Of a stretch of DNA of 64,000 nucleotides, positions 1 to 64,000 are shown piece by piece. Every line of letters begins with the position of its first letter. The first letter of the stretch is position 1. The notes below the pieces were generated by a model, which had not been told where the DNA came from, searched no databases, and saw only the letters and a program-made list of their open reading frames with translations. Both the position numbers and the translations under genes were made by a program. Source of the stretch: Alphaproteobacteria bacterium (GTDB lineage Bacteria; Pseudomonadota; Alphaproteobacteria; MPNO01; UBA830); assembly GCA_964291215.2 (NCBI GenBank), contig OZ219791.1, forward strand, positions 1,376,001 to 1,440,000. Direction: 5' to 3'.

Positions 1-328
1 CGATTTGGTCTTCTAGGCCTTCGGGAATCAGTCGGTTTTCGGGAAATCGCTGGTCCAGAAGTGCAATGATGTCATTGCTTTCGATGTGCACCTCGCCGTC
101 GAGGATGAGGGCCGGCACGAGCCCCCGTGGATTGATTCCCAGATACCACGGCTGCCATTGCTCCTTCTCGCGGAGATCGATGTGATGGGACTCCCAGGGA
201 ATGCCCTTCAGGCTCAGGAATATCCGCGTTTTCTGCGAACAGGAGGATCCCTGGTAATGAAAGAGGTGCACACCTTTCCACTGCAACACCTCCGTGGTTC
301 GTATGTCGACATCGTATAGCTGTACCAT
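1..328 (-). CDS. Glutathione S-transferase family protein, N-terminal part (runs off window start)
   Basis: Not in ORF track. Minus-strand translation from ATG at 328: MVQLYDVDIRTTEVLQWKGVHLFHYQGSSCSQKTRIFLSLKGIPWESHHIDL...GINPRGLVPAL...HIESNDII, a typical GST thioredoxin-like N-domain. Confidence 0.85.
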   Translation of the reverse strand, partial: MVQLYDVDIRTTEVLQWKGVHLFHYQGSSCSQKTRIFLSLKGIPWESHHIDLREKEQWQPWYLGINPRGLVPALILDGEVHIESNDIIALLDQRFPENRLIPEGLEDQI

Positions 329-333
329 CAGTG

Positions 334-789
334 TTACTCCCTGACTGTCGCAGGCTGGATCGACCGGAAGCAGCGCAGTACGACATCTCTCGACGCCTTT
401 GCCGCATCGGCGTCATAGCCTAGCTTGTACGGCATTGAGAAGTTGTGGCCGATGCAGTCATAGATCGCAATCTTGACGTTCTCATGCCCGCTCCATGCCT
501 CGACTACCTGTTTTACCTTGTCCATCGGCACGGCCGGATCGGCGTCGCCGAAATGAAAACTGACGGGGCAGGATATTCGCGAAGTCTCGTTGAGACTCAG
601 TCCGATGCCCGCCCCGTGATAGGCCGCCATGGTGTCGATGCCGAAACGCGCTGCCACGACATGGGCGTAACGCCCGCCGAAGCAGAAACCGAGCACGGCG
701 ACTTTGCCTTTGCATCGCTGACGTGCCCTCAGATCGTTGATCATGTCCTTGAGATCCTTGACGCTCTGGTCGAAATCGAACGACTCCAT
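334..789 (-). pseudogene. Dienelactone hydrolase family protein, probably 5'-truncated
   Basis: GFCFGG nucleophile motif, FHFGDADP and GHNF motifs; only 151 aa versus ~230 typical, and the upstream frame is broken. Confidence 0.75.
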
Positions 790-1039
790 GCTCGCTAGGT
801 CTGCCTATTAGGCACCCCTGGGCATATCCAGTCTGCAAGGGCTTCAGACAATCCACACCAAAATCAACCGCTGGATTCAGATTGACATTAAATCGTGCGC
901 CCGGCCATGGGGTACTGTAACTTGATGTCTGGAAATTTGTCTGAGGTTGAGGTTCGCGAAGCCCGAGGAGCGTCCGCTGCGTTGATGGACGACTATCTCG
1001 GGTTTCGCCGTCTGGCGGGGCTGCGCCATATTGCGTCCT

Positions 1040-2345
1040 TCAGGGGGCAGTGGCCGGCGGCGTGACGGGGCCTTCAAGTGCCGCGACCGGTGGCTGGAAG
1101 CCGGAGCAGCAGTGGCTTGATCTGACAACACGCGACTGCTTGCGGCGCCGGGAACGTTTCCGAACCTTGCCTCCTTCTTTCTTGCGACGCGGCGGCTGGC
1201 CGACGACCGGGCCTGCGGCCACCAGGTGGCGGAGACGTTCTGCGATCCGGCGCGTTTTGCGGGCACAAGGTGGCGGGCTGGCGTGCCAAGAGGTTTGCCC
1301 GCGGGCGCTGCACCGACCCCCATGGCAAGGAGATTTTCGTTGTGCGGCGCGACGGCTGCTGTCGCGCCCGCAGGTGCTGCGGTGGCCTGCCTCCTCGCTC
1401 CCCGGGGTTCCGAGGTGATGCGTTCGCTGCACGACGTGCTGGCGGCGATCGAGGACTTCCGCCGCGCAGGAAGCACACGGTGTGCTCACGTTCTCGCCGA
1501 GCTTGCGAACATGAAAGGCAGCTGCGCAGTTTGCGCGGTCGCTGTCCCGAGACGAGCTCGAGGCCATCGGCGGAACCCGAGGACGGAGCTGCGCGAGCCG
1601 CCCTCCGGGGTGACCCTCCACCGAGATCGTCCGGTCGATCGACCTCGAGGCGCTCGAGGATGTGCTCGGCCGCGGGCTCGCCCGGGCGCTTGCCGCCGAC
1701 GGCAAGCGCATCCGCGGCGCCAACCGCAACGGCCACCACGAGACCGTGGCCCTCACGCCTCCGGCGCACCCTTCGCGCTGTTGAACTTCGACGACGGCGA
1801 GCCGGCGGCCACCTCCTCGAGCGCACCGATGTTCGCGGCAAGGTGATCACCCGCACGACGCCGGCGACGCTGATCACCCGGTGCTGCGGCGCAGACCACG
1901 TCTTCCCGGTCAAGGGCGCCCGAAACCTTCGACGGCATCGATCGGGAGACGGATGGCCGCTTCAAGGAGGCAAGGCCCGCCTCGAGCAGCGCGTGCCGCT
2001 CAAGGGCTTGATCAACTACCCCGGCGTCAGCCGGATCGCCCGCATCAAGCGCTGTCGCAAGCCGCCGGGAAAGAGCGTCAGCGGCGCAGCGAGCGGCAAC
2101 GACTGCACCGGTACATCAGCTCGATGCGCAACACGCGTCGCCAGAGGAACTGCTGCGGCCGCGGGCTGTGGAAAACATGAACCACCGAGACTGCGTCTTC
2201 GGCGAGGACGCCTGCCTGACCCGCAAACCGCGTCAGCCTCGACAACATCGCGCTCGCGGTGATCTTCGCCAACCGACGCGAGAGCCTCGCCGAAACACGG
2301 CTGCAGCTCAACCACCGGGAAGTCGTCGCAGCCCTGAGCGCCAAT
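1040..2345 (+). pseudogene. Decayed DUF4338 (DruA-like)-ISAs1 family transposase
   Basis: Fragments in shifting frames: GWKPEQQ, NLASFFL, VAETFCDPARFAGT, TDPHGKEIFV (DUF4338-like), then ALAADGKRIRGA, DVRGKVIT, ADHVFPVKG, HRDCVFGEDAC (ISAs1 DDE motifs). Boundaries approximate. Confidence 0.7.
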
Positions 2346-2464
2346 GGTGTCAGGCCGATTCCCGGACGCCGCCCACAACCCGCCCACGCGCCGGCAACGA
2401 CCGCGGACGGCCTCAAAGCCAGAAAATCTGACAAGAATGCGGAAATTTATGCTCCGTTCAGCGG

Positions 2465-2917
2465 TCATTCAAGACATCGACCACAGCGTGGGAAAGTTCT
2501 GGGGAATCGACCACCGCGTGCCGCTTTCTCCCCCTTTTTTCCGCCGTCATAGCCACTCGGCCTACCGCTCTCCGTCGTCTTCACGGACTGACTGTCGATC
2601 TCCCCTGCCGTCGAACGCCGCAGCTTCTGGGTCGGACCCTGCAACGCCGCCACGAGACCCTCATCCCTGGTCACGCCATCGGTAAAAGTAGTATCGGACC
2701 GTCGAAGTTGCTGGAAAACAAGGCGGAAGCGCACGCCACTGGCAGCCCGTCATCAACTGGTACAGCAGCTCATTCACCACTTCGCGCAGGTCTACCTCAC
2801 AGGGACGGCCCGTTGACGACGGCGCTGGAAGCAACGGTGAGCCCATTCCGCGTCTGCGTTTTCGAACCGATTCCCCCGACGCTGATATTTTGCACGAGCG
2901 GTCTTGGTCCAAGCCAT
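2465..2917 (-). mobile_element. IS5 family transposase remnant (5' part, frameshifted)
   Basis: MAWTKTARAKYQRR, GRPCEVDLREVVN..YQLMTGCQWRALP..F...STVRYYFYRWRD, IDSQSVKTTESG...GYDGGKK. Confidence 0.85.
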
Positions 2918-3254
2918 GGCATCCTCCCGATGTCGTCGTCAGTCACATCGCAGAGGCTAGAATCGGGGCCGCTTAATAGTCTCCGCACAGGCTCTTATGA
3001 ATGTAACGTGGGCGGTCCGTGGACCGGTTCGGGACGTATCCGTGTGATTGCCGGTGACGTAGCCGCTCGTTGTCGATGTTGAGCGCTGCGGCGCTTCGTT
3101 GGACCGCCTCGAGGCCTGAACCGGATCCTTTGCGATATGCGGCGCGGCCGGGCGCATCGGTTCCGGTCAAGGCCGGGACTGGTTGTCCGATTCGTCCTCA
3201 TTTCGGCGGGACTGTGCGCCGGCAGGGATCGCGATATGGAGATCCGATGTCGGG

Positions 3255-5708
3255 TCAGCCCCTGGCCGGGTCCGTCTTTCCCGGGGGGGTGGATCGGCGA
3301 CGACGCGCTATCACGTGGTGCACGAGCAGGTAGACGGTTGCAACGGCGAGCGTCGAGACCGCGACGACCGGATCCTTCAACAGCAGGAGAACGGCTAGCA
3401 CCAGACGGAGGCCGACCTCGTACGACGACAGGGGCGCGGCATCGAAGCGGCTGAGAGCGCTTGCCACGAGGTAAAGCGCGACCACCAGACGCAGCATCAA
3501 CCAAGCCAGCGCCTCGAGCTGGACGGTTCCGTCGTAACCGGGCAGGTAGATCTTCTCGCTTGAGAGAGAGCCATCGATCGACGGCGCAAGCTGCGCCTGT
3601 TCGATCAGCAGGAGTTCCGGATAGAAGGCAAATACGAACGGAATCGTGAACATGACGATACCGACCCGGACGGCCTGGATCCCGGTGGCCATCGGTTCGG
3701 CCTTGGAAATGGTGGAGGCCGCGAACGCGGCGATGGCGACGGGTGGTGTGATCGCCGAGGCGACCGCGAAATAGAAGATGAACATGTGGGCCGTGAAGAA
3801 CGATGTTCCGAGCGCGACCAGCAGCGGACCGATGATCAGGATCACGTTCACATAGGCGGGGAGTGTCGGCATGCCCATGCCAAGCATGATCGTGACGATC
3901 ATCGCGGTGATCAACGCCAGGAGCAGGTATGCCGGGCCGCCGACGACAAGTTCCTGACCGAACAGTGTGAAGCTCGATACCGATTTCAGCCAGTTCAGGA
4001 TGTCGATGGTCATGATGCCGGTGAAGTTGGTAAAGTTGATGCAGATGTCGATGACCGCGACGGCGGTCAGGAGCAGGAAGAGCTCGGCGATGATCAGGCC
4101 GGCGCTCGACAGCGCGGTGATGATCTTGCTCGGCGCCTTTCTGATGTCCTCGTCGAGGAAGAGCAGGACGAGCAGGAGCATGACCGCCCAGAAGCCCGCT
4201 GAATCCGGATCCCCGGCGGCGTTCTGAAACAACTTGAGTATCCACGGGAAGGCTTCTCCGATGCCTGGCGTATATCCGAAGATCCATCCGAGAAACCCGG
4301 TGCCGACAGCGTCTTTCCTTGTCAACAGCAGGACCAGTATGAGCAGTATCGGCCCAGCTATCATCAGCAGATTGGTCCAGTCCCGACGCGTGAGCTTCTG
4401 CTCTTCGGTCAGTTGCCCCACGACCTTGAGGTTTGCTCGTCGAGCCTCGAAGATGACGACTAGGAACAGGCTCAGGAAATAGGCAAGCGCGGGGAGAAAG
4501 GCCGCGATGATCACGTCGGAATAGGGAACGGTCGACAACGCCGACAGGACGAACGCGGCGATGCCCATGACGGGTGGCATGAACTGGCCGCCGCTCGATG
4601 CCGCGGCCTCGACGCCGCCCGCGAAGGTCGGCGCGAAGCCGTTTCGCATCATCATCGGGATCGTGAGTGTTCCCGTGCCCAGCACGTTGACTACCGGACC
4701 GCCTGAAATCGTGCCGAACGTGGCCGAGCCCACGATCGCCGCGTGGGCGGGTCCGCCACGCAGATTCCGTGTGATGACGACGGCGAGTTTGATCAGAGCC
4801 CGCCCGCCGGCCGACGCGCCGAACAGCGCGCCCAGGACGACATAGGGGAAGACGATATTGACGGTAATATTCAGGAACTGTCCGAGAAGGCCGTTGGATT
4901 CGAGGGTGATCGCGTTGCGCGCGGCGACCACGCCCGCCGCGTAGCTCTTCACCTCGCCGATGACCGTGCCGATCGATGTGGTGAAGTAGCGATTGTCGGT
5001 CCAGTCGAAATACCATGCGGCGGAGGATAGGACGGTGTAAAGCGCGATGGCGATGGCTACCGCAACGATGGGGAACCCCCACACTCTGACGACATAGACG
5101 AAGAAGATCGTTACCGTGAACAGCAGCCAGGGCAGGACCCAGTTGCCGAGAACGGCTTGGCAATCGGGAAACTCTTCTACCGGGGGTGTCCCGTAGATGG
5201 CAATGTATTCTGCCGCCCGGGCCTTGGTCTCGGCGAGCAGCCGGGCGCGTTCGCCGCTGATCGTGTCGAAGAGGCACACTTGGTCGTGTTCGATCAGATA
5301 GACGAGCGATGTCCCGAGGATGGCCACGAGCATAAGGACATCTAGGAGGCATCCCAGCCAGAAGCGCCCGCCCGCCTGCCCGCGCCAGCTTCGTCCGAAT
5401 GACGATACGAGGAGGGCGGTGACCAGCATCAGGGTGAATGCCAGCGGAAAGAAGAACTCCGAACTGTACTTGCTCAGCCTTGGCAGGTTTTCGAGCCCGG
5501 GTATCGATCGAACGGTTTCCAGGAGCCCGGGGATGTTAGGAAGGTTGTTGGCCATCCCCACGACCACGAGGATGAAGGCGAGCGCCAGTGCCAGCCGGCT
5601 CATCCAGCCGCCATCCGCCACGACCGGCGTCTCCGACATCCCGGAAGCGACGGGCTGCGGGCCGTCGCCTTCGGATGGCGAGGGGGGAATGCGGGGAGTT
5701 TCCGACAC
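3255..5708 (-). CDS. TAXI-type TRAP transporter fused permease (4TM/12TM)
   Basis: 817-aa polytopic protein with GGPAHAAIVGSATFGTISG, AGGVEAAASSGGQFMPPVMG, LGMGMPTLPAY, SAITPPVAIAAFAA motifs. Confidence 0.93.
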   Translation of the reverse strand: MSETPRIPPSPSEGDGPQPVASGMSETPVVADGGWMSRLALALAFILVVVGMANNLPNIPGLLETVRSIPGLENLPRLSKYSSEFFFPLAFTLMLVTALLVSSFGRSWRGQAGGRFWLGCLLDVLMLVAILGTSLVYLIEHDQVCLFDTISGERARLLAETKARAAEYIAIYGTPPVEEFPDCQAVLGNWVLPWLLFTVTIFFVYVVRVWGFPIVAVAIAIALYTVLSSAAWYFDWTDNRYFTTSIGTVIGEVKSYAAGVVAARNAITLESNGLLGQFLNITVNIVFPYVVLGALFGASAGGRALIKLAVVITRNLRGGPAHAAIVGSATFGTISGGPVVNVLGTGTLTIPMMMRNGFAPTFAGGVEAAASSGGQFMPPVMGIAAFVLSALSTVPYSDVIIAAFLPALAYFLSLFLVVIFEARRANLKVVGQLTEEQKLTRRDWTNLLMIAGPILLILVLLLTRKDAVGTGFLGWIFGYTPGIGEAFPWILKLFQNAAGDPDSAGFWAVMLLLVLLFLDEDIRKAPSKIITALSSAGLIIAELFLLLTAVAVIDICINFTNFTGIMTIDILNWLKSVSSFTLFGQELVVGGPAYLLLALITAMIVTIMLGMGMPTLPAYVNVILIIGPLLVALGTSFFTAHMFIFYFAVASAITPPVAIAAFAASTISKAEPMATGIQAVRVGIVMFTIPFVFAFYPELLLIEQAQLAPSIDGSLSSEKIYLPGYDGTVQLEALAWLMLRLVVALYLVASALSRFDAAPLSSYEVGLRLVLAVLLLLKDPVVAVSTLAVATVYLLVHHVIARRRRSTPPGKTDPARG

Positions 5709-5791
5709 TTGGCGCTACCGTCCCGGCCTGCGCCCGGGGACGGAGAACCGGAGCGCCGCTCCGGTTCCCGGACCGGTCCAGGGGCGTCAGC

Positions 5792-6841
5792 CTACGAGGT
5801 CGGCTTCATGCAGTCGGCCACCTTGTAGCCCGCCTCTTCCCAGGCCTCGACGGAGCCGGGATGCAGCTTCGCGCCGGCGTTGCAGAGCGCCATCTTCTTG
5901 TCGTCGATCTCGCCGAAATAGAGGCCCTTGGCAAAGGGCGCCTTCCGGTGCAGGTTGGAAACGTTCTTGATGAACGCCGCCGTCAGGGCCTTGGCAATGC
6001 CCTTGTCCATCTTCTTGTGGACGCCGTCGCTGAACGGCGCGGTCACGGTCCGGAACATGTCGTCTTCGGAGATGATGTTGACGTTCTCGCCATAGTGGGC
6101 GAGCTCGCTGACCGGGAAGATGCTCGGGGCGTTTCCGGGTGCGCCCAGGAACTTCTGCCACGCTGTGCCTTCCCACTTCGCCTTGGGAACGGAAATCAGG
6201 TTGATCTTGCCGGCGGCCGCCAGGATCGGCATCCAGCTCGCCGGGTTTGTGCCGGGGCGCACGGCGGCGTCGACGGAGCGGTCCAGGAAGATTGCATTTG
6301 CCTGGCCCCATGCGATCTGCTTGCCGGCATAGCCCTTGCCGTCATTCAGCCCGGTGGTAAGCCGGATAACCGAACGGGCGGTGTTGAGTGCGCCTCCTCG
6401 AGGCGGGCCATTGAAGACGGTCTTGCCTTTGATCTTGTCCCAGCTGTCGATCCCGGTGCTGGCGTAGGCGAGCAGGAAAAAGCCCGTGATGCCATGGTAC
6501 GGGTAGAGGACGCGCAGGTTGGAGGCGAGTTCCGCGCCCCGCTCGCGGCCGAGCGAGCCGTAGGGGCCCAGCCCGCGGGACATCAGGAAATACAGGACGA
6601 TGGGCATCGCCGCTATGTCCGTCTTGCCCTCGGCCACCTGCTGAATCGAACGGGTCAGGGTCTTGCCGCCCTGACCCTGGATGGTTGCGATCTTTTCGGC
6701 CGCGGCGAGCTCGGCCAGGTTCCGGGCCGAAACATCGCTGCCGCCGCCTGCCTGCCCGTATTCGTGGGTGAGCGTCGGCATCTGCGCGTAAGCCGATGTG
6801 GCTAGCATCGTTGCCGCACCGATAATCAGAAGTCTCTTCAT
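5792..6841 (-). CDS. TAXI family TRAP transporter solute-binding protein
   Basis: Signal peptide MKRLLIIGAATMLATSAYA (ATG 6841, GGAG RBS), C-terminal LHPGSVEAWEEAG, adjacent to TAXI permease. Confidence 0.88.
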   Translation of the reverse strand: MKRLLIIGAATMLATSAYAQMPTLTHEYGQAGGGSDVSARNLAELAAAEKIATIQGQGGKTLTRSIQQVAEGKTDIAAMPIVLYFLMSRGLGPYGSLGRERGAELASNLRVLYPYHGITGFFLLAYASTGIDSWDKIKGKTVFNGPPRGGALNTARSVIRLTTGLNDGKGYAGKQIAWGQANAIFLDRSVDAAVRPGTNPASWMPILAAAGKINLISVPKAKWEGTAWQKFLGAPGNAPSIFPVSELAHYGENVNIISEDDMFRTVTAPFSDGVHKKMDKGIAKALTAAFIKNVSNLHRKAPFAKGLYFGEIDDKKMALCNAGAKLHPGSVEAWEEAGYKVADCMKPTS

Positions 6842-7200
6842 GTCGATCTCCATATGAATTCGGGCTCGTGCCGTGCAGCTTGGAGACCATTTCCGATGGA
6901 ACGGCGCTGAACCGCCTGTGCGGGGCCCGGCAGCCAGCTTCGGCCGGTTTTCCGTCGCGATGGGGACTCTGCGTTGCGCGTCGTGCCCAGTCTTTACCGT
7001 GTCCACTTATACGTTCTTCGCCGACATGTCAAAAGTGGCAGGCTGCGGCCCGTTTCCGCGGCGCCTCGTCATTCGCCGGCGCTGTCCTTGCGGGTTGGCG
7101 GATGAGCCGGCAGCGCCGCCGTAATTATCCGCGGAATTCCAAAACCTCGGCCCGGCAGGGAATCTCGGAACAGCTGGCGCCCCCCGGCGCGGCCGCCGCC

Positions 7201-7932
7201 CTATTCGCAGACCGCGATCTCCATCCCGATCTTCAAGTCGAAATTCTTGGCTGCGCTGCCGAAACCGACCGCCACCTCGACAAGACCGAGGGAGTTGCCA
7301 TACCAGAACGGTATGTTGGGCCCCGCCTGCGCAAAAATCCTTTCGTGTTCGAAGCGCCAGCCGCCGATCTCGATGGTCGCCGATTTAGGAACGGCGGACG
7401 TTCGTACTCCGGTCATCGCGTTGCCGAAGCCGTCGATATAGATGATCTCCGGCAGATCATTCGGGTACGGATCGCGCCACACTTCGTCTATCTCTCGGGT
7501 TTTGCACTTCACCGCCTTGCTGAGCGCGAGCCGGGCGGCGGTCGGCGCAAAGAGGTCGCGACCATGGAAGGTATCGGAGACACGCCATGGTGGCTTCCAT
7601 GTGACAACATCGAACGAGACATCGGAAGCGCACCGCATGACCATCTCGAACAGCCCGTTGTCCGGGCCGACGAAGCGGCGGCCGTCGGCGGTGACGATGC
7701 AAGGCGCGCGCGCGGAGCCGACAGTGGGGTCGACGACGGCGAGCACGATCGCATCGCGCTGCAGAAAGTTCGCCACGCGTTCAAGGAGGAATGCGGCGGG
7801 CCGAATATTCGTCGCTGGCGCGTCATGCATGAGATCAATGACGGGATGTCCCGGCGCGTCGCGTTCCAGCACGGCCTTGACCTGCCCCACATAGAGGCTG
7901 CCTGGCCCGTAGTCGGTAAACAGCGCGATCAT
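7201..7932 (-). CDS. SAM hydroxide adenosyltransferase (DUF62; SAM-dependent chlorinase/fluorinase family)
   Basis: MIALFTDYG..YVGQVK, LAVVDPTVGSAR, FVGPDNGL, TFHGRDLFAP, YIDGFGNAMTG, NSLGLVEVAV. Confidence 0.92.
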   Translation of the reverse strand: MIALFTDYGPGSLYVGQVKAVLERDAPGHPVIDLMHDAPATNIRPAAFLLERVANFLQRDAIVLAVVDPTVGSARAPCIVTADGRRFVGPDNGLFEMVMRCASDVSFDVVTWKPPWRVSDTFHGRDLFAPTAARLALSKAVKCKTREIDEVWRDPYPNDLPEIIYIDGFGNAMTGVRTSAVPKSATIEIGGWRFEHERIFAQAGPNIPFWYGNSLGLVEVAVGFGSAAKNFDLKIGMEIAVCE

Positions 7933-8159
7933 GCGGTGCACTATGGTATGGCACATTAGCCCCGGCAAGCCGGACCGCGCAGCCGGGATTGGCGCCGGGC
8001 TCGCTCGTGTGCGAGAGTTTGGTGATGGTGCGTCTTCGGGGGGGGGGGCGCCCGCAACCGGCGGCCGGGGGCATGGCGGACGGCTGCGACCCGTTCGTGG
8101 CTCTGAAAAGGCTGTCCGGGATTGACTTGAACCGGTGTCGCGGATACCTAACCGTCGCC

Positions 8160-9128
8160 ATGAGGATTTTCCGACATGTTGCCGGCCTGCCGGAAGCGGT
8201 GCACGGATCATCGGTCGCGATCGGTAATTTCGATGGTGTCCATCTTGGCCACCAGACGGTTATCGGAAGCGCCGGAGAAATTGCCGGAGACGGCGGCATA
8301 CCGCTGTCGGTTCTCACGTTCGAGCCGCATCCGCGTCTGTTTTTCCGGCCCGAGGAACCATCCTTTCAGCTCACGCCGCTACGTAGCAAGATGCGCATGC
8401 TGGAGAGGATCGATGTCGATAACCTCCTTGTCATGCATTTCGATGCAGAGGTGTCGCGGCTCGGTCATCAGGACTTCGTCCGCAAGTTCCTTGTTGAGGG
8501 GTTCCGTGCCCGGCACGTGACCGTCGGCTATGACTTCGTGTTCGGCGCTGAGCGTGGCGGCAATATTGACTATCTGCGGGCCTGCGCCGATGACGGTGAT
8601 TTCGGCTTGCAGGTTGTCGGTGCGGTAACCGACGGGGACGGTACGGTCTTTTCCTCTACCACCATCCGGAACTGCCTTGCTGCAGCTCGGCCGAGAGAAG
8701 CGGCGAGTCTGCTCGGCCGCCCCTGGGAAATCGAGGGCCGCGTGCAGCGCGGTGACCAGCGCGGGCGCCAGATCGGCTTTCCGACAGCCAATGTTTCGAT
8801 CGCAGACTATATGCAGCCGGCACTTGGGGTCTATGCGGTCTTTGCCGGCCTCGAGGACGGTGGCGATGTCACGTGGCACCCCGGCTGCGCCAATGTCGGC
8901 CGTCGGCCGACATTCGACAAGACGGACGTCAACGTGGAGGTCTACGTCTTCGACTTCACCGATGACATCTACGACCGTCTGCTTCGTGTTGCCTTCGTCG
9001 ATTACATCCGCCCGGAAAGGAAATTCGACGGTGTTGCCCAGCTCCGTGAGCAGATAGCCAGGGACAGCCATGATGCTCGCATCCTGCTCGAGGCGGTCCC
9101 TGCCGGCGACCTGATGTCGCCGGCATGA
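8160..9128 (+). CDS. ribF: Bifunctional riboflavin kinase/FAD synthetase
   Basis: IGNFDGVHLGHQ, TFEPHP, VGYDFVFG, GRQIGFPTAN, NVGRRPTF. Confidence 0.97.
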   Translation: MRIFRHVAGLPEAVHGSSVAIGNFDGVHLGHQTVIGSAGEIAGDGGIPLSVLTFEPHPRLFFRPEEPSFQLTPLRSKMRMLERIDVDNLLVMHFDAEVSRLGHQDFVRKFLVEGFRARHVTVGYDFVFGAERGGNIDYLRACADDGDFGLQVVGAVTDGDGTVFSSTTIRNCLAAARPREAASLLGRPWEIEGRVQRGDQRGRQIGFPTANVSIADYMQPALGVYAVFAGLEDGGDVTWHPGCANVGRRPTFDKTDVNVEVYVFDFTDDIYDRLLRVAFVDYIRPERKFDGVAQLREQIARDSHDARILLEAVPAGDLMSPA

Positions 9129-9173
9129 AGGCCGTGGCGGGTTTCCCGGTTCCGTCCGCTGGAGCATAGGTCC

Positions 9174-9683
9174 GTGCTTCGCTTCGGTCTCCTCCTTGCC
9201 GTGGTCGTCACGGTTCTCGACCAGATCTCGAAGCTGTGGATAGTCTACAGCGTGATGGCGCCGCCCCGTATCATCGAAGTGACGCCGTTCTTCAATATCG
9301 TGATGGTCTGGAACCGGGGGGTGAGCTTCGGCCTGCTAAGCGACGGCGCATTCTGGGTGCAGTACGCCGTCGGGGCGCTGGCGATTGTCATCTGCGTAGT
9401 GTTTGCCGTGTGGCTGGTGCGTGCGACAAGCCGCATGGTCGCCACGGGTCTCGGATTGGTGATTGGCGGCGCCGCGGGAAACTTCATCGACCGAGCGCTG
9501 CACGGGGCGGTGGCGGACTTTCTCGATTTTCACGCGTTCGGATATCACTGGCCGGCCTTCAACATCGCGGACGCCGCGATCACGGTCGGCGCGGCGGCGC
9601 TGTTGCTCGACGGATTGATTGTCGCGTCGCGGGCGAATAAGGTGGCCCGGAAATCAGATCAGGTCCCGGGGACAAGGCGATGA
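9174..9683 (+). CDS. lspA: Lipoprotein signal peptidase II
   Basis: DQISK, WNRGVSFG, GGAAGNFIDR, AVADFLD, WPAFNIADAAI. Confidence 0.96.
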   Translation: MLRFGLLLAVVVTVLDQISKLWIVYSVMAPPRIIEVTPFFNIVMVWNRGVSFGLLSDGAFWVQYAVGALAIVICVVFAVWLVRATSRMVATGLGLVIGGAAGNFIDRALHGAVADFLDFHAFGYHWPAFNIADAAITVGAAALLLDGLIVASRANKVARKSDQVPGTRR

Positions 9684-10237
9684 AACCTGCATGGGGAACC
9701 ATTCCGGCGTCACTTGCCGTTGCCAGCGTCCTGCTGCTCGCGGGGTGTGATTCGGCGCGGGAGGCGATGGGGCTCGGCAAGCAGTCGATCAACGAGTTCG
9801 AGGTCGTGCCGCAGGCGCCGCTCAGCCTGCCTCCGGATTTCAGGTTGCGGCCGCCGCAGCCCGGGGCGAAGCGTCCCCAGGGGGTAGCGGCCCCGGATGC
9901 CGCGCGCGGCCTGCTGGTCGGGTCGCGGCCCGCCAACGGACAGAGCGCGGCTCCGTCAGCCGGGTCGCCGGCCGAGCAGGCGCTCCTGAAGAGCGCCGGG
10001 GCGACTGCGACGGATCCCGGCATCCGGGCCGCGATCGACCGCGAATCCGCGATCCTGTCGCAGGTGGACGAGGACTTCGTCGATCGCCTGATATTCTGGA
10101 AAACCAGGCCCGAGCCCGGCACCATCGTCGATCCGACGAAGGAGGCCGAACGGCTTCGCAAGAACAAGGCGGCGGGCACACCGGTTACGGAAGGCGAAAC
10201 CCCGGTCATCAAGCGTGATCCCCAAGGCTGGCAGTAG
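9680..10237 (+). CDS. DUF3035 family lipoprotein
   Basis: Lipobox LLLAGC, EFEVVPQAPLSLPPDFRLRPP; position between lspA and M16 peptidases. Confidence 0.85.
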   Translation: MKPAWGTIPASLAVASVLLLAGCDSAREAMGLGKQSINEFEVVPQAPLSLPPDFRLRPPQPGAKRPQGVAAPDAARGLLVGSRPANGQSAAPSAGSPAEQALLKSAGATATDPGIRAAIDRESAILSQVDEDFVDRLIFWKTRPEPGTIVDPTKEAERLRKNKAAGTPVTEGETPVIKRDPQGWQ

Positions 10238-10333
10238 GCGCTACGGCCGGCCCGGACGAGCCTTCCGGCACCCCCTCCATGGAGCAGGCCGGCAGACCCT
10301 GACCGTACGAGCGAAGCACGGAGGCAGTTCGGG

Positions 10334-11677
10334 ATGAGGGCAGGAATCGTCGGCGGATTGCAGATCCTTGCGCTGGTGCTTGCGGCGGCTGGTGCCGCCC
10401 AGGCGGGCGTGTTCTTTCCCAAGACATTCACCCTCGACAACGGCCTCCGGGTAGTCGTCATCGAGAACCGCCGCGCGCCTGTCGTCGTCCAGCACGTCTG
10501 GTACCGTGTCGGCGCCGCCGACGAGGCGCCGGACGAGGGAGGACTCGCGCACTTTGTCGAGCACCTGATGTTCAAGGGCACCGGGACGAGGAAGCCGGGC
10601 GAGTTCTCGCGCATCATCGAACGCATCGGCGCCGTGGACAACGCCTTCACCTCCTACGACTACACCGCCTATTTCCAGCGCGTTGCGGCGCACGGGCTCG
10701 AGACCGTCATGCGCCTTGAGGCGGACCGCATGCACAACCTCGTGCTGACAGACGACATCGTGCTGCCCGAGCGCGGGGTGATCGAGGAAGAGCGGCTCAT
10801 GCGCACCGACAACCGCCCGTCGGCCCGGCTTGGCGAGCAGATGCGCCGCGCGCTGTTTCTCAATCATCCCTACGGGCGCCCGCTGATCGGCTGGCCTGAT
10901 GACATCCGCCAGCTGAACACCGCCGGGGCACGCGCATTCTACAGGCGCCACTACGCGCCGAACAACGCGATTCTGATCGTTGCCGGGGACGTTTCGGCGG
11001 ATCGGGTCCGCGAGCTGGCCCGCAAGCATTATGGACCGGTTCCGCGCCGCGCTGTCCCGCTGCGGACGCGCGCTGCAGAGCCGCCCCACCATGCCGCGCG
11101 GCGCGTCATCCTGAAAAGTCTGCGCCAGCGCGTTCCGTCCTGGTTACGGTACTATCTCGCTCCCAGTTTCACGGCTGACGGGGACGGTCACGCCTACGCG
11201 CTCAAGGTGCTGGCGGAAGTGCTGGGCGGCGGGACCACGAGCCGCCTCTACCGCCGGCTGGTCGTCGAGCTCGGCATCGTCACCGGTGCCGGCGCCTGGT
11301 ACAGCGGCGGCGGCCTCGATCACGGCATCTTCGGCGTTCGTGCCGGCCTGAAACCCGGCGCCGATGTTGCATCGGTCGAGGCTGTCTTCGACAGGGAGCT
11401 CGAAACGGCGTTGCGCGACGGATTCGACGACGCGGATGTCGCGCGCGCCAAGAAGGGCCTGGTGGCTGCGGCAGTCTATGCCCGCGACGGGATTGGCGCG
11501 GGCGCGTACGCATTCGGACAGGCGTTCACTCAGGGCCGCACCGTCGAGGATGTCGAAGCGTGGCCCGAGCGCATCGCTGCGGTGACACCGGAGCAGGCCC
11601 TGGCTGCCGCAAAGAGCGTGCTCGACAGGCGCCGGTCGGTTACCGGTGTCCTGCTCCCTGAGGGGCGTGGCTCGTGA
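10334..11677 (+). CDS. M16 (pitrilysin) family zinc peptidase, catalytic subunit
   Basis: HxxEH motif (GLAHFVEHLMFKGT), NAFTSYDYTAY, HPYGRP, YAPNNAIL. Confidence 0.95.
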   Translation: MRAGIVGGLQILALVLAAAGAAQAGVFFPKTFTLDNGLRVVVIENRRAPVVVQHVWYRVGAADEAPDEGGLAHFVEHLMFKGTGTRKPGEFSRIIERIGAVDNAFTSYDYTAYFQRVAAHGLETVMRLEADRMHNLVLTDDIVLPERGVIEEERLMRTDNRPSARLGEQMRRALFLNHPYGRPLIGWPDDIRQLNTAGARAFYRRHYAPNNAILIVAGDVSADRVRELARKHYGPVPRRAVPLRTRAAEPPHHAARRVILKSLRQRVPSWLRYYLAPSFTADGDGHAYALKVLAEVLGGGTTSRLYRRLVVELGIVTGAGAWYSGGGLDHGIFGVRAGLKPGADVASVEAVFDRELETALRDGFDDADVARAKKGLVAAAVYARDGIGAGAYAFGQAFTQGRTVEDVEAWPERIAAVTPEQALAAAKSVLDRRRSVTGVLLPEGRGS

Positions 11678-13002
11678 TGCGCTGCTTCCTCGCGGCGGGC
11701 ATCGCGGTTCTCTTCCCTGTCCTGGCGTGTGCGCCCGGGCGCGCCGTGAACATCGAGAGGGTGGTGTCGGACAAGGGCGTCACCGCCTGGTTCGTTCGTG
11801 ACCATTCGGTACCCCTGGTTGCGCTGAATTTCGCCTTTCGCCGGTCAGGCACATCCACCGATCCCGACGGCCGGGGCGGCCTGGCGCGCATGGTCTCGGG
11901 CCTTCTCGACGAAGGTGCGGGCGACATGGAGTCCCAGACCTTCCAGCGTTCCGTCGAGGAGATCGCGGCGCGCATGGGGTTTTCCGCCGGGCGGGACGAG
12001 TTCGGCGGACGTCTGCAGACGCTCAGCGCCGAACGCGACCGCGCCTTCGAACTGTTGCGCCTCGCCGTAACCGCACCGCGTTTCGATGCCGAATCGGTCG
12101 CGCGGGTGCGCCGCCAGATGCTCGCCGCGATCCGGAGAGGAGCCGAAAACCCGAGAAGAATCGGTGCCAGGCTGTGGCGCGAGACCCTCTTTCCCGGCCA
12201 CCCCTACGGCCGGCCCGGTTCGGGAACCGCGGAGAGCGTGGCGGCGATCACGGCCGCCGATCTCCGGGAATTCGTCCGCGTTCGTTTCACCCGCGACCGC
12301 CTTGTGGTCGGCGTCGTCGGCGATATCTCGCGGAACGAGCTCCGCGAGCGTCTTGACCGGGTGTTTGGCGATCTCCCGGATGCTGCGCCGCGGTTCTTTG
12401 GAATCGTCCGCACGGCGGCTGCGGGCGCGGGCCGGACCCGGGTGGCCAGGAAGCCAAACCCGCAAAGCATCATGCTGGTCGGGCATCAGGGAATCGGGCG
12501 CGACGACCCCGACTGGTACGCGGCCGCGCTCGTCACTCATGTGCTCGGCGGCGGCCAGGCGTCGCGGCTTTACGGGGAAGTGCGGGAGCGGCGCGGCCTC
12601 GCCTATTCGGTGTCGGCGCGGCTTTCCGCTTCCGATGGCGCTGCGCTGGTGTCGGTACAGCTGTCGACGCGGAATGCGCGGGCCGGCGAATCCCTGGAGA
12701 TCGTGCGATCCGAATGGCGGCGAATAGCCGAGCACGGCATCACCGAGGAGGAGCTTCGCGACGCCAAGAGCTACGTCCAGGGCTCATTCCCGCTGCGGCT
12801 CGATTCCGGGCGCCGGATAGCCGGAATGCTGGTCGGCCTCCAGCTCGCGCGCCTCGGCATCGACTATATCGGACGGCGCGCAGACCTGTTCGAGGGCGTC
12901 ACGCTGAATGACGCCAACCGGGTTGCCCGGAAGCTGTTCCGAGCGCGCGATCTGACGGTCGTCGTGGTCGGTGATCCGGCGGGCGTCGCCGAGGCGCGGT
13001 AG
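11674..13002 (+). CDS. M16 family peptidase, non-catalytic subunit
   Basis: Signal peptide, LLDEGAG, HPYGRP, EVRERRGLAYSV; lacks HxxEH. Confidence 0.92.
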   Translation: MMRCFLAAGIAVLFPVLACAPGRAVNIERVVSDKGVTAWFVRDHSVPLVALNFAFRRSGTSTDPDGRGGLARMVSGLLDEGAGDMESQTFQRSVEEIAARMGFSAGRDEFGGRLQTLSAERDRAFELLRLAVTAPRFDAESVARVRRQMLAAIRRGAENPRRIGARLWRETLFPGHPYGRPGSGTAESVAAITAADLREFVRVRFTRDRLVVGVVGDISRNELRERLDRVFGDLPDAAPRFFGIVRTAAAGAGRTRVARKPNPQSIMLVGHQGIGRDDPDWYAAALVTHVLGGGQASRLYGEVRERRGLAYSVSARLSASDGAALVSVQLSTRNARAGESLEIVRSEWRRIAEHGITEEELRDAKSYVQGSFPLRLDSGRRIAGMLVGLQLARLGIDYIGRRADLFEGVTLNDANRVARKLFRARDLTVVVVGDPAGVAEAR

Positions 13003-13094
13003 CGCGGCGCCGGAGCACGGCCGCCCTCCGCCCGTCTTCGCCGATTCGGCGTCCGCGCGGGCATTTGCCGCTATATTGCATGCGGGAAACCGGC

Positions 13095-14414
13095 ATGACC
13101 GAATTCTATTTCCAGGAAGTTTCCGGATGTCTGGCGCCGATGGCCGGCGAAGGCGGGCTGAGCAAGCCTGCCTACCGGGATTGTCTTGCGGCGACCGCGG
13201 CTTCCCTCGACCGGCTGCGCGCCGCTCACAAGGACGGCAGCCTGCCGCTGCTGCGCCTTCCCGAACGCCGTGACGATCTCGGCGAGCTTCGCAAGACGGC
13301 GGATCGGTACCGGCGGCAATTCCGGGACGTGATCGTGCTCGGCACCGGCGGCTCGTCCCTGGGCGGGCGGGCTCTCCATGCGCTCGCCCGGTCCGGTGCC
13401 GGGGATGGGTCTGGCGGCCCCGCGCTCCATTTTCTGGAAAATATCGACCCCCTGACCTACGGCACGCTGGCTGACGCGCTGCTGTCCCCGTCGAGGGCCG
13501 AAACCACCGGCGTAATCTCCATTTCCAAGTCCGGTTCGACCGCGGAGACCATGCTCCAGACCGCGCTGGTCGTCGACAGGCTGCGCGCCGCCGTCGGGAA
13601 GGAGCGAATCCGCGATCATCTGGTCGTGATCACGGAGCCCGGACAGAGTTCGCTGGCAATCCTGGCCGATCGGTTCGGGGTTCGCCGCATCGATCACGAT
13701 CCCGATGTCGGCGGACGGTTCGCCGTGCTTTCCGGTGTCGGCCTTCTGCCCGCGATCATCGCCGGGCTGGATGCGGAGCTGATCCGGAAGGGGGCGGAAT
13801 GGGTCCTGGCGCCGGTTCTGGCCGGCAGCGACCTGGAGGCCGTTCCGCCGGCGGTCGGCGCCGCGGTGGCTGTCGGGCTTGCCCGCCGCCGTGGCGTGTC
13901 GGCGTCGGTCATGATGCCCTATTGCGACCGGCTGTCCCTGTTCTCACGTTGGTACGGTCAGCTCTGGGCCGAGAGCCTGGGCAAGGACGGCTGCGGCACG
14001 GCGCCGATCGCGGCGCTCGGCGCCGTCGACCAGCACAGCCAGCTCCAGCTCTATCTCGACGGTCCCGCGGACAAGATGTATTCGCTGATTTTGACCGGGT
14101 GCCAGGGCCTTGGCGACCCGATCGCCGATGATCTGGCGGCCATTGAGGGATTGTCCTATCTCAAGGACAAGACCCTGGGTGATCTCATGGACGCTGAAGG
14201 CCGGGCGACGGCGGCAACGCTGATTCGCCGCGAGCGCCCGACCCGCGTATTGCGGCTCGACCGGGTCGACGAAGGGGTGGTCGGGGCCCTGATGATGCAT
14301 TTCATGCTCGAGACCATCATCGCCGCCGACCTCCTCGCCGTGAACGCCTTCGATCAGCCGGCCGTCGAGGACGGCAAGCGGCTGGCGCGCCAGTTGCTGG
14401 TGGAGGAGATATGA
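13095..14414 (+). CDS. pgi: Glucose-6-phosphate isomerase
   Basis: [55 protein letters not shown]. Confidence 0.95.
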
Positions 14415-16210
14415 CGATACGCCTGCTGCCGGAGACGCTGGTCAATCGCATAGCTGCGGGCGAGGTAATCGAACGGCCGTCCGCGGCGGTGAAGGAACTC
14501 GTCGAAAACGCGATCGATGCCGGGGCCCGGCATGTCGACACTATGCTCGAGGATGGTGGCCGGGCTATGATCTCGGTGACCGATGACGGGCGCGGCATGA
14601 CGGCCGACGAGCTCGCGCTTGCGGTCGAGCGCCATGCGACGTCGAAGCTCCCGGGCGAGGATCTGGTCAACATCGCCACGTTGGGGTTTCGCGGAGAGGC
14701 GCTGCCGTCGATCGGCGCGGTCTCGTGGCTTCGCATCATCAGCCGGGTGGACGGCGCGGCGGACGGGTTCTCGATCGAGATCTATGCCGGCCGCAAGAGA
14801 AAGGTTATGCCTGCCGCGCTGCGTGGCGGCACACGGGTCGAGGTGCGCGACCTCTTCCACGCGACGCCGGCCCGTCTCAAGTTCCTGAAGGCCGCCCGTA
14901 CCGAACTGAACCATGCCGCCGATGCGGTGAAGCGCCTGGCGATGGCGCATCCCGGGGTGGCGTTCTCGCTCGCCGATGGAGAGCGCAACAGGTTTAGCTA
15001 CGGCCCGGCGCACGGCGATCTGCTGACGGCGCGGCTCGATCGGCTGTCCGCCGTGATGGGGCGCGAGTTCGGAGAGAATTCGGAAGCCGTCGATATCGAG
15101 CGCGAGGGAATCCGGCTGACCGGTTTCGCCGGGCTTCCCACCCTCAGCCGCGGCAGCGCGCAGGCCCAGTATCTGTTCGTCAACGGCCGCCCGGTCCGCG
15201 ATCGCCTGTTGCTCGGTGCGGTGCGGGGGGCCTATCAGGACTTCCTCGCGCGCGACCGCCACCCGATGGTCGCGCTGTTCCTTGAAATCGGCCCGGACGC
15301 CGTGGACGTCAATGTCCATCCGGCCAAGGCCGAGGTGCGGTTCCGGGATGCCGGGCTTGTGCGCGGGCTGATCGTGAGCGGGTTGCGCCACGCCCTGGAG
15401 GCGACCGGGCATCGCGCCTCGACCACGGTGGCAAGTGCTGCGATCGACGCCTTCCGGCCGGAATTTGGCGCCGGCCGCCAATGGATGCGCACACGGGGGC
15501 GGTCGGCCGCGAAGGGGCGGAACGGAGCCGGAGCGCCGGAACCGCCACAGACCCCGGCGATGGCGGGCCTTGATGCGCCGTCGGTATCAGTTGCGCGTGA
15601 CGAGCCCGAGGGTGCCGGCGCGAAGGAGGGTTTTCCGCTCGGCGCAGCGCGGGCGCAGCTGCACGGGACGTATATTGTTGCCCAGACCGCTACTGGCATC
15701 GTCATCGTCGACCAGCATGCCGCTCACGAACGTTTGGTTTATGAGCGCATGAAGGCGCTGCTCGACGCGGAGGGCGTGGAGAGGCAGGGGCTCCTGATTC
15801 CCGAGGTCGTGGAACTCGACGAGGCCGCGGCTGATCGCCTGTGCAGCCGGTCTGACGAGTTCGAGGAGCTCGGACTCGTCATCGAGAGATTCGGGCTGGG
15901 CGCGGTCGTCGTCCGCGAGGTGCCGGCGCTGCTCGGCGGCGGCGATGTCGGCGCGCTGGTCCGCGATCTTGCTGACGATCTCGCGGAATACGGCGACGGG
16001 TTGAGGCTTCGCGACCGCCTCGAGGACGTGTGCTCGGCCATGGCGTGCCATGGGAGCGTGCGCGCCGGACGGCGGCTGAACGCGGATGAAATGAACGCGC
16101 TGCTGCGCGAAATGGAGGCGACGCCCCATTCGGGCCAGTGCAATCATGGCCGCCCGACCTACGTGTCCCTTGAGCTTCCGGACATCGAGCGCCTGTTTGG
16201 TCGCCGTTGA
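14411..16210 (+). CDS. mutL: DNA mismatch repair endonuclease MutL
   Basis: [52 protein letters not shown]. Confidence 0.98.
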
Positions 16211-16684
16211 GGTTATCTGCCGAAGCGCACGGACTTCCGCAGGGTGACCGATGATGAGGTCCGGGGGTCCAGAATGTTCTGAAGGTGCGTCCGAGGAAGG
16301 TGCTGCGCTACCGGACACCGGAGGATGCGTCCAGGGAGGCGCGGCCGCCCTGAACGGTCCCTTCGGCGGGGCGGAAAAGGAAATCCACGGTCGCTGTCCG
16401 TCCGGTCTCCGGGGCTGCGCTCTCCCTGCGGGAAGGGCTGGGCATCGCGTTTCGGAGTGGAACCGGGATCGGTGGCGTTACAATATGTTACCCGAACTCC
16501 GTCGGCCTGAAATACTCCAGCAACATCGGCGTGGCAGCATGAGAATTCGGACTGGGGCGGAGTGTGCGGCCATCACCTTGGCGTTTCGTCCGTCCTCGTC
16601 GAGGACGAAGCCTGTCCCGCCAGCCGCAATCTCGCTAGGGCGGAGAAGCTGCTCCGCACCGCTCGAACACTGAATGGAGAAGCC

Positions 16685-17260
16685 ATGAGCAAACGCATTC
16701 TTGCCGCTGTCCTGGGCGCGTCCGTGCTGGCGTTTTCGGCCGCGAGAGCTGGCGCCGCCGAATACCGGATCGATCCGGCCCACAGCGTCGTTCAGTTCAA
16801 GATCTCCCATCTCGGCTATTCTTGGATGATTGGTGTCTTTGACAGGATTTCCGGCAGCTTCACCTACGACCCGGTTGCGGGGCCGGGCGGACAGAAGGTC
16901 TCGGTCGAGATCGATACTGCCAGCATCGACACCGGCCATGCCGAGCGCGACAAGCATCTGCGCTCGCCAGGCTTCCTGAACGTGAGGAAGTTTCCCGAGG
17001 CGCGCTTCGTCAGCACCGACTACGAAGGCGACGCTAGGGGCGGCATGATGAAGGGGAACCTGACTCTGATGGGCATCACGAAACCCATCGCCATCGCGGT
17101 GAAGACGGTGGGCGAGGGCAACGATCGCTGGGGCGGCTACCGGGCCGGTTTCGAGGGTACGGTAACGATCAACCGGAGGGACTTCAACGCCGGGCGCAAC
17201 CTCGGCCCGGCCTCGGAATCGATGGATTTCTTCCTGTCCCTCGAAGGAATACGCCAATAG
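16685..17260 (+). CDS. yceI: YceI family polyisoprenoid-binding periplasmic protein
   Basis: Signal peptide; YRIDPAHS.VQFKISHLG, SIDTGHAERDKHLRS, GGYRAGFEG. Confidence 0.92.
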   Translation: MSKRILAAVLGASVLAFSAARAGAAEYRIDPAHSVVQFKISHLGYSWMIGVFDRISGSFTYDPVAGPGGQKVSVEIDTASIDTGHAERDKHLRSPGFLNVRKFPEARFVSTDYEGDARGGMMKGNLTLMGITKPIAIAVKTVGEGNDRWGGYRAGFEGTVTINRRDFNAGRNLGPASESMDFFLSLEGIRQ

Positions 17261-17279
17261 CGTCGGCGGAGGCTTCGCC

Positions 17280-17855
17280 ATGTGGAGGAACCGCCGGGAC
17301 AGTTACGGCTTGGTCTCCATAGGCTTTCACTGGGCGATTGCGCTTGCCATGCTCGGGCTGGTCGGGCTCGGCGCATGGATGGTGGGGCTCACCTACTACG
17401 ATCCGTGGTCCAACCGCTCGCTCGCGCTTCACAAGGCGTTCGGAATCCTGGTGCTGGTGCTTGTGGCGGCCAAGTTCGGCTGGCGGATCGTCGATCCGGG
17501 CCCTTCCTTCGGGCCGGAGGTCAAACGTTACGAACGCGTTGGCGCCACGGCGATGCACTGGCTCCTCAACGCGTTCATCCTGCTTCTGCCGGCGACGGGC
17601 TACCTGATCTCGACCTCGGAGGGGGCAGGCATTGACGTTTTCGGGCTGTTCGAGGTTCCTGCGCTTTTCGACGTGTCTGAGGGCACCCGCAACCTCGCCA
17701 TCGAGCTCCACTTCTACCTGGCCTATGGCCTCATCGCGCTCGTGGCCCTTCACGCCGGAGCGGCGCTCAAGCATTACCTGGTAGACAGGGGATCGACCTT
17801 GCGGCGCATCCTGATCCCTCGTTCCACCTCGCGCGGGACCGGTCGATCTGCCTGA
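17280..17855 (+). CDS. Cytochrome b561 (YceJ-like)
   Basis: YG.VSIGFHW, LHKAFG, MHWLL, LHAGAALKH heme-ligand pattern; paired with yceI. Confidence 0.92.
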   Translation: MWRNRRDSYGLVSIGFHWAIALAMLGLVGLGAWMVGLTYYDPWSNRSLALHKAFGILVLVLVAAKFGWRIVDPGPSFGPEVKRYERVGATAMHWLLNAFILLLPATGYLISTSEGAGIDVFGLFEVPALFDVSEGTRNLAIELHFYLAYGLIALVALHAGAALKHYLVDRGSTLRRILIPRSTSRGTGRSA

Positions 17856-18028
17856 TGCGGCTCCTGCATCCGGGCCGAAACGCGCGGGCGGTCGCCCGGT
17901 TGCCTGTTTCGTGCGGCGCTTCGATGGGACAACGCTCTGGATCCTGTCGTTTCTTCGACAACGGCGGAAATCGATGAAGTCCCGGGCAGGGACATGAAGG
18001 CCACGGCAGGGAGTATTCGAAAGGCCGA

Positions 18029-19081
18029 TCAGGACACAGCGTCAAGCGACGGATCGATCACGACCTTTCCGGTATTCTGCCGCCGCTCGACAAGTTCCTG
18101 AGCCTCCCGTGCCTGGCTCAGCGGTATAATCCGGTCGATCGGAATCGAAACCAGACCCTCCTCGGCGAGCAGCAGTGAACGCTCTACGCCTTGCGCGGCC
18201 ATGTCGGCTCCACCAAGAATCGAGAGGCGTTTGAGATACAACTGCTGTACATCCAGCGCAACAACGCCGCCGCCATGCGCGCCCGCGGTGACCAGTCTGC
18301 CGCCGCGTCCGAGGCTGTTGAACGCACCTATCCATAGTTCGGGATCGGCGATGTTCTCCACCACCACGTCGACGCCCCTGCCATCAGTCAGTTTCATCGC
18401 TTCGCCGGCGAGGTCGCGTGTCTGGTAATTGATCCCCGAAACCGCTCCCATTCCGACGGCAGCTGCAACCCTTTGTTCGGATCCCGCAGCTGCGATGACC
18501 ATCGCACCCATGTGGCGGGCCAGCTGGACCGTCGCGCTGCCCAGGCCCCCCGCAGCGCCCATTACCAGGACCCATTCCCCGTGTTGCAGACGTGCCAGAT
18601 CTTCCAGAAGATACATGGCGACAGGAAGGTGACGCGCGGTCACGGTGGCTTCTCCATAGCCCAGCCCTTCCGGAATCAAATAGGTGTTGCGGGCGGGCAC
18701 CGCGACACGTTCTGCATAGCCGCCCCAGCAGTCGACGCCGAGCATCCTGTTGTCGCGGCACGCGCGCCAATTGTCTTCGAGGCATGCGGAGCACTGACTG
18801 CATCCGAGAATGAAGTCTGCCCAGACCCGGTGTCCGGTCCTGCGGCCCTCGACCGCAGCGCCCACGGCAACTATGACCCCGGCCGGGTCCACGCCTGGAA
18901 CATGGGGAAAGTGGATCGCTCGGGGATAACGGCCTTCGCGGGTCGCGATGTCGAGCGTGGGGTTGACGGACACGGCATGGACCTCGATCACGACTTCGTC
19001 GGGCGCCGGAACCGGCTCGGGAACTTCTTCGAGAGCAAGTACCTCGGGTCCGCCGTGGGTTCTGATCACGATCGCCTTCAC
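18029..19081 (-). CDS. Zinc-binding medium-chain dehydrogenase / quinone oxidoreductase family
   Basis: GTG start with GGAGG RBS; HGGPEVL, CSQCSAC..C structural Zn lobe, GAAGGLG, GRGVDVVVE, GKVVI. Confidence 0.88.
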   Translation of the reverse strand: MKAIVIRTHGGPEVLALEEVPEPVPAPDEVVIEVHAVSVNPTLDIATREGRYPRAIHFPHVPGVDPAGVIVAVGAAVEGRRTGHRVWADFILGCSQCSACLEDNWRACRDNRMLGVDCWGGYAERVAVPARNTYLIPEGLGYGEATVTARHLPVAMYLLEDLARLQHGEWVLVMGAAGGLGSATVQLARHMGAMVIAAAGSEQRVAAAVGMGAVSGINYQTRDLAGEAMKLTDGRGVDVVVENIADPELWIGAFNSLGRGGRLVTAGAHGGGVVALDVQQLYLKRLSILGGADMAAQGVERSLLLAEEGLVSIPIDRIIPLSQAREAQELVERRQNTGKVVIDPSLDAVS

Positions 19082-19234
19082 GTTGTTCCTCCTCCTGCCC
19101 GCGGGTTCAGAGCGAAATTTCGCGCGAGGCAGGCGCTCCGGTTCCATGGCTGGCAGCGCAGATAATCTGGCGCACCTGCGAGCCAGCCACTAGAGTAGAC
19201 TATGAACCTGCAACTGTCGTCGGAAGGAACTGTC

Positions 19235-20296
19235 ATGAAGAGCTTTTTGTGTCTGCTGCCGATGGCCGCCGCCGCCGTCCTGTCCTCGTCCGCGCTGGCC
19301 AAATCCGTCAAGATCACGGTCGCCGCGGCTCCGCCCGAAGCGGTCACCTTCGTCGGCACGTTCAAGAACATCGTTGCGAAGCGGATCAATGAACGCCTCG
19401 CCGAGGAAGCCGGCGGGTTCCAGATCGAATGGAACCACGCCTATGCTCAGTCCCTGGCGAAGTTCAACGAGGTTTTCGAAACCGTCGAAGAGGGTATCGC
19501 CGGAGTTGGGCTTGTCCTGAAGAACTTTGAGCCGTCCAATCTGCCGCTTGAGGCCTACACGGTTCATGCGCCGTTTGTCTCAACCACGCGTCTCCAACTC
19601 GTCCAGATCGACGGGAACCTGCGCAAGAAGATCCCGGAACTGAATGCCGCCTACGAGGAGCATGATCAGGTGTTCATTCAGAGTGGAATCAACGATTCCA
19701 TGCAACTGTTCACCAAGTTCCCCGTCACCAAGTTTGAAGACCTGAAGGGCCGGAAAATGGGATCGAGCGGGACCTTTGCGCAATGGTTGCGTGGAACAGG
19801 GGCGGTGACTGTCAACTCCTCCATGAACCAGTCCTACACCAACATCAAGAACGGCGTCTACGAAGGATACCCCATTTCCACGATCCTGAGCTTTGTATAC
19901 AAGACATGGTCCGCCGCACCCTATTTCACCCGTGTTGACTTCGGGCCGACGGTCACGTCGGGGATCACCTTCAATGCTGGCGTCTGGAAGGGCCTGCCGG
20001 AGAAGGTGCAGCAGATCATACGCGAAGAGGCTGCAAAGTGGCCGGGCTATCAGGAAAAGGTGGACAACGGCAAGCGGGCCAAGTTCGAAGGCATCATGAG
20101 GAAACAGGGTGTCAAGTTTAGTGTCCTGCCTGAAACCGAACGCAGCAAATGGGCCATGGCCATGCCGAATATTGCGAGGGAATGGGCCGAACGGCTCGAA
20201 AAGCGCGGACTTCCTGCCACCAGGCTCATGGCGGCCTACATGGCTGAATTGCAGGCCGCCAACGTCCGGGTCGCCAGGAACTGGATTCGGGAGTAG
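19235..20296 (+). CDS. TRAP transporter solute-binding protein (DctP family)
   Basis: Signal peptide, EDLKGRKM, WKGLPEKVQQI; upstream of DctQM. Confidence 0.88.
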   Translation: MKSFLCLLPMAAAAVLSSSALAKSVKITVAAAPPEAVTFVGTFKNIVAKRINERLAEEAGGFQIEWNHAYAQSLAKFNEVFETVEEGIAGVGLVLKNFEPSNLPLEAYTVHAPFVSTTRLQLVQIDGNLRKKIPELNAAYEEHDQVFIQSGINDSMQLFTKFPVTKFEDLKGRKMGSSGTFAQWLRGTGAVTVNSSMNQSYTNIKNGVYEGYPISTILSFVYKTWSAAPYFTRVDFGPTVTSGITFNAGVWKGLPEKVQQIIREEAAKWPGYQEKVDNGKRAKFEGIMRKQGVKFSVLPETERSKWAMAMPNIAREWAERLEKRGLPATRLMAAYMAELQAANVRVARNWIRE

Positions 20297-20327
20297 CCCG
20301 GCAATCAACTGAGCGGGCAGCGCTGCG

Positions 20328-22259
20328 GTGAACGGCCAGCGGCACGCGTTCGTGGCGCGCCAGTTCGATGTACTGGTTTCGCTTTTCAACGGGGGCGGGA
20401 GTGTTTGGATCTTCTGCCTCATGGCCATTCTGTGTGCCGATGTCCTGGCTCGCTGGCTGTTCAACGCCCCGATCAACGGCGTCCCGCTTCTTGTCGAACT
20501 GTCCATTCTGATGATCGTGTTCATGCAGCTTCCGGCTGCCATTCGAAGCAACCGGCTGACACGGTCCGATATTCTCCTGTCACGGCTCTTGCGCGACCGG
20601 CCATCCGTCGGGTTGTCGCTCAGCGCCGCCTATGATGCTCTGGGCGTGGGGCTGATGGTCATCGTGTTCCACTATACCCTGCCCATTTTTGCCAAGGTCT
20701 GGCGGCGCAATACCTTTGAAGGGCTTGAGGGGGATTTCGCCCTACCTGGATGGCCCTTCAAGCTGTTGATCCTGATCGGTTCGGCCATGTGCGCGGTGCA
20801 GTTTGGCCGTTCGCTATTGCGCAGCTTGCGGCAACTGGTAAATCGTCGGGACGAGAAGGCCTTGGAAGCTGCGCGGTTGGTGAGTCTCGGAGCGCTGCTT
20901 CTGGCCGCCGCCGCCGCTTTGTTCGTTCTGGCCCGTGTGACGGATATCGGTGCTGCAGGTGTCGGCGTCATCTCCATCTTTCTGGTTCTTCTTTTCGTGT
21001 ATGCGGGCACCCATGTGGGTGTGGCGCTGGCGCTGATTTCGTTTGCCTGTCTTTGGGTGGTCAGGGACGATCCCGTGATTGCCGGCAAACTGCTCGCGCT
21101 GTCTGTTGGAGAAAGCATGCAGGAGTACGAGTTCGGCGTGATCCCGCTATTCGTATTCATGGGCTTGCTCGTCAGCGTGTCCGGAATCGGCACGGACACC
21201 TACGATGTCGCCAATCATCTGTTCCGGAAAGTGAGAGGGGGTCTTGGGACGGCGACGGTGGGAGCGAACGCCGTCTTTGCCGCCGTTACGGGAACCAGCA
21301 TTGCGTCTGCGTCGGTGTTTACCCGGGTTGCGGTGCCGGAAATGCTCCGCCTCGGTTATCGTCCGCGGTTTTCGGTGGGCGTGGTTGCCGGCAGTTCCGT
21401 ACTCGGAATGCTCATCCCGCCCAGCCTGTTGCTGATCATCTTCGGCATCCTCGCCGAGCAGTCCATCGGAGATCTGTTCATTGCCGGGATCATTCCCGGC
21501 TTGGTGCTGACCCTGGCCTACTTCGTGCTGATCTGGATCATGGCACACCGGTTCCCTGGCAAGGTCGCGACGCTGGCGGCCCTGAGCGCGGAACGGGAGT
21601 CCTTGATGAGTGTCCGGGCGCTGATCGTGAAAAGCGCCCCTATCGTTCTCCTGATCGCCCTCGTTCTTGGCGGCATCTACGGTGGCGTGTTCACGGCTAC
21701 CGAGGCAGGTGGAATGGGGGCGCTGGGCGCCTTGTGCCTCGCCCTTTTCAAGCGGAAGCTGAATCGCCGGAACTTGTGGGAAGCTCTTTCGGAAACGGGG
21801 CACGTCACGGCTTCCATCAGTTTCCTCCTCGTTTCGGCCCATATCTATTCCCGTATGATCGCCCTGACCGGGATCCCGAATCTCATGGAAGCCTGGGTCG
21901 AATCTTCGGGTCTGGGGCTGGCCGGGTTGTTGGCGATATACATCGCGGCCATCATTCTCATGGGAACGATTCTAGATGCCGGTTCGATCATGCTGATCAC
22001 GGTTCCGCTCGCAATTCCGGTACTCGCGCCCTTCGGTGTCGATTTGATCTGGTTCGGGATCGTGACCATCATTGCGGTCGAGATCGGTTTGCTCACGCCG
22101 CCGCTCGGTCTTGCCTGTTTCGTCATTCACAACAACCTCGCGGACGACAGGATTCGCATCGAGGATGTATTCTGGGGCGCCGTGCCATTCGCCATCACCA
22201 TGTTTGTCGTCCTGATGCTGGTGGTCTTCGTCCCTGAGCTTGCAACGACCCTGGTCTGA
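20328..22259 (+). CDS. TRAP transporter fused DctQ-DctM permease
   Basis: N-terminal DctQ (DVLARWLFNAPING) fused to DctM (IPLFVFMG, LGMLIPPS, FTATEAG, EIGLLTPPLG). Confidence 0.92.
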   Translation: MNGQRHAFVARQFDVLVSLFNGGGSVWIFCLMAILCADVLARWLFNAPINGVPLLVELSILMIVFMQLPAAIRSNRLTRSDILLSRLLRDRPSVGLSLSAAYDALGVGLMVIVFHYTLPIFAKVWRRNTFEGLEGDFALPGWPFKLLILIGSAMCAVQFGRSLLRSLRQLVNRRDEKALEAARLVSLGALLLAAAAALFVLARVTDIGAAGVGVISIFLVLLFVYAGTHVGVALALISFACLWVVRDDPVIAGKLLALSVGESMQEYEFGVIPLFVFMGLLVSVSGIGTDTYDVANHLFRKVRGGLGTATVGANAVFAAVTGTSIASASVFTRVAVPEMLRLGYRPRFSVGVVAGSSVLGMLIPPSLLLIIFGILAEQSIGDLFIAGIIPGLVLTLAYFVLIWIMAHRFPGKVATLAALSAERESLMSVRALIVKSAPIVLLIALVLGGIYGGVFTATEAGGMGALGALCLALFKRKLNRRNLWEALSETGHVTASISFLLVSAHIYSRMIALTGIPNLMEAWVESSGLGLAGLLAIYIAAIILMGTILDAGSIMLITVPLAIPVLAPFGVDLIWFGIVTIIAVEIGLLTPPLGLACFVIHNNLADDRIRIEDVFWGAVPFAITMFVVLMLVVFVPELATTLV

Positions 22260-22287
22260 TTCCGGCGCGTTCCGGGAGGAGAAACCC

Positions 22288-23226
22288 ATGAAATTGCTTA
22301 CCATCGAAACGTCCAGCGGTCTCCATCCCGGACTGCTTCTGGCGGACCGGCAGATTCTCGACCTTGCGACCGCACCCGGAGGGTTGTATCCGGACGCTTG
22401 GCGGCCCGCTTCGGTCCGGGACATTCTGGAAGGTGGCGAAAGCCGCCTTGACGCCGTGCAGCATGTGTCGGACGCGGCCGAAGCGGATCTCGATGCATGC
22501 CAGCCGGCATTGTCGGCGCTGCCCGAAGCCAGCCTGCTGCCGCCGGTGCCGGATCCTTGGCTGGTATTTTCCGTCGGCATGAATTACGGCCGCCATCTTG
22601 CCGAGATGGGGAACACGCCACGGCCGGCGCATCCCGCGGGTTTCATCAAGACCCGGGATTCCCTTCTGGGTTCGGGAAAACCGATCAATGTCCCGCCCCA
22701 GTGTCCGGACATGATCGACTACGAGGGAGAGTTCTGTTTCGTGTTTGGCCGGGCCTGCCACAACATCAGTGAAGACGAGGCGATGGACTATGTGGCGGGG
22801 TATACGATCGCCAACGATGTGTCTGCGCGGGACTGGATTCCCGACATACGTTCCGGAGAGCCGCCGTTCGGACCGATTCACGGCTGGGAGCGCAATATTA
22901 TGGGCAAGAACTTGCCGGGCTTCACGCCCTGCGGCCCCGTCATCGTCACCGCGGACGAGATTCCCGATCCTCACGATCTTCATCTCCAGACCAGGCTGAA
23001 TGGCGAGGTCATGCAGGATACGCGAACGGATGACCTGATCTTTAAGCTGCCGGAGATCATTTCCTACTACTCCAGATGGTACAGATTCCATCCGGGGGAC
23101 ATCGTGACGACGGGTTCGCCGTCCGGTGTCGGCGTGGGCCGCACGCCGTCAGTTTTCATGAAGCCGGGTGATGTGGTCGAGGTGGAGATCGAGGGGATCG
23201 GAATCCTCGGTAACCACCTGGTTTGA
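22288..23226 (+). CDS. Fumarylacetoacetate hydrolase family protein
   Basis: VGMNYGRH, DYEGEF, GYTIANDVSARD, GDIVTTGSPSGVG, IEGIGIL. Confidence 0.93.
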   Translation: MKLLTIETSSGLHPGLLLADRQILDLATAPGGLYPDAWRPASVRDILEGGESRLDAVQHVSDAAEADLDACQPALSALPEASLLPPVPDPWLVFSVGMNYGRHLAEMGNTPRPAHPAGFIKTRDSLLGSGKPINVPPQCPDMIDYEGEFCFVFGRACHNISEDEAMDYVAGYTIANDVSARDWIPDIRSGEPPFGPIHGWERNIMGKNLPGFTPCGPVIVTADEIPDPHDLHLQTRLNGEVMQDTRTDDLIFKLPEIISYYSRWYRFHPGDIVTTGSPSGVGVGRTPSVFMKPGDVVEVEIEGIGILGNHLV

Positions 23227-23245
23227 AACGAGTGGAGAACGGATC

Positions 23246-24898
23246 ATGGAAACCGGATCGGCCGGGATGAAAGTGGAACAAGGCGTCACGGTGACGATGC
23301 GTGACGGCGTCAGGATTTCGCTCTCCATCTATCGTCCCGATGCGTCGGGCCGGTACCCGGCGCTGTTTGCGGCTTCCCCCTATCAATACGAAACGGATTC
23401 GCTTCCGCATTCGACGCTGTTTCTGTGGCGCGAGGTCGGCCCGGTCGAATGGTATGTGCGGGACCAGGGTTACGCCTATGTTCATATGGATGTGCGCGGC
23501 ACGGGACGCTCGGAGGGGACTTACGGATTTCTCGATAGCGCGGAGCAGCAGGACTACTACGAGTGTATCGAGTGGGTTGGCCGTCAGCCTTGGTGCAACG
23601 GTAATGTCGGTGGAATCGGACAGTCCTACTATGCTTGGTCGCAGTGGTTCATGGGGATCGTGGATCCACCCGCACTGAAGTGCATCGCCCCTTATGACGG
23701 CGCGGTCGATATCTATCGCGATACCGCCTACCATGGCGGCATCTATTGCGACTTCATGGCTTGGTGGTACCAGCTGGTTCGGGTCAACAATCTCCATCGC
23801 GCCGCATCGGGGGCCGGCGGCAAGGATCTGCCGGTCGATATCGCGTACGAAATAGCCAAGCATCAAACCTATGACGATTGGTGGCGGGAGCGAAGTCCAT
23901 GGGAGGGCCTTGAGAAAATCACGGTGCCGGTCCTGTCGATCGGGCATTGGGGCAAGATGGGTCTGCACCTGCGCGGCAATATCATCGGTTTTGAGGCGTT
24001 AAGGTCGACAAGAAAACTGGTTGTGACCGGTGCGAAGGATGTGTTCGAAGCCCATGATCAGTTCGATCACATCAGTTATCACGAACAGGAGCTTCTTCCG
24101 TTTTATGATCGCTGGCTCAAGGACCGGGAGACCGGCTGGGAGGGACGTCCCGATGTCCGCGTCTATGTGATGGGGCCGGGGACATGGCGGGAATCAGGCA
24201 CCTGGCCGCCGGAAGACGTTCGCTACCGCGATTACTATTTGAGCGGGCAAACTTCGGGCAGCGTGGCGTCGCTCAATGACGGTTCCCTGATTGGGGAACC
24301 GTCGCCGGCCGACGGAGGTTCGACAAGCTATGATTATCCAGATCCGAAGTGGAAGCTGGGCGTCGTGGGGTTCGGTCCGAACGGGCCGGATCCCGTCGGC
24401 CGGGTTCTGACGTTCACCACGGCGCCTCTTGGCGAAGACCTCGAAGTGGTTGGTCCAGTCGTTCTTGAACTCTATGCTGCATCGACGGCGAGTGATACGG
24501 ATTTCTTCGTCAGGCTTGCCGACCAGTTTCCGCAGTCGGCCGAAGAGCGGTCACAGGGAGTGCAGCCTCGCGCGGTGACGGTCACGAAGGGTTGGCTTCG
24601 GGCCTCCCATCGCGAAAAGGATGATGCTTGGAACAGCGAACATCGTCCGTTCTACAGTCATCGCAGTCCCCAACCGATCGAGCCCGGCGAGGTCTACCGG
24701 TTCGACATCGAGGTGATGCCGTGCGCCTATCGGTTCGAGGCCGGCCATCGGATTCGCCTTGAAATCGTCAACGGGGATTCTCCGCTGACGGACTCGATAT
24801 TCACGCATCAATATCTCTGGTACAAGGTAGGCACCGATACCATTCAGCACTCGGCTGCCCATCCTTCCTGCCTGCACCTGCCGGTAGGCGAGGACTGA
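23246..24898 (+). CDS. CocE/NonD family serine hydrolase
   Basis: MRDGVRI, SPY, DVRGTGRSEG, QPWCNGNVG.IGQSY nucleophile elbow, GHRIRLEI C-domain. Confidence 0.92.
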   Translation: METGSAGMKVEQGVTVTMRDGVRISLSIYRPDASGRYPALFAASPYQYETDSLPHSTLFLWREVGPVEWYVRDQGYAYVHMDVRGTGRSEGTYGFLDSAEQQDYYECIEWVGRQPWCNGNVGGIGQSYYAWSQWFMGIVDPPALKCIAPYDGAVDIYRDTAYHGGIYCDFMAWWYQLVRVNNLHRAASGAGGKDLPVDIAYEIAKHQTYDDWWRERSPWEGLEKITVPVLSIGHWGKMGLHLRGNIIGFEALRSTRKLVVTGAKDVFEAHDQFDHISYHEQELLPFYDRWLKDRETGWEGRPDVRVYVMGPGTWRESGTWPPEDVRYRDYYLSGQTSGSVASLNDGSLIGEPSPADGGSTSYDYPDPKWKLGVVGFGPNGPDPVGRVLTFTTAPLGEDLEVVGPVVLELYAASTASDTDFFVRLADQFPQSAEERSQGVQPRAVTVTKGWLRASHREKDDAWNSEHRPFYSHRSPQPIEPGEVYRFDIEVMPCAYRFEAGHRIRLEIVNGDSPLTDSIFTHQYLWYKVGTDTIQHSAAHPSCLHLPVGED

Positions 24899-24951
24899 TT
24901 TCCTAGAGGGGGCGGCTCCGGATACGGCGCGCGCAGGGCGCCTTGCTGCTG

Positions 24952-26186
24952 TTATCGGCCCGCTACATCCGGTTCCGGATAGTCGGGAATTTCCAGCTCC
25001 GGCAGAACGCGTTCCATGAACAGGCGCAGCTCCTCGAGCATGTCGTCCTTGGGCTGCTGCGCCCAATGCCAGATCAGGGTGACGTACTCGCAGGGCGCTT
25101 GTTCGAAGAGCGCCTGCCAGGCACGGATGGATTCGTCGATCGTGCCGCCAATGAAGATGTTGGAGTTCTTCATGCCTTGAATAACGGTGTCTTCGTCGCC
25201 CTGCGGAAACTGCGGGAAGAAAGGCCCGTAGAAGTTCTTGTAGATGTCGAGATCGTACTGCCGAAGCCTCCGATCGAAATCCGTGGCTGATTTGGTGATA
25301 TGGGGCCAACGCACGATGTTCTGCCGCTGACCGGGCTGGAAGTCGAAACCGTTTCGCTGCGCGACTTCCCGGTAGTAGCGGGAAAATTCGGCAACACCCT
25401 CGGTCGGCATGAAATAGGTCGGCATGAAGCCGTTTCTTGCGCAGAAGTCGATGGAAGCCTGGCTTTCGATGCTGCGACAAAAATGGGCGGGTGCGGTTTC
25501 TGGAATGGCTTGGGGACCACGCAGACGCGCTGAACATTGCCGGTTTCTCCGATTTCACCCTCGGCGCCTGCTTCGCTGGCAATTCACCAGGCAGGATAGC
25601 CGGCCACCCCGGTATCGTAGGGGTAAGGCGCTTCGTAGAAATCACCCTTGATGCGAACGCTTTCCCTTGTCCACGCCTCGATCACCATTTCGACGCGTTC
25701 CTCGATTACTCTTCTGTTGTGCTCATCATCGCTGTCGCCATTTGATACGGTTGCGACCCCGCCACCGAACTGTCCCATGACATTTGCCCAGCGCGACTGG
25801 TATCCCCGCGCAAACCCGACGAAGAAGCGTCCTTTGGTCAGGTGATCGAGAATCGCGGTTTCTTCCGCCGCGCGCAGCGGATCCTGGGTGGCGACCACAT
25901 AGCCGAGCGCGCCGACACGAGCATTCCTGATGTGATTGGCCCAGTAGGCGTTGAGGATTCCCGGGTTGGGCCCGACTTCATAACCTTCCGAGTGGAAGTG
26001 ATTCTCGATAGTGCTGAGGCCCCAGACCTTCATGGCGTCAGCTTCGCGAATGATCTCTGTCCATTCATGAACGATACGGTGATACAGATCGTTGTAGTTG
26101 CCGAGCGGGCGGCGGGCCTTTCGGTCCTGTTCGCCGTCGGATGGAAACATCGGATAGAGCTGGACGATGATCTTAGGTTGCGCCAT
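24952..26186 (-). pseudogene. LLM class flavin-dependent oxidoreductase, two frameshifts
   Basis: Three consecutive ORFs (25584-26186 ENHFHSEG..EETAILDHLTKGR; 25170-25520 VPKPFQKPHPPIFVA; 24952-25425 C-terminus) form one luciferase-like protein. Confidence 0.85.
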
Positions 26187-26336
26187 CTGTCGATCCTTCC
26201 AGATCGTCCGGCTTGCTGCTGGGGGCTGACCACGAGAGTCGACAGGCCTGCCCGACAGGTTTCTCCGGATCCGCTGCAGCAGCCGGATGAGGGCCTGCCG
26301 CCGAGCGAAATCCTTGCGCTGACGAACAGGGCAGAT

Positions 26337-26765
26337 CTAACCGTCGAAACGCCGGGTTCCGGCAAGCGCGGCGAGCCCGGCATTGGCGACCTGAAGATCC
26401 TCGTGGCCCGCACCCGAGCCTACGCCGATACCTCCCACTAGGTGTCCGTCGACGATGATGGGGAGTCCGCCGGGCAAGTTGACGCGCTTGCCTTGGGTCG
26501 CGATGGCGAGCTTGAGGTCTACGCCCTCGGGAATATGTCCGGTCGGCTCGCCGTAAGAGGCCGCCGTCATCGCCTTCATCAGCGACGAATCGATCGACAG
26601 CACGAAGGCTCCGTCCATCCGGGAAAAAGCGAGGAGATGACCGCCGGCGTCGACGACGGAGATGCATTGCGGCACCCCCATCTCGTCCGCCTTGGCCATC
26701 GCGGCTTTCAGGATCTTCATTGCCCCGTCGTTGGTAAGTCGGAGCGCGGGCGCGGTTTCCGCCAT
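26337..26765 (-). CDS. GlcG/HbpS family heme-binding protein
   Basis: ISVVDAGGHL, RMDGA, KAMTA, GGLPI..DG..VGGIGVG; GGAGG RBS. Confidence 0.9.
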   Translation of the reverse strand: MAETAPALRLTNDGAMKILKAAMAKADEMGVPQCISVVDAGGHLLAFSRMDGAFVLSIDSSLMKAMTAASYGEPTGHIPEGVDLKLAIATQGKRVNLPGGLPIIVDGHLVGGIGVGSGAGHEDLQVANAGLAALAGTRRFDG

Positions 26766-27031
26766 TCGAACCTCCTTGGAACACGTTTCGTTGAGGCGAG
26801 AGGTTAACACCGCCATGTCATCAGAAAAAGTGCTGAACAACGCGAATCGGGTCACCCGGATTCGCAACATGGCGCAGTCTCTCATCAGCCGCACGCTGTG
26901 CAACAGGGCGGGGCGCTCCCGTTGGCGGGTCTCCTGTTGCAACAATCCCTCGACAGCCGCCGGGGTTCTGTTGCCACCAATCCGCGCCAGCCGCTCTCGA
27001 CAGGTGATTTGAATGAAAACATGTTATTCAC

Positions 27032-27262
27032 ATGTCAGCCATGATCCAGATCCGGAACGTCCCCGACGCGTTGCACCGCAAGCTGAAGGCGTGCGCAGCA
27101 CTCGCCGGCATGTCGCTGTCGGCTTTCCTGCTGGCCGAGATTCGCGAGGTTGCGGCGCGCCCGACCGTGTATGAGTTGTGCGAACGCATCGCGCGCCGCG
27201 CAGGCGTGGCACCGTCCATGCCGCCCGGGGAGGCGGTCCGGCGGGAACGTGAAACCCGGTGA
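27032..27262 (+). CDS. FitA-like ribbon-helix-helix antitoxin
   Basis: MIQIRNVPDALHRKLK..AA..GMSLS; overlaps PIN toxin (GTGA). Confidence 0.85.
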   Translation: MSAMIQIRNVPDALHRKLKACAALAGMSLSAFLLAEIREVAARPTVYELCERIARRAGVAPSMPPGEAVRRERETR

Positions 27263-27651
27263 TCGTCGTCGGCGCATTCGCCCTCCTTGAGATGCTCCTG
27301 CCCACGGCTGCTGCCGAGGCGGTCGCGGTGCGGCTCTTTGACTCGGGCGCCCCTCTCGCTGCTCCGCATCTCATCGATATCGAAGCCGCCCAGGTTCTGC
27401 GTCGTTACGCACGAGCCGGAGAGATCGATGATCGGCACGGCCGTGAAGCGCTGGCCGACCTCGCGGATATGCCCATCAGGCGCTATCCCCACCATGTCCT
27501 GCTGCCGCGTGTCTGGGAGTTGCGGCACAACCTCACCGCATACGATGCCCTCTATGTAGCCCTTGCCGAGGCGCTGGATGCGCCGCTGGTTACGCGCGAC
27601 CGTCGACTGGAGGATGCCGCCGGCCATGGCGCGGAAATCGAACTGCTTTGA
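27259..27651 (+). CDS. vapC: VapC/PIN domain toxin (first catalytic Asp replaced by Gly)
   Basis: APHLIDIE, NLTAYDALYVALAEAL, LVTRDRRL; N-terminus MIVVGAFA instead of consensus MIVVDASA. Confidence 0.88.
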   Translation: MIVVGAFALLEMLLPTAAAEAVAVRLFDSGAPLAAPHLIDIEAAQVLRRYARAGEIDDRHGREALADLADMPIRRYPHHVLLPRVWELRHNLTAYDALYVALAEALDAPLVTRDRRLEDAAGHGAEIELL

Positions 27652-27919
27652 GAGCTGGCGGGCTTGCCCGACAGGTTCTCCGGACCCGCTGAAGCAGGCG
27701 GGTGAGGGTTTGTCGCTGAGCGGGATCCATGTACGGTGTCCTTTGGACACCGTCATGCGTCAGGTTGGACGGGTGTTGGCGGTGTCCGGAGAGCAGGGCT
27801 TGGCACCGTCGTCGGGGCCCGGTTCGGCGGGGCTGCCCGGGTTAACTGGAAAACCGCGTCCCGAATGATCCAAGCTCTCCCGCGTCCGGCGCGGGTTCGC
27901 GGAGTCTTCCTGATAGCGC

Positions 27920-28229
27920 AGGCGGCAATCGCTCCGGCCGCGGTTCGCCGATGCGTCTTGGATCGTGACGGGCAATGAGATAAATGTCGTGGCAGGCGAG
28001 CTGATCTTCGACAGCTTTCGGGTCGTTGCACCTGCGGTCTGGCTGAAGGAGGGCGACTGACATGGCGACACTGACGATCCGGATTCCGGACGCACCTCGT
28101 GACCGGATGGCGGCGCGGCGCGTTCCGAGCCTGAACAAGCTGGTGGAAGAGCTGTCGGTGCGGGCGCCGGCCGAACATGACATCGAAATGCGGTTTCGGA
28201 TGCGTGCGGCGATGCCGGGCTCGGGTTGA
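27920..28229 (+). pseudogene. Remnant of a second PIN toxin C-terminus plus RHH/HicB-like antitoxin
   Basis: WIVTGNEINVVAGELIFDSFRVVAPAVWLKEGD* (ends 28060), followed by ATG 28062 MATLTIRIPD...SLNKLVEELS...DIEMRFRMRAA*; not in ORF track. Confidence 0.55.
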
Positions 28230-28239
28230 AACTGCTTGA

Positions 28240-28570
28240 CGAACTCGATTGTTGGCACGCGGAGGCCGGCACTGTCGGCGGTGATGCAGAACGGCGGGAT
28301 TTCGGCGGAAAACCGCGCTTTTGAGCGGTTGGCCGTGTGGATTGGGCGAACACAGGTACGAGGACATGCGGCGTTGACGAGAGGCCGCGCGGTCTTCGTT
28401 TTCTGGCGGTCGGCGTCTGTGGAGCGTGACGCGAGGGGGACCTTCAGCCTTGTGCGCAGGGTTTCGGCCTGACGTTCTCCGGCCTCGTCGTGGTCCTGCG
28501 CGAGGACGATGGTCCTGACGTTGGGAAGGCTCCTTGCGACGAGGCTGATCTGTTGGTGCTGGCGTCGCGA
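28240..28570 (-). mobile_element. Transposase C-terminal remnant (IS1380-like, tentative)
   Basis: QAETLRTRLKV resembles IS1380 C-terminal motif; ~90 bp (28401-28493) recurs inverted at 38991-39082. Confidence 0.4.
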
Positions 28571-29106
28571 GGGCGCCCCGGGCCCGGACAACAGGACCCG
28601 GGCGACAGGGAAGGCAGACGATCCCGCGAAACACCAGAACCCTCCCGACAACCCTCAGGAGCCCGGATCACATGCCGGCAGAAAAACCGGAACCGGACCG
28701 AAACGACAACAGGGAAGAAAACGGGCGGCATTCACAGAGACAAACAGACAAACACTGAAACCGCGACAACAGGACTTGACAACAGCAAAGAAACACGATC
28801 CTGAAAAGCGCAGCGAATCGCCGAAATCCCGCCGTTTTATCCAACCGACAACAGGCGCCGGGAAGGGAAGCAGATGCCGGATCCCGGAGTGTGCTCGCGC
28901 GGATGGGGCGGCGCCTTGCGGCAGTAGTCCTGATGGTAGTCGCGCTATGCGCGGCGGCCGGGATGGCGGGCCGGAGCCACATGTAAATGGGCCGAGTGCC
29001 TTGCCGACGTGACAAGTCGATACCCGGCTTCCGGCATTTGATTGCCTCCTGCCGACCCGCACGGTGTCGTTGCGGTTCGTGCCGTCCGGGATCCGGCGAA
29101 TCCGTC

Positions 29107-29709
29107 TCAGTCCTCCCGATCGGTGGCATCCGCATTGTCACCCGTCCACCGCAGAAAGCGGATTCGCGTTGCGCCGTAGCGCCGGTCATCGACGGTTTCG
29201 CATCGATCCGGAGTTTCGAAGGGTTCCGCCGCTGCGGTCTGCACCACGCAGATCGTGCGGCGCTGGATCCAGCCGGCTGTCCCGAGCGCTGCGAGCGACG
29301 GCGCCGCCAGATCGCCGAAGTAAGGCGGATCGGAAAACACCAGATCGACAGCCCGCCCGGCATGGGCCGGGCGCAGGCAGTTCATGCGGAGAATCTCCGT
29401 GCTGTCCGCCTCGCCGAGCGCGTCGGCATTGTGCCGGCAGGCGGCAATGGCGTCCGGTGCGTTATCCATGAAGCTCGCATGCGCGGCGCCGCGGCTGAGC
29501 GACTCGAATCCCAGCGCGCCGGTGCCGCAGAACGCGTCGAGGACACGGATGTCGCGGAGGCCGGAGCCGCCCGCGTCCCCGGAAATCCACTCCCCGTGCT
29601 CAAGGATGTTAAACACGGCTTCTCGCACCCGGTCCGAGGTGGGGCGGATGTTGCGGCCGGGGGGCGCCCAGATGCGCCTTCCCCTATGCCGCCCCGCGAC
29701 GATCCGCAT
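29107..29709 (-). CDS. rsmD: 16S rRNA (guanine966-N2)-methyltransferase
   Basis: MRIVAGRHRGR, RPTSDRVREAVFNIL, LDAFCGTGALGFESLSRGA, DPPY. Confidence 0.95.
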   Translation of the reverse strand: MRIVAGRHRGRRIWAPPGRNIRPTSDRVREAVFNILEHGEWISGDAGGSGLRDIRVLDAFCGTGALGFESLSRGAAHASFMDNAPDAIAACRHNADALGEADSTEILRMNCLRPAHAGRAVDLVFSDPPYFGDLAAPSLAALGTAGWIQRRTICVVQTAAAEPFETPDRCETVDDRRYGATRIRFLRWTGDNADATDRED

Positions 29710-30436
29710 GCGCTTTTCCCAGCTGATCCCTGAGGACGCGTTTCGGAACCTCCTCAACATCGCCACGGGGAAGGTTGCCCAGCTGGAACGGCCCGAAGGC
29801 GGTCCTGATCAGGCGGCTCACTGGGTGGCCGAGATGCTTCATTGCGCGCCGGATCTCGCGGTTGCGTCCCTCGCGGAGACGGACCGTCAGCCATGCGTTG
29901 GCGCCCGTCGCTGAATCGACCGTCGCCTCAATGCGGCTGAAACGCGCCCCGTCCACGGACAGTCCGCGTTCGAGCGCCGCGAGCGCGGCCGCGTCCGGGC
30001 GTCCGAAAACCCGCACGCGGTAGCGGCGGATCCAGCCGGTGGCCGGGAGTTCGAGCCGGCGGGCGAGGCCACCGTCATTGGTAAGCAGAAGCAGGCCTTC
30101 TGACGCGAGATCCAGCCGTCCGACCGTCATGACGCGGGGCAGGTGGGACGGAAGGCGGTCGAAGACGGTGGGACGGCCTTCGGGGTCGCGAGCCGAGCAG
30201 ATTATCCCCGCCGGCTTGTGAAGGCGCCACATCCGCGGCGCTGCGGCCGGAGCCACCGGCCTTCCGTCGACCCGGATGTCGGCCCCGGCGCCGATCCTCG
30301 TTCCCGGCTCCGAGACCGTGTGCCCGTCGACGGAGACCCGGCCGGCAGCGATCCAGCGCTCGGCCTCGCGCCGCGAGCACACGCCGGCGCGTGACAGGCG
30401 CTTGGCAACGCGTTCTCCGACCGCCTCCTCCGTCAT
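29684..30436 (-). CDS. rluB: rRNA pseudouridine synthase (RluB/RsuA family, S4 domain)
   Basis: ERVAKRLSRAGVCSRREAE, VGRLDLASEGLLLLTNDG, EGRNREIRR. Confidence 0.9.
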   Translation of the reverse strand: MTEEAVGERVAKRLSRAGVCSRREAERWIAAGRVSVDGHTVSEPGTRIGAGADIRVDGRPVAPAAAPRMWRLHKPAGIICSARDPEGRPTVFDRLPSHLPRVMTVGRLDLASEGLLLLTNDGGLARRLELPATGWIRRYRVRVFGRPDAAALAALERGLSVDGARFSRIEATVDSATGANAWLTVRLREGRNREIRRAMKHLGHPVSRLIRTAFGPFQLGNLPRGDVEEVPKRVLRDQLGKAHADRRGAA

Positions 30437-31152
30437 GCCGCGCCGCCCGCTGCCGCGACGAGGGCCGCGAATATGGCCGAGTCCGCGGCATTGATCTCGA
30501 ATTCGGGATGCCATTGGATGCCGAGGCAGAAACGGTAGGCCGGCGCCTCGATGCCCTCGATTACGCCATCGGGTGCGGTTGCGTTGATGACGACGCCGTC
30601 TCCGACCTCCGCGACCGCCTGGTGATGGGCCGAGTTGACCGAGAGCGCGGTTGCTCCCGTGATCCGGTGGAGAAGGGACTCTTCCGCGATCATCACGGAA
30701 TGGCCCGGCTCGTTTCGGGGATTGGGCTGCTCATGGGCAAGCGCGTCCTCGACCTCGTCGGGAATGTGCTGGATCAGTGTGCCGCCGAGGACCACGTTGA
30801 GAAGCTGGTGGCCGCCGCAGATGCCGAGCACGGGCTTGTTCCGCGCGAGTGCGCCGGCGGTTGCGGCCTCCTCGAACTCGGTGCGCCGCTCCTTGAGCGT
30901 TACCAACGGGTGGCGGCTCGCCGCGCCGAACATCGCGGGATCGATGTCGAAGGCGCCTCCGGTGACGACCAGCGCCGAGACATGGTTCAGGCAATCGCCG
31001 ACGAGTGCGGTTTCGTGGGGGAGCATGAACGGCAATCCGCCGGCTGCGGCTATCGCGCTGCCGTAATTCTCGCGGATCGCGTACCAGGGAAAGTGGGAAT
31101 AGCCGCCCGTTTCCTCTGAATCCAAGGTTATGCCGATCACGGGGCGGGTCAC
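30433..31152 (-). CDS. Gamma-glutamyl-gamma-aminobutyrate hydrolase-like peptidase C26
   Basis: RPVIGIT, LGICGGHQLLNV, VNSAHHQAV, GIQWHPE (class I amidotransferase triad). Confidence 0.92.
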   Translation of the reverse strand: MTRPVIGITLDSEETGGYSHFPWYAIRENYGSAIAAAGGLPFMLPHETALVGDCLNHVSALVVTGGAFDIDPAMFGAASRHPLVTLKERRTEFEEAATAGALARNKPVLGICGGHQLLNVVLGGTLIQHIPDEVEDALAHEQPNPRNEPGHSVMIAEESLLHRITGATALSVNSAHHQAVAEVGDGVVINATAPDGVIEGIEAPAYRFCLGIQWHPEFEINAADSAIFAALVAAAGGAA

Positions 31153-31272
31153 GGGCTGCTTCCTCGAGGCCTGAAGACAACCGTCATTATATGGGATTCG
31201 CCGCTGTCTGCGTCGATCCGGTGCGGCCAGCCGCCTGCCGTGGCGGACCGGTTTCCGTTATCATCCGGCAGC

Positions 31273-31743
31273 ATGAGCAATCGGGAATGCATGACGGCAT
31301 CGCTTTTCATGGCGCTAGCGCTCGAAGAGGCCCGTGCAGCCGGGGCGCGGGGCGAGGTGCCGGTCGGCGCGGTGCTCGTCGACGCGGCGACCGGCGAGGT
31401 CCTTGCGCGGGCCGGCAACGAAGTCGAGGCGCGCCGCGACCCCACGGCGCATGCCGAAATGCTCGTCATCCGCGCTGCCGCGCGGGCCCGCGCCGGGAAG
31501 CGCCTTCCTGGATGCGATCTTTACGTGACCCTGGAGCCGTGTCCAATGTGCGCGCAGGCCGCCGCGTTCGCACGTATCTCGAGGCTCTATTTCGGGGCCG
31601 GCGACCCCAAGGGCGGCGGCGTGGTGCACGGACCGCGGATCTTCAGCCAGCCGACCTGCAACCACCGCCCGGAAATCTATGACGGGATTGGCGAGGCCGA
31701 GGCGGCGGCGCTCCTGAAGGAATTTTTCGCCCGCCGCCGCTGA
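31273..31743 (+). CDS. tadA: tRNA-specific adenosine deaminase
   Basis: GEVPVGAV, DPTAHAE, YVTLEPCPMC, DPKGG; start uncertain (31273/31291/31309). Confidence 0.92.
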   Translation: MSNRECMTASLFMALALEEARAAGARGEVPVGAVLVDAATGEVLARAGNEVEARRDPTAHAEMLVIRAAARARAGKRLPGCDLYVTLEPCPMCAQAAAFARISRLYFGAGDPKGGGVVHGPRIFSQPTCNHRPEIYDGIGEAEAAALLKEFFARRR

Positions 31744-31772
31744 CCGGCGGAAGCTGGCCCGGAGCCGCCGCC

Positions 31773-33350
31773 TCAGTCCTCGAAGCCGTATTCCTTCCAC
31801 CGCGATTCGACGAGGTCCAGGTCCTCCTTGTGGGGGTGGACTGACAGCGGATAGCGGTCGCCACCATATTGTTCCTCGGCATCGAAATCGAGGTTGATGG
31901 TGGCATCGATCAGCACCCGGGTCCACTTGCCGGTGCCGTATTTCATGGGGTCGCGTTCGGGCAGGCGGGTCGACGGGTCGAGCAGCGAGCCAAACGTGGA
32001 CGGGAAGAACACGATGTCGTCCTCGGCGGCATTGACGCGGTAGGCGAAGGCCCAGTCGAGTGCGCCGTAGTCATGGATGTCGATGTCCTCGTCGACCACC
32101 CAGATGTTCTTGTAGCGCAGGTGGGCGGAGTTCGATCCCCAGATCGCCGCCGCCGCCTGCTTAGCCTGGCCGCGGTAGGTCTGGTTCATCTGGATCATCA
32201 ACGTCGTGCCGTTGTTTGCGGCCGGGCAGTGGACATCGGTGATGCCGGGGACGCCGGCGCGCTCAAGCACGTTCCAGGCGACGCCGGCGCGCTGGATCGA
32301 ACTCGTGATCGAGTTCTCGTTCAGCATCTTCGGCAGCGTGCCCTCAAGCGTGCCGCGGTGGATCGAGCCGTCGCGATAGGTCACGCAGGTCACCTTGGTC
32401 ACGTGTTTCGGGCCCTGGTCGCCCCCGAAATATCCGGTGTATTCTCCGAACGGGCCTTCCATCTCGAAAGTCGCCGGATCGGGATCGATGAAGCCTTCGA
32501 TGACCATCTCGCAGTCGGCTGGGACCATGATGTCGCTGGTCTCGCACTTGACCAGCTCCATCGGCCGGCCCCGGATTGCACCCATGACGTCATATTCGCA
32601 GACCCCTGTAGGGACCGGCGCGGACGCGCAGAACGGCAAGCACGGCTCGAAGCCGTAGACATGAGCCACCGGCATCTTGATGCCCCGGTCCGCCCATTTC
32701 TGGAAATGGACTCCCCAGTTCTGGGCGCGCCACAGCAGCACCGGCAGCGTGTCCTTCTGGCCCAGCATGCCGCGATAGATGCCGAGATTGTGCTGGCCGT
32801 TGTCCGGGTCCATCGTGACGGTGGCCTGGTAGGTGTTGATGTAGCGGCCTCCGTCCTCGCGATGCCAGCGCGGCACCGGGATCTTGTAGATGTCGATATC
32901 GTCGCCGGTGACAATGTTCTCTTTGACTTTGCCACCCGTCACCTCGACGGGTTCGACACGCTGCTGGAGATAGTGGCGGGTGGCCATGACCATGTCGCGT
33001 ACCGGCGCGCCCTTGGGCAGGCCCAGCATCATCGCCACGCGGCTGTAGTTCGAGAGCCCGCCGGTGAAGACCTGGCGCGACCAGACATCGTCGTCGGGGC
33101 CGTATCCCTTGACGTTGTTGAACAGCAGGGCGGGGCCGTCGCCGTTCCCGAAGGCCCTGCGCGCGATCGTTCCGAGCTCGCACTCCCAGTCGACTTCGGC
33201 GTCGATTTCCTGGATTTCACCCTCGGTGCGCAGCGCCTCGATCCAGCCGCGCAGGTCGTCGAACGACCGTGGGACCAGCATGTTGTGCATACCGTCGATT
33301 TTCTGTTCGGGCACGGCAGATTGCTCCTCGATTCGGTTGGATTTCGGCAT
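31773..33350 (-). CDS. UbiD family prFMN-dependent (de)carboxylase, copy 1
   Basis: DLRGWIEAL, PALLFNNVKG, EDGGRYI, HNLGIYRG, EGPFGEYTGY, VVDEDIDI, LLDPS; start may be ~33290. Confidence 0.93.
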   Translation of the reverse strand: MPKSNRIEEQSAVPEQKIDGMHNMLVPRSFDDLRGWIEALRTEGEIQEIDAEVDWECELGTIARRAFGNGDGPALLFNNVKGYGPDDDVWSRQVFTGGLSNYSRVAMMLGLPKGAPVRDMVMATRHYLQQRVEPVEVTGGKVKENIVTGDDIDIYKIPVPRWHREDGGRYINTYQATVTMDPDNGQHNLGIYRGMLGQKDTLPVLLWRAQNWGVHFQKWADRGIKMPVAHVYGFEPCLPFCASAPVPTGVCEYDVMGAIRGRPMELVKCETSDIMVPADCEMVIEGFIDPDPATFEMEGPFGEYTGYFGGDQGPKHVTKVTCVTYRDGSIHRGTLEGTLPKMLNENSITSSIQRAGVAWNVLERAGVPGITDVHCPAANNGTTLMIQMNQTYRGQAKQAAAAIWGSNSAHLRYKNIWVVDEDIDIHDYGALDWAFAYRVNAAEDDIVFFPSTFGSLLDPSTRLPERDPMKYGTGKWTRVLIDATINLDFDAEEQYGGDRYPLSVHPHKEDLDLVESRWKEYGFED

Positions 33351-33470
33351 TGGCGTGGATGTGGAGCCGACGCCGACCGGCGCCTCGGACCCACCTGCAG
33401 CGGACCGCTGTTTTCGGAATTTCTCGGGCGCTTGTCAAATCGCGGCCCGCCCTGCGGGCCGGATCTGCCC

Positions 33471-35018
33471 TCAATCGGCGGACGTGAGGCGCCGCGTCCA
33501 CTTGCCTGAGAGTTCGAGCGACTGCCAGCGCTGCTCCAGCGCCCTGATGTCCTCGTCGACCGGACGCACAGTTGGCGGAAACCGGTCGCCTCCCCGTTCG
33601 GGGTCGTAGTCGAGATTTATCGTGGCGTCGATCAGCACCCTGTTCCATTTGCCGGTGCCGAACCGCAGCACATCGGCGTCGCGGCGCCGTACGCTGGGGT
33701 CGAGCCCGGCGCCCCAGTTGGCCGGAAAGATCACGATGTCGTCCTCGCCGGCATTGACGCGCCAGGCGCAGGCCCAGTCGACGGCTTCGTAGTCATGGAT
33801 ATCGATGTCCTCGTCGACGACCGTGACATGCTTGTAGCGGACATGCGACGACGAATCGCCCCACAGCGCCAGCGCGACCTGCTTGGCCTGTCCGCGGTAG
33901 GTCTGCTTGATCGCGATGTTGATGTTCGCGCCGGCGTGAATCGGGTGGCCGAACACGTCGACGACGCCTGGAACGCCGGCGTTTTCGAGCGCGTTCCAGG
34001 CCACCGCCGAGCGCTGTATCGAGCTCATGATTGGGTTCTCGCCAACGCTTCCGGGAATTGCGCCTTCTACTGTTCCCCGGAATATCGGATTGTCGCGATG
34101 GGTGATGCAGGTCACCCGCGTGGTGTGTTTCCTGGTCCTTTCCGGCGCGTAATATCCGGTGAACTCGGCATAGGGCCCCTCTTCGGTGAAAGTCGCCGGG
34201 TCGGTCGAAATCCATCCCTCGATCACGATCTCGGCCGTGGCCGGGACCATCAGCGGGACCGTCTCGCATTCCACCAGATCCACCGGCTCGCCACGGATGG
34301 CGCCCATGACGTCGTATTCGGAGACGTTGCGGGGCACCGGCGCTCCCGCCGTGAAGCCCAGCGACGGCTCCCACCCGATGACGTAGGCAACCGGCATCTC
34401 GTCGCCGCGCTCCTGGTGCTTGGCAAAATGCGCCCCCCAGTGCTGGGCGCGCCACATCAGGACCGGTATCTCCGCTGGGCCGCTGACCATTCCGCGATAG
34501 ATGCCGACATTGTGAATGGCGGTCTCCGGATCCTTGGTGACGCAGCCGGCGTAGGTGAGGATGTAGCGTCCGCCGTCGAGCCGGTTCCATTTCGGAACCG
34601 GAAACCTGAGGAGATCGATGTCGTCGCCGACAATCACGTTCTGCTTTACCGGGCCGTTCTTCACGACGCGCGGTGCAACTCGGTCCTGGAATATGGTCCG
34701 GCATATCCGGACGAGTTCGCGCACCGGCGTGTCCTGCGGCAGGCCAAACATCATCGCGATCCGGGAATAGCTGGCTTGGCCGCCGGTGAATATCTGCGAG
34801 CATAGGGCGTCCGGCGTGTTGTAATCCCTGATATTGCTGAATAGGAGCGCGGGTCCGTCGCCGCTTCCCTGGATCATCCGGACCAGATTGCCGATCTCGA
34901 CATCCCAGTCGACTTCGCCGCTAACTTCCTCAAGCTCGCCCGCTTCGCGGAGCGTATCTATCCACCCGCGAAGGTCGCCGAAGACCGCCTGTCCGCGGTT
35001 AAATACTAACTCATTCAT
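33471..35018 (-). CDS. UbiD family prFMN-dependent (de)carboxylase, copy 2
   Basis: DLRGWIDTL, PALLFSNI, LDGGRYI, HNVGIYRG, EGPYAEFTGY, VVDEDIDI, GLDPS. Confidence 0.93.
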   Translation of the reverse strand: MNELVFNRGQAVFGDLRGWIDTLREAGELEEVSGEVDWDVEIGNLVRMIQGSGDGPALLFSNIRDYNTPDALCSQIFTGGQASYSRIAMMFGLPQDTPVRELVRICRTIFQDRVAPRVVKNGPVKQNVIVGDDIDLLRFPVPKWNRLDGGRYILTYAGCVTKDPETAIHNVGIYRGMVSGPAEIPVLMWRAQHWGAHFAKHQERGDEMPVAYVIGWEPSLGFTAGAPVPRNVSEYDVMGAIRGEPVDLVECETVPLMVPATAEIVIEGWISTDPATFTEEGPYAEFTGYYAPERTRKHTTRVTCITHRDNPIFRGTVEGAIPGSVGENPIMSSIQRSAVAWNALENAGVPGVVDVFGHPIHAGANINIAIKQTYRGQAKQVALALWGDSSSHVRYKHVTVVDEDIDIHDYEAVDWACAWRVNAGEDDIVIFPANWGAGLDPSVRRRDADVLRFGTGKWNRVLIDATINLDYDPERGGDRFPPTVRPVDEDIRALEQRWQSLELSGKWTRRLTSAD

Positions 35019-35153
35019 CCCTTGCCCCTTGCGTCAAACCTTGCTGGGCCATATCTAACTGTTTGCCCGGCTCGGTGCCAGAGCGCATCCGCATTGCATG
35101 TGGATGTCCCCCGGGGCCTCAAGGGCCGACGTGATCGTGGCGGGGCGCGGGCC

Positions 35154-36338
35154 GTGTATCCTCTCATACTGACGGTGTTCATTGATCTGGTCGGTTTCGG
35201 CATCGTGCTGCCGCTGCTGCCGCTCTACGCCCAGGCGTTCGGAGCGGCGCCGGAAACGGTGACGTTGGTCGCGGCGAGCTACACGCTTGCGCAGTCGCTG
35301 TTCGGACCCGTCTGGGGCTGGCTGAGCGACCGGATCGGGCGCAAACCGGTGCTGCTCATCACCATCGCCGGCACATGCTGTGCCTATCTGCTCCTAGCCT
35401 TTACCGGAACGCTCTGGATGCTGTTCGCCACCCGCTTCTTCGGCGGCGCGATGGCGGCGAATATGAGCGTTGCGCATGCGCTGGTCTCCGACGTGACGAA
35501 GCCCGAAGACCGCGCCCGCGCCATCGCTCGGCTCGGTGGCGCCGCGGGCCTCGGTTTTGTCGTGGGTCCGGCGATCGGAGGGCTGCTGGCGACGGCGAGC
35601 GACGGGACAGCGGATTTCATGGTGCCGTATTTGGCCGCGGCCGCGTTCTCGGCGGTGGCATTCGTGCTCGCGATCTTCTTCATCCGCGAGACGGTGACGG
35701 CGGAACAGAAGACCAGTGCGCGCGCCGGCGGCGGAATAGGCATCTGGCTCGCGCCTCTCGGGCAGAGCGAGATTCGCCTCATACTATGCCTCATGTTCAT
35801 GTCGCCGTTCGTCTTTGCTGGTGTCGAGACGATTCTCGTCATCTGGTCGGCCGCGGCGTGGGGCTGGGGTCCGGCGCAGACAGGACCGTTCTACACTTGG
35901 ATGGGGTTTTGTTATGTGGTGCTGCAGTGGGCGGCCGTCGGTCCGCTGGTACGTCGCGTCGGCGAACGGGCGATGGTGACCGCCGGAGCGGCCGCTCTCG
36001 GCGTCGGCGTATTGTGGATGCCGCTCGCCGGAACCGTTGTCGAATTGTATGCGGCCGCGTTCTTCATGATCCTGGGCGTTGCGGCCAATGCGGCTTCGTT
36101 GGCCAGTCTGTTGTCGCAATATGCCGGTTCCGACGTGCGCGGCCGGGTGCTCGGGCTCGGCCAGGCCTTCGCCGGCATCGGCCGGATTATCGGTCCTGCT
36201 TCCGCCGGCATGGCGTTCGGGTGGATCGGAATCGACTGGCCGTTCTATGGCGGTCTCGTGGCGATGATCATCATGGTCGCGATCAGCCGCGGCATTCCGG
36301 CGCGCCGCGCGGGCGACATCGACGCCAAGAAACGCTGA
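35154..36338 (+). CDS. MFS transporter (TetA/DHA1-like)
   Basis: FIDLVGFGIVLPLLP, GWLSDRIGRKPVL motif A, GFVVGPAIGG. Confidence 0.9.
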   Translation: MYPLILTVFIDLVGFGIVLPLLPLYAQAFGAAPETVTLVAASYTLAQSLFGPVWGWLSDRIGRKPVLLITIAGTCCAYLLLAFTGTLWMLFATRFFGGAMAANMSVAHALVSDVTKPEDRARAIARLGGAAGLGFVVGPAIGGLLATASDGTADFMVPYLAAAAFSAVAFVLAIFFIRETVTAEQKTSARAGGGIGIWLAPLGQSEIRLILCLMFMSPFVFAGVETILVIWSAAAWGWGPAQTGPFYTWMGFCYVVLQWAAVGPLVRRVGERAMVTAGAAALGVGVLWMPLAGTVVELYAAAFFMILGVAANAASLASLLSQYAGSDVRGRVLGLGQAFAGIGRIIGPASAGMAFGWIGIDWPFYGGLVAMIIMVAISRGIPARRAGDIDAKKR

Positions 36339-36502
36339 TACGCGACTTGTCCGATCCGAACGGCGGTCGCGCAGTGAGGTCGGGATACCGGACAACGGCT
36401 CGACGCGAGGCCCGACCGGAATCTGGCCCATCCCTGCCGGACTGTCATTGGGGGGGGGTGGATCCGTCCGGCCTCCATGGCGGCCCGGGAAACTCTATAT
36501 TC

Positions 36503-36544
36503 GGCAACTACCCAGATACCCGGTCGGGTACCTGGGTAGTTGCC
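36503..36544. repeat. Near-perfect 20-bp inverted repeat (42-bp palindrome)
   Basis: GGCAACTACCCAGATACCCG-GT-CGGGTACCTGGGTAGTTGCC, one mismatch. Confidence 0.9.
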
Positions 36545-37063
36545 TCTAAGCATACAAAAAACGTAACTGTTCACCCCTTGGTTCCGGCTTGATGTCAGGG
36601 TAGAGCAACGAACGGGTTTTCATGGAGATTTGACACTGCAGGCCGATTCGTTTAGTGGTGGTCATCGAGAACGACGGGGGCCACCGATGGGCTACTTTGG
36701 ATCCAGGGCGACGAGCGGGCTGTGCCAGCTGCTTCCGGGGCTCCAGCCCCCGCATGGTCTGTATGTGGAAACGCATCCGGGAGGCGGCGCACTGATGAAG
36801 CGCAAGGCGCCGTGCTCTATCGGGATCGACCGGGAGCGCTGGACGGGTTCGGGTGCGACTATCCGGTGGAACTGATCCACGGCTGCGCCCACGCGTTCCT
36901 GGCCGGCTTTGCGTTCCGGGGCACGGAACTGGTCTGCAGCGACCCCTGCAGGCGACCCGCCGGTCGAAGCGGCGGTACCGCCACGACTACACCGAAGCCG
37001 ACCATGTCGAACTCCTTGAACTGCTCAAGGGTCTGCCGTGTTAGGCGATGGTCTCGGCCCCCC

Positions 37064-37256
37064 CACGGTGATCCCACGCTGCTAATCCGACGACGACTGG
37101 CGAGTTTTTTTCAGTTTGCGTCGCGCTGCAATCGTGCCGCCAAGGCTTGATGGGGCCTTTTTGGCACGAAAATTGCGATCAAGGAGGCGATCTGTGATGA
37201 GCCGAGCCCCAACGCATTCGGATTTCGCGTCTCCAAATTAGCATGGGATCGTCGTG
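37064..37256 (+). mobile_element. 193-bp MITE, copy 1
   Basis: TIRs CACGGTGATCCCACGCTGCTAAT / ATTAGCATGGGATCGTCGTG; near-identical inverted copy at 42351-42543; flanked by C-runs. Confidence 0.9.
37162..37176 (+). promoter_or_regulatory. Sigma54 -24/-12 consensus inside MITE
   Basis: TGGCACG-AAAA-TTGC followed by AAGGAGG RBS and GTG/ATG; conserved in copy 2 (42431-42445, minus). Confidence 0.6.
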
Positions 37257-37395
37257 CCCCCCCGCTCGGCGTTGTACGACGACCTGCTGCGGGACTGGCA
37301 CCGCATTGCCATGCAGGTGACGACCCGGGTCCGCACCGAGGTGGTGTGGCTCGACTTCGAGCCCGGGCGGATGCACTCGGCCAGCGATGCCGGGC

Positions 37396-37800
37396 GGCCG
37401 CAGCTGGAGGGGTGGGCGGACGAATGGATCGATCGCGGAGATTTGCCGCCTGAACACGGCTCGACTGCCTTGCTTCCGGCGGCGTTCGAGGCTGCGCAGG
37501 CGGCGCTGGAGATTGCGGTCGCCGCGCTGTTTGCGGAAGCGCCGAGGCTTCCGAAAGCGGCGCCGGAAGGCAGGCCGCTGCGCTCAACCATCGCGTGTTC
37601 GTCGACCATGGACAACAATTTCGGGGAAAGGGCCCCCCGGGGGCCCGGCCAACGGGCGGAAGCCCGGCTTCGGTTCCGACAGCATGGACGGCTGTCGGCG
37701 GTCATGTACACGGCCGCGAGGAGCGGCCTCGACGTTCTGCGCTGGCGCTTGCGCGGAGAACGGCGGCCCGGCGATCTGTCGCCCCGGTTGCCGTGAGCCC
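37396..37800 (+). pseudogene. IS66 transposase TnpC C-terminal remnant
   Basis: EGRPLRS, MDNNFGERAPRGP, GRKPGFGSDS, AVMYT, GLDVLRW, DLSPRLP. Confidence 0.75.
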
Positions 37801-37879
37801 GGAGAGGCGGCGGAGATTCGCAGCGCCGCCGTGAGGTCGAGGGCGCGACTTCATGATCGCGCAGTGCTGCGACGATCAC

Positions 37880-38254
37880 GGAGCGGACCCCATCGCCCGC
37901 GCCTTCTGCCGCCGCCAGCCCCGAAGCTGATCACGTCGGACACCGCCGCCCCGAAGACCCTCGACGAGCTCCGCCCGCTGACACTGCCTCGGATACACGC
38001 GCCTGGCAGCGCCGCAGATGCGCTACGCGCGGTCCATGACCGGAACGGCGAGCCGCTGCTTCTCGACCGCGGCATGGAGCGCGCGCTGCAACACCACGCC
38101 CGTGTCCTGCGAGACCTTGTCCCGCGCCGCGGCGGCGTCTGCCGGCCGCGTCGGAACAACTAGGGGGTGCGGCCGTTACGACCGACATGACAGAAGCCGA
38201 AGAAGGACATCTGGCCCGTTCCGCAAGGACTGGAAGCGGACCCTCAATCGCTGA
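37880..38254 (+). pseudogene. DUF4338 (DruA-like) protein remnant
   Basis: TLDELRPL, QMRYAVHDRNG, FSTAAW, NTTPVSCET, VGTTRGCGRYDRH, KDIW, RKDWKRTLNR*. Confidence 0.65.
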
Positions 38255-38465
38255 ACCCTGCAACCGGCACGGGATGGCGCTCAGCTTCTCCTCCGCAGCG
38301 CCGGGACAAAGCCGCAACCAATGCGGAAAACACGGCATGGCGCCAGTGCCCCTCACCGCGCATCCCGGTGCACGAAACCGCTCCGGGTGACGCTGGAACT
38401 CCCTGACAAAAGCCCGTCAAACGGACGAAAACAACAACACCTCACCGCACGAACGAACGCTTACG

Positions 38466-38994
38466 GTGGGTGCAGTTCTCGTATGGCGCATCCAAGTCAT
38501 TGATTTAACGCGGTTGTGCGGTCGCGAGGCAGCGGCGAAAACGGGTTTTCGTGACAATCGCCCGTTTCGGGACAGGATTTTGTCACGACCCCCGCGGCAT
38601 CGACAGGTGATCCGGGCGCTGCGCCACCTTCGCGACACCGCGGCGCCAACGGGCCGACATCGACAGGGAACTGTCCTTCTTCCGCAAGCATCGCCACCGC
38701 ATGCGCTACCACGCGCTGAAGCAACCGGCTCGGGAATTGTCGAGGCGGCAAACAAGACCCCCGTCACACAGCGCATGAGGCGCTCCGGCATGCGCTGGCG
38801 CATCGTCGGCGGACAATCACCTTCCGCGCCCTGCTCGAATCCGGCCGCTTCGAGAGCGCGTGGACGGCCATAATCGGTGCAGACGACGCACCAGCCAACG
38901 ACAACATCAGCCCAAATCACACCCCGGCACTGGCCGCATGAGATGAACAAATGGTACCGAGCCTGCAACCGTGCCATACGAAACTCTCACCCAC
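38466..38994 (+). mobile_element. Internally deleted ISKra4 family element
   Basis: Imperfect TIRs GTGGGTGCAGTTCTCGTATGGCGC / GTGCCATACGAAACTCTCACCCAC; encloses FFRKHRHRMRY and GSGIVEAANKTPVTQRMRRSGMRW. Confidence 0.8.
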
Positions 38995-39099
38995 GAGGCC
39001 GGAGAACGTCAGGCCGAAACCCTGCGCACAAGGCTGAAGGTCCCCCCCTCACGTCACGCTCCACAGACGCCGACCGCCAAAATCCCGCCGTTCTGAATC

Positions 39100-40048
39100 G
39101 CCGCCGACAACGCGATCCGACGGCACGGGATCAGCGAGGTCACCTTCTACAGGTGGCGCAAGAAGTATGCCGGGATGAGCGGCGATCAGCTTCGCCGTCT
39201 GAAGGATATCGAGAAGGAGAACGAGCGGCTGCGCCGTGCGGTTCCGGACCTGACGCTGGACAAGCAGGTCCTCAAGGGTGAGCGCATGCACGTCATTGGT
39301 TCGAGTGCATGCGCGAACGCGCGGGGGAACTTCTAGGCCCCTCGCGCTGCCGCCAGTGCATCGACCATGTCTGCGACCGGCTCGGGGTCTCGGAGCGCCG
39401 GGCCTGCCGGGTATTTGGGCAGCACCGCTCGACCCGGCACCGCATCCCCTGCGGTCGTGACGACGAGGACCGCCGGTCGGCGCCATGATCGAGCTGGCCC
39501 GCCAGTATGGCGGTTACGTTATCGACGGATCGCGGCCTTGCTTCGCGATGCCGGCTAGCAGGTCAACGACAAACGGGGCGAGCGCCTGTGGCGGCGCGAG
39601 GGGCTGAAGAGGTGCGCGGGAGATAACAGAAGCGGGGCCGTCCGTGGCTGAACGACGGCTCCTGTATCCGGCTGCGCGCCGAGCGGGCGGACCACGTCCG
39701 GTCCTGTGACATGGTCCATCACTGGACATATGACGGCTGGGCCTTGCGCATGCTCAACGTCCTGGACGAGTTCACCCGTGAAAGCCTGGCGATCCGGGTT
39801 CGGCGTAAGCTCTCCTCGATCGACATCATCGACGTGCTGACCGATCCGTTCATCCTGCGCCGAGCCCCTGGCCACATCCGCTCCGACAACGGACCGGAGT
39901 TCGTCGCTGGGGCGGTCAGGCCGTGGATCGCTGCAGTCGGCGCCCGTACCGCCGTCATCGAGCCGGGCTTACCCCGGGAGAACAGCTACATCGAAAGCTA
40001 CAACGCCCGGCTCCGCGATGAGCTCCTCGACGGGAAGATCTTCTACAG
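39100..40048 (+). mobile_element. IS3 family transposase pseudogene (OrfA/OrfB)
   Basis: GISEVTFYRWRKKYAGM..ENERLRRAV.DLTLDK; LNVLDEFTRESLAI, IRSDNGPEFVA, ENSYIESYNARLRDELL. Confidence 0.9.
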
Positions 40049-40247
40049 GGGGATTATAGTGAATAGTCCCAATCCGCCCGCTCAGCGCCACCGCCCGATT
40101 TGTCGCAACGCTTCCTCGGCCTTGGCGATCGCGGCCCGGCCAACTCTCATGTAATCTGACGGAACCGCCCTGCCTGACGGCCTGCCGTCAGCGAATTCGC
40201 TGGATCGAACGGTGCCGAACCGACCCCTTCCGACGCGGGCGACGACC

Positions 40248-40847
40248 CTACCCTTCGGCGGCGCGCGCCTCCCTGACGCTGTCGCGAAGGCAAAACCGCT
40301 CGTAGTAGGCCGCCACGTTGGGAAGCTGGCCGAGATCGAACTTGGCGGGCCGGGACCAGTTGAGAATCGCGCCGCAATAGACGTCGGCGACGGTAAAATC
40401 CTCACCCATGAGCCAGTCCCTGCCCTCCAGCGAGGCGTCGAGGAAGCCAAGTCTCACCTCAAGCCGGGCTCTCGCGATGGGCCTCATCTCGTCCGGAATG
40501 TAGGGAAGAAACAGCGGCGGGAAACCTTTGTGCAGCTCGCCGGCGACGAAGCTCAGCCATTCCTGCACCCGGTAGCGCTCCTCCGTGCCGCCAGCGGGCA
40601 GCAACCCGGTGTCAGGCGCCTGATCACCGATCCACTGGAGGATCACCGCGCATTCGGAAAGCTGCCCGCCATCGTCGCGTTCCAGAAACGGCACATATCC
40701 GCGCGGGTTGACGGCGAGGTAGTCGCTGCCGTCCGCGAGTTTCTTGTCCTGCAGACTCACAGACACGAGATCGAAATCCATCCCGGCTTCCCTCAGGCCG
40801 ACATGTGGCGCGAACGAGCACGTGCCCTTTGCGTAGTACAGCTTCAT
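40248..40847 (-). CDS. gstA: Glutathione S-transferase (beta class, GstA-like)
   Basis: MKLYYAKGTCS.APH, VNPRGYVP, ELHKGF, FTVADVY; GGAG RBS. Confidence 0.92.
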   Translation of the reverse strand: MKLYYAKGTCSFAPHVGLREAGMDFDLVSVSLQDKKLADGSDYLAVNPRGYVPFLERDDGGQLSECAVILQWIGDQAPDTGLLPAGGTEERYRVQEWLSFVAGELHKGFPPLFLPYIPDEMRPIARARLEVRLGFLDASLEGRDWLMGEDFTVADVYCGAILNWSRPAKFDLGQLPNVAAYYERFCLRDSVREARAAEG

Positions 40848-40888
40848 GACATCTCCTTCCGGTGAGTGGGAAAACGTGTGCAGGTCCG

Positions 40889-41841
40889 TCAGCCTGCGGC
40901 CGAGAACCTGTCACGGTCATGGTCGCGGGCAAGATCGACGAGTGGGCCGCGCGGGACGACGCCATTGGTGCCGGCCGGCCGGCTGGAAGATCTGGCGCTT
41001 CATGGAGGCGACGTCACTCACGCTGTCGATTCCCCGGGTCTGATACAGGTCGCGCAAATATTTTGAGAGGTGGTGATAATCCTCAAGATGGCGCAGGTTG
41101 CACTTATAATCGGCATAGTAGATCGGATCGAAGCGGATCAGGTTCGGATAGAAACGCCAGTCGGCCTCGGTCTGGGATCCGCCGCACATATACCGCTGGC
41201 CGGACAGCAGTTCGTCGAGCGTCCCGAACAGCAGGTCCACGGACTTCTCATAGGCGTCCTGGGTGGTCGAATGGCCGCATCCATTGATGGCGTCGTTAAT
41301 TCCCCTGAGCACCTTCCCGTTCATGGCGTCGATCTCGTCCCGGAGCACCGCCGGACAGTAGTTCAGCGTCGGCTCGGCAATGCCCGCGAATTCGGAGTTG
41401 AACATGCGGATGATCTCGGAGAACTCGTTGCTCACGATGCTGTTCGTCACGGTATCCCACAGCATCGGCACCGTGACCCGTGTCGTGCAGCCCGGTTCGC
41501 CCAACGCATAGACCTCGTGAAGATAGTTCACCTGCCTGCCGCTGCCGGGAACCGTGTGCGGGCCGTCAACGAAACCCCAGCCCTGCCTGTCGGGCGACTG
41601 CTCAGTATCAACCAGGCCGATCAGGCCGTCAAGCTTCTTCAGGACACGGAATATCTCGGTCCGGTGCGCCCACGGACAGGCGACCGACGAATAGAGCACG
41701 TAGCGCCTCGACGGGATAACCTGAGGATCCGTCGTCGGTGATTCGGTTCCGGGACTGCGACGGCCTCTTGACATAGAGCCCGGCCGCGTCTTCGCCGAGC
41801 ACATCGTCATGCGTCCACGCGCCGTCCAGCAGGTGTCCCAT
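40889..41841 (-). pseudogene. Glutathionyl-hydroquinone reductase (omega-like GST, YqjG family), frameshifted
   Basis: MGHLLDGAW in one frame; ACPWAHRT, RVTVPMLWD, IVSNE.SEIIRMFN, TEADWR..LIRFD, YLRDLYQ in another; GVVPRGP end in a third. Confidence 0.85.
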
Positions 41842-41943
41842 GGGCCGCACTCCAACCAGTCTTCAAATTCCGACGCGGGATGTATGCACGGTCGGCACCC
41901 GGCCAGTCCAACGATCAGGGACGACAAGGCAGTGATGCCGCTG

Positions 41944-43076
41944 TCAGGAAATCCCTGGCGCGGGAAACGCGCAGATCTTCCGCGCGACCTCGGAAACCAC
42001 GTTCCTTACCCATTTGTACGCAGGCGACCAGTGCGTTCGTGTTGTCCAGAACTGAAAAATGGCGACTTCGGTGTCGAACGGGCTCTCGCGGACGCGTAGA
42101 TCGCCGCCAACCCCGGACGCGAGACGCGACAGGATGGTCAGAACCAGGCCGGAACCTTCGACAATCCCGACAAGATCGACGGAGTTCGGCATCTCGACCG
42201 CAATATCGAGCGCTATTCCCTTGGCGGCCAAACTGTCCATGTAGAGCGGACGCCACCCGCCCTCGCGGGTGAGTGCCGCGTGCCGACAGTTCCTGTAGCG
42301 GTCAAGCGTGATCGCCCCTCGCGCCAGGGGGTGGTCGGCATCCACGATGCCACGACGATCCCATGCTAATTTGGAGACGCGAAATCCGAATGCGTTGGGG
42401 CTCGGCTCATCACAGATCGCCTCCTTGATCGCAATTTTCGTGCCAAGAAGGTCCCATCAAGCCTTGGCGGCACGATTGCAGCGCGACGCAAACTGAGAAA
42501 ATCTCGCCAATCGTCGTCGGATTAGCAGCGTGGGATCGCCGTGTCCACGATGCAGACGAACCTGTCTACCAGGAGCTTCTGCCGGTAGAGTCTCTCCGAC
42601 TCCGCCCGTCTCGGTGACAGCAGGATGTCGCATTCGCCGCCGCCCAGCTAGCGATGCCCCTGCAACAGCGACTGGACAATGCTGAGCCTGATGCCTGGCG
42701 CATCGCGCCGGATGACATGGGAGACCAGCACCGAACGCTCGTAGTGGTTGCAGGAGATCCTGATCGTTTCGGACGAGGTCGCCGGATCGAATGCGGCAGC
42801 GTGAAACAGCCCTTCTATGTGCTCGAGTATGTCGCCCGACGTATCGACGATCTGCCGGCAACGCACTGTCGGCTCAACTCCGCGGCCGGATCGCACGAAG
42901 AGCGGATCGTTGAAGGTCTCGCGCAGGCGGTTGAGCGTGTAGCTGATTGAGGACTGGTTCTGTCCAAGCTCGGCAGCCACGGCCGAGACCGATCCGCGGT
43001 CGTGAACCTGCTTGAGAATCGGGAGTGATCGGAAGTCGAGGCGCGAGTTATCGAAATTCGTTATGAAAGATATTTG
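41944..43076 (-). pseudogene. LysR family regulator interrupted by MITE and IS66 element
   Basis: HTH SVSAVAAELGQNQSSISYTLNRLRETFNDPLFVRSGRGVEPT; substrate-domain fragments (HWSPAYKWVRN); internal stop. Confidence 0.88.
42351..42543 (-). mobile_element. 193-bp MITE, copy 2, with 10-bp TSD
   Basis: TCCACGATGC duplicated at 42341-42350 and 42544-42553; TIRs as copy 1. Confidence 0.93.
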
Positions 43077-44574
43077 GTATCTACTCACCCCTAGTTGGGT
43101 TCTGATTGGTCGTAGTGCTCGTTGATGATATCTGCGGCTTTTCCGTCGAGGGCGATCTGGGTGGCGACGTGATGATTGTAGCCGAGTGCGGCCATGGAGG
43201 TGAGGTAGCTTGAGCCCCGGCACCATGCTTTTGCGTGGAGCGGAAGCATCCGGACACCTTGACCTTTGCCATCCTGATCTTCTGTTCTCCGGCATTGTTG
43301 GTGAAGCTGACGTTGGGGTCGTCTGTGAAGCGCAGGTTTTCGTGTTCCACGAGACGTTCGTGCAGGTTGTGCGCGTTTGCGATGCGTTTTCCTTTCGTCG
43401 GGATGTCGGGCAGTTCCCTGGCGCCCTGATGGTGCGGTAGCGCTTGCGCACGGCGTCGTTCAGGGTTTTGGATGCGCTCTTGTTGACCTTGTGGCAGACC
43501 TCGCGGAGCAGGCTCTTCATCAGTCGCGCCCAGCGGTAGCCTCGACGACAAAGGTCAGTTCGCGCAGCAGGTGGCTACCGCACAGCTGGTGGCTACACTG
43601 GCCCATGTACGAGGCCCAGGACGCCCTTGTAGCACGGGCCGATCTCTTGCCCGCGCTTGCGGTGCGGGAACTTGCACGTCAGGGTCCCACGACATGGAGC
43701 CACTTACTGTTGATCCGAAATCGTCGACATCGGGCGTTGCAGGAGGTGCGCCACGGCGGCCTCCTCCCATGACGCATCGTGAAAGCATAGCCGAGGCCTC
43801 GGAGAGCTTGATGCCGGAGATCGCCTGCACGAGCGCGACAGCACGGCGCAGGGACAGCATTTGGGCGACCAGCAGGTTGATGACGAGGGCCTGGATGCCG
43901 ATGCCGTACTGCACGGGATGTTGTCGGGGAACCGGCCCTTGGTTCGAGCCTTGCACTTCGGGCATTCCTCGGCGTCGACGCGGCGCTCGACGACCTCGAA
44001 CACGATGTCATGCGGCGCTCCCGATCGACGGGGCCGTCGATGTCAGCGCCGCAGGCGTCGCAGGCCGCGACCGTTTCCTCGACGATGGCAGGTTGTCGCC
44101 CATCTACCGGTTCGGCTTCGGGCCCTTGCCGTTGCTTCCGGCACGCTCTTGTCCGTCTGTGACGGCGGCAGACCGGAGTTCCGGCTCGTGCGTGGTCTTC
44201 TCCAGAAGGACGACGATGAGGATGTCGAGCAGGATGACGAAGACGCGGATCACGGCCTCTTCCGCCACCTTGCCGGCAGCGCCTTGGCCGCTTCGAACCC
44301 CTCGCGCGCCGCCCGTCGCCATCACCCGGCCTTGCGCTTCATCAGCGCGCCGCCTCCGAGATGCGTTTCCACATACAGATCATGCGGAGGCTGGAGCCCC
44401 GGAAGCAGCTGGCACAGCCCGCTCGTCGCCTTCGATCCAAAGTAGCCCACTGGCGGTCCCCGTCGTTCTCGATTACCACCACTAAACGAATCGGCCTGCA
44501 ATGTCAAATCTCCACGAAAACCCGTTCGTTACTCTACCCCGACATCAAGCCGGAACCAGAGGGTGAGCAGTTAC
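43077..44574 (-). mobile_element. Degenerate IS66 (ISBst12-like) element with MTase 5' fragment, 8-bp TSD
   Basis: Ends GTAACTGCTCACCC / GTATCTACTCACCCC; GATATTTG duplicated at 43069-43076 and 44575-44582; transposase motifs HLLRELTF, FTNNAGEQKIRMAKVK.SGCFRS. Confidence 0.93.
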
Positions 44575-44651
44575 GATATTTGAAACATCGGATTGTCGAA
44601 TGCAATGGCCTGCCATACCGTGGCGCACCGAAAGAGCACAGGGAGGTTTCA

Positions 44652-45170
44652 ATGGATGAGTTCGCTGCAACCGATCGGAAGGCCCGGGTCTCGGGACCGC
44701 CTCGTTTCGACGGTATCGATCATGTCAGCTTTCCGTGCCGCGACCTCGAAGAGGGGATCCGGTTCTACCGGCACGTCCTCGGCGGCCGCCTGCTCGTGCA
44801 GGAGGACGCTTTCGCGATGTTCGATGTCTGCGGCGCGCATATCGGAATCGGATCGGTGGGCTGCACCTTCATTGAACCGGGCAACGAGTATCCCCACATG
44901 GGATTTACGTGTAGCGCCAAGGCGCTCCTCGCGATGAAGGACTGGCTCACCGCATGCGGCATCCCGACAACCGATCTATGGACGCGCCAGGGCGTCGAAG
45001 CGCTCATGTTCTTCCGCGATCCGTCGGGAAACGTCATCGAGCTTTTCTGCCACGAAGGCTACGAGGACCCGTCAAGCCTGTCGCGGGGTCCGGCGCGCGG
45101 TCACGGGACGACGGTCGACATTGACGCCATCACCTATTCGGAGTGGCGGCTCCCCGCCGGTTTCGAATAG
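44652..45170 (+). CDS. VOC/glyoxalase family protein
   Basis: GIDHVSF..RDLE..IRFY..VLG, HMGF, FFRDPSGNVIEL; GGAGG RBS. Confidence 0.88.
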   Translation: MDEFAATDRKARVSGPPRFDGIDHVSFPCRDLEEGIRFYRHVLGGRLLVQEDAFAMFDVCGAHIGIGSVGCTFIEPGNEYPHMGFTCSAKALLAMKDWLTACGIPTTDLWTRQGVEALMFFRDPSGNVIELFCHEGYEDPSSLSRGPARGHGTTVDIDAITYSEWRLPAGFE

Positions 45171-45187
45171 GCGCAAGCACCCTGGCA

Positions 45188-46186
45188 ATGCTCATCCAGA
45201 AGGCGGGAGTGATGTTCCACGATCCGAGCCGGTCGACGCCCGGCTACACGCTCTTCTCCCGCACGCAGAGCAGCGACGTCTACCTTGTCGACCTCGACGG
45301 GCGTGTGGTCAGGCAATGGGAAACCGGCGGCGGTTCGACCCATTTCTCCTGTCTGCTTGCCAATGGAAACCTCTGGGTCTGCGAGCGCGTCGAAGACGCA
45401 CCCCCGATCATGGCCGGTCCGGGCGGCCGGATGCGCGAATATGACTGGGAGAGCAACGTCGTCTGAGAACATGTCGACCGGATGCAGCATCACGACGCAC
45501 GGCGGCTGGAGAACGGCGGCGCAGCCTACATCGCCTGGGAGCGCCCGGACGGCATGCTCGGCGAGGCGGTCCGGGAGGTCGTCGCGGACGGGAACCTCGT
45601 CTGGGAGTGGCGGATCACCGACCTCGACATCAAGCGGTACCCGCTGCACCGAAACGCGTCGCGGGCGATCTACGGGCACTGCAACACGCTCGACATGCTC
45701 CCCGCCGGCGACTATCTTCTGAGCTTCAAGACCCTCAACCTGCTGATCATTCTCGACCGCGGGACCGGCAATGTCAGATGGGCGTTCCAGAACGACGATC
45801 TCGGCGGCCAGCACGACGCCCAGATGATCGGCAACGGAAACATGCTGGTGTTCGCCAACGGCGTCTACTCGCAGGACCTCCACTTCTCTTCTGTCTGGGA
45901 GATTGAGCCCGCAAGCTGCGAAGTGGTCTGGCGCTACCGGGCCAAGCGCAACGCCTGTTCGTTCTACAGCCCCCATATCAGCGGCTGCCAGCGCCTGTCC
46001 GGTGGCAACACGCTGATCTGCGAGGGTGCAAAGGGAACCATCTTTGAGGTTGCCCCTGACTGTGACGTGGTGTGGGAGTATGTCTGCCCCTACTGGGGCG
46101 CACACCCCAATCTCGGCGAAGTCAATTCCATATTCCGTGCACGCAGATATGCCGCGGATTCCCCGGAAATCCGGAACCGGGTCTGA
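45188..46186 (+). pseudogene. Aryl-sulfate sulfotransferase (ASST-like beta-propeller) with in-frame TGA
   Basis: TPGYTLF, EYDWESNVV*EH (TGA 45464-66 at a W position), QHHDARRLENG, HCNT, GQHDAQ, FYSPHISGCQRL.GGNTLICEG. Confidence 0.8.
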
Positions 46187-46327
46187 CTTCGCCGCCGCTG
46201 GCCGATCCCGCCAGCGGAGATCGAGACCTCGATCGCTTCCACTCCCGCGGCAGCTCCCGGCTGCAGCGTCCTGTTGGCCGTGGCGGAGTGCGCGGATATG
46301 ATGATTCGCCACCACAGGAGGCAGCAA

Positions 46328-47188
46328 ATGTCATCGGACGCACCGACGGTCCGGCTTGACGCCGACGGGAAACCGCTTGGCTTCATCGACCATCCGGGAG
46401 AGTACAGGACCATAAGGTTCGAGATCGCGGACGAGGGAACCGGACTCCTGACCCTCGACCGGCCGGACAAGCTGAACGCATTCGACGAGCGGATGATCAG
46501 CGAGATCCGCTCCGTGGTCTGGAAGATCGCGTTTGACGAAACCATCCGCGTCCTCATCATCACCGGCGCCGGACGGGCCTTCTGTTCGGGCCGCGATATT
46601 CTCGGCCTCGGTTACGAAAACAACCTGCCTTCTCCCCAGTACCGCGCCTATGTGCGCGCCAACCACGAAATGCTCGACGACCTTGAGAACCTCGAGAAGC
46701 CGGTGATCTCGATGGTCAACGGCGTCTGCGCCGGCGGCGGCGTCGAGATCGCGGCGGCCAGCGACTTTCGCATCGCCTCCGAACGCGCCGAGTTCATCCT
46801 CACGGAGAACAATATCGGCGTCATACCCGCCTCTGGCGCGGCCTCGCGCATGATCGAGATGATCGGAATCGGACGCCTCAAGGAAATGATGATGACCACC
46901 CTACCCGTCCCGGTCGATGTCGCCGAGCGCTGGGGCTTGGTCAACCGCGTGTTCGCGCCCGACGGGCTGATGGACGGCACGCTGGCGTTCGCGCGCGTGC
47001 TCCGCGAACGCGCGCCGCTGGCGCTTGGCATGGCGAAGCACATCATCAACACCTGCCGCAACACCGACACCGAGACCGGCCGCCTGATCGAGCGCCTGGG
47101 CCAGTCCGTTCTCATTCCGACGGCCGACGCGCGCGAGGGCAACGCCGCCTTCCGCGAGAAGCGCAAGCCCGAATGGAGTGGCCGATGA
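46328..47188 (+). CDS. Enoyl-CoA hydratase/isomerase family protein
   Basis: LDRPDKLNAF, TGAGRAFCSGRD, KPVISMVNG.CAGGGVE, AFREKRKP. Confidence 0.93.
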   Translation: MSSDAPTVRLDADGKPLGFIDHPGEYRTIRFEIADEGTGLLTLDRPDKLNAFDERMISEIRSVVWKIAFDETIRVLIITGAGRAFCSGRDILGLGYENNLPSPQYRAYVRANHEMLDDLENLEKPVISMVNGVCAGGGVEIAAASDFRIASERAEFILTENNIGVIPASGAASRMIEMIGIGRLKEMMMTTLPVPVDVAERWGLVNRVFAPDGLMDGTLAFARVLRERAPLALGMAKHIINTCRNTDTETGRLIERLGQSVLIPTADAREGNAAFREKRKPEWSGR

Positions 47189-47266
47189 CCGCCGCCGGGG
47201 CAGGCGACCCGAAATCTTGCGATACCGGACCGAAGTGCCCGGCAGTCGGCGCGAGGTGAGTGCGCG

Positions 47267-47638
47267 ATGCTCGAAAACCTCCCCAATCTCGTGAATGCCG
47301 ACCGGAACCTGGTTCGCCTCGGGCGCCACCTGAACGCAACCTTCCTGTTCGCGGCCGGCAGAGAGGAATGGCTGATCCCGGTTGAGCGCGGCATGATCGG
47401 AACCGTCAGGGAAGGCTTCGGCCCCATGAACTCGTGGCGATTCGCGATCCGCGTCGACAGCGCTGCCTGGGAGCGGTTCCGGGCGCCGATCCCGCAGCCG
47501 GGTTATCACGACATCTTCGCTATGACCAAGGCCGGCGAAGCCGTCGTCGAGGGAGACCTCCAGCCCTTCATGGCCAACCTGCGCTACGTCAAGGAAGTTC
47601 TCGACAAGGCCCGGGCATGTGGCGGAAACCGGATATGA
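47267..47638 (+). CDS. Hypothetical protein (possible SCP2-like fold), coupled to alpha/beta hydrolase
   Basis: GAGG RBS; AWERF..P.P.PGYHDIFAM, VEGDLQPFMANLRYVKEVL; ATGA overlap with next gene. Confidence 0.7.
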   Translation: MLENLPNLVNADRNLVRLGRHLNATFLFAAGREEWLIPVERGMIGTVREGFGPMNSWRFAIRVDSAAWERFRAPIPQPGYHDIFAMTKAGEAVVEGDLQPFMANLRYVKEVLDKARACGGNRI

Positions 47639-48483
47639 AGGGGCACCTCGAAGGAATCGTGGGGCGCTACGTCCATTTCGAGATCGGCGAGCGGCCGCAC
47701 CGGGTGTACTTCGAGGAGGCAGGCAACGGCATTCCGCTCCTCTGCCTGCATACCGCCGGCTCGGACGCGACGCAGTACCGGCATCTCATGACCGACGACA
47801 GGATCACGCAAGCCTTCCGCGTGATCGCCTTCGACATGCCGTGGCACGGCAAATCCCTGCCCCCGGCCGGCTACCACGAGACCGAGTACCGGCTCACGAC
47901 CGATCTCTATGCCGAAACCGTACGCGCCTTCTGCGCCGCGCTCGATCTCGACCCGCCGGCCGTTCTCGGCTGCTCGATGGGTGGGCGAATCGTCCTCCAT
48001 CTGGCGGCGGGCTGGCCAGACGAGTTCCGCGCAGTGATCGGCGTCGAGGCGGCGGACCATCAGGATCCATGGTACGACCGTGAGTGGCTGCACCGCTCCG
48101 ACATGCATGGCGGAGAAGTCTCTGCGGCCCTGATTTCCGGCCTCGTCGCGCCCCAGAGCCCGGACGAATGCCGCTGGGAAACGCTCTGGGGCTATCTCGC
48201 AGGCGGGCCGGGCGTGTTCAAGGGCGACCTCCACTTCTACCGCGCCGATTCCGACTACCGCGACCGGGTCGCCGCCATCGATCCCGCGAGGTGTCCGGTC
48301 TATCTGCTGACCGGCGAATACGACTTTTCCTGCACGCCCGAGGACACGCGGCGGACGGCGGCGAAGATCGGCGTCGAAGCCGTCATCATGAAGGAGCTGG
48401 GCCACTTCCCGATGTCGGAGAATCCGGCCCGCTTCCGCGAATACGTCATGCCTGTGCTCGACCGGATCGCCGCCGACGGCTGA
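47635..48483 (+). CDS. Alpha/beta fold hydrolase
   Basis: LCLHTAG, FDMPWHGKS, GCSMGG nucleophile, TGEYD, GHFPMSENP. Confidence 0.9.
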   Translation: MKGHLEGIVGRYVHFEIGERPHRVYFEEAGNGIPLLCLHTAGSDATQYRHLMTDDRITQAFRVIAFDMPWHGKSLPPAGYHETEYRLTTDLYAETVRAFCAALDLDPPAVLGCSMGGRIVLHLAAGWPDEFRAVIGVEAADHQDPWYDREWLHRSDMHGGEVSAALISGLVAPQSPDECRWETLWGYLAGGPGVFKGDLHFYRADSDYRDRVAAIDPARCPVYLLTGEYDFSCTPEDTRRTAAKIGVEAVIMKELGHFPMSENPARFREYVMPVLDRIAADG

Positions 48484-48594
48484 GCCCCGCCCGCCGGGAT
48501 TCCTGCACGGTCTCCGGAGGCGCATTGAAACGCGCCGCCGCAGGATGCACTATGCACGGAACCAGCATGCCAACGAAGCAGGGGACAGGAGACC

Positions 48595-49704
<1,110 letters not shown>

Positions 49705-49756
49705 ACCGGACCGCCGGCGGTGCCGGCTCGGCCATCGGGAGCAGCTATTCCGGACC

Positions 49757-51058
49757 ATGTTGAGCAGAAAACAGAACGAGTTGGCAACCCGCATCGGCCC
49801 GGGCACCGGTTGCGGCAGGCTGATGCGGCAGTACTGGCAGCCGGCGGCCCTGGCCGAAGAGCTGCCGGACGACCGCCCGGTGCGGCCGGTGCGTCTGCTC
49901 GGCGAGGATCTTGTCCTCTACCGCGGCGAGGACGGCGGCCACGGGCTGGTCGGCCGCAGTTGCCCCCACCGCGGCGCCGATCTCTCCTACGGCCGCCTCG
50001 AGGATGGCGGGCTGCGCTGCACGTTCCACGGCTGGCTGTTCGACGCCGGCGGCAGATGCCTAGAGCAGCCAGCCGAACCCGAGGGCAGCCGCTTCCACAC
50101 CAGGATCCGGCATACCGCCTATCCGTGCACCGAACGCAACGGCATCGTCTTCGCCTACATGGGCGACGGCGATCCGCCGCCACTGCCGGATTTCGACTGC
50201 TTTGTCGCGCCGGACGAATTCACGTTCGCCTTCAAGGGCTTCCTCGAATGCAACTGGCTGCAGGCGTTGGAAGTCGGAATCGATCCTGCGCACGCTTCGT
50301 TCCTTCACCGCTTCTTCGAGGACGGAAACCCTGAAGAAGGCTACGGCCAGCAATTCCGCAACGAGATCGCGGAGATTCCCGTCACCCGGCTCATGCGTGA
50401 ATTCCCCTGTCCCGAGATCCACATCGACGATACCGACTACGGCCTGCGGCTGACGGCGCTCCGCCATATCGGCGGCGGGCGGATACATGTCCGCGTGACC
50501 AACCAGATGTTCCCGAACGCCATCGTCATACCCATGTCCGGCGACATCAACGTCACCCAGTGGCACGTCCCGATAGACGACACGACATGCTGGTGGTACG
50601 CGATATTCTCGGCGTTTGACGGTCGGGTGAACAAGCGCCGCATGCGCGAACAGCGGCTCGAACTCTACACGCTCCCCGACTACCGGCCGCGCCTCAATCG
50701 CGCCAACGGCTACGGGTTCGACCCCGGCGAACAGCGGGACGCGACCTATACCGGCATGGGGCACGACATCAACGTCCATGACCAGTGGGCTGTGGAGTCC
50801 CCGGGCCCGATCGCCGACCGGTCCGCGGAGCATCTCGGCGCCTCGGACAAGGGCATCATTGCCTACCGGCGCAAGCTTCTCGGCGCCATCGGCGGCCTCA
50901 ACGAGGATGCCCGGCCGCCGATGACGGACGGCTCTGCAGGCGCGTTGCGCGGGCCCGCGGCGATCGACACGGTCGCGCCGGCAACGGACTGGGAGGAAGC
51001 GTGGCAGACGGCCGAGGCGGCGCGGCGCGACCGCTCTCCCTGGGCGCCCCCGCTGTGA
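49757..51058 (+). CDS. Rieske non-heme iron oxygenase alpha subunit (LigX/phthalate 4,5-dioxygenase-like group)
   Basis: GPGT..G.LMRQYWQP, CPHRG...CTFHGW, NWLQALE.GIDPAHASFLH, EHLGASD. Confidence 0.92.
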   Translation: MLSRKQNELATRIGPGTGCGRLMRQYWQPAALAEELPDDRPVRPVRLLGEDLVLYRGEDGGHGLVGRSCPHRGADLSYGRLEDGGLRCTFHGWLFDAGGRCLEQPAEPEGSRFHTRIRHTAYPCTERNGIVFAYMGDGDPPPLPDFDCFVAPDEFTFAFKGFLECNWLQALEVGIDPAHASFLHRFFEDGNPEEGYGQQFRNEIAEIPVTRLMREFPCPEIHIDDTDYGLRLTALRHIGGGRIHVRVTNQMFPNAIVIPMSGDINVTQWHVPIDDTTCWWYAIFSAFDGRVNKRRMREQRLELYTLPDYRPRLNRANGYGFDPGEQRDATYTGMGHDINVHDQWAVESPGPIADRSAEHLGASDKGIIAYRRKLLGAIGGLNEDARPPMTDGSAGALRGPAAIDTVAPATDWEEAWQTAEAARRDRSPWAPPL

Positions 51059-52515
51059 GCACGGGAACCTCGGGCCGCACGGCGCTCGTCGAGAAACACG
51101 GCCTCTGGAGCGACGACGACCATCTCAGGGGCGCCGAGGTACTCAAGCAGATAGAGCGTCAGCAGCTCGATGTCGTGCGCCTGTCCTTCGCCGACCAGCA
51201 CGGCATCCTGCGCGGCAAGACCCTAGTCGCAGGCGAAATCCCGGGCGCCATGCGCAACGGCTGCACGATGACCACGACGCTGCTTGCCAAGGACACATCG
51301 CACAGGACGGTCTATCCGATATTCACCGAGGGCGGCGGATTCGGCATGGACGAGATGACCGGCGGCGGTGATTTCGTCATGATCCCCGATCCCCGCACCT
51401 TCAGAATTCTGCCGTGGGCGCCGGGAACCGGATGGATGCTGTGCGACATCCACTTTCCGGATGGCTCGCCAGTGCCTTTCTCCACCAGGCGCATATGCCG
51501 CCAGGCAGTCGATCGGCTCGCGGAACGGGGGCACGACTTCGTGGCCGGACTCGAGGTTGAATTCCACCTCTTTGCGGTCGAGGACGCGAAACTTGCCCCC
51601 GAGGACGCAATGCAGCCCGGCGCGCCGCCGGAGGTCACGCTGCTCGCCCAGGGTTTCCAATACCTGACCGAGCAGCGCGCCGACGAGCTCGATCCGGCGC
51701 TCGAGATCATTCGCAAGAACATCCTCGAACTCGGACTGCCGCTGCGCTCGCTCGAGGTGGAGTTCGGCCCGAGTCAGGTCGAGGCGACCTTCCAGCCCGG
51801 CACCGGGCTCGCGCCAGCGGACCTGATGGTGCTGTTCCGGAGCGCGGTCAAGCAGACGGCGCGGCGCCACGGGCTGCACGCGACGTTCATGTGCCGGCCC
51901 AACATCCCCAACTTGTTCTCGAGCGGCTGGCACCTTCACCAGTCGCTGACCGACCGCACGACCGGCGCCAATGCCTTCGCGCCGGCCGACGACGGCGAAC
52001 TCCTGTCGGCGACGGGGCGGCAATACGTTGCCGGCCTCCTGCACCATGCGCGGGCGGCCTCCGTGTTCACCACGCCGACGGTAAACGGCTACAAGCGCTT
52101 CCAGCCGTTCTCGCTGGCGCCGGACCGCGCCGCGTGGTCGGGCGACAACCGGGGCGCCATGATCCGGGTGCTGGCGGCGAAGGACGATCCCGGGTCGCGG
52201 ATCGAGAACCGGATCGGCGAGCCAGCGGCCAATCCCTATCTCTACATCGCGTCTCAGATCCATTCCGGCATCGACGGGCTCGAGAAGGAGCTGGTTCCGG
52301 AGGCCGAAACCGACACGCCCTACGACGCGAACGGAGAGAAACTCCCCGCGAGCCTCATGGAAGCAGTGTCGGAACTGCGCCACAGCACGATGTTTCGCGA
52401 CGCCATGGGCGACCGCTTCATCGACTACATTACGGCCATCAAGGAGGCCGAGATCTCCCGGTTCCTGTCGACGGTCACGGACTGGGAACACCGGGAGTAT
52501 TTCTGGATCTTCTGA
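51055..52515 (+). CDS. Glutamine synthetase-like gamma-glutamyl ligase
   Basis: FADQHGILRGK, GLEVEF, EFGPSQ.E, SGWHLHQS, NRGAMIR, RIENRIGEPAANPYL; GTGA overlap with Rieske gene. Confidence 0.92.
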   Translation: MSTGTSGRTALVEKHGLWSDDDHLRGAEVLKQIERQQLDVVRLSFADQHGILRGKTLVAGEIPGAMRNGCTMTTTLLAKDTSHRTVYPIFTEGGGFGMDEMTGGGDFVMIPDPRTFRILPWAPGTGWMLCDIHFPDGSPVPFSTRRICRQAVDRLAERGHDFVAGLEVEFHLFAVEDAKLAPEDAMQPGAPPEVTLLAQGFQYLTEQRADELDPALEIIRKNILELGLPLRSLEVEFGPSQVEATFQPGTGLAPADLMVLFRSAVKQTARRHGLHATFMCRPNIPNLFSSGWHLHQSLTDRTTGANAFAPADDGELLSATGRQYVAGLLHHARAASVFTTPTVNGYKRFQPFSLAPDRAAWSGDNRGAMIRVLAAKDDPGSRIENRIGEPAANPYLYIASQIHSGIDGLEKELVPEAETDTPYDANGEKLPASLMEAVSELRHSTMFRDAMGDRFIDYITAIKEAEISRFLSTVTDWEHREYFWIF

Positions 52516-52652
52516 GAGACCGCGCCGCGCCCGCCGGTCCTGGCATCCGGCGGCAATCACGAGAAGAGACCGCGTCGGATCCGCGGGCGCGGCAGGAACG
52601 GGGCGGATCGTGACACCACCGCCGATAGCGTACGCACGGGATAGCAACCGAA

Positions 52653-53906
52653 ATGGCATCCACCTCCTGGCTCGGCGGCGTCGCGGTCGCCATGGCCAAC
52701 CGCAACTACCGGATCTTCACGATCGGCGCCATCCCGTCACTGATCGGGACATGGATACAGCGCATGGCGGTCGGCTGGCTTGCCTGGGAGCTCACGGAGT
52801 CGGGAACGTGGCTCGGGCTCGTGGCCTTTGCCGACCTTGCGCCGACCGTAGTCGTCGCGCCGATCGCCGGCGCGTTCGCCGATCGCGTTGACCGACTGAT
52901 GATGGTCCGAGTCGTGCAGTATTCCAACATGATCCAGGCCGCGACCCTGGCCTTCTTCACGCTGACCGGCCTGATCACGATTGAGCTGCTGTTCGTCCTC
53001 GCGCTGTTCCAGGGCTCGATACAGGGACTTCACCAGCCGTTCCGCCAGGCCCTGATCGGCACCATCGTCGACCGCAGCGAGATCACATCGGCAATCGGCA
53101 TCAACTCGACGATCTGGAACACCTCACGGCTCATAGGGCCGGCCATCAGCGCGGCGATCATTCTCTACATAGGGGTCGGGTTCACGTTTCTCGTAAACGC
53201 GTTCAGCTACGTGCCGATGCTGGTCGGGCTCTACATGATGAGGGTGCCGCGACCACCGCGAATTTCCAGATCCATCGCCAGCTTGCCCGCCGAGATCATG
53301 GAAGGCGTACACCATGTCGCCGGGCACCGCATGATGGGTCCGCTCCTGATTCTCCTGTTCTCGTTCTCGTTCTTCGGCCGCGCCACCGCCGAACTGCTGC
53401 CCGGATTCGCCGGCGCCGTCTTCGACGCCGGCGCCGAGGGTCTGGCGATCCTCACCAGCGGCGCCGGGCTGGGGTCGCTGTTTTCGGGCATCTGGCTTTC
53501 GCGGCGGGGACGCCTCCACGGCCTCGGCGACATTCTCGTCGCCATGATCCTGCTGATCGGAATCACCCAGATCGCCTTCATCTCCACCGACCGGCTCGAG
53601 GTGGCGGCAGCCATCTTCATCGGCTGGGGTTTCCTGCTCAACGCGGCCGGAATAACGGTGCAGTCGCTCATTCAGGCCGATGTCCCCGACTCCATCCGTG
53701 GCCGCGTGGTCAGCCTCTACGGGATATTGTGGCTCGGCTGCCCGTCGGTCGGAGCCTTCGTCATGGGAGCGGCTGCCGATTTCATCGGTTTCCGCTGGCC
53801 GGTCGCGCTCGGGGCGGTGGTCTTGTTGGCGGCGTTCTGCTGGAGCCTGTCGCAACGCCGGATGTTCCGCGAGGAGATCCGCCGCATGACCGAGAGCGGC
53901 GTCTGA
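52653..53906 (+). CDS. MFS transporter (MFS_3/EntS-like)
   Basis: NRNYRIF, GTWIQRMA.GWLAWELT, AGAFADRVDR, RGRVVSLY. Confidence 0.9.
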   Translation: MASTSWLGGVAVAMANRNYRIFTIGAIPSLIGTWIQRMAVGWLAWELTESGTWLGLVAFADLAPTVVVAPIAGAFADRVDRLMMVRVVQYSNMIQAATLAFFTLTGLITIELLFVLALFQGSIQGLHQPFRQALIGTIVDRSEITSAIGINSTIWNTSRLIGPAISAAIILYIGVGFTFLVNAFSYVPMLVGLYMMRVPRPPRISRSIASLPAEIMEGVHHVAGHRMMGPLLILLFSFSFFGRATAELLPGFAGAVFDAGAEGLAILTSGAGLGSLFSGIWLSRRGRLHGLGDILVAMILLIGITQIAFISTDRLEVAAAIFIGWGFLLNAAGITVQSLIQADVPDSIRGRVVSLYGILWLGCPSVGAFVMGAAADFIGFRWPVALGAVVLLAAFCWSLSQRRMFREEIRRMTESGV

Positions 53907-53943
53907 TCGGGCGTCCTCGGGGCGCCTGCTCGGCGTCGCGGCG

Positions 53944-55089
53944 CTACGGAGCGCGCAGGTTCGAGGGCTTGCCGTCGGCGCCGATATCGACCTCGCCATG
54001 CTCGGCAACGGCGACCTGAACGCGGCGCCATTCGTCATGATAGATGGCGTTGGAGCCGCGGAACCCGGGGATCACGTAGCGCGCGAAAAGCTCGAGCGAC
54101 CGCTTCAGCTTGTCGGTGTGCGCCCATTCGTGGGTGGTCAGCATCACGCCACCGAAGGGGCCGTTCTCGACAATCTTGTTCTCGATCCAGCGCACGGCAT
54201 CGTCCGGCGTGCCAATGCACCAGTCGCGCCGGTCGGCGCAGGACTGCGCCGTGAATTCCGAGACAGGCTGGCCGGGATAAGCCTCGTACAGGGGCTTGAG
54301 TCCGATCGACGCGAAATACTCGGTCTCGCGAAGAATTCCGGCTTCGACATCCTTCCATGCCTCGTCGCGGCTTTCCGCCAGGTAGAACGAGGTCACGAGG
54401 CTCCAGCTGTCGCGGTCGGCCGCGCGCCCATGGCGTGCGTACGCCGCCTCAAGATCCTGCCAGAATCCCGCGAAACTGCCGCCGCCCGGCCGATTACGGC
54501 CGCACGGGGTCCAGACCTCCATGCCGTGCCGTGCCGCGAGATCGATATTGCCGGCGCTTCCGCTCGTCGGCAGCGCCAGCGGCAGCCGCGGCTGCTGGTA
54601 CGAGCGGAGCTGGAGGCGCATGTCCTCGAACTGCCAGAACTCACCGCTGTGATCGAACGGTTCCTCGGATTCGAGAAGCCGCACGATGATGTCGGCAGCC
54701 TCGTTGAGCATCGGATAGAGCTTGTTGTTGCCGAGGCGGAACAGCTTCTTGTCGGTGATCAGGTTGCTCGGGCCGATCCCGAGCACGGCGCGGCCGCGGG
54801 TCAGGTGATCGAGAAATGCAATGCGCTCTGCGACATGGAACGGATGGTGGAACGGCAGGTTGATGACCGACGTGCCGAGGCGGATGCGGCTTGTCCGGGC
54901 CGCCGCCATCGAAAGCGCCATCTCGGGCGCAGGCATGGTCTCCCAGCCTCCGGAATGATGCTCGCCGATGAAGAAGCCGTCATAGTCGAGATCCTCGACG
55001 AACGGTATCAGGTCGATGTCGCGATGAAACGCCAGCGTCGGGTTCTCCGCCGGATGATGCACGGGCATCATGAAGAAGGAAAATTTCAT
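53944..55089 (-). CDS. LLM class flavin-dependent monooxygenase
   Basis: MKFSFFMMPVH, IGEHHSGGWE, RIRLGTSV..LPFHHP, DHLTRGR, SLELFARYVIP. Confidence 0.92.
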   Translation of the reverse strand: MKFSFFMMPVHHPAENPTLAFHRDIDLIPFVEDLDYDGFFIGEHHSGGWETMPAPEMALSMAAARTSRIRLGTSVINLPFHHPFHVAERIAFLDHLTRGRAVLGIGPSNLITDKKLFRLGNNKLYPMLNEAADIIVRLLESEEPFDHSGEFWQFEDMRLQLRSYQQPRLPLALPTSGSAGNIDLAARHGMEVWTPCGRNRPGGGSFAGFWQDLEAAYARHGRAADRDSWSLVTSFYLAESRDEAWKDVEAGILRETEYFASIGLKPLYEAYPGQPVSEFTAQSCADRRDWCIGTPDDAVRWIENKIVENGPFGGVMLTTHEWAHTDKLKRSLELFARYVIPGFRGSNAIYHDEWRRVQVAVAEHGEVDIGADGKPSNLRAP

Positions 55090-55164
55090 GTCGTTCCCAT
55101 TGCCGTTTCCGCAACGTTCCGGTCAGATGGCAAGGAAGCGCGCAGCACCGGACGGCAGGCCCGT

Positions 55165-56394
55165 CTATCCCCAGGGCCCCAGGAACTGCTCGCCGGTGAA
55201 GCTGTCGGAAAGCGGTTCGAGGGTTTCAGGCCAAGCGCCGTTGTCCGTCCGGCGGCGCTGGTCCGCAGGCCGGGGGCGGCCGTCCCAGCCGATCTGCTCC
55301 ATGTAGTAGTAGAGTTCGACGACATGACCGTCGGGGTCGATGGCGAAGGCCGAGTAGTCGATTCCCGTCGAGAGCGCGGGCGGAAGGTAGCGGATCTCCA
55401 CGCCGTTGCGTTCGAGAAAGGCTATCGCGTCCCGAAGCTGGGCGTAATCGTTGACCCGCACCCCGAACGACATGCACGAGGACCAGTCGGTCAGTCCGAG
55501 TTCCTCCCTGAGTTCCATCGGATACAGTGCAAGCGCGTGATGCTCGGTGCCGCAGCGCAGGAAATGGCACTCCCTGCCCTGCCAGACGACGGTCTCCGTC
55601 AGGGTCAGGCCGAGCCGGTCGCGATAAAACGCCAGCGCATTTCCGGGTCGTTCCGTGAACAGCCGCACCGGGCCGATGCCGGTAATCTTGAACGGGCGCG
55701 GCAGCCGGATGCCGCCGACGTCATATTCCGCGGTGCCGAGTTCGAGGGAGTTGGTGCCGGAACCAAGATCGACCTGCCGCTTGCGCGCATTCTCGACCTC
55801 TTCGGCCTCGCGTATCCAGGGCAGTTCGGGGGCCGTGGTGAATTCCCGGTCGAAGAGCTCGCGCGGTTTCGACAACCCGTCCCATCCGACCTGCTCGATA
55901 CCGTAGAAGAGTTCGTTTATGTGTCCGTCGGGATCGATGGGATAGACGTGCCAGTTGGATCCGGGGACGTCGCGTCCGGTACGGTGGTAGTCCACGCCGG
56001 TCTCGCCGAACCAGTCGGTCGCGTTGCGGACTTCCCGCGGGCTCCCGACCTGCCAGGTGATCTGGTTTATGGTAACATCGTCGGCCATGCGTTTGTCGTA
56101 ATCGATGGCCTTGCGCACCCGGTAGGGAAACAGCACGAAGGCATGGTGATCGGTGCCGTAACGCATGAAATATCCGTGCGTGTCGCCGAGGCCTTCGAGT
56201 TCCGCCGGATCGCGGGCGCGGGCGCCAATGTCGAGCGTATCGGTGACCTGGAATCCGAGGAGGTCGCGGTAGAAGCTGAGGGATTTCTCCATGTCGCGTC
56301 CGTAGAACCCGAAATGCCCCAGCCGGCGCAGCCGGAACGGCCGCTCCAGCGTCAGGCCGCCAACATCGAACCTTTTATTTGTGGACTCCACCAT
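55165..56394 (-). CDS. Two-domain VOC family protein (extradiol dioxygenase-like)
   Basis: RRLGHFG, FYRDLLGFQVTD, GTDHHAF, YPIDPDGHINELFY; duplicated domain GTEHHAL..DPDGHVVELYY. Confidence 0.85.
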   Translation of the reverse strand: MVESTNKRFDVGGLTLERPFRLRRLGHFGFYGRDMEKSLSFYRDLLGFQVTDTLDIGARARDPAELEGLGDTHGYFMRYGTDHHAFVLFPYRVRKAIDYDKRMADDVTINQITWQVGSPREVRNATDWFGETGVDYHRTGRDVPGSNWHVYPIDPDGHINELFYGIEQVGWDGLSKPRELFDREFTTAPELPWIREAEEVENARKRQVDLGSGTNSLELGTAEYDVGGIRLPRPFKITGIGPVRLFTERPGNALAFYRDRLGLTLTETVVWQGRECHFLRCGTEHHALALYPMELREELGLTDWSSCMSFGVRVNDYAQLRDAIAFLERNGVEIRYLPPALSTGIDYSAFAIDPDGHVVELYYYMEQIGWDGRPRPADQRRRTDNGAWPETLEPLSDSFTGEQFLGPWG

Positions 56395-56646
56395 GGGTGT
56401 TATCTCCCGTTCAACGTGAACACTATACGGAACGCGCCGTTTTGCCGCTAGCGGCCAGGTCCCGCCCGGAGCGACAGCCAAGGCCGAGCCTGAAGCGCAG
56501 ATTGCCGGAATGACGGGCGGGATTAACTCCGACACTCTCACAGTCGTCAATGGCGACACTGCCGCAGCGCTGCGCGCGCATCTGCAAGCCTCCACAGACT
56601 ATTGCCGTTGCCGGTCCGACTGACCGCGCCCGGTAGGGAGATACCC

Positions 56647-57533
56647 ATGGAATACCCTCTCACCTTCATGTCCGACGGCCTCAAGCTGGCCGGCATCCTC
56701 CACGTGCCGGAAGGACGCGAACCCGGGCAGCGTCTGCCGACCTTCATCGTCCTGCACGGCTTCGTCGGAACCAAGGACAAGTCCCATGTCGAACTCGTCG
56801 CGCGAATGCTCGACGAGATGGGCTACTGCGTCTTCCGCATCGATTTTTGCGGTTGCGGCGAGAGCGAAGGCGCGCGCGGCGAGGTCCGCTGCTTCGACCA
56901 GGTGGTCGACACCAAGAACGCCCTGACCTTCATCGCCGGACGCGAAGAGGTGGATCCCGACCGGATCGGAGTTATCGGGCACAGCTTCGGTGCGGCGGTG
57001 GCGATCTTCGCCGTCGTGATCGACGAGCGTATCGCCGTCGTGATCTCGCTTTGCGGCTGGGGCCACGGCGAACGCAAGTTCCGAGGCCAACATCCGACGC
57101 CCGAAGCCTGGCAGAAGTTCACCGGCATCCTGGAGGACGGGCGGAAGCAGAAAGCCGAGACCGGAGAGAGCATGTGGGTTTCGCGTTTCGATGTGGTGCC
57201 GATTCCCCAGAACTGCGCTCGAATCTCTCGCCAAAGGCGCAGTTCGAAGTGCCGGTGGAAACCGCGATCAGCATGTACAAGTTCCGCGCCGAAGATGTCG
57301 TGGCCGACATAGCGCCGCGACCGCTCCTCCTGTTCCACACCGCGGACGATGTGGTCACGCCGACGGAGCAGTCGATCCGCCTGTTCGAGAAGGCAGGTGC
57401 CAACGCCGAACTGATGATCCCCACCGGCGTCGCGCATTTCCCGCTGTCAGAGGAGGATGCGCCCTATACGCGCGCTCTGATCGGCGCCTGGCTCAACAAG
57501 TTCTTCCCGACCCCGCTGCGCGCACACGCATGA
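56647..57533 (+). pseudogene. Alpha/beta hydrolase (S9/S15-like), frameshift near 57210
   Basis: LHGF, GCGESEG, DPDRIGVIGHSFG in one frame; IAPRPLLL.H..D.V, AHFP in another. Confidence 0.82.
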
Positions 57534-57582
57534 AGACCATCCCTGCACGCAACCTGCACGAGTTTGCAATTGAACTCCTGAC
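57530..57582 (+). pseudogene. N-terminus of probable Ldh_2 (malate/lactate/ureidoglycolate dehydrogenase) gene, split by IS66 element and truncated
   Basis: MKTIPARNLHEFAIELLT continues after the TSD at 59110 as AGGFAPNFAEDTA; ATGA-coupled to upstream hydrolase. Confidence 0.45.
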
Positions 57583-59109
57583 GTAACTGCTCACCCCCTG
57601 GTTCCGGCTTGATGTCGGGGTAGAGCAACGAACGGGTTTTCGTGGAGATTTGACACTGCAGGCCGATTCGTTTAGTGGTGGTAATCGAGAACGACGGGGA
57701 CCGCCAGTGGGCTACTTTGGATCGAAGGCGACGAGCGGGCTGTGCCAGCTGCTTCCGGGGCTCCAGCCCCCGCATGATCTGTATGTGGAAACGCATCTCG
57801 GAGGCGGCGCGCTGATGAAGCGCAAGGCCGGGTGATGGCGACGGGCGGCGCGCGAGGAGTTCGAAGCGGCCAAGACCGCGGCGCTGCCGGCAAGGTGGCG
57901 GAAGAGGCCGTGATCCGCGTCTTCGTCATCCTGTTCGACATCCTCATCGTCGTCCTTCTGGAGAAGACCACGCAAGAGCCGGAACTCCGGTCTGCCGCCG
58001 TCACAGACGGACAAGAGCGTGCCGGGAGCAACGGCCCGAAGCCGAACCGGCAGATGGGCGACAACCTGTGCAAGACCATCGTCGAAGAGACGGTCGCGGC
58101 CTGCGACGCCTGCGGCGCCGACGGCCCCGTCGATTGGGAGCGCTGCATCCTCTACGACATCGTGTTCGAGGTCGTCGAGCGCCGCGCCGAGATCAAGGAA
58201 TGCCCGAAGTGCAAGGGCCGGTTCCCCGACAACATCCCGTGCAGTACGGCATCGGCATTCAGGCCCTCGTCATCAACCTACTGGTCGCCCAGATGCTATC
58301 CCTGCGCCGTGCCGTCGCGTTCGTGCAGGCGATCTCCGGCATCAAGCTCTCCGAGGCAACCTGCCTCGGCTATGCTTTCACGATGCGTCATGGGAGGAGG
58401 CCGCCGTGGCGCACCTCCTGCAACGCCCGATGTCGACGATTTCGGATCAACAGTAAGTGGCTCCATGTCGTGGGACCCTGACGTGCAAGTTCCCGCACCG
58501 CAAGCGCGGGCAAGAGATCGGCATCATCCCGTGCTACAAGGGCGTCCTGACTGCTGGACCTCGTACATGGGCTATGACCAGTGTAGCCACCAGCTGTGCG
58601 GCAGCCACCTGCTGCGCGAACTGACCTTTGTCGTCGAGGCTACCGCGCGACTGATGAAGAGCCTGCTCCGCGAGGTCTGCCACAAGATCAACAAGAGCGC
58701 ATCCAAAACCCTGAACGACGCCGGGCGCAAGCGCTACCGCACCATCAGGGCGCCAGGGAACTGCCCGACATCCCGCCGCCGCCGAAAGGAAAACGTGGAC
58801 GCAAGTCCGACGCGCACAACCTGCACGAACGTCTCGTGAAACACGAAAACCTGCGCTTCACAGACGACCCCGACGTCAGCTTCACCAACAATGCCGGAGA
58901 ACAGAAAATCAGGATGGCAAAGGTCAAGGTGTCCGGATGCTTCCGCTCCACGCAAAAGCATGGTGCCGGGGCTCAAGCTACCTCACCTCCATGGCCGCAC
59001 TCGGCTACAACCCACTCGTCGCCACCCAGATCGCCCTCGACGGAAAAGCCGCAGACATCATCAACGAGCACTATGGCCAATCAGAACCCAACTAGGGGTG
59101 AGTAGATAC
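57583..59109 (+). mobile_element. Degenerate IS66 (ISBst12-like) element with MTase 5' fragment, 8-bp TSD
   Basis: GTAACTGCTCACCCC...GGGGTGAGTAGATAC; CTCCTGAC duplicated at 57575-57582 and 59110-59117; NSGLPPSQT, CPKC, QLCGSHLLREL, FTNNAGEQKIRM. Confidence 0.95.
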
Positions 59110-59217
59110 CTCCTGACTGCGGGAGGGTTCGCGCCGAACTTTGCCGAAGACACCGCGGCAACAGCGAATTTCATCGATCTGTCCCGCGAACAACCATCGC
59201 GAGCAAGCCGGCATCGG

Positions 59218-60472
59218 CTACCAGCAACCGCCTTTACGCGTCAAAGATGTCCGCTTGTAATCGCGCTCGGCGTCAGCATCCACAAGGATATTGCAAACGA
59301 TGACGGTGCCATCGGCAACCCCCATCAACGCCAGCCTGCCGTTCGGCGAGAAGGCGACGGCGCGCGGCGCGGCATCGTAGCGCCACTTCCGCACGGTCTG
59401 TCCGGTTGCCGCGTCGTGAAACTCGACCTCCCAGCGGTCGTCTCCCGTCAACGCCCATCGGCCGTCCGACGACAGGGCGACCGACGTCACGCGGGCGCCA
59501 ACTTGCCATTGTCCCAATACCTGTCCGGATCGGATTCGCGCAGCACGGCCTGCCAGTTTGCCGCTCCCGTGAGAACCCGCCGGCCGTCCGCGGAGAACAC
59601 GGCTGACATGAGACCCCCGGCTTCCGAGCCGGGATGATTCCATTCGTGCCGTGTCTTCCCGGTTCCAGCCTCGCCCAGCACCGCCTTGCCGTCGGCGAAG
59701 CCCGCGAGGGTCCACCGCCCTTCATGCGACCAGGCGACGGATGTCACCGGAGCTTGCGCCGCCACTTGCGGAGAATATCGAGCGTGCCCACATCGATCAG
59801 GAGGGCGACGTGTCCGGCCCCTACCAGAGCCTTGCGCCGGTCGCGTGACCGGGCGACGCCAACCATCTTGTAATCGTGCTCCCGACGATTGCCTAGGATC
59901 CGTCCTGTCTCAATGGCGCGCAGCGACGCCAGACCGCGCCGCCCCGCCATCAGGACGCGCTCCTCGCGCGGTGAAGAGGCCCCGGCCCGGTCGTCGCCGG
60001 ACCCGTGTCACCACGTCCGCACGAGGTCCCCACCCGATATCGCCCACAGCTCCGACACCGTTGTCGTCCACTGCCAATACGTGATGTCCGCTGTGCTTCA
60101 ACGCAATCGCGATGATGCAGGCGCCGTGCCGCGAGAACCTCATCGGTGCGCTGTCCGACATCGGGCGCAACGCACGATGCCGGCTCGCCCGGTCCATTGC
60201 CTTGCGCACCGCCGGAAGGGAGCGGGTACTGATCCTCTAGCCGGTTTTCAGTTTCACCGCGCGGTCGGCAGACGGGCACGCTCCACGATTTCAACGAGGT
60301 TGTCGTGCGCCTTTTTCAGGAGTCCGAATTTCTCTTCCGGTGACGGCTCAAGCTCGGCATCCCGGATGTACCCGACTGCCTCGATCAACAGACGGTTGGC
60401 CCAAGCCGTGTCATCTGCCCAAACCGGCGACACCGCCAAGCACAATATGCAGGCAAGAAAAAAGCGCTTCAC
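59218..60472 (-). pseudogene. Secreted WD40-repeat protein, multiply frameshifted
   Basis: Signal-like VKRFFLACILCLAVSPVWA; repeats VTSVAWSHEGRWTLAG, SAVFSADGRRVLTG, VTSVALSSDGRWALTG, AVAFSPNGRLALMG in different frames. Confidence 0.75.
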
Positions 60473-60543
60473 AGCATCGTGTCCCGGTGCATGGTGCAAG
60501 GGCTTGACACCGGTCGCGGTATCCGGCGAGAAGGGCGGGGTGC

Positions 60544-60750
60544 TCAGGCTGCAGCATCGGACAGCCTGATCGTCCGATTATCGGTCATGGAAGCGATCGG
60601 TTCCAACGTCATGCGCCGCCTTTCGACGACCTACTCGTCGTTCTGCTCAAGGAGGATGGCCCCGACAAGGTGGATAATGGTCTCTTCGTTGGGGAAGATA
60701 CCGACGGCGCTGGTGCGTCGGTTGATCTCGGCGTGGAGATGTTCGGCAGC
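60544..60750 (-). mobile_element. IS256 family transposase C-terminal remnant
   Basis: EHLHAEINRRTSAVGIFPNEETIIHLVGAILLEQNDE*. Confidence 0.8.
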
Positions 60751-60975
60751 TGATGTCTACGATATGACCGGCCTCGCGGCATGGTCTTTCGGCGATCCTG
60801 GCCGCCACCCAAACGGCGCCTGCCCGCCGGGCGAGGCCGACCCCTTTCAGGTAATTCTTGTAGCAGGCGCAACTCCGGCGCGGCGTCTGACCGGGGTCGA
60901 TCGTCTGCCTCTTTCGATTGCCGCGCTGGCCGGTCCCTGCCAGCTTCCGGAAACCGGGCGACAGGTTGGACGCTG

Positions 60976-62613
60976 TCAGACATCCTCGTCCGGCTGCAAC
61001 GGAGCCGTGCCGAGAATGTGATCGCTCACCTTCTCGGCAATCAGCAGAACCGCCGCGTTGATGTTTCCGGAAACCAGGTCGGGCATTGACGACGCGTCCA
61101 CCACCCGAAGGTTCTCTGCCCCGCGAACCCGGCATTCCGGATCGAGCACCGCACGCTCGCCGGTGCCCATCGGGGTCGTGCAGGAGGGGTGATGCGCGGT
61201 GACCACCGTGCGCCGTATCCACGCGCCGATCTCGTCATCCGTCTTCACGTCCGCGCCGGGGGTGGTCTCGGTTCCCCGGAACGAATCGAGCGCCGGCTGG
61301 TGCAGCAGTTCGCGCGCAATCCTGACGCCGTTGCGCAGGGTGACGAGATCTTCCGGCGCGGCGAGGAAGTTCTGGATGATGCGCACCTTGTCCATCGGGT
61401 TCGCCGACCTCAGCAGCACCTCGCCCCGGCTCTCCGGGTGCAACAGTACCGGCCGCAACCCGAAACCGTCCTCGTATGGCGGCCTGATGCCCGGGAACCA
61501 CAGATGGGCATCCGGCGGAGCGCCGCGGAACAGGAACTGGATGTCCGTCACCGCAAGCTCCGGGCATGTCTTGACGAAGCCGTGAAGCCCGCCGGGAAGG
61601 ACTGTGGCCGGCCCGGTTCCGAAGAGATGCCCCCGCACCATCGACACCGCCATGCGATCGAAGCGCATGACGCTCCGGAACGGCCCGGGAGCGGGGCGGG
61701 TGGCCATCGGCATCACGGCCAGATGGTCCTGCAGGTTCTTGCCCACGTAGGGGGAATCGATCACCATATCGATGTCGACCTCAGACAGGTGGTCGGCTGG
61801 ACCGATCCCCGAGAGCATCAGGAGCTGCGGGGAGTTGAAAACGCCTCCCGACAAGATGACTTCCCGCGCCGCATGGGCCGTCCGGGTCTCGTTGCCGCGA
61901 ACGAATTCGACGCCGGTGGCTCGCCTGCCGTCCATGATCACGCGGGTCGCGTGCGCGTTCGTCAGCACCGTGACGTTGGGGCGCTTCATCGCCGGCCTCA
62001 GGAAGGCGCGGGCCGCACTGTTGCGTTTGCCCTGGTGGATCGTCGACTGGCTGCGGCCGAGGCCTTCCTGCTTCTTCCCGTTGTAGTCATGGGTAAAGCC
62101 GATGCCGGTGGTCTCGCCGGCCTCTATCCATGCATCCCATAGCGGATCAGTGGAGCGCGCCCGCGTGGTATGGAGCGGACCGTCACCGCCACGCCACTTG
62201 TCGGCACCCTCCTCCCAGCTTTCCATGCGCCGGAAGTACGGCAGCACGTCGGCATAGGACCATCCGATAGCGCCCTTCTGCGCCCAGCGGTCATAGTCGC
62301 CACGGTGGCCGCGCACGTAGGCCATCACGTTAATCGAGGACGAACCGCCAAGCACCTTGCCGCGCATCGCCTCGACGACGCGATTGTCGATATGGGCTTC
62401 CGGTTCGGTGTCCAGACCCCAGTCGTGCGCCCTCTTGTCGTGCATCCGCCCCATGCCGAGAGGAATGTGGATCAGCGGATCGGTATCGGGGCCGCCAGCT
62501 TCCAGGACCAGCACGCGGACATCGCGCTCGGCGCTCAGCCGGTATGCCAGAACGCAGCCGGCGCTCCCTGCGCCGACGACGATATAGTCGTACTCGTTCC
62601 GCTCGCCCGTCAT
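60976..62613 (-). CDS. GMC family oxidoreductase (choline dehydrogenase-like)
   Basis: YDYIVVGAGSAGC, RGKVLGGSSSIN, GKNLQDH, HHPSCT..MG, LRVVDASSMP.LVSGNINA. Confidence 0.93.
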   Translation of the reverse strand: MTGERNEYDYIVVGAGSAGCVLAYRLSAERDVRVLVLEAGGPDTDPLIHIPLGMGRMHDKRAHDWGLDTEPEAHIDNRVVEAMRGKVLGGSSSINVMAYVRGHRGDYDRWAQKGAIGWSYADVLPYFRRMESWEEGADKWRGGDGPLHTTRARSTDPLWDAWIEAGETTGIGFTHDYNGKKQEGLGRSQSTIHQGKRNSAARAFLRPAMKRPNVTVLTNAHATRVIMDGRRATGVEFVRGNETRTAHAAREVILSGGVFNSPQLLMLSGIGPADHLSEVDIDMVIDSPYVGKNLQDHLAVMPMATRPAPGPFRSVMRFDRMAVSMVRGHLFGTGPATVLPGGLHGFVKTCPELAVTDIQFLFRGAPPDAHLWFPGIRPPYEDGFGLRPVLLHPESRGEVLLRSANPMDKVRIIQNFLAAPEDLVTLRNGVRIARELLHQPALDSFRGTETTPGADVKTDDEIGAWIRRTVVTAHHPSCTTPMGTGERAVLDPECRVRGAENLRVVDASSMPDLVSGNINAAVLLIAEKVSDHILGTAPLQPDEDV

Positions 62614-62908
62614 GTTGCGGTTTCCTCCATGCGCCGGTGTTCTCCGGCCATCAGTTTCTGCGAGCCGTCGGCACGAATCCCGATCAGGACCACCCGAGCC
62701 AGCCCGTAGCACCCTGTCCCGACCCGTTACACCAGCAGCGGCAAAAGATTGGGATCACGGTAAGACAAGCGGCAGGGAGCCGCGCTGTTCCGGTTATAGA
62801 TTCGACACCGGCCGGGAAAGTAACTGCGGCGCCGGAGAAGACCGGCGGAGACCCGGTCGCGCCATCCGGGGCCCAAGACCCCGGCGTACCGAGACTTCCG
62901 CTGTGGTC

Positions 62909-62985
62909 TGGTAGCGGGGGAGGGACTCGAACCCCCGACACGCGGATTATGATTCCGCTGCTCTAACCAGCTGAGCTACCCCGCC
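62909..62985 (-). tRNA. tRNA-Met (CAT), elongator type
   Basis: GGCGGGGTAGCTCAGCTGGTTAGAGCAGCGGAATCATAATCCGCGTGTCGGGGGTTCGAGTCCCTCCCCCGCTACCA: cloverleaf, CAT anticodon, encoded CCA, no C1-A72 initiator mismatch. Confidence 0.95.
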
Positions 62986-63158
62986 AAACGCGACCGGTAT
63001 ATGAACGATGGAACCACCCCCGTCAAGCCTGTCAGCGCCGCCAGCGTAATCGGCCGTGGCAGGAACGATCACGCAAGGATCGGCTGGCACAGAACATGGT
63101 GCGGCAGGCCTGTAGCGGGTACAAACACCCGGGAACGAAATCGCATCGGAGAGCGGTC

Positions 63159-63905
63159 ATGGCTAGAAACAGAGAGGCGCTGAGCCTTGCGGTGCTGATC
63201 GACGCCGACAACACGAGCGCACGCTATGCGCAGGCGATCTTCGAGGAGATCGTCAAGCTCGGCGAAGCCGATGTGCGCCGAATATACGGGGACTTCTCGG
63301 GTACTCAGCTCGGCAACTGGGACAAGGCCATCCAGTCGCTTGCGATCCTTCAGCACCAGCAGCGGAGCAACTCCAAGGGCAAGAACGCGGCGGACATCGC
63401 GCTGGTCATCGACGCGATGGACCTGCTCTACAAGAACAATCTCGACGGCGTGTGCCTGGTCTCGAGCGACAGCGATTTCACGCGCCTCGCGCAACGGCTC
63501 CGCGAGGAAGGCCTCACGGTCTACGGCTTCGGCGAACGTAAGACGCCAGAGGCGTTCCGCAACGCCTGCAGCAGGTTCATATATCTCGAGAACCTTCTGG
63601 ATTCCGGCACCGAGAAGGAGAACGGCACGACTGCCTCTGCAAAGGCGGAAAAGAAGGAATCGCCATCAAAGGCGGTGAAGCTCATCGCGAAGGCGATCGA
63701 GGATGCGGACGAGGACGGTTGGGCGAACCTTGGCAGCGTCGGCACCCGGCTCCTCGCCGCGGCGCCGGACTTCGATTCCAGAACCTATGGCTGTTCCAAC
63801 CTGAGCACGCTGGTCGAGAAGTCCGGCGGGTTCGAAATCCGCAGGGAACCCGACAAGGACGTGCATATCCGCCGCAAGGTGGTCAAGCGCAGGGCTAGGA
63901 AGTAG
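63159..63905 (+). CDS. NYN (LabA/DUF88) domain RNase with C-terminal OST-HTH/LOTUS domain
   Basis: AVLIDADN, RRIYGD, GKNAADIALVIDAMD, VSSDSDF, ACSRFIYLE; C-term GWANLGSVG..PDFDSRTYG..LSTL. Confidence 0.92.
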   Translation: MARNREALSLAVLIDADNTSARYAQAIFEEIVKLGEADVRRIYGDFSGTQLGNWDKAIQSLAILQHQQRSNSKGKNAADIALVIDAMDLLYKNNLDGVCLVSSDSDFTRLAQRLREEGLTVYGFGERKTPEAFRNACSRFIYLENLLDSGTEKENGTTASAKAEKKESPSKAVKLIAKAIEDADEDGWANLGSVGTRLLAAAPDFDSRTYGCSNLSTLVEKSGGFEIRREPDKDVHIRRKVVKRRARK

Positions 63906-63939
63906 TCCTCAGGCACCGAAGACAAGTAGAACCTGGGCG

Positions 63940-64000
63940 GTAACTGCTCACCCCCTGGTTCCGGCTTGATGTCGGGGTAGAGCAACGAACGGGTTTTCGT
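63940..64000 (+). mobile_element. Left end of a fourth copy of the IS66/MTase element (runs off window)
   Basis: GTAACTGCTCACCCCCTGGTTCCGGCTTGATGTCGGGGTAGAGCAACGAACGGGTTTTCGT matches 57583 onward. Confidence 0.93.

Follow-up and report, generated by a model that had tools for sequence, protein, structure and literature searches.

A portable cassette of promoter, operator and a gene for a methylase-fold protein of the Upf31 family heads the transposase in single-transposase IS66 elements and, by analogy with Upf31, probably serves as a negative-feedback switch on that transposase. It was traced from a window of 64,000 nucleotides (the whole stretch analysed, on contig OZ219791.1 of an Alphaproteobacteria bacterium), in which all copies of the element are dead, inactive relics.

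Results

The initial annotation had described four left ends in the window, followed about 125 nt in, for the three readable copies, by the start of a Dam-like methyltransferase gene. Left ends indeed lie at 36563 (+), 44574 (-), 57583 (+) and 63940 (+), right ends at 43077 and 59109, and the methylase-like gene starts 124 nt inside the left end. The terminal inverted repeats (TIRs) begin with GTAA, as in IS66, and are imperfect, the left being GTAACTGCTCACCCC and the right reading GTATCTACTCACCCC; of the GTAA..TTAC ends named initially, the right one needs correction, being written ...GTAGATAC and not ...TTAC. Intact relatives carry GTAACT at both ends. The copy beginning with the left repeat at 36563..36576 (+) retains most of the methylase-like gene, which had been considered nearly whole. 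It is a pseudogene (36687..37397, +) covering codons 1 to ~179 of 219, with two deletions that shift the reading frame, a 7-nt loss across DPPY near 36944 and a TAG at 37042-37044, and it is split by an inserted MITE-like repeat of ~195 bp (37062..37257, +); its sequence is 90% identical to an open-frame copy at G000:C2:872935. Another repeated element (37398..38464, -), whose end GTAAGCG we take to be a classical IS66-type end, cuts this copy off, and the copy has neither transposase nor right end. A second copy of the MITE-like repeat lies near 42350-42540.

Two further copies are complete, non-autonomous deletion derivatives, and the perfect 8-bp target site duplications (TSDs) reported for them were confirmed. 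The first (43077..44574, -, 1498 bp) is flanked by GATATTTG at 43069-76 and 44575-82 and contains a broken transposase and a residual methylase open reading frame (44450-44322, -). The second (57583..59109, +, 1527 bp) is flanked by CTCCTGAC at 57575-82 and 59110-17. Its methylase-like gene is reduced to 42 codons (57707..57835, +), the gene start being fused in frame to the last codons at a deletion junction with AGGC microhomology, and the stop overlaps the transposase ATG (TGATG). The single-ORF transposase to which the methylase 5' end had been proposed to be joined is only a remnant of lineage A (57835..59060, end approximate, +), frameshifted, with many deletions and ~50% identical to that of the intact relative L156; in the 1.5-kb window copies it matches PF03050 under the cut-off (E 2.9e-4). 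The fourth copy (63940..64000, +, within the window) continues past the window edge and stops after 167 nt, where a different element interrupts it. Methylase motif I and DPPY are destroyed in the window copies.

Promoter and operator remnants are located at 36630..36658 (+; TTGACA, 17 nt, TAGTGG) and 57650..57678 (+). From the promoter proposed initially, TTGACA is present at 57650, while TAGTGG failed a -10 consensus scan (0 sites). The second remnant matches the position of a TTGACA-N-CATAG-N10-CTATGCTG arrangement conserved in intact relatives; in the window copies the palindrome is degenerate (2/8 matches).

Intact elements measure 2.25-2.46 kb, taken up by the methylase-like gene and a single transposase, in the order left end, TTGACA promoter with palindrome, gene for a 219-222-aa methylase-fold protein, transposase, right end and 8-bp TSD, and the transposase starts at or just 3' of the stop codon of the methylase-like gene. 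Such elements occur in other genomes, and decayed full-length copies are present in this one, in agreement with the ancestor that had been postulated (IRL-promoter-MTase-transposase-IRR). Among the best 80 of 311 matches in genomes, many of which share a genome, an IS66 transposase was found downstream in 79, TIRs in 66 and TSDs in 51; in metagenomes, the layout was present at 55 of the 67 loci with enough flanking sequence to be informative, and 39/80 had TIRs. The IS66-type layout was absent from phage loci (0/80) and from plasmid and other loci (0/7). The transposases of the intact relatives L108, L119 and L156, and of L001, match PF03050/NF033517 above cut-off. Elements with intact cassettes still reach 24-34 matches per genome, a point against the feedback reading. 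The arrangement is no one-off capture, and intact elements are common elsewhere. The family is patchy, with a match in 3 of 401 genomes of the phylum. A related element was also seen in contigs of RNA run X1, where its presence is no measure of expression. A 532-aa neighbour at L179 stayed below cut-off for all families in Pfam, NCBIfam and PHROGs.

A CATAG-N10-CTATG palindrome overlaps the TTGACA promoter in intact elements. It was detected in 71/72 metagenome upstream regions, with a mean of 6.5/8 matches at spacer 10 versus at most 3.6 at other spacers. This genome holds 13 core sites, 12 of which are the 12 promoters of family B, a sister of the window's family (family A) that keeps the cassette.

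The protein encoded by the cassette aligns with Upf31 over its full length including the C-terminal domain (44% identity; E 2e-62 and 5e-63). Upf31 (upf31.0) of the IncP-1beta plasmids pBP136 and R751 represses its own promoter (4.76 to 0.09 units), and single aromatic changes in its C-terminal domain abolish repression (Elg et al. 2025, PMC11997246). The equivalent of W198 is kept in 89/89 close homologues. Equivalents of F185 and Y180 (Y/F) are present in 67/73 and 51/73 IS-type homologues outside family A, versus 1/16 and 0/16 in the window's clade. By analogy with Upf31, the IS-borne protein is likely to repress its own promoter. The family-A clade lacks two repression residues, yet elsewhere it is full-length, common (a 185-member cluster) and under selection (dN/dS 0.32 against L292, the one close relative found in 23 genomes). 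This clade may therefore have been rewired instead of disabled; alternatively, selection may act on a function other than repression.

Less probable, though it retains some weight, is genuine N6-adenine methyltransferase activity on a long, rare target, for which the protein's own operator is the best candidate. Whether that operator is methylated, or perhaps hemimethylated once replicated, would then set promoter activity, giving an epigenetic switch encoded by the element. DPP is invariant in 145/145 homologues, which fits retained catalysis, conservation extends to motif I and to the acidic residue at position 50, and both operator half-sites contain adenines. The predicted structure (pLDDT 90.5) has Dam as its best fold match in the PDB (E 3.5e-7, TM 0.56); a first model built from 18 sequences (pLDDT 57.5) was set aside. 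However, the motif III aspartate is a cysteine in 87/89 close homologues, and the Dam-type target-recognition domain between the SAM-binding and catalytic motifs is absent, profile positions 63-84 aligning with DpnM 71-183. PF02086 scored 14.3 bits against a cut-off of 22, with no match for the family-A protein P0048. DpnI/MboI digestion and SMRT sequencing revealed no methylation by Upf31 (PMC11997246), and binding alone explains the loss of its repression upon C-terminal aromatic changes. The SMRT test, as described there, used an expression vector and motif calling and could miss a site occurring only a few times. The claim that the element carries its own epigenetic writer is, as worded, unsupported. 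From the roles suggested with it, self-regulation of transposition is the likeliest, but through operator binding; anti-restriction and a change of the host methylome are less likely.

The median dN/dS of the methylase-like gene was 0.19 for lineage B (44/45 pairs) and 0.13 for lineage A (403/780 pairs), with pairs outside dS 0.05-1.5 excluded, as was L046, for which no transposase ORF was picked; these ratios indicate purifying selection. In addition, the cassette has moved between transposase lineages, into classical IS66 and into IS4, judging from trees and gene context. The family-A gene belongs to the type that accompanies transposase lineage B and yet sits on a lineage-A transposase, and in quick trees a single clade for lineage-A-linked genes was rejected (AU test, p 8.5e-7). 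The cassette was also found in a classical three-gene tnpC/tnpB IS66 and in an IS4 element with a 9-bp TSD. IS1634 was rejected as a carrier at L102, where it sits inserted in the start of an IS66 transposase; L172 is still a candidate.

These contexts bear on the very unlikely reading that the protein substitutes for TnpA/TnpB as an accessory factor in transposition, working either through protein contacts or at the ends of the element. The gene is tightly coupled to the transposase and fills the upstream slot of single-ORF elements, and the C-terminal domain of Upf31 is predicted to bind KorB (PMC11997246). However, the cassette accompanies transposases only ~29% alike, the IS4 element and an IS66 still equipped with tnpB and a tnpA-like gene, and the operator core was not found in element ends except at the promoter, apart from a single half-site at the right end of family A.

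Genome-wide, 239 left ends and 184 right ends were detected, 171 of which are paired; 106 of the pairs have a perfect 8-bp TSD, versus 0-8 for other TSD lengths, a pattern far in excess of chance. Behind 173 of the 239 left ends the methylase-like gene is deleted. Non-autonomous deletion derivatives did spread, as had been proposed, and were presumably copied in trans. In family A, the window's sub-lineage, the gene was lost by two successive microhomology deletions. The genome contains no intact transposase of this family, and no family-A ORF spans the lineage-A profile. Pairwise divergence is 8.3% for long copies and 3.3% and 2.9% for the deleted classes, so the deleted forms are younger, and family A multiplied mainly after losing its methylase-like gene. 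The excess over family B (239 versus 12 copies) is confounded, since this genome is permissive for repeats (105 near-full copies of the MITE, at least 56 of an intron) and shorter elements may simply move better. The 3-kb copies were rejected as full-length ancestors, since most of them prove to be 1.5-kb copies lengthened by a group II intron that occupies one and the same site. Long copies already carry common transposase frameshifts, which leaves unsupported the idea that the in-frame deletion was selected to preserve coupling.

In family B the methylase-like gene is intact and the transposase is broken by 10 deletions, 4 of them frameshifting; selective sparing of the gene was not significant (1/11, P 0.11). 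An assembly artefact was rejected because copies share deletions and, in a check covering family B only, its deletions recur letter for letter in contigs of runs X2 and X3, of which X2 may be the sample that yielded this genome; contigs of run X4 hold an undeleted form.

The intact family-B gene beside a broken transposase would suit the unlikely explanation that the gene is cargo, conferring host or anti-restriction benefit by broad methylation, with the element simply making use of its promoter. On conjugative plasmids and phages, distant relatives occur as solitary genes, and the catalytic half of the protein is recognised by PADLOC models for type II methyltransferases. Against this, the gene has a fixed position and orientation directly 5' of unrelated transposases, the palindrome is co-conserved with it, the gene is lost from most copies here, and Upf31 gave no genome-wide methylation (PMC11997246).

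Discussion

In the favoured reading, a feedback switch on the transposase, the protein would bind the CATAG-N10-CTATG palindrome, probably as a dimer via its C-terminal helices, and thereby block the promoter common to its own gene and the transposase, as extrapolated from Upf31. A copy entering a naive cell would give a burst of transposase, and repression, working in trans, would grow with copy number. Family-A deletion forms would have been copied in trans by an intact helper now gone from the assembly, and could have multiplied without adding repressor. A bolder and rather doubtful extension is that a plug-in governor of copy number has been taken up by several unrelated families of insertion sequences, its methyltransferase fold both binding and methylating its own operator as an epigenetic switch, and that the window's family represents escape, with erosion of the operator and of the residues for repression, loss of the gene and a rise in copies to about twentyfold those of the cassette-keeping sister family.

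A promoter-operator-gene cassette portable across transposase families would constitute a general control module, the Upf31 family, with thousands of proteins annotated as 'DNA adenine methylase', would gain a role beyond IncP-1 plasmids, and a methyltransferase fold would be seen reused as a transcription factor. In this genome, a family with the intact cassette coexists with one that has lost it. In the literature searched, we found neither a description of this cassette inside an insertion sequence nor a paper on the regulation of the transposase in single-transposase IS66 elements.

Known transposition brakes, such as InsA of IS1, TnpR of Tn3, Inh of IS50 and the Dam control of IS10, likewise keep transposase low and permit a burst in a naive cell; they are HTH repressors, truncated transposases or the host Dam, and not an element-borne methylase-fold protein. 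With Dam/D12-class enzymes (EcoDam, DpnM), which rank first among PDB entries in both sequence and fold, the present protein shares the SAM-binding fold, motif I and DPPY. Unlike them, it is without the ~90-residue target-recognition domain, has an extra C-terminal helical pair and stays under Pfam and NCBIfam cut-offs.

The initial annotation held that IS66 elements normally encode only transposition genes, yet passenger-bearing IS66 is already a recognised class in TnCentral (10.1101/2021.05.26.445724). As outlined there, transporter IS (tIS) of the IS1595 and IS66 families carry passenger genes as cargo and resemble the present element in having IS ends, a transposase and a further gene within, whereas here the gene is fixed 5' of the transposase, supplies the promoter and is likely regulatory. 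The ISBst12 group, e.g. ISDge4, is described with a single DDE transposase, 8-bp TSD, imperfect TIRs and no tnpA/tnpB (PMC12898284). The reported ISDge4 start, GTAACTGCTCA, is identical to bases 1-11 of the left end found in the window; compared with that description, the present element has an extra conserved gene and an operator 5' of the transposase.

The closest parallel is Upf31, with identical motif order, C-terminal helices and the same promoter layout, in which an inverted repeat overlaps the -35 box, although the right half-site of the palindrome is not alike. Upf31 is a stand-alone plasmid gene product and predicted KorB partner, whereas its IS-borne homologue heads a transposase operon inside IS ends.

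Family A in the window and across the genome

The multi-copy IS66-type element of the window (family A) is real: its four left ends (36563, 44574, 57583 and 63940), two right ends, both 8-bp target-site duplications (TSDs) and the start of its methylase-like gene were confirmed where the initial annotation had placed them. The right end proposed there was wrong and actually reads ...GTAGATAC, and the candidate -10 box of the window promoter failed a consensus scan. The 36563 copy, thought to keep nearly the whole methyltransferase, proved to be a pseudogene that runs to codon ~179, has lost DPPY, carries a stop and a MITE insertion, and is truncated; the 63940 copy ends after only 167 nt. Directly left of the latter lies an intact NYN + OST-HTH/LOTUS gene (window 63096-63905), close to a tRNA-like sequence seen by eye (~62910-62985). 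A decayed element with rve integrase domains (window 39100-40050) is probably IS3-like.

In the genome (G000), where the window occupies C2:1376001-1440000, 239 left and 184 right ends of family A were found. They form 171 pairs within 6 kb, of which 106 have a perfect 8-bp TSD; every other TSD length from 2 to 12 was perfect in 0-8 pairs. Full-length copies are ordered left end, 124 nt, methylase-like gene, TGATG, transposase and right end.

The methylase-like gene travels with IS66 transposases

At E 0.001 or better the methylase-like protein has 3691 homologue clusters. Among the best 80 of 311 genome loci, many of which share a genome with others and are thus not independent, an IS66 transposase lies downstream in 79, with terminal inverted repeats (TIRs) in 66 and TSDs in 51; by title, their records are Alphaproteobacteria, Dehalococcoidia and Binatia MAGs. 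A separate scan of 80 metagenome loci, using a profile built from more distant homologues, gave a transposase match in 55 of the 67 that offered 600 nt or more of room; a transposase of lineage A, which includes that of family A, starts at most 150 nt away in 62/80 (TIRs 39, TSDs 8). Among intact relatives of lineage A are L326, a 2342-bp element with a TSD from the same genus, and L292, which has the first 16 left-end bases and the TGATG junction of family A. None of the 80 phage and 7 plasmid or other loci, which are all farther removed at 43-65% to their queries, has an IS66 transposase; at the five annotated plasmid loci the relatives are lone genes. IS-borne genes form one group in a quick tree (SH-aLRT 96) and are clearly under purifying selection, median dN/dS being 0.19 in lineage B and 0.13 in lineage A (transposases 0.37 and 0.13, respectively).

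One metagenome locus, L177, has a clearly non-transposase neighbour. There and at L091, L093 and L094, relatives outside IS precede a gene of 8-oxoguanine glycosylase type (checked against Pfam for L177 and L091), which at L091 adjoins QueC and PfkB genes. This may be an operon for defence or base modification that is controlled by the same switch.

An Upf31-like protein and its promoter palindrome

The structure model of the methylase-like protein (pLDDT 90.5) shows a SAM-dependent fold whose nearest match is EcoDam (E 3.5e-7, TM 0.56), but it lacks about 90 residues of Dam's recognition domain and has an extra pair of helices at the C-terminus; by domain content, it is not a Dam-class enzyme. 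Its full-length identity to Upf31 of plasmid pBP136 is 44% and, judged by sequence and promoter, it is a member of the Upf31 family. The available text of Elg et al. (2025, PMC11997246) describes about fifty-fold repression of the upf31 promoter by Upf31 itself, loss of repression by Y180A, F185A or W198A, and negative GATC and SMRT methylation results.

The Upf31 promoter reads TTGA CAGCATCG N10 CGAGACTG, and the IS-borne consensus TTGACA-N-CATAG-N10-CTATGCTG was found at 71 of the 72 metagenome loci whose upstream sequence was long enough, the palindrome scoring 6.5/8 at spacer 10 and at most 3.6 at other spacers. Twelve of the 13 palindrome core sites in the 6.15-Mb genome are promoters of family B, its second IS66 family. 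The family A promoter keeps TTGACA with a palindrome score of 2/8. Among the 16 sequences of the family A clade, 15 have lost the F185 equivalent and all 16 the Y180 equivalent. Upstream of phage relatives (L181, L184, L192, L211), CATAG-N10-CTATG-type repeat clusters were seen by eye, resembling those of IncP-1beta.

Layout, conservation, selection, portability and a promoter design in common were demonstrated. By analogy with Upf31, we consider it fairly probable that the palindrome is the protein's binding site and that binding closes a promoter that would also drive the coupled transposase; arrival of the element would then give a transposase burst, with feedback as copies accumulate. The main rival reading, that the protein also methylates its operator, seems less likely; in its favour, DPP is invariant in 145/145 sequences and a site so rare could escape a motif-level SMRT test.

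Decay of both families

Family B, represented by the 2357-bp element L001:1002-3358 (G000:C1:2496187-2498543), has 12 copies, mostly >99% identical, with the operator kept and an intact 219-aa methylase-like gene 75% identical to that of family A. Its IS66 transposase (NF033517, E 4.9e-76) differs from intact relatives by 10 small deletions, 4 of them frameshifting. The deletions recur in contigs of sequencing runs X2 and X3, the undeleted form being present in X4, and are therefore real. Repeats in this genome decay by accumulating numerous deletions of 5-9 nt, which lie at short direct repeats and are shared among copies; this pattern suggests a strong microhomology-mediated deletion bias.

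Of the 239 family A left ends, 22 are long. In 56 the deletion lies between two 11-bp repeats (codons for MKRKA and IKRKA) and in 117 it extends to an AGGC microhomology; a further 35 are short, and the remaining 9 are of other types. Pairwise divergence has a median of 8.3% for long copies, 3.3% for the 11-bp-repeat class and 2.9% for the AGGC class; most copying therefore postdates gene loss. An open 219-aa gene with DPPY survives in two copies with truncated transposases (C2:872935 and C2:986774, proteins P0048 and P0051; dN/dS between them 0.64). Since the genome lacks any ORF that spans the lineage-A transposase profile and nearest neighbours among 111 short copies differ by a median of 1.75%, family A is dead or nearly so. 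This order of events fits escape from feedback. Shorter length and a repeat-permissive host explain it as well, and conservation of the family A gene persists in other genomes, which may point to changed specificity.

At position 1287 of the 1.5-kb family A element, a group II intron in degraded form (Rfam RF02005; L327:2666-2844, 56 long matches genome-wide) lies antisense in the transposase remnant. Of the 31 elements of 2.8-3.4 kb, 26 have their insert at this single site. At L328 (G000:C1:2027818-2030300) and similar loci, a composite with an 8-bp TSD terminates in the first 95 bp of a second left end in inverted orientation, a junction present in 9/35 short left ends; an apparent NYN-domain fragment was seen by eye between its transposase and end.

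Portability of the cassette and comparison with known elements

The cassette (promoter, palindromic operator and methylase-like gene) is linked to different transposases. An AU test, with labels set by transposase type before the tree and run after the tree was seen, rejected lineage-A-linked genes as one clade (p 8.5e-7). The family A gene sits on a long branch nested among lineage-B genes, although the family's transposase resembles lineage A at about 52% and lineage B at about 29%. In a classical IS66 of another genome, G437 (L323:555-3766, approximate; 3212 bp), the cassette precedes tnpC; the other strand encodes tnpB and a tnpA-like gene. This IS66 has 24 matches there and an 8-bp TSD in 2/3 copies checked. 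At L164:88-2415 the cassette lies inside an element of the IS4 family that has inverted repeats and whose palindromic target shows a 9-bp TSD. At L179:1050-2645 the cassette precedes a 532-aa ORF that matched no family; with 14-bp inverted and 28-bp direct repeats on its flanks, this may be an unclassified mobile element. IS1634 at L102 was rejected as a carrier, being a later insertion.

No description of the cassette inside an IS was found in the paper listings searched; IS catalogues may list such elements as bearing a 'DNA methylase'. The window adds a stage of decay and loss alongside a sister family with intact cassette. TnCentral (10.1101/2021.05.26.445724) already recognises IS66 elements that carry passenger genes as a class. 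The element tested as IS66 and, by its single ORF, as ISBst12 group, and its left end shares its first 11 bases with ISDge4 of that group, as given in the available part of PMC12898284.
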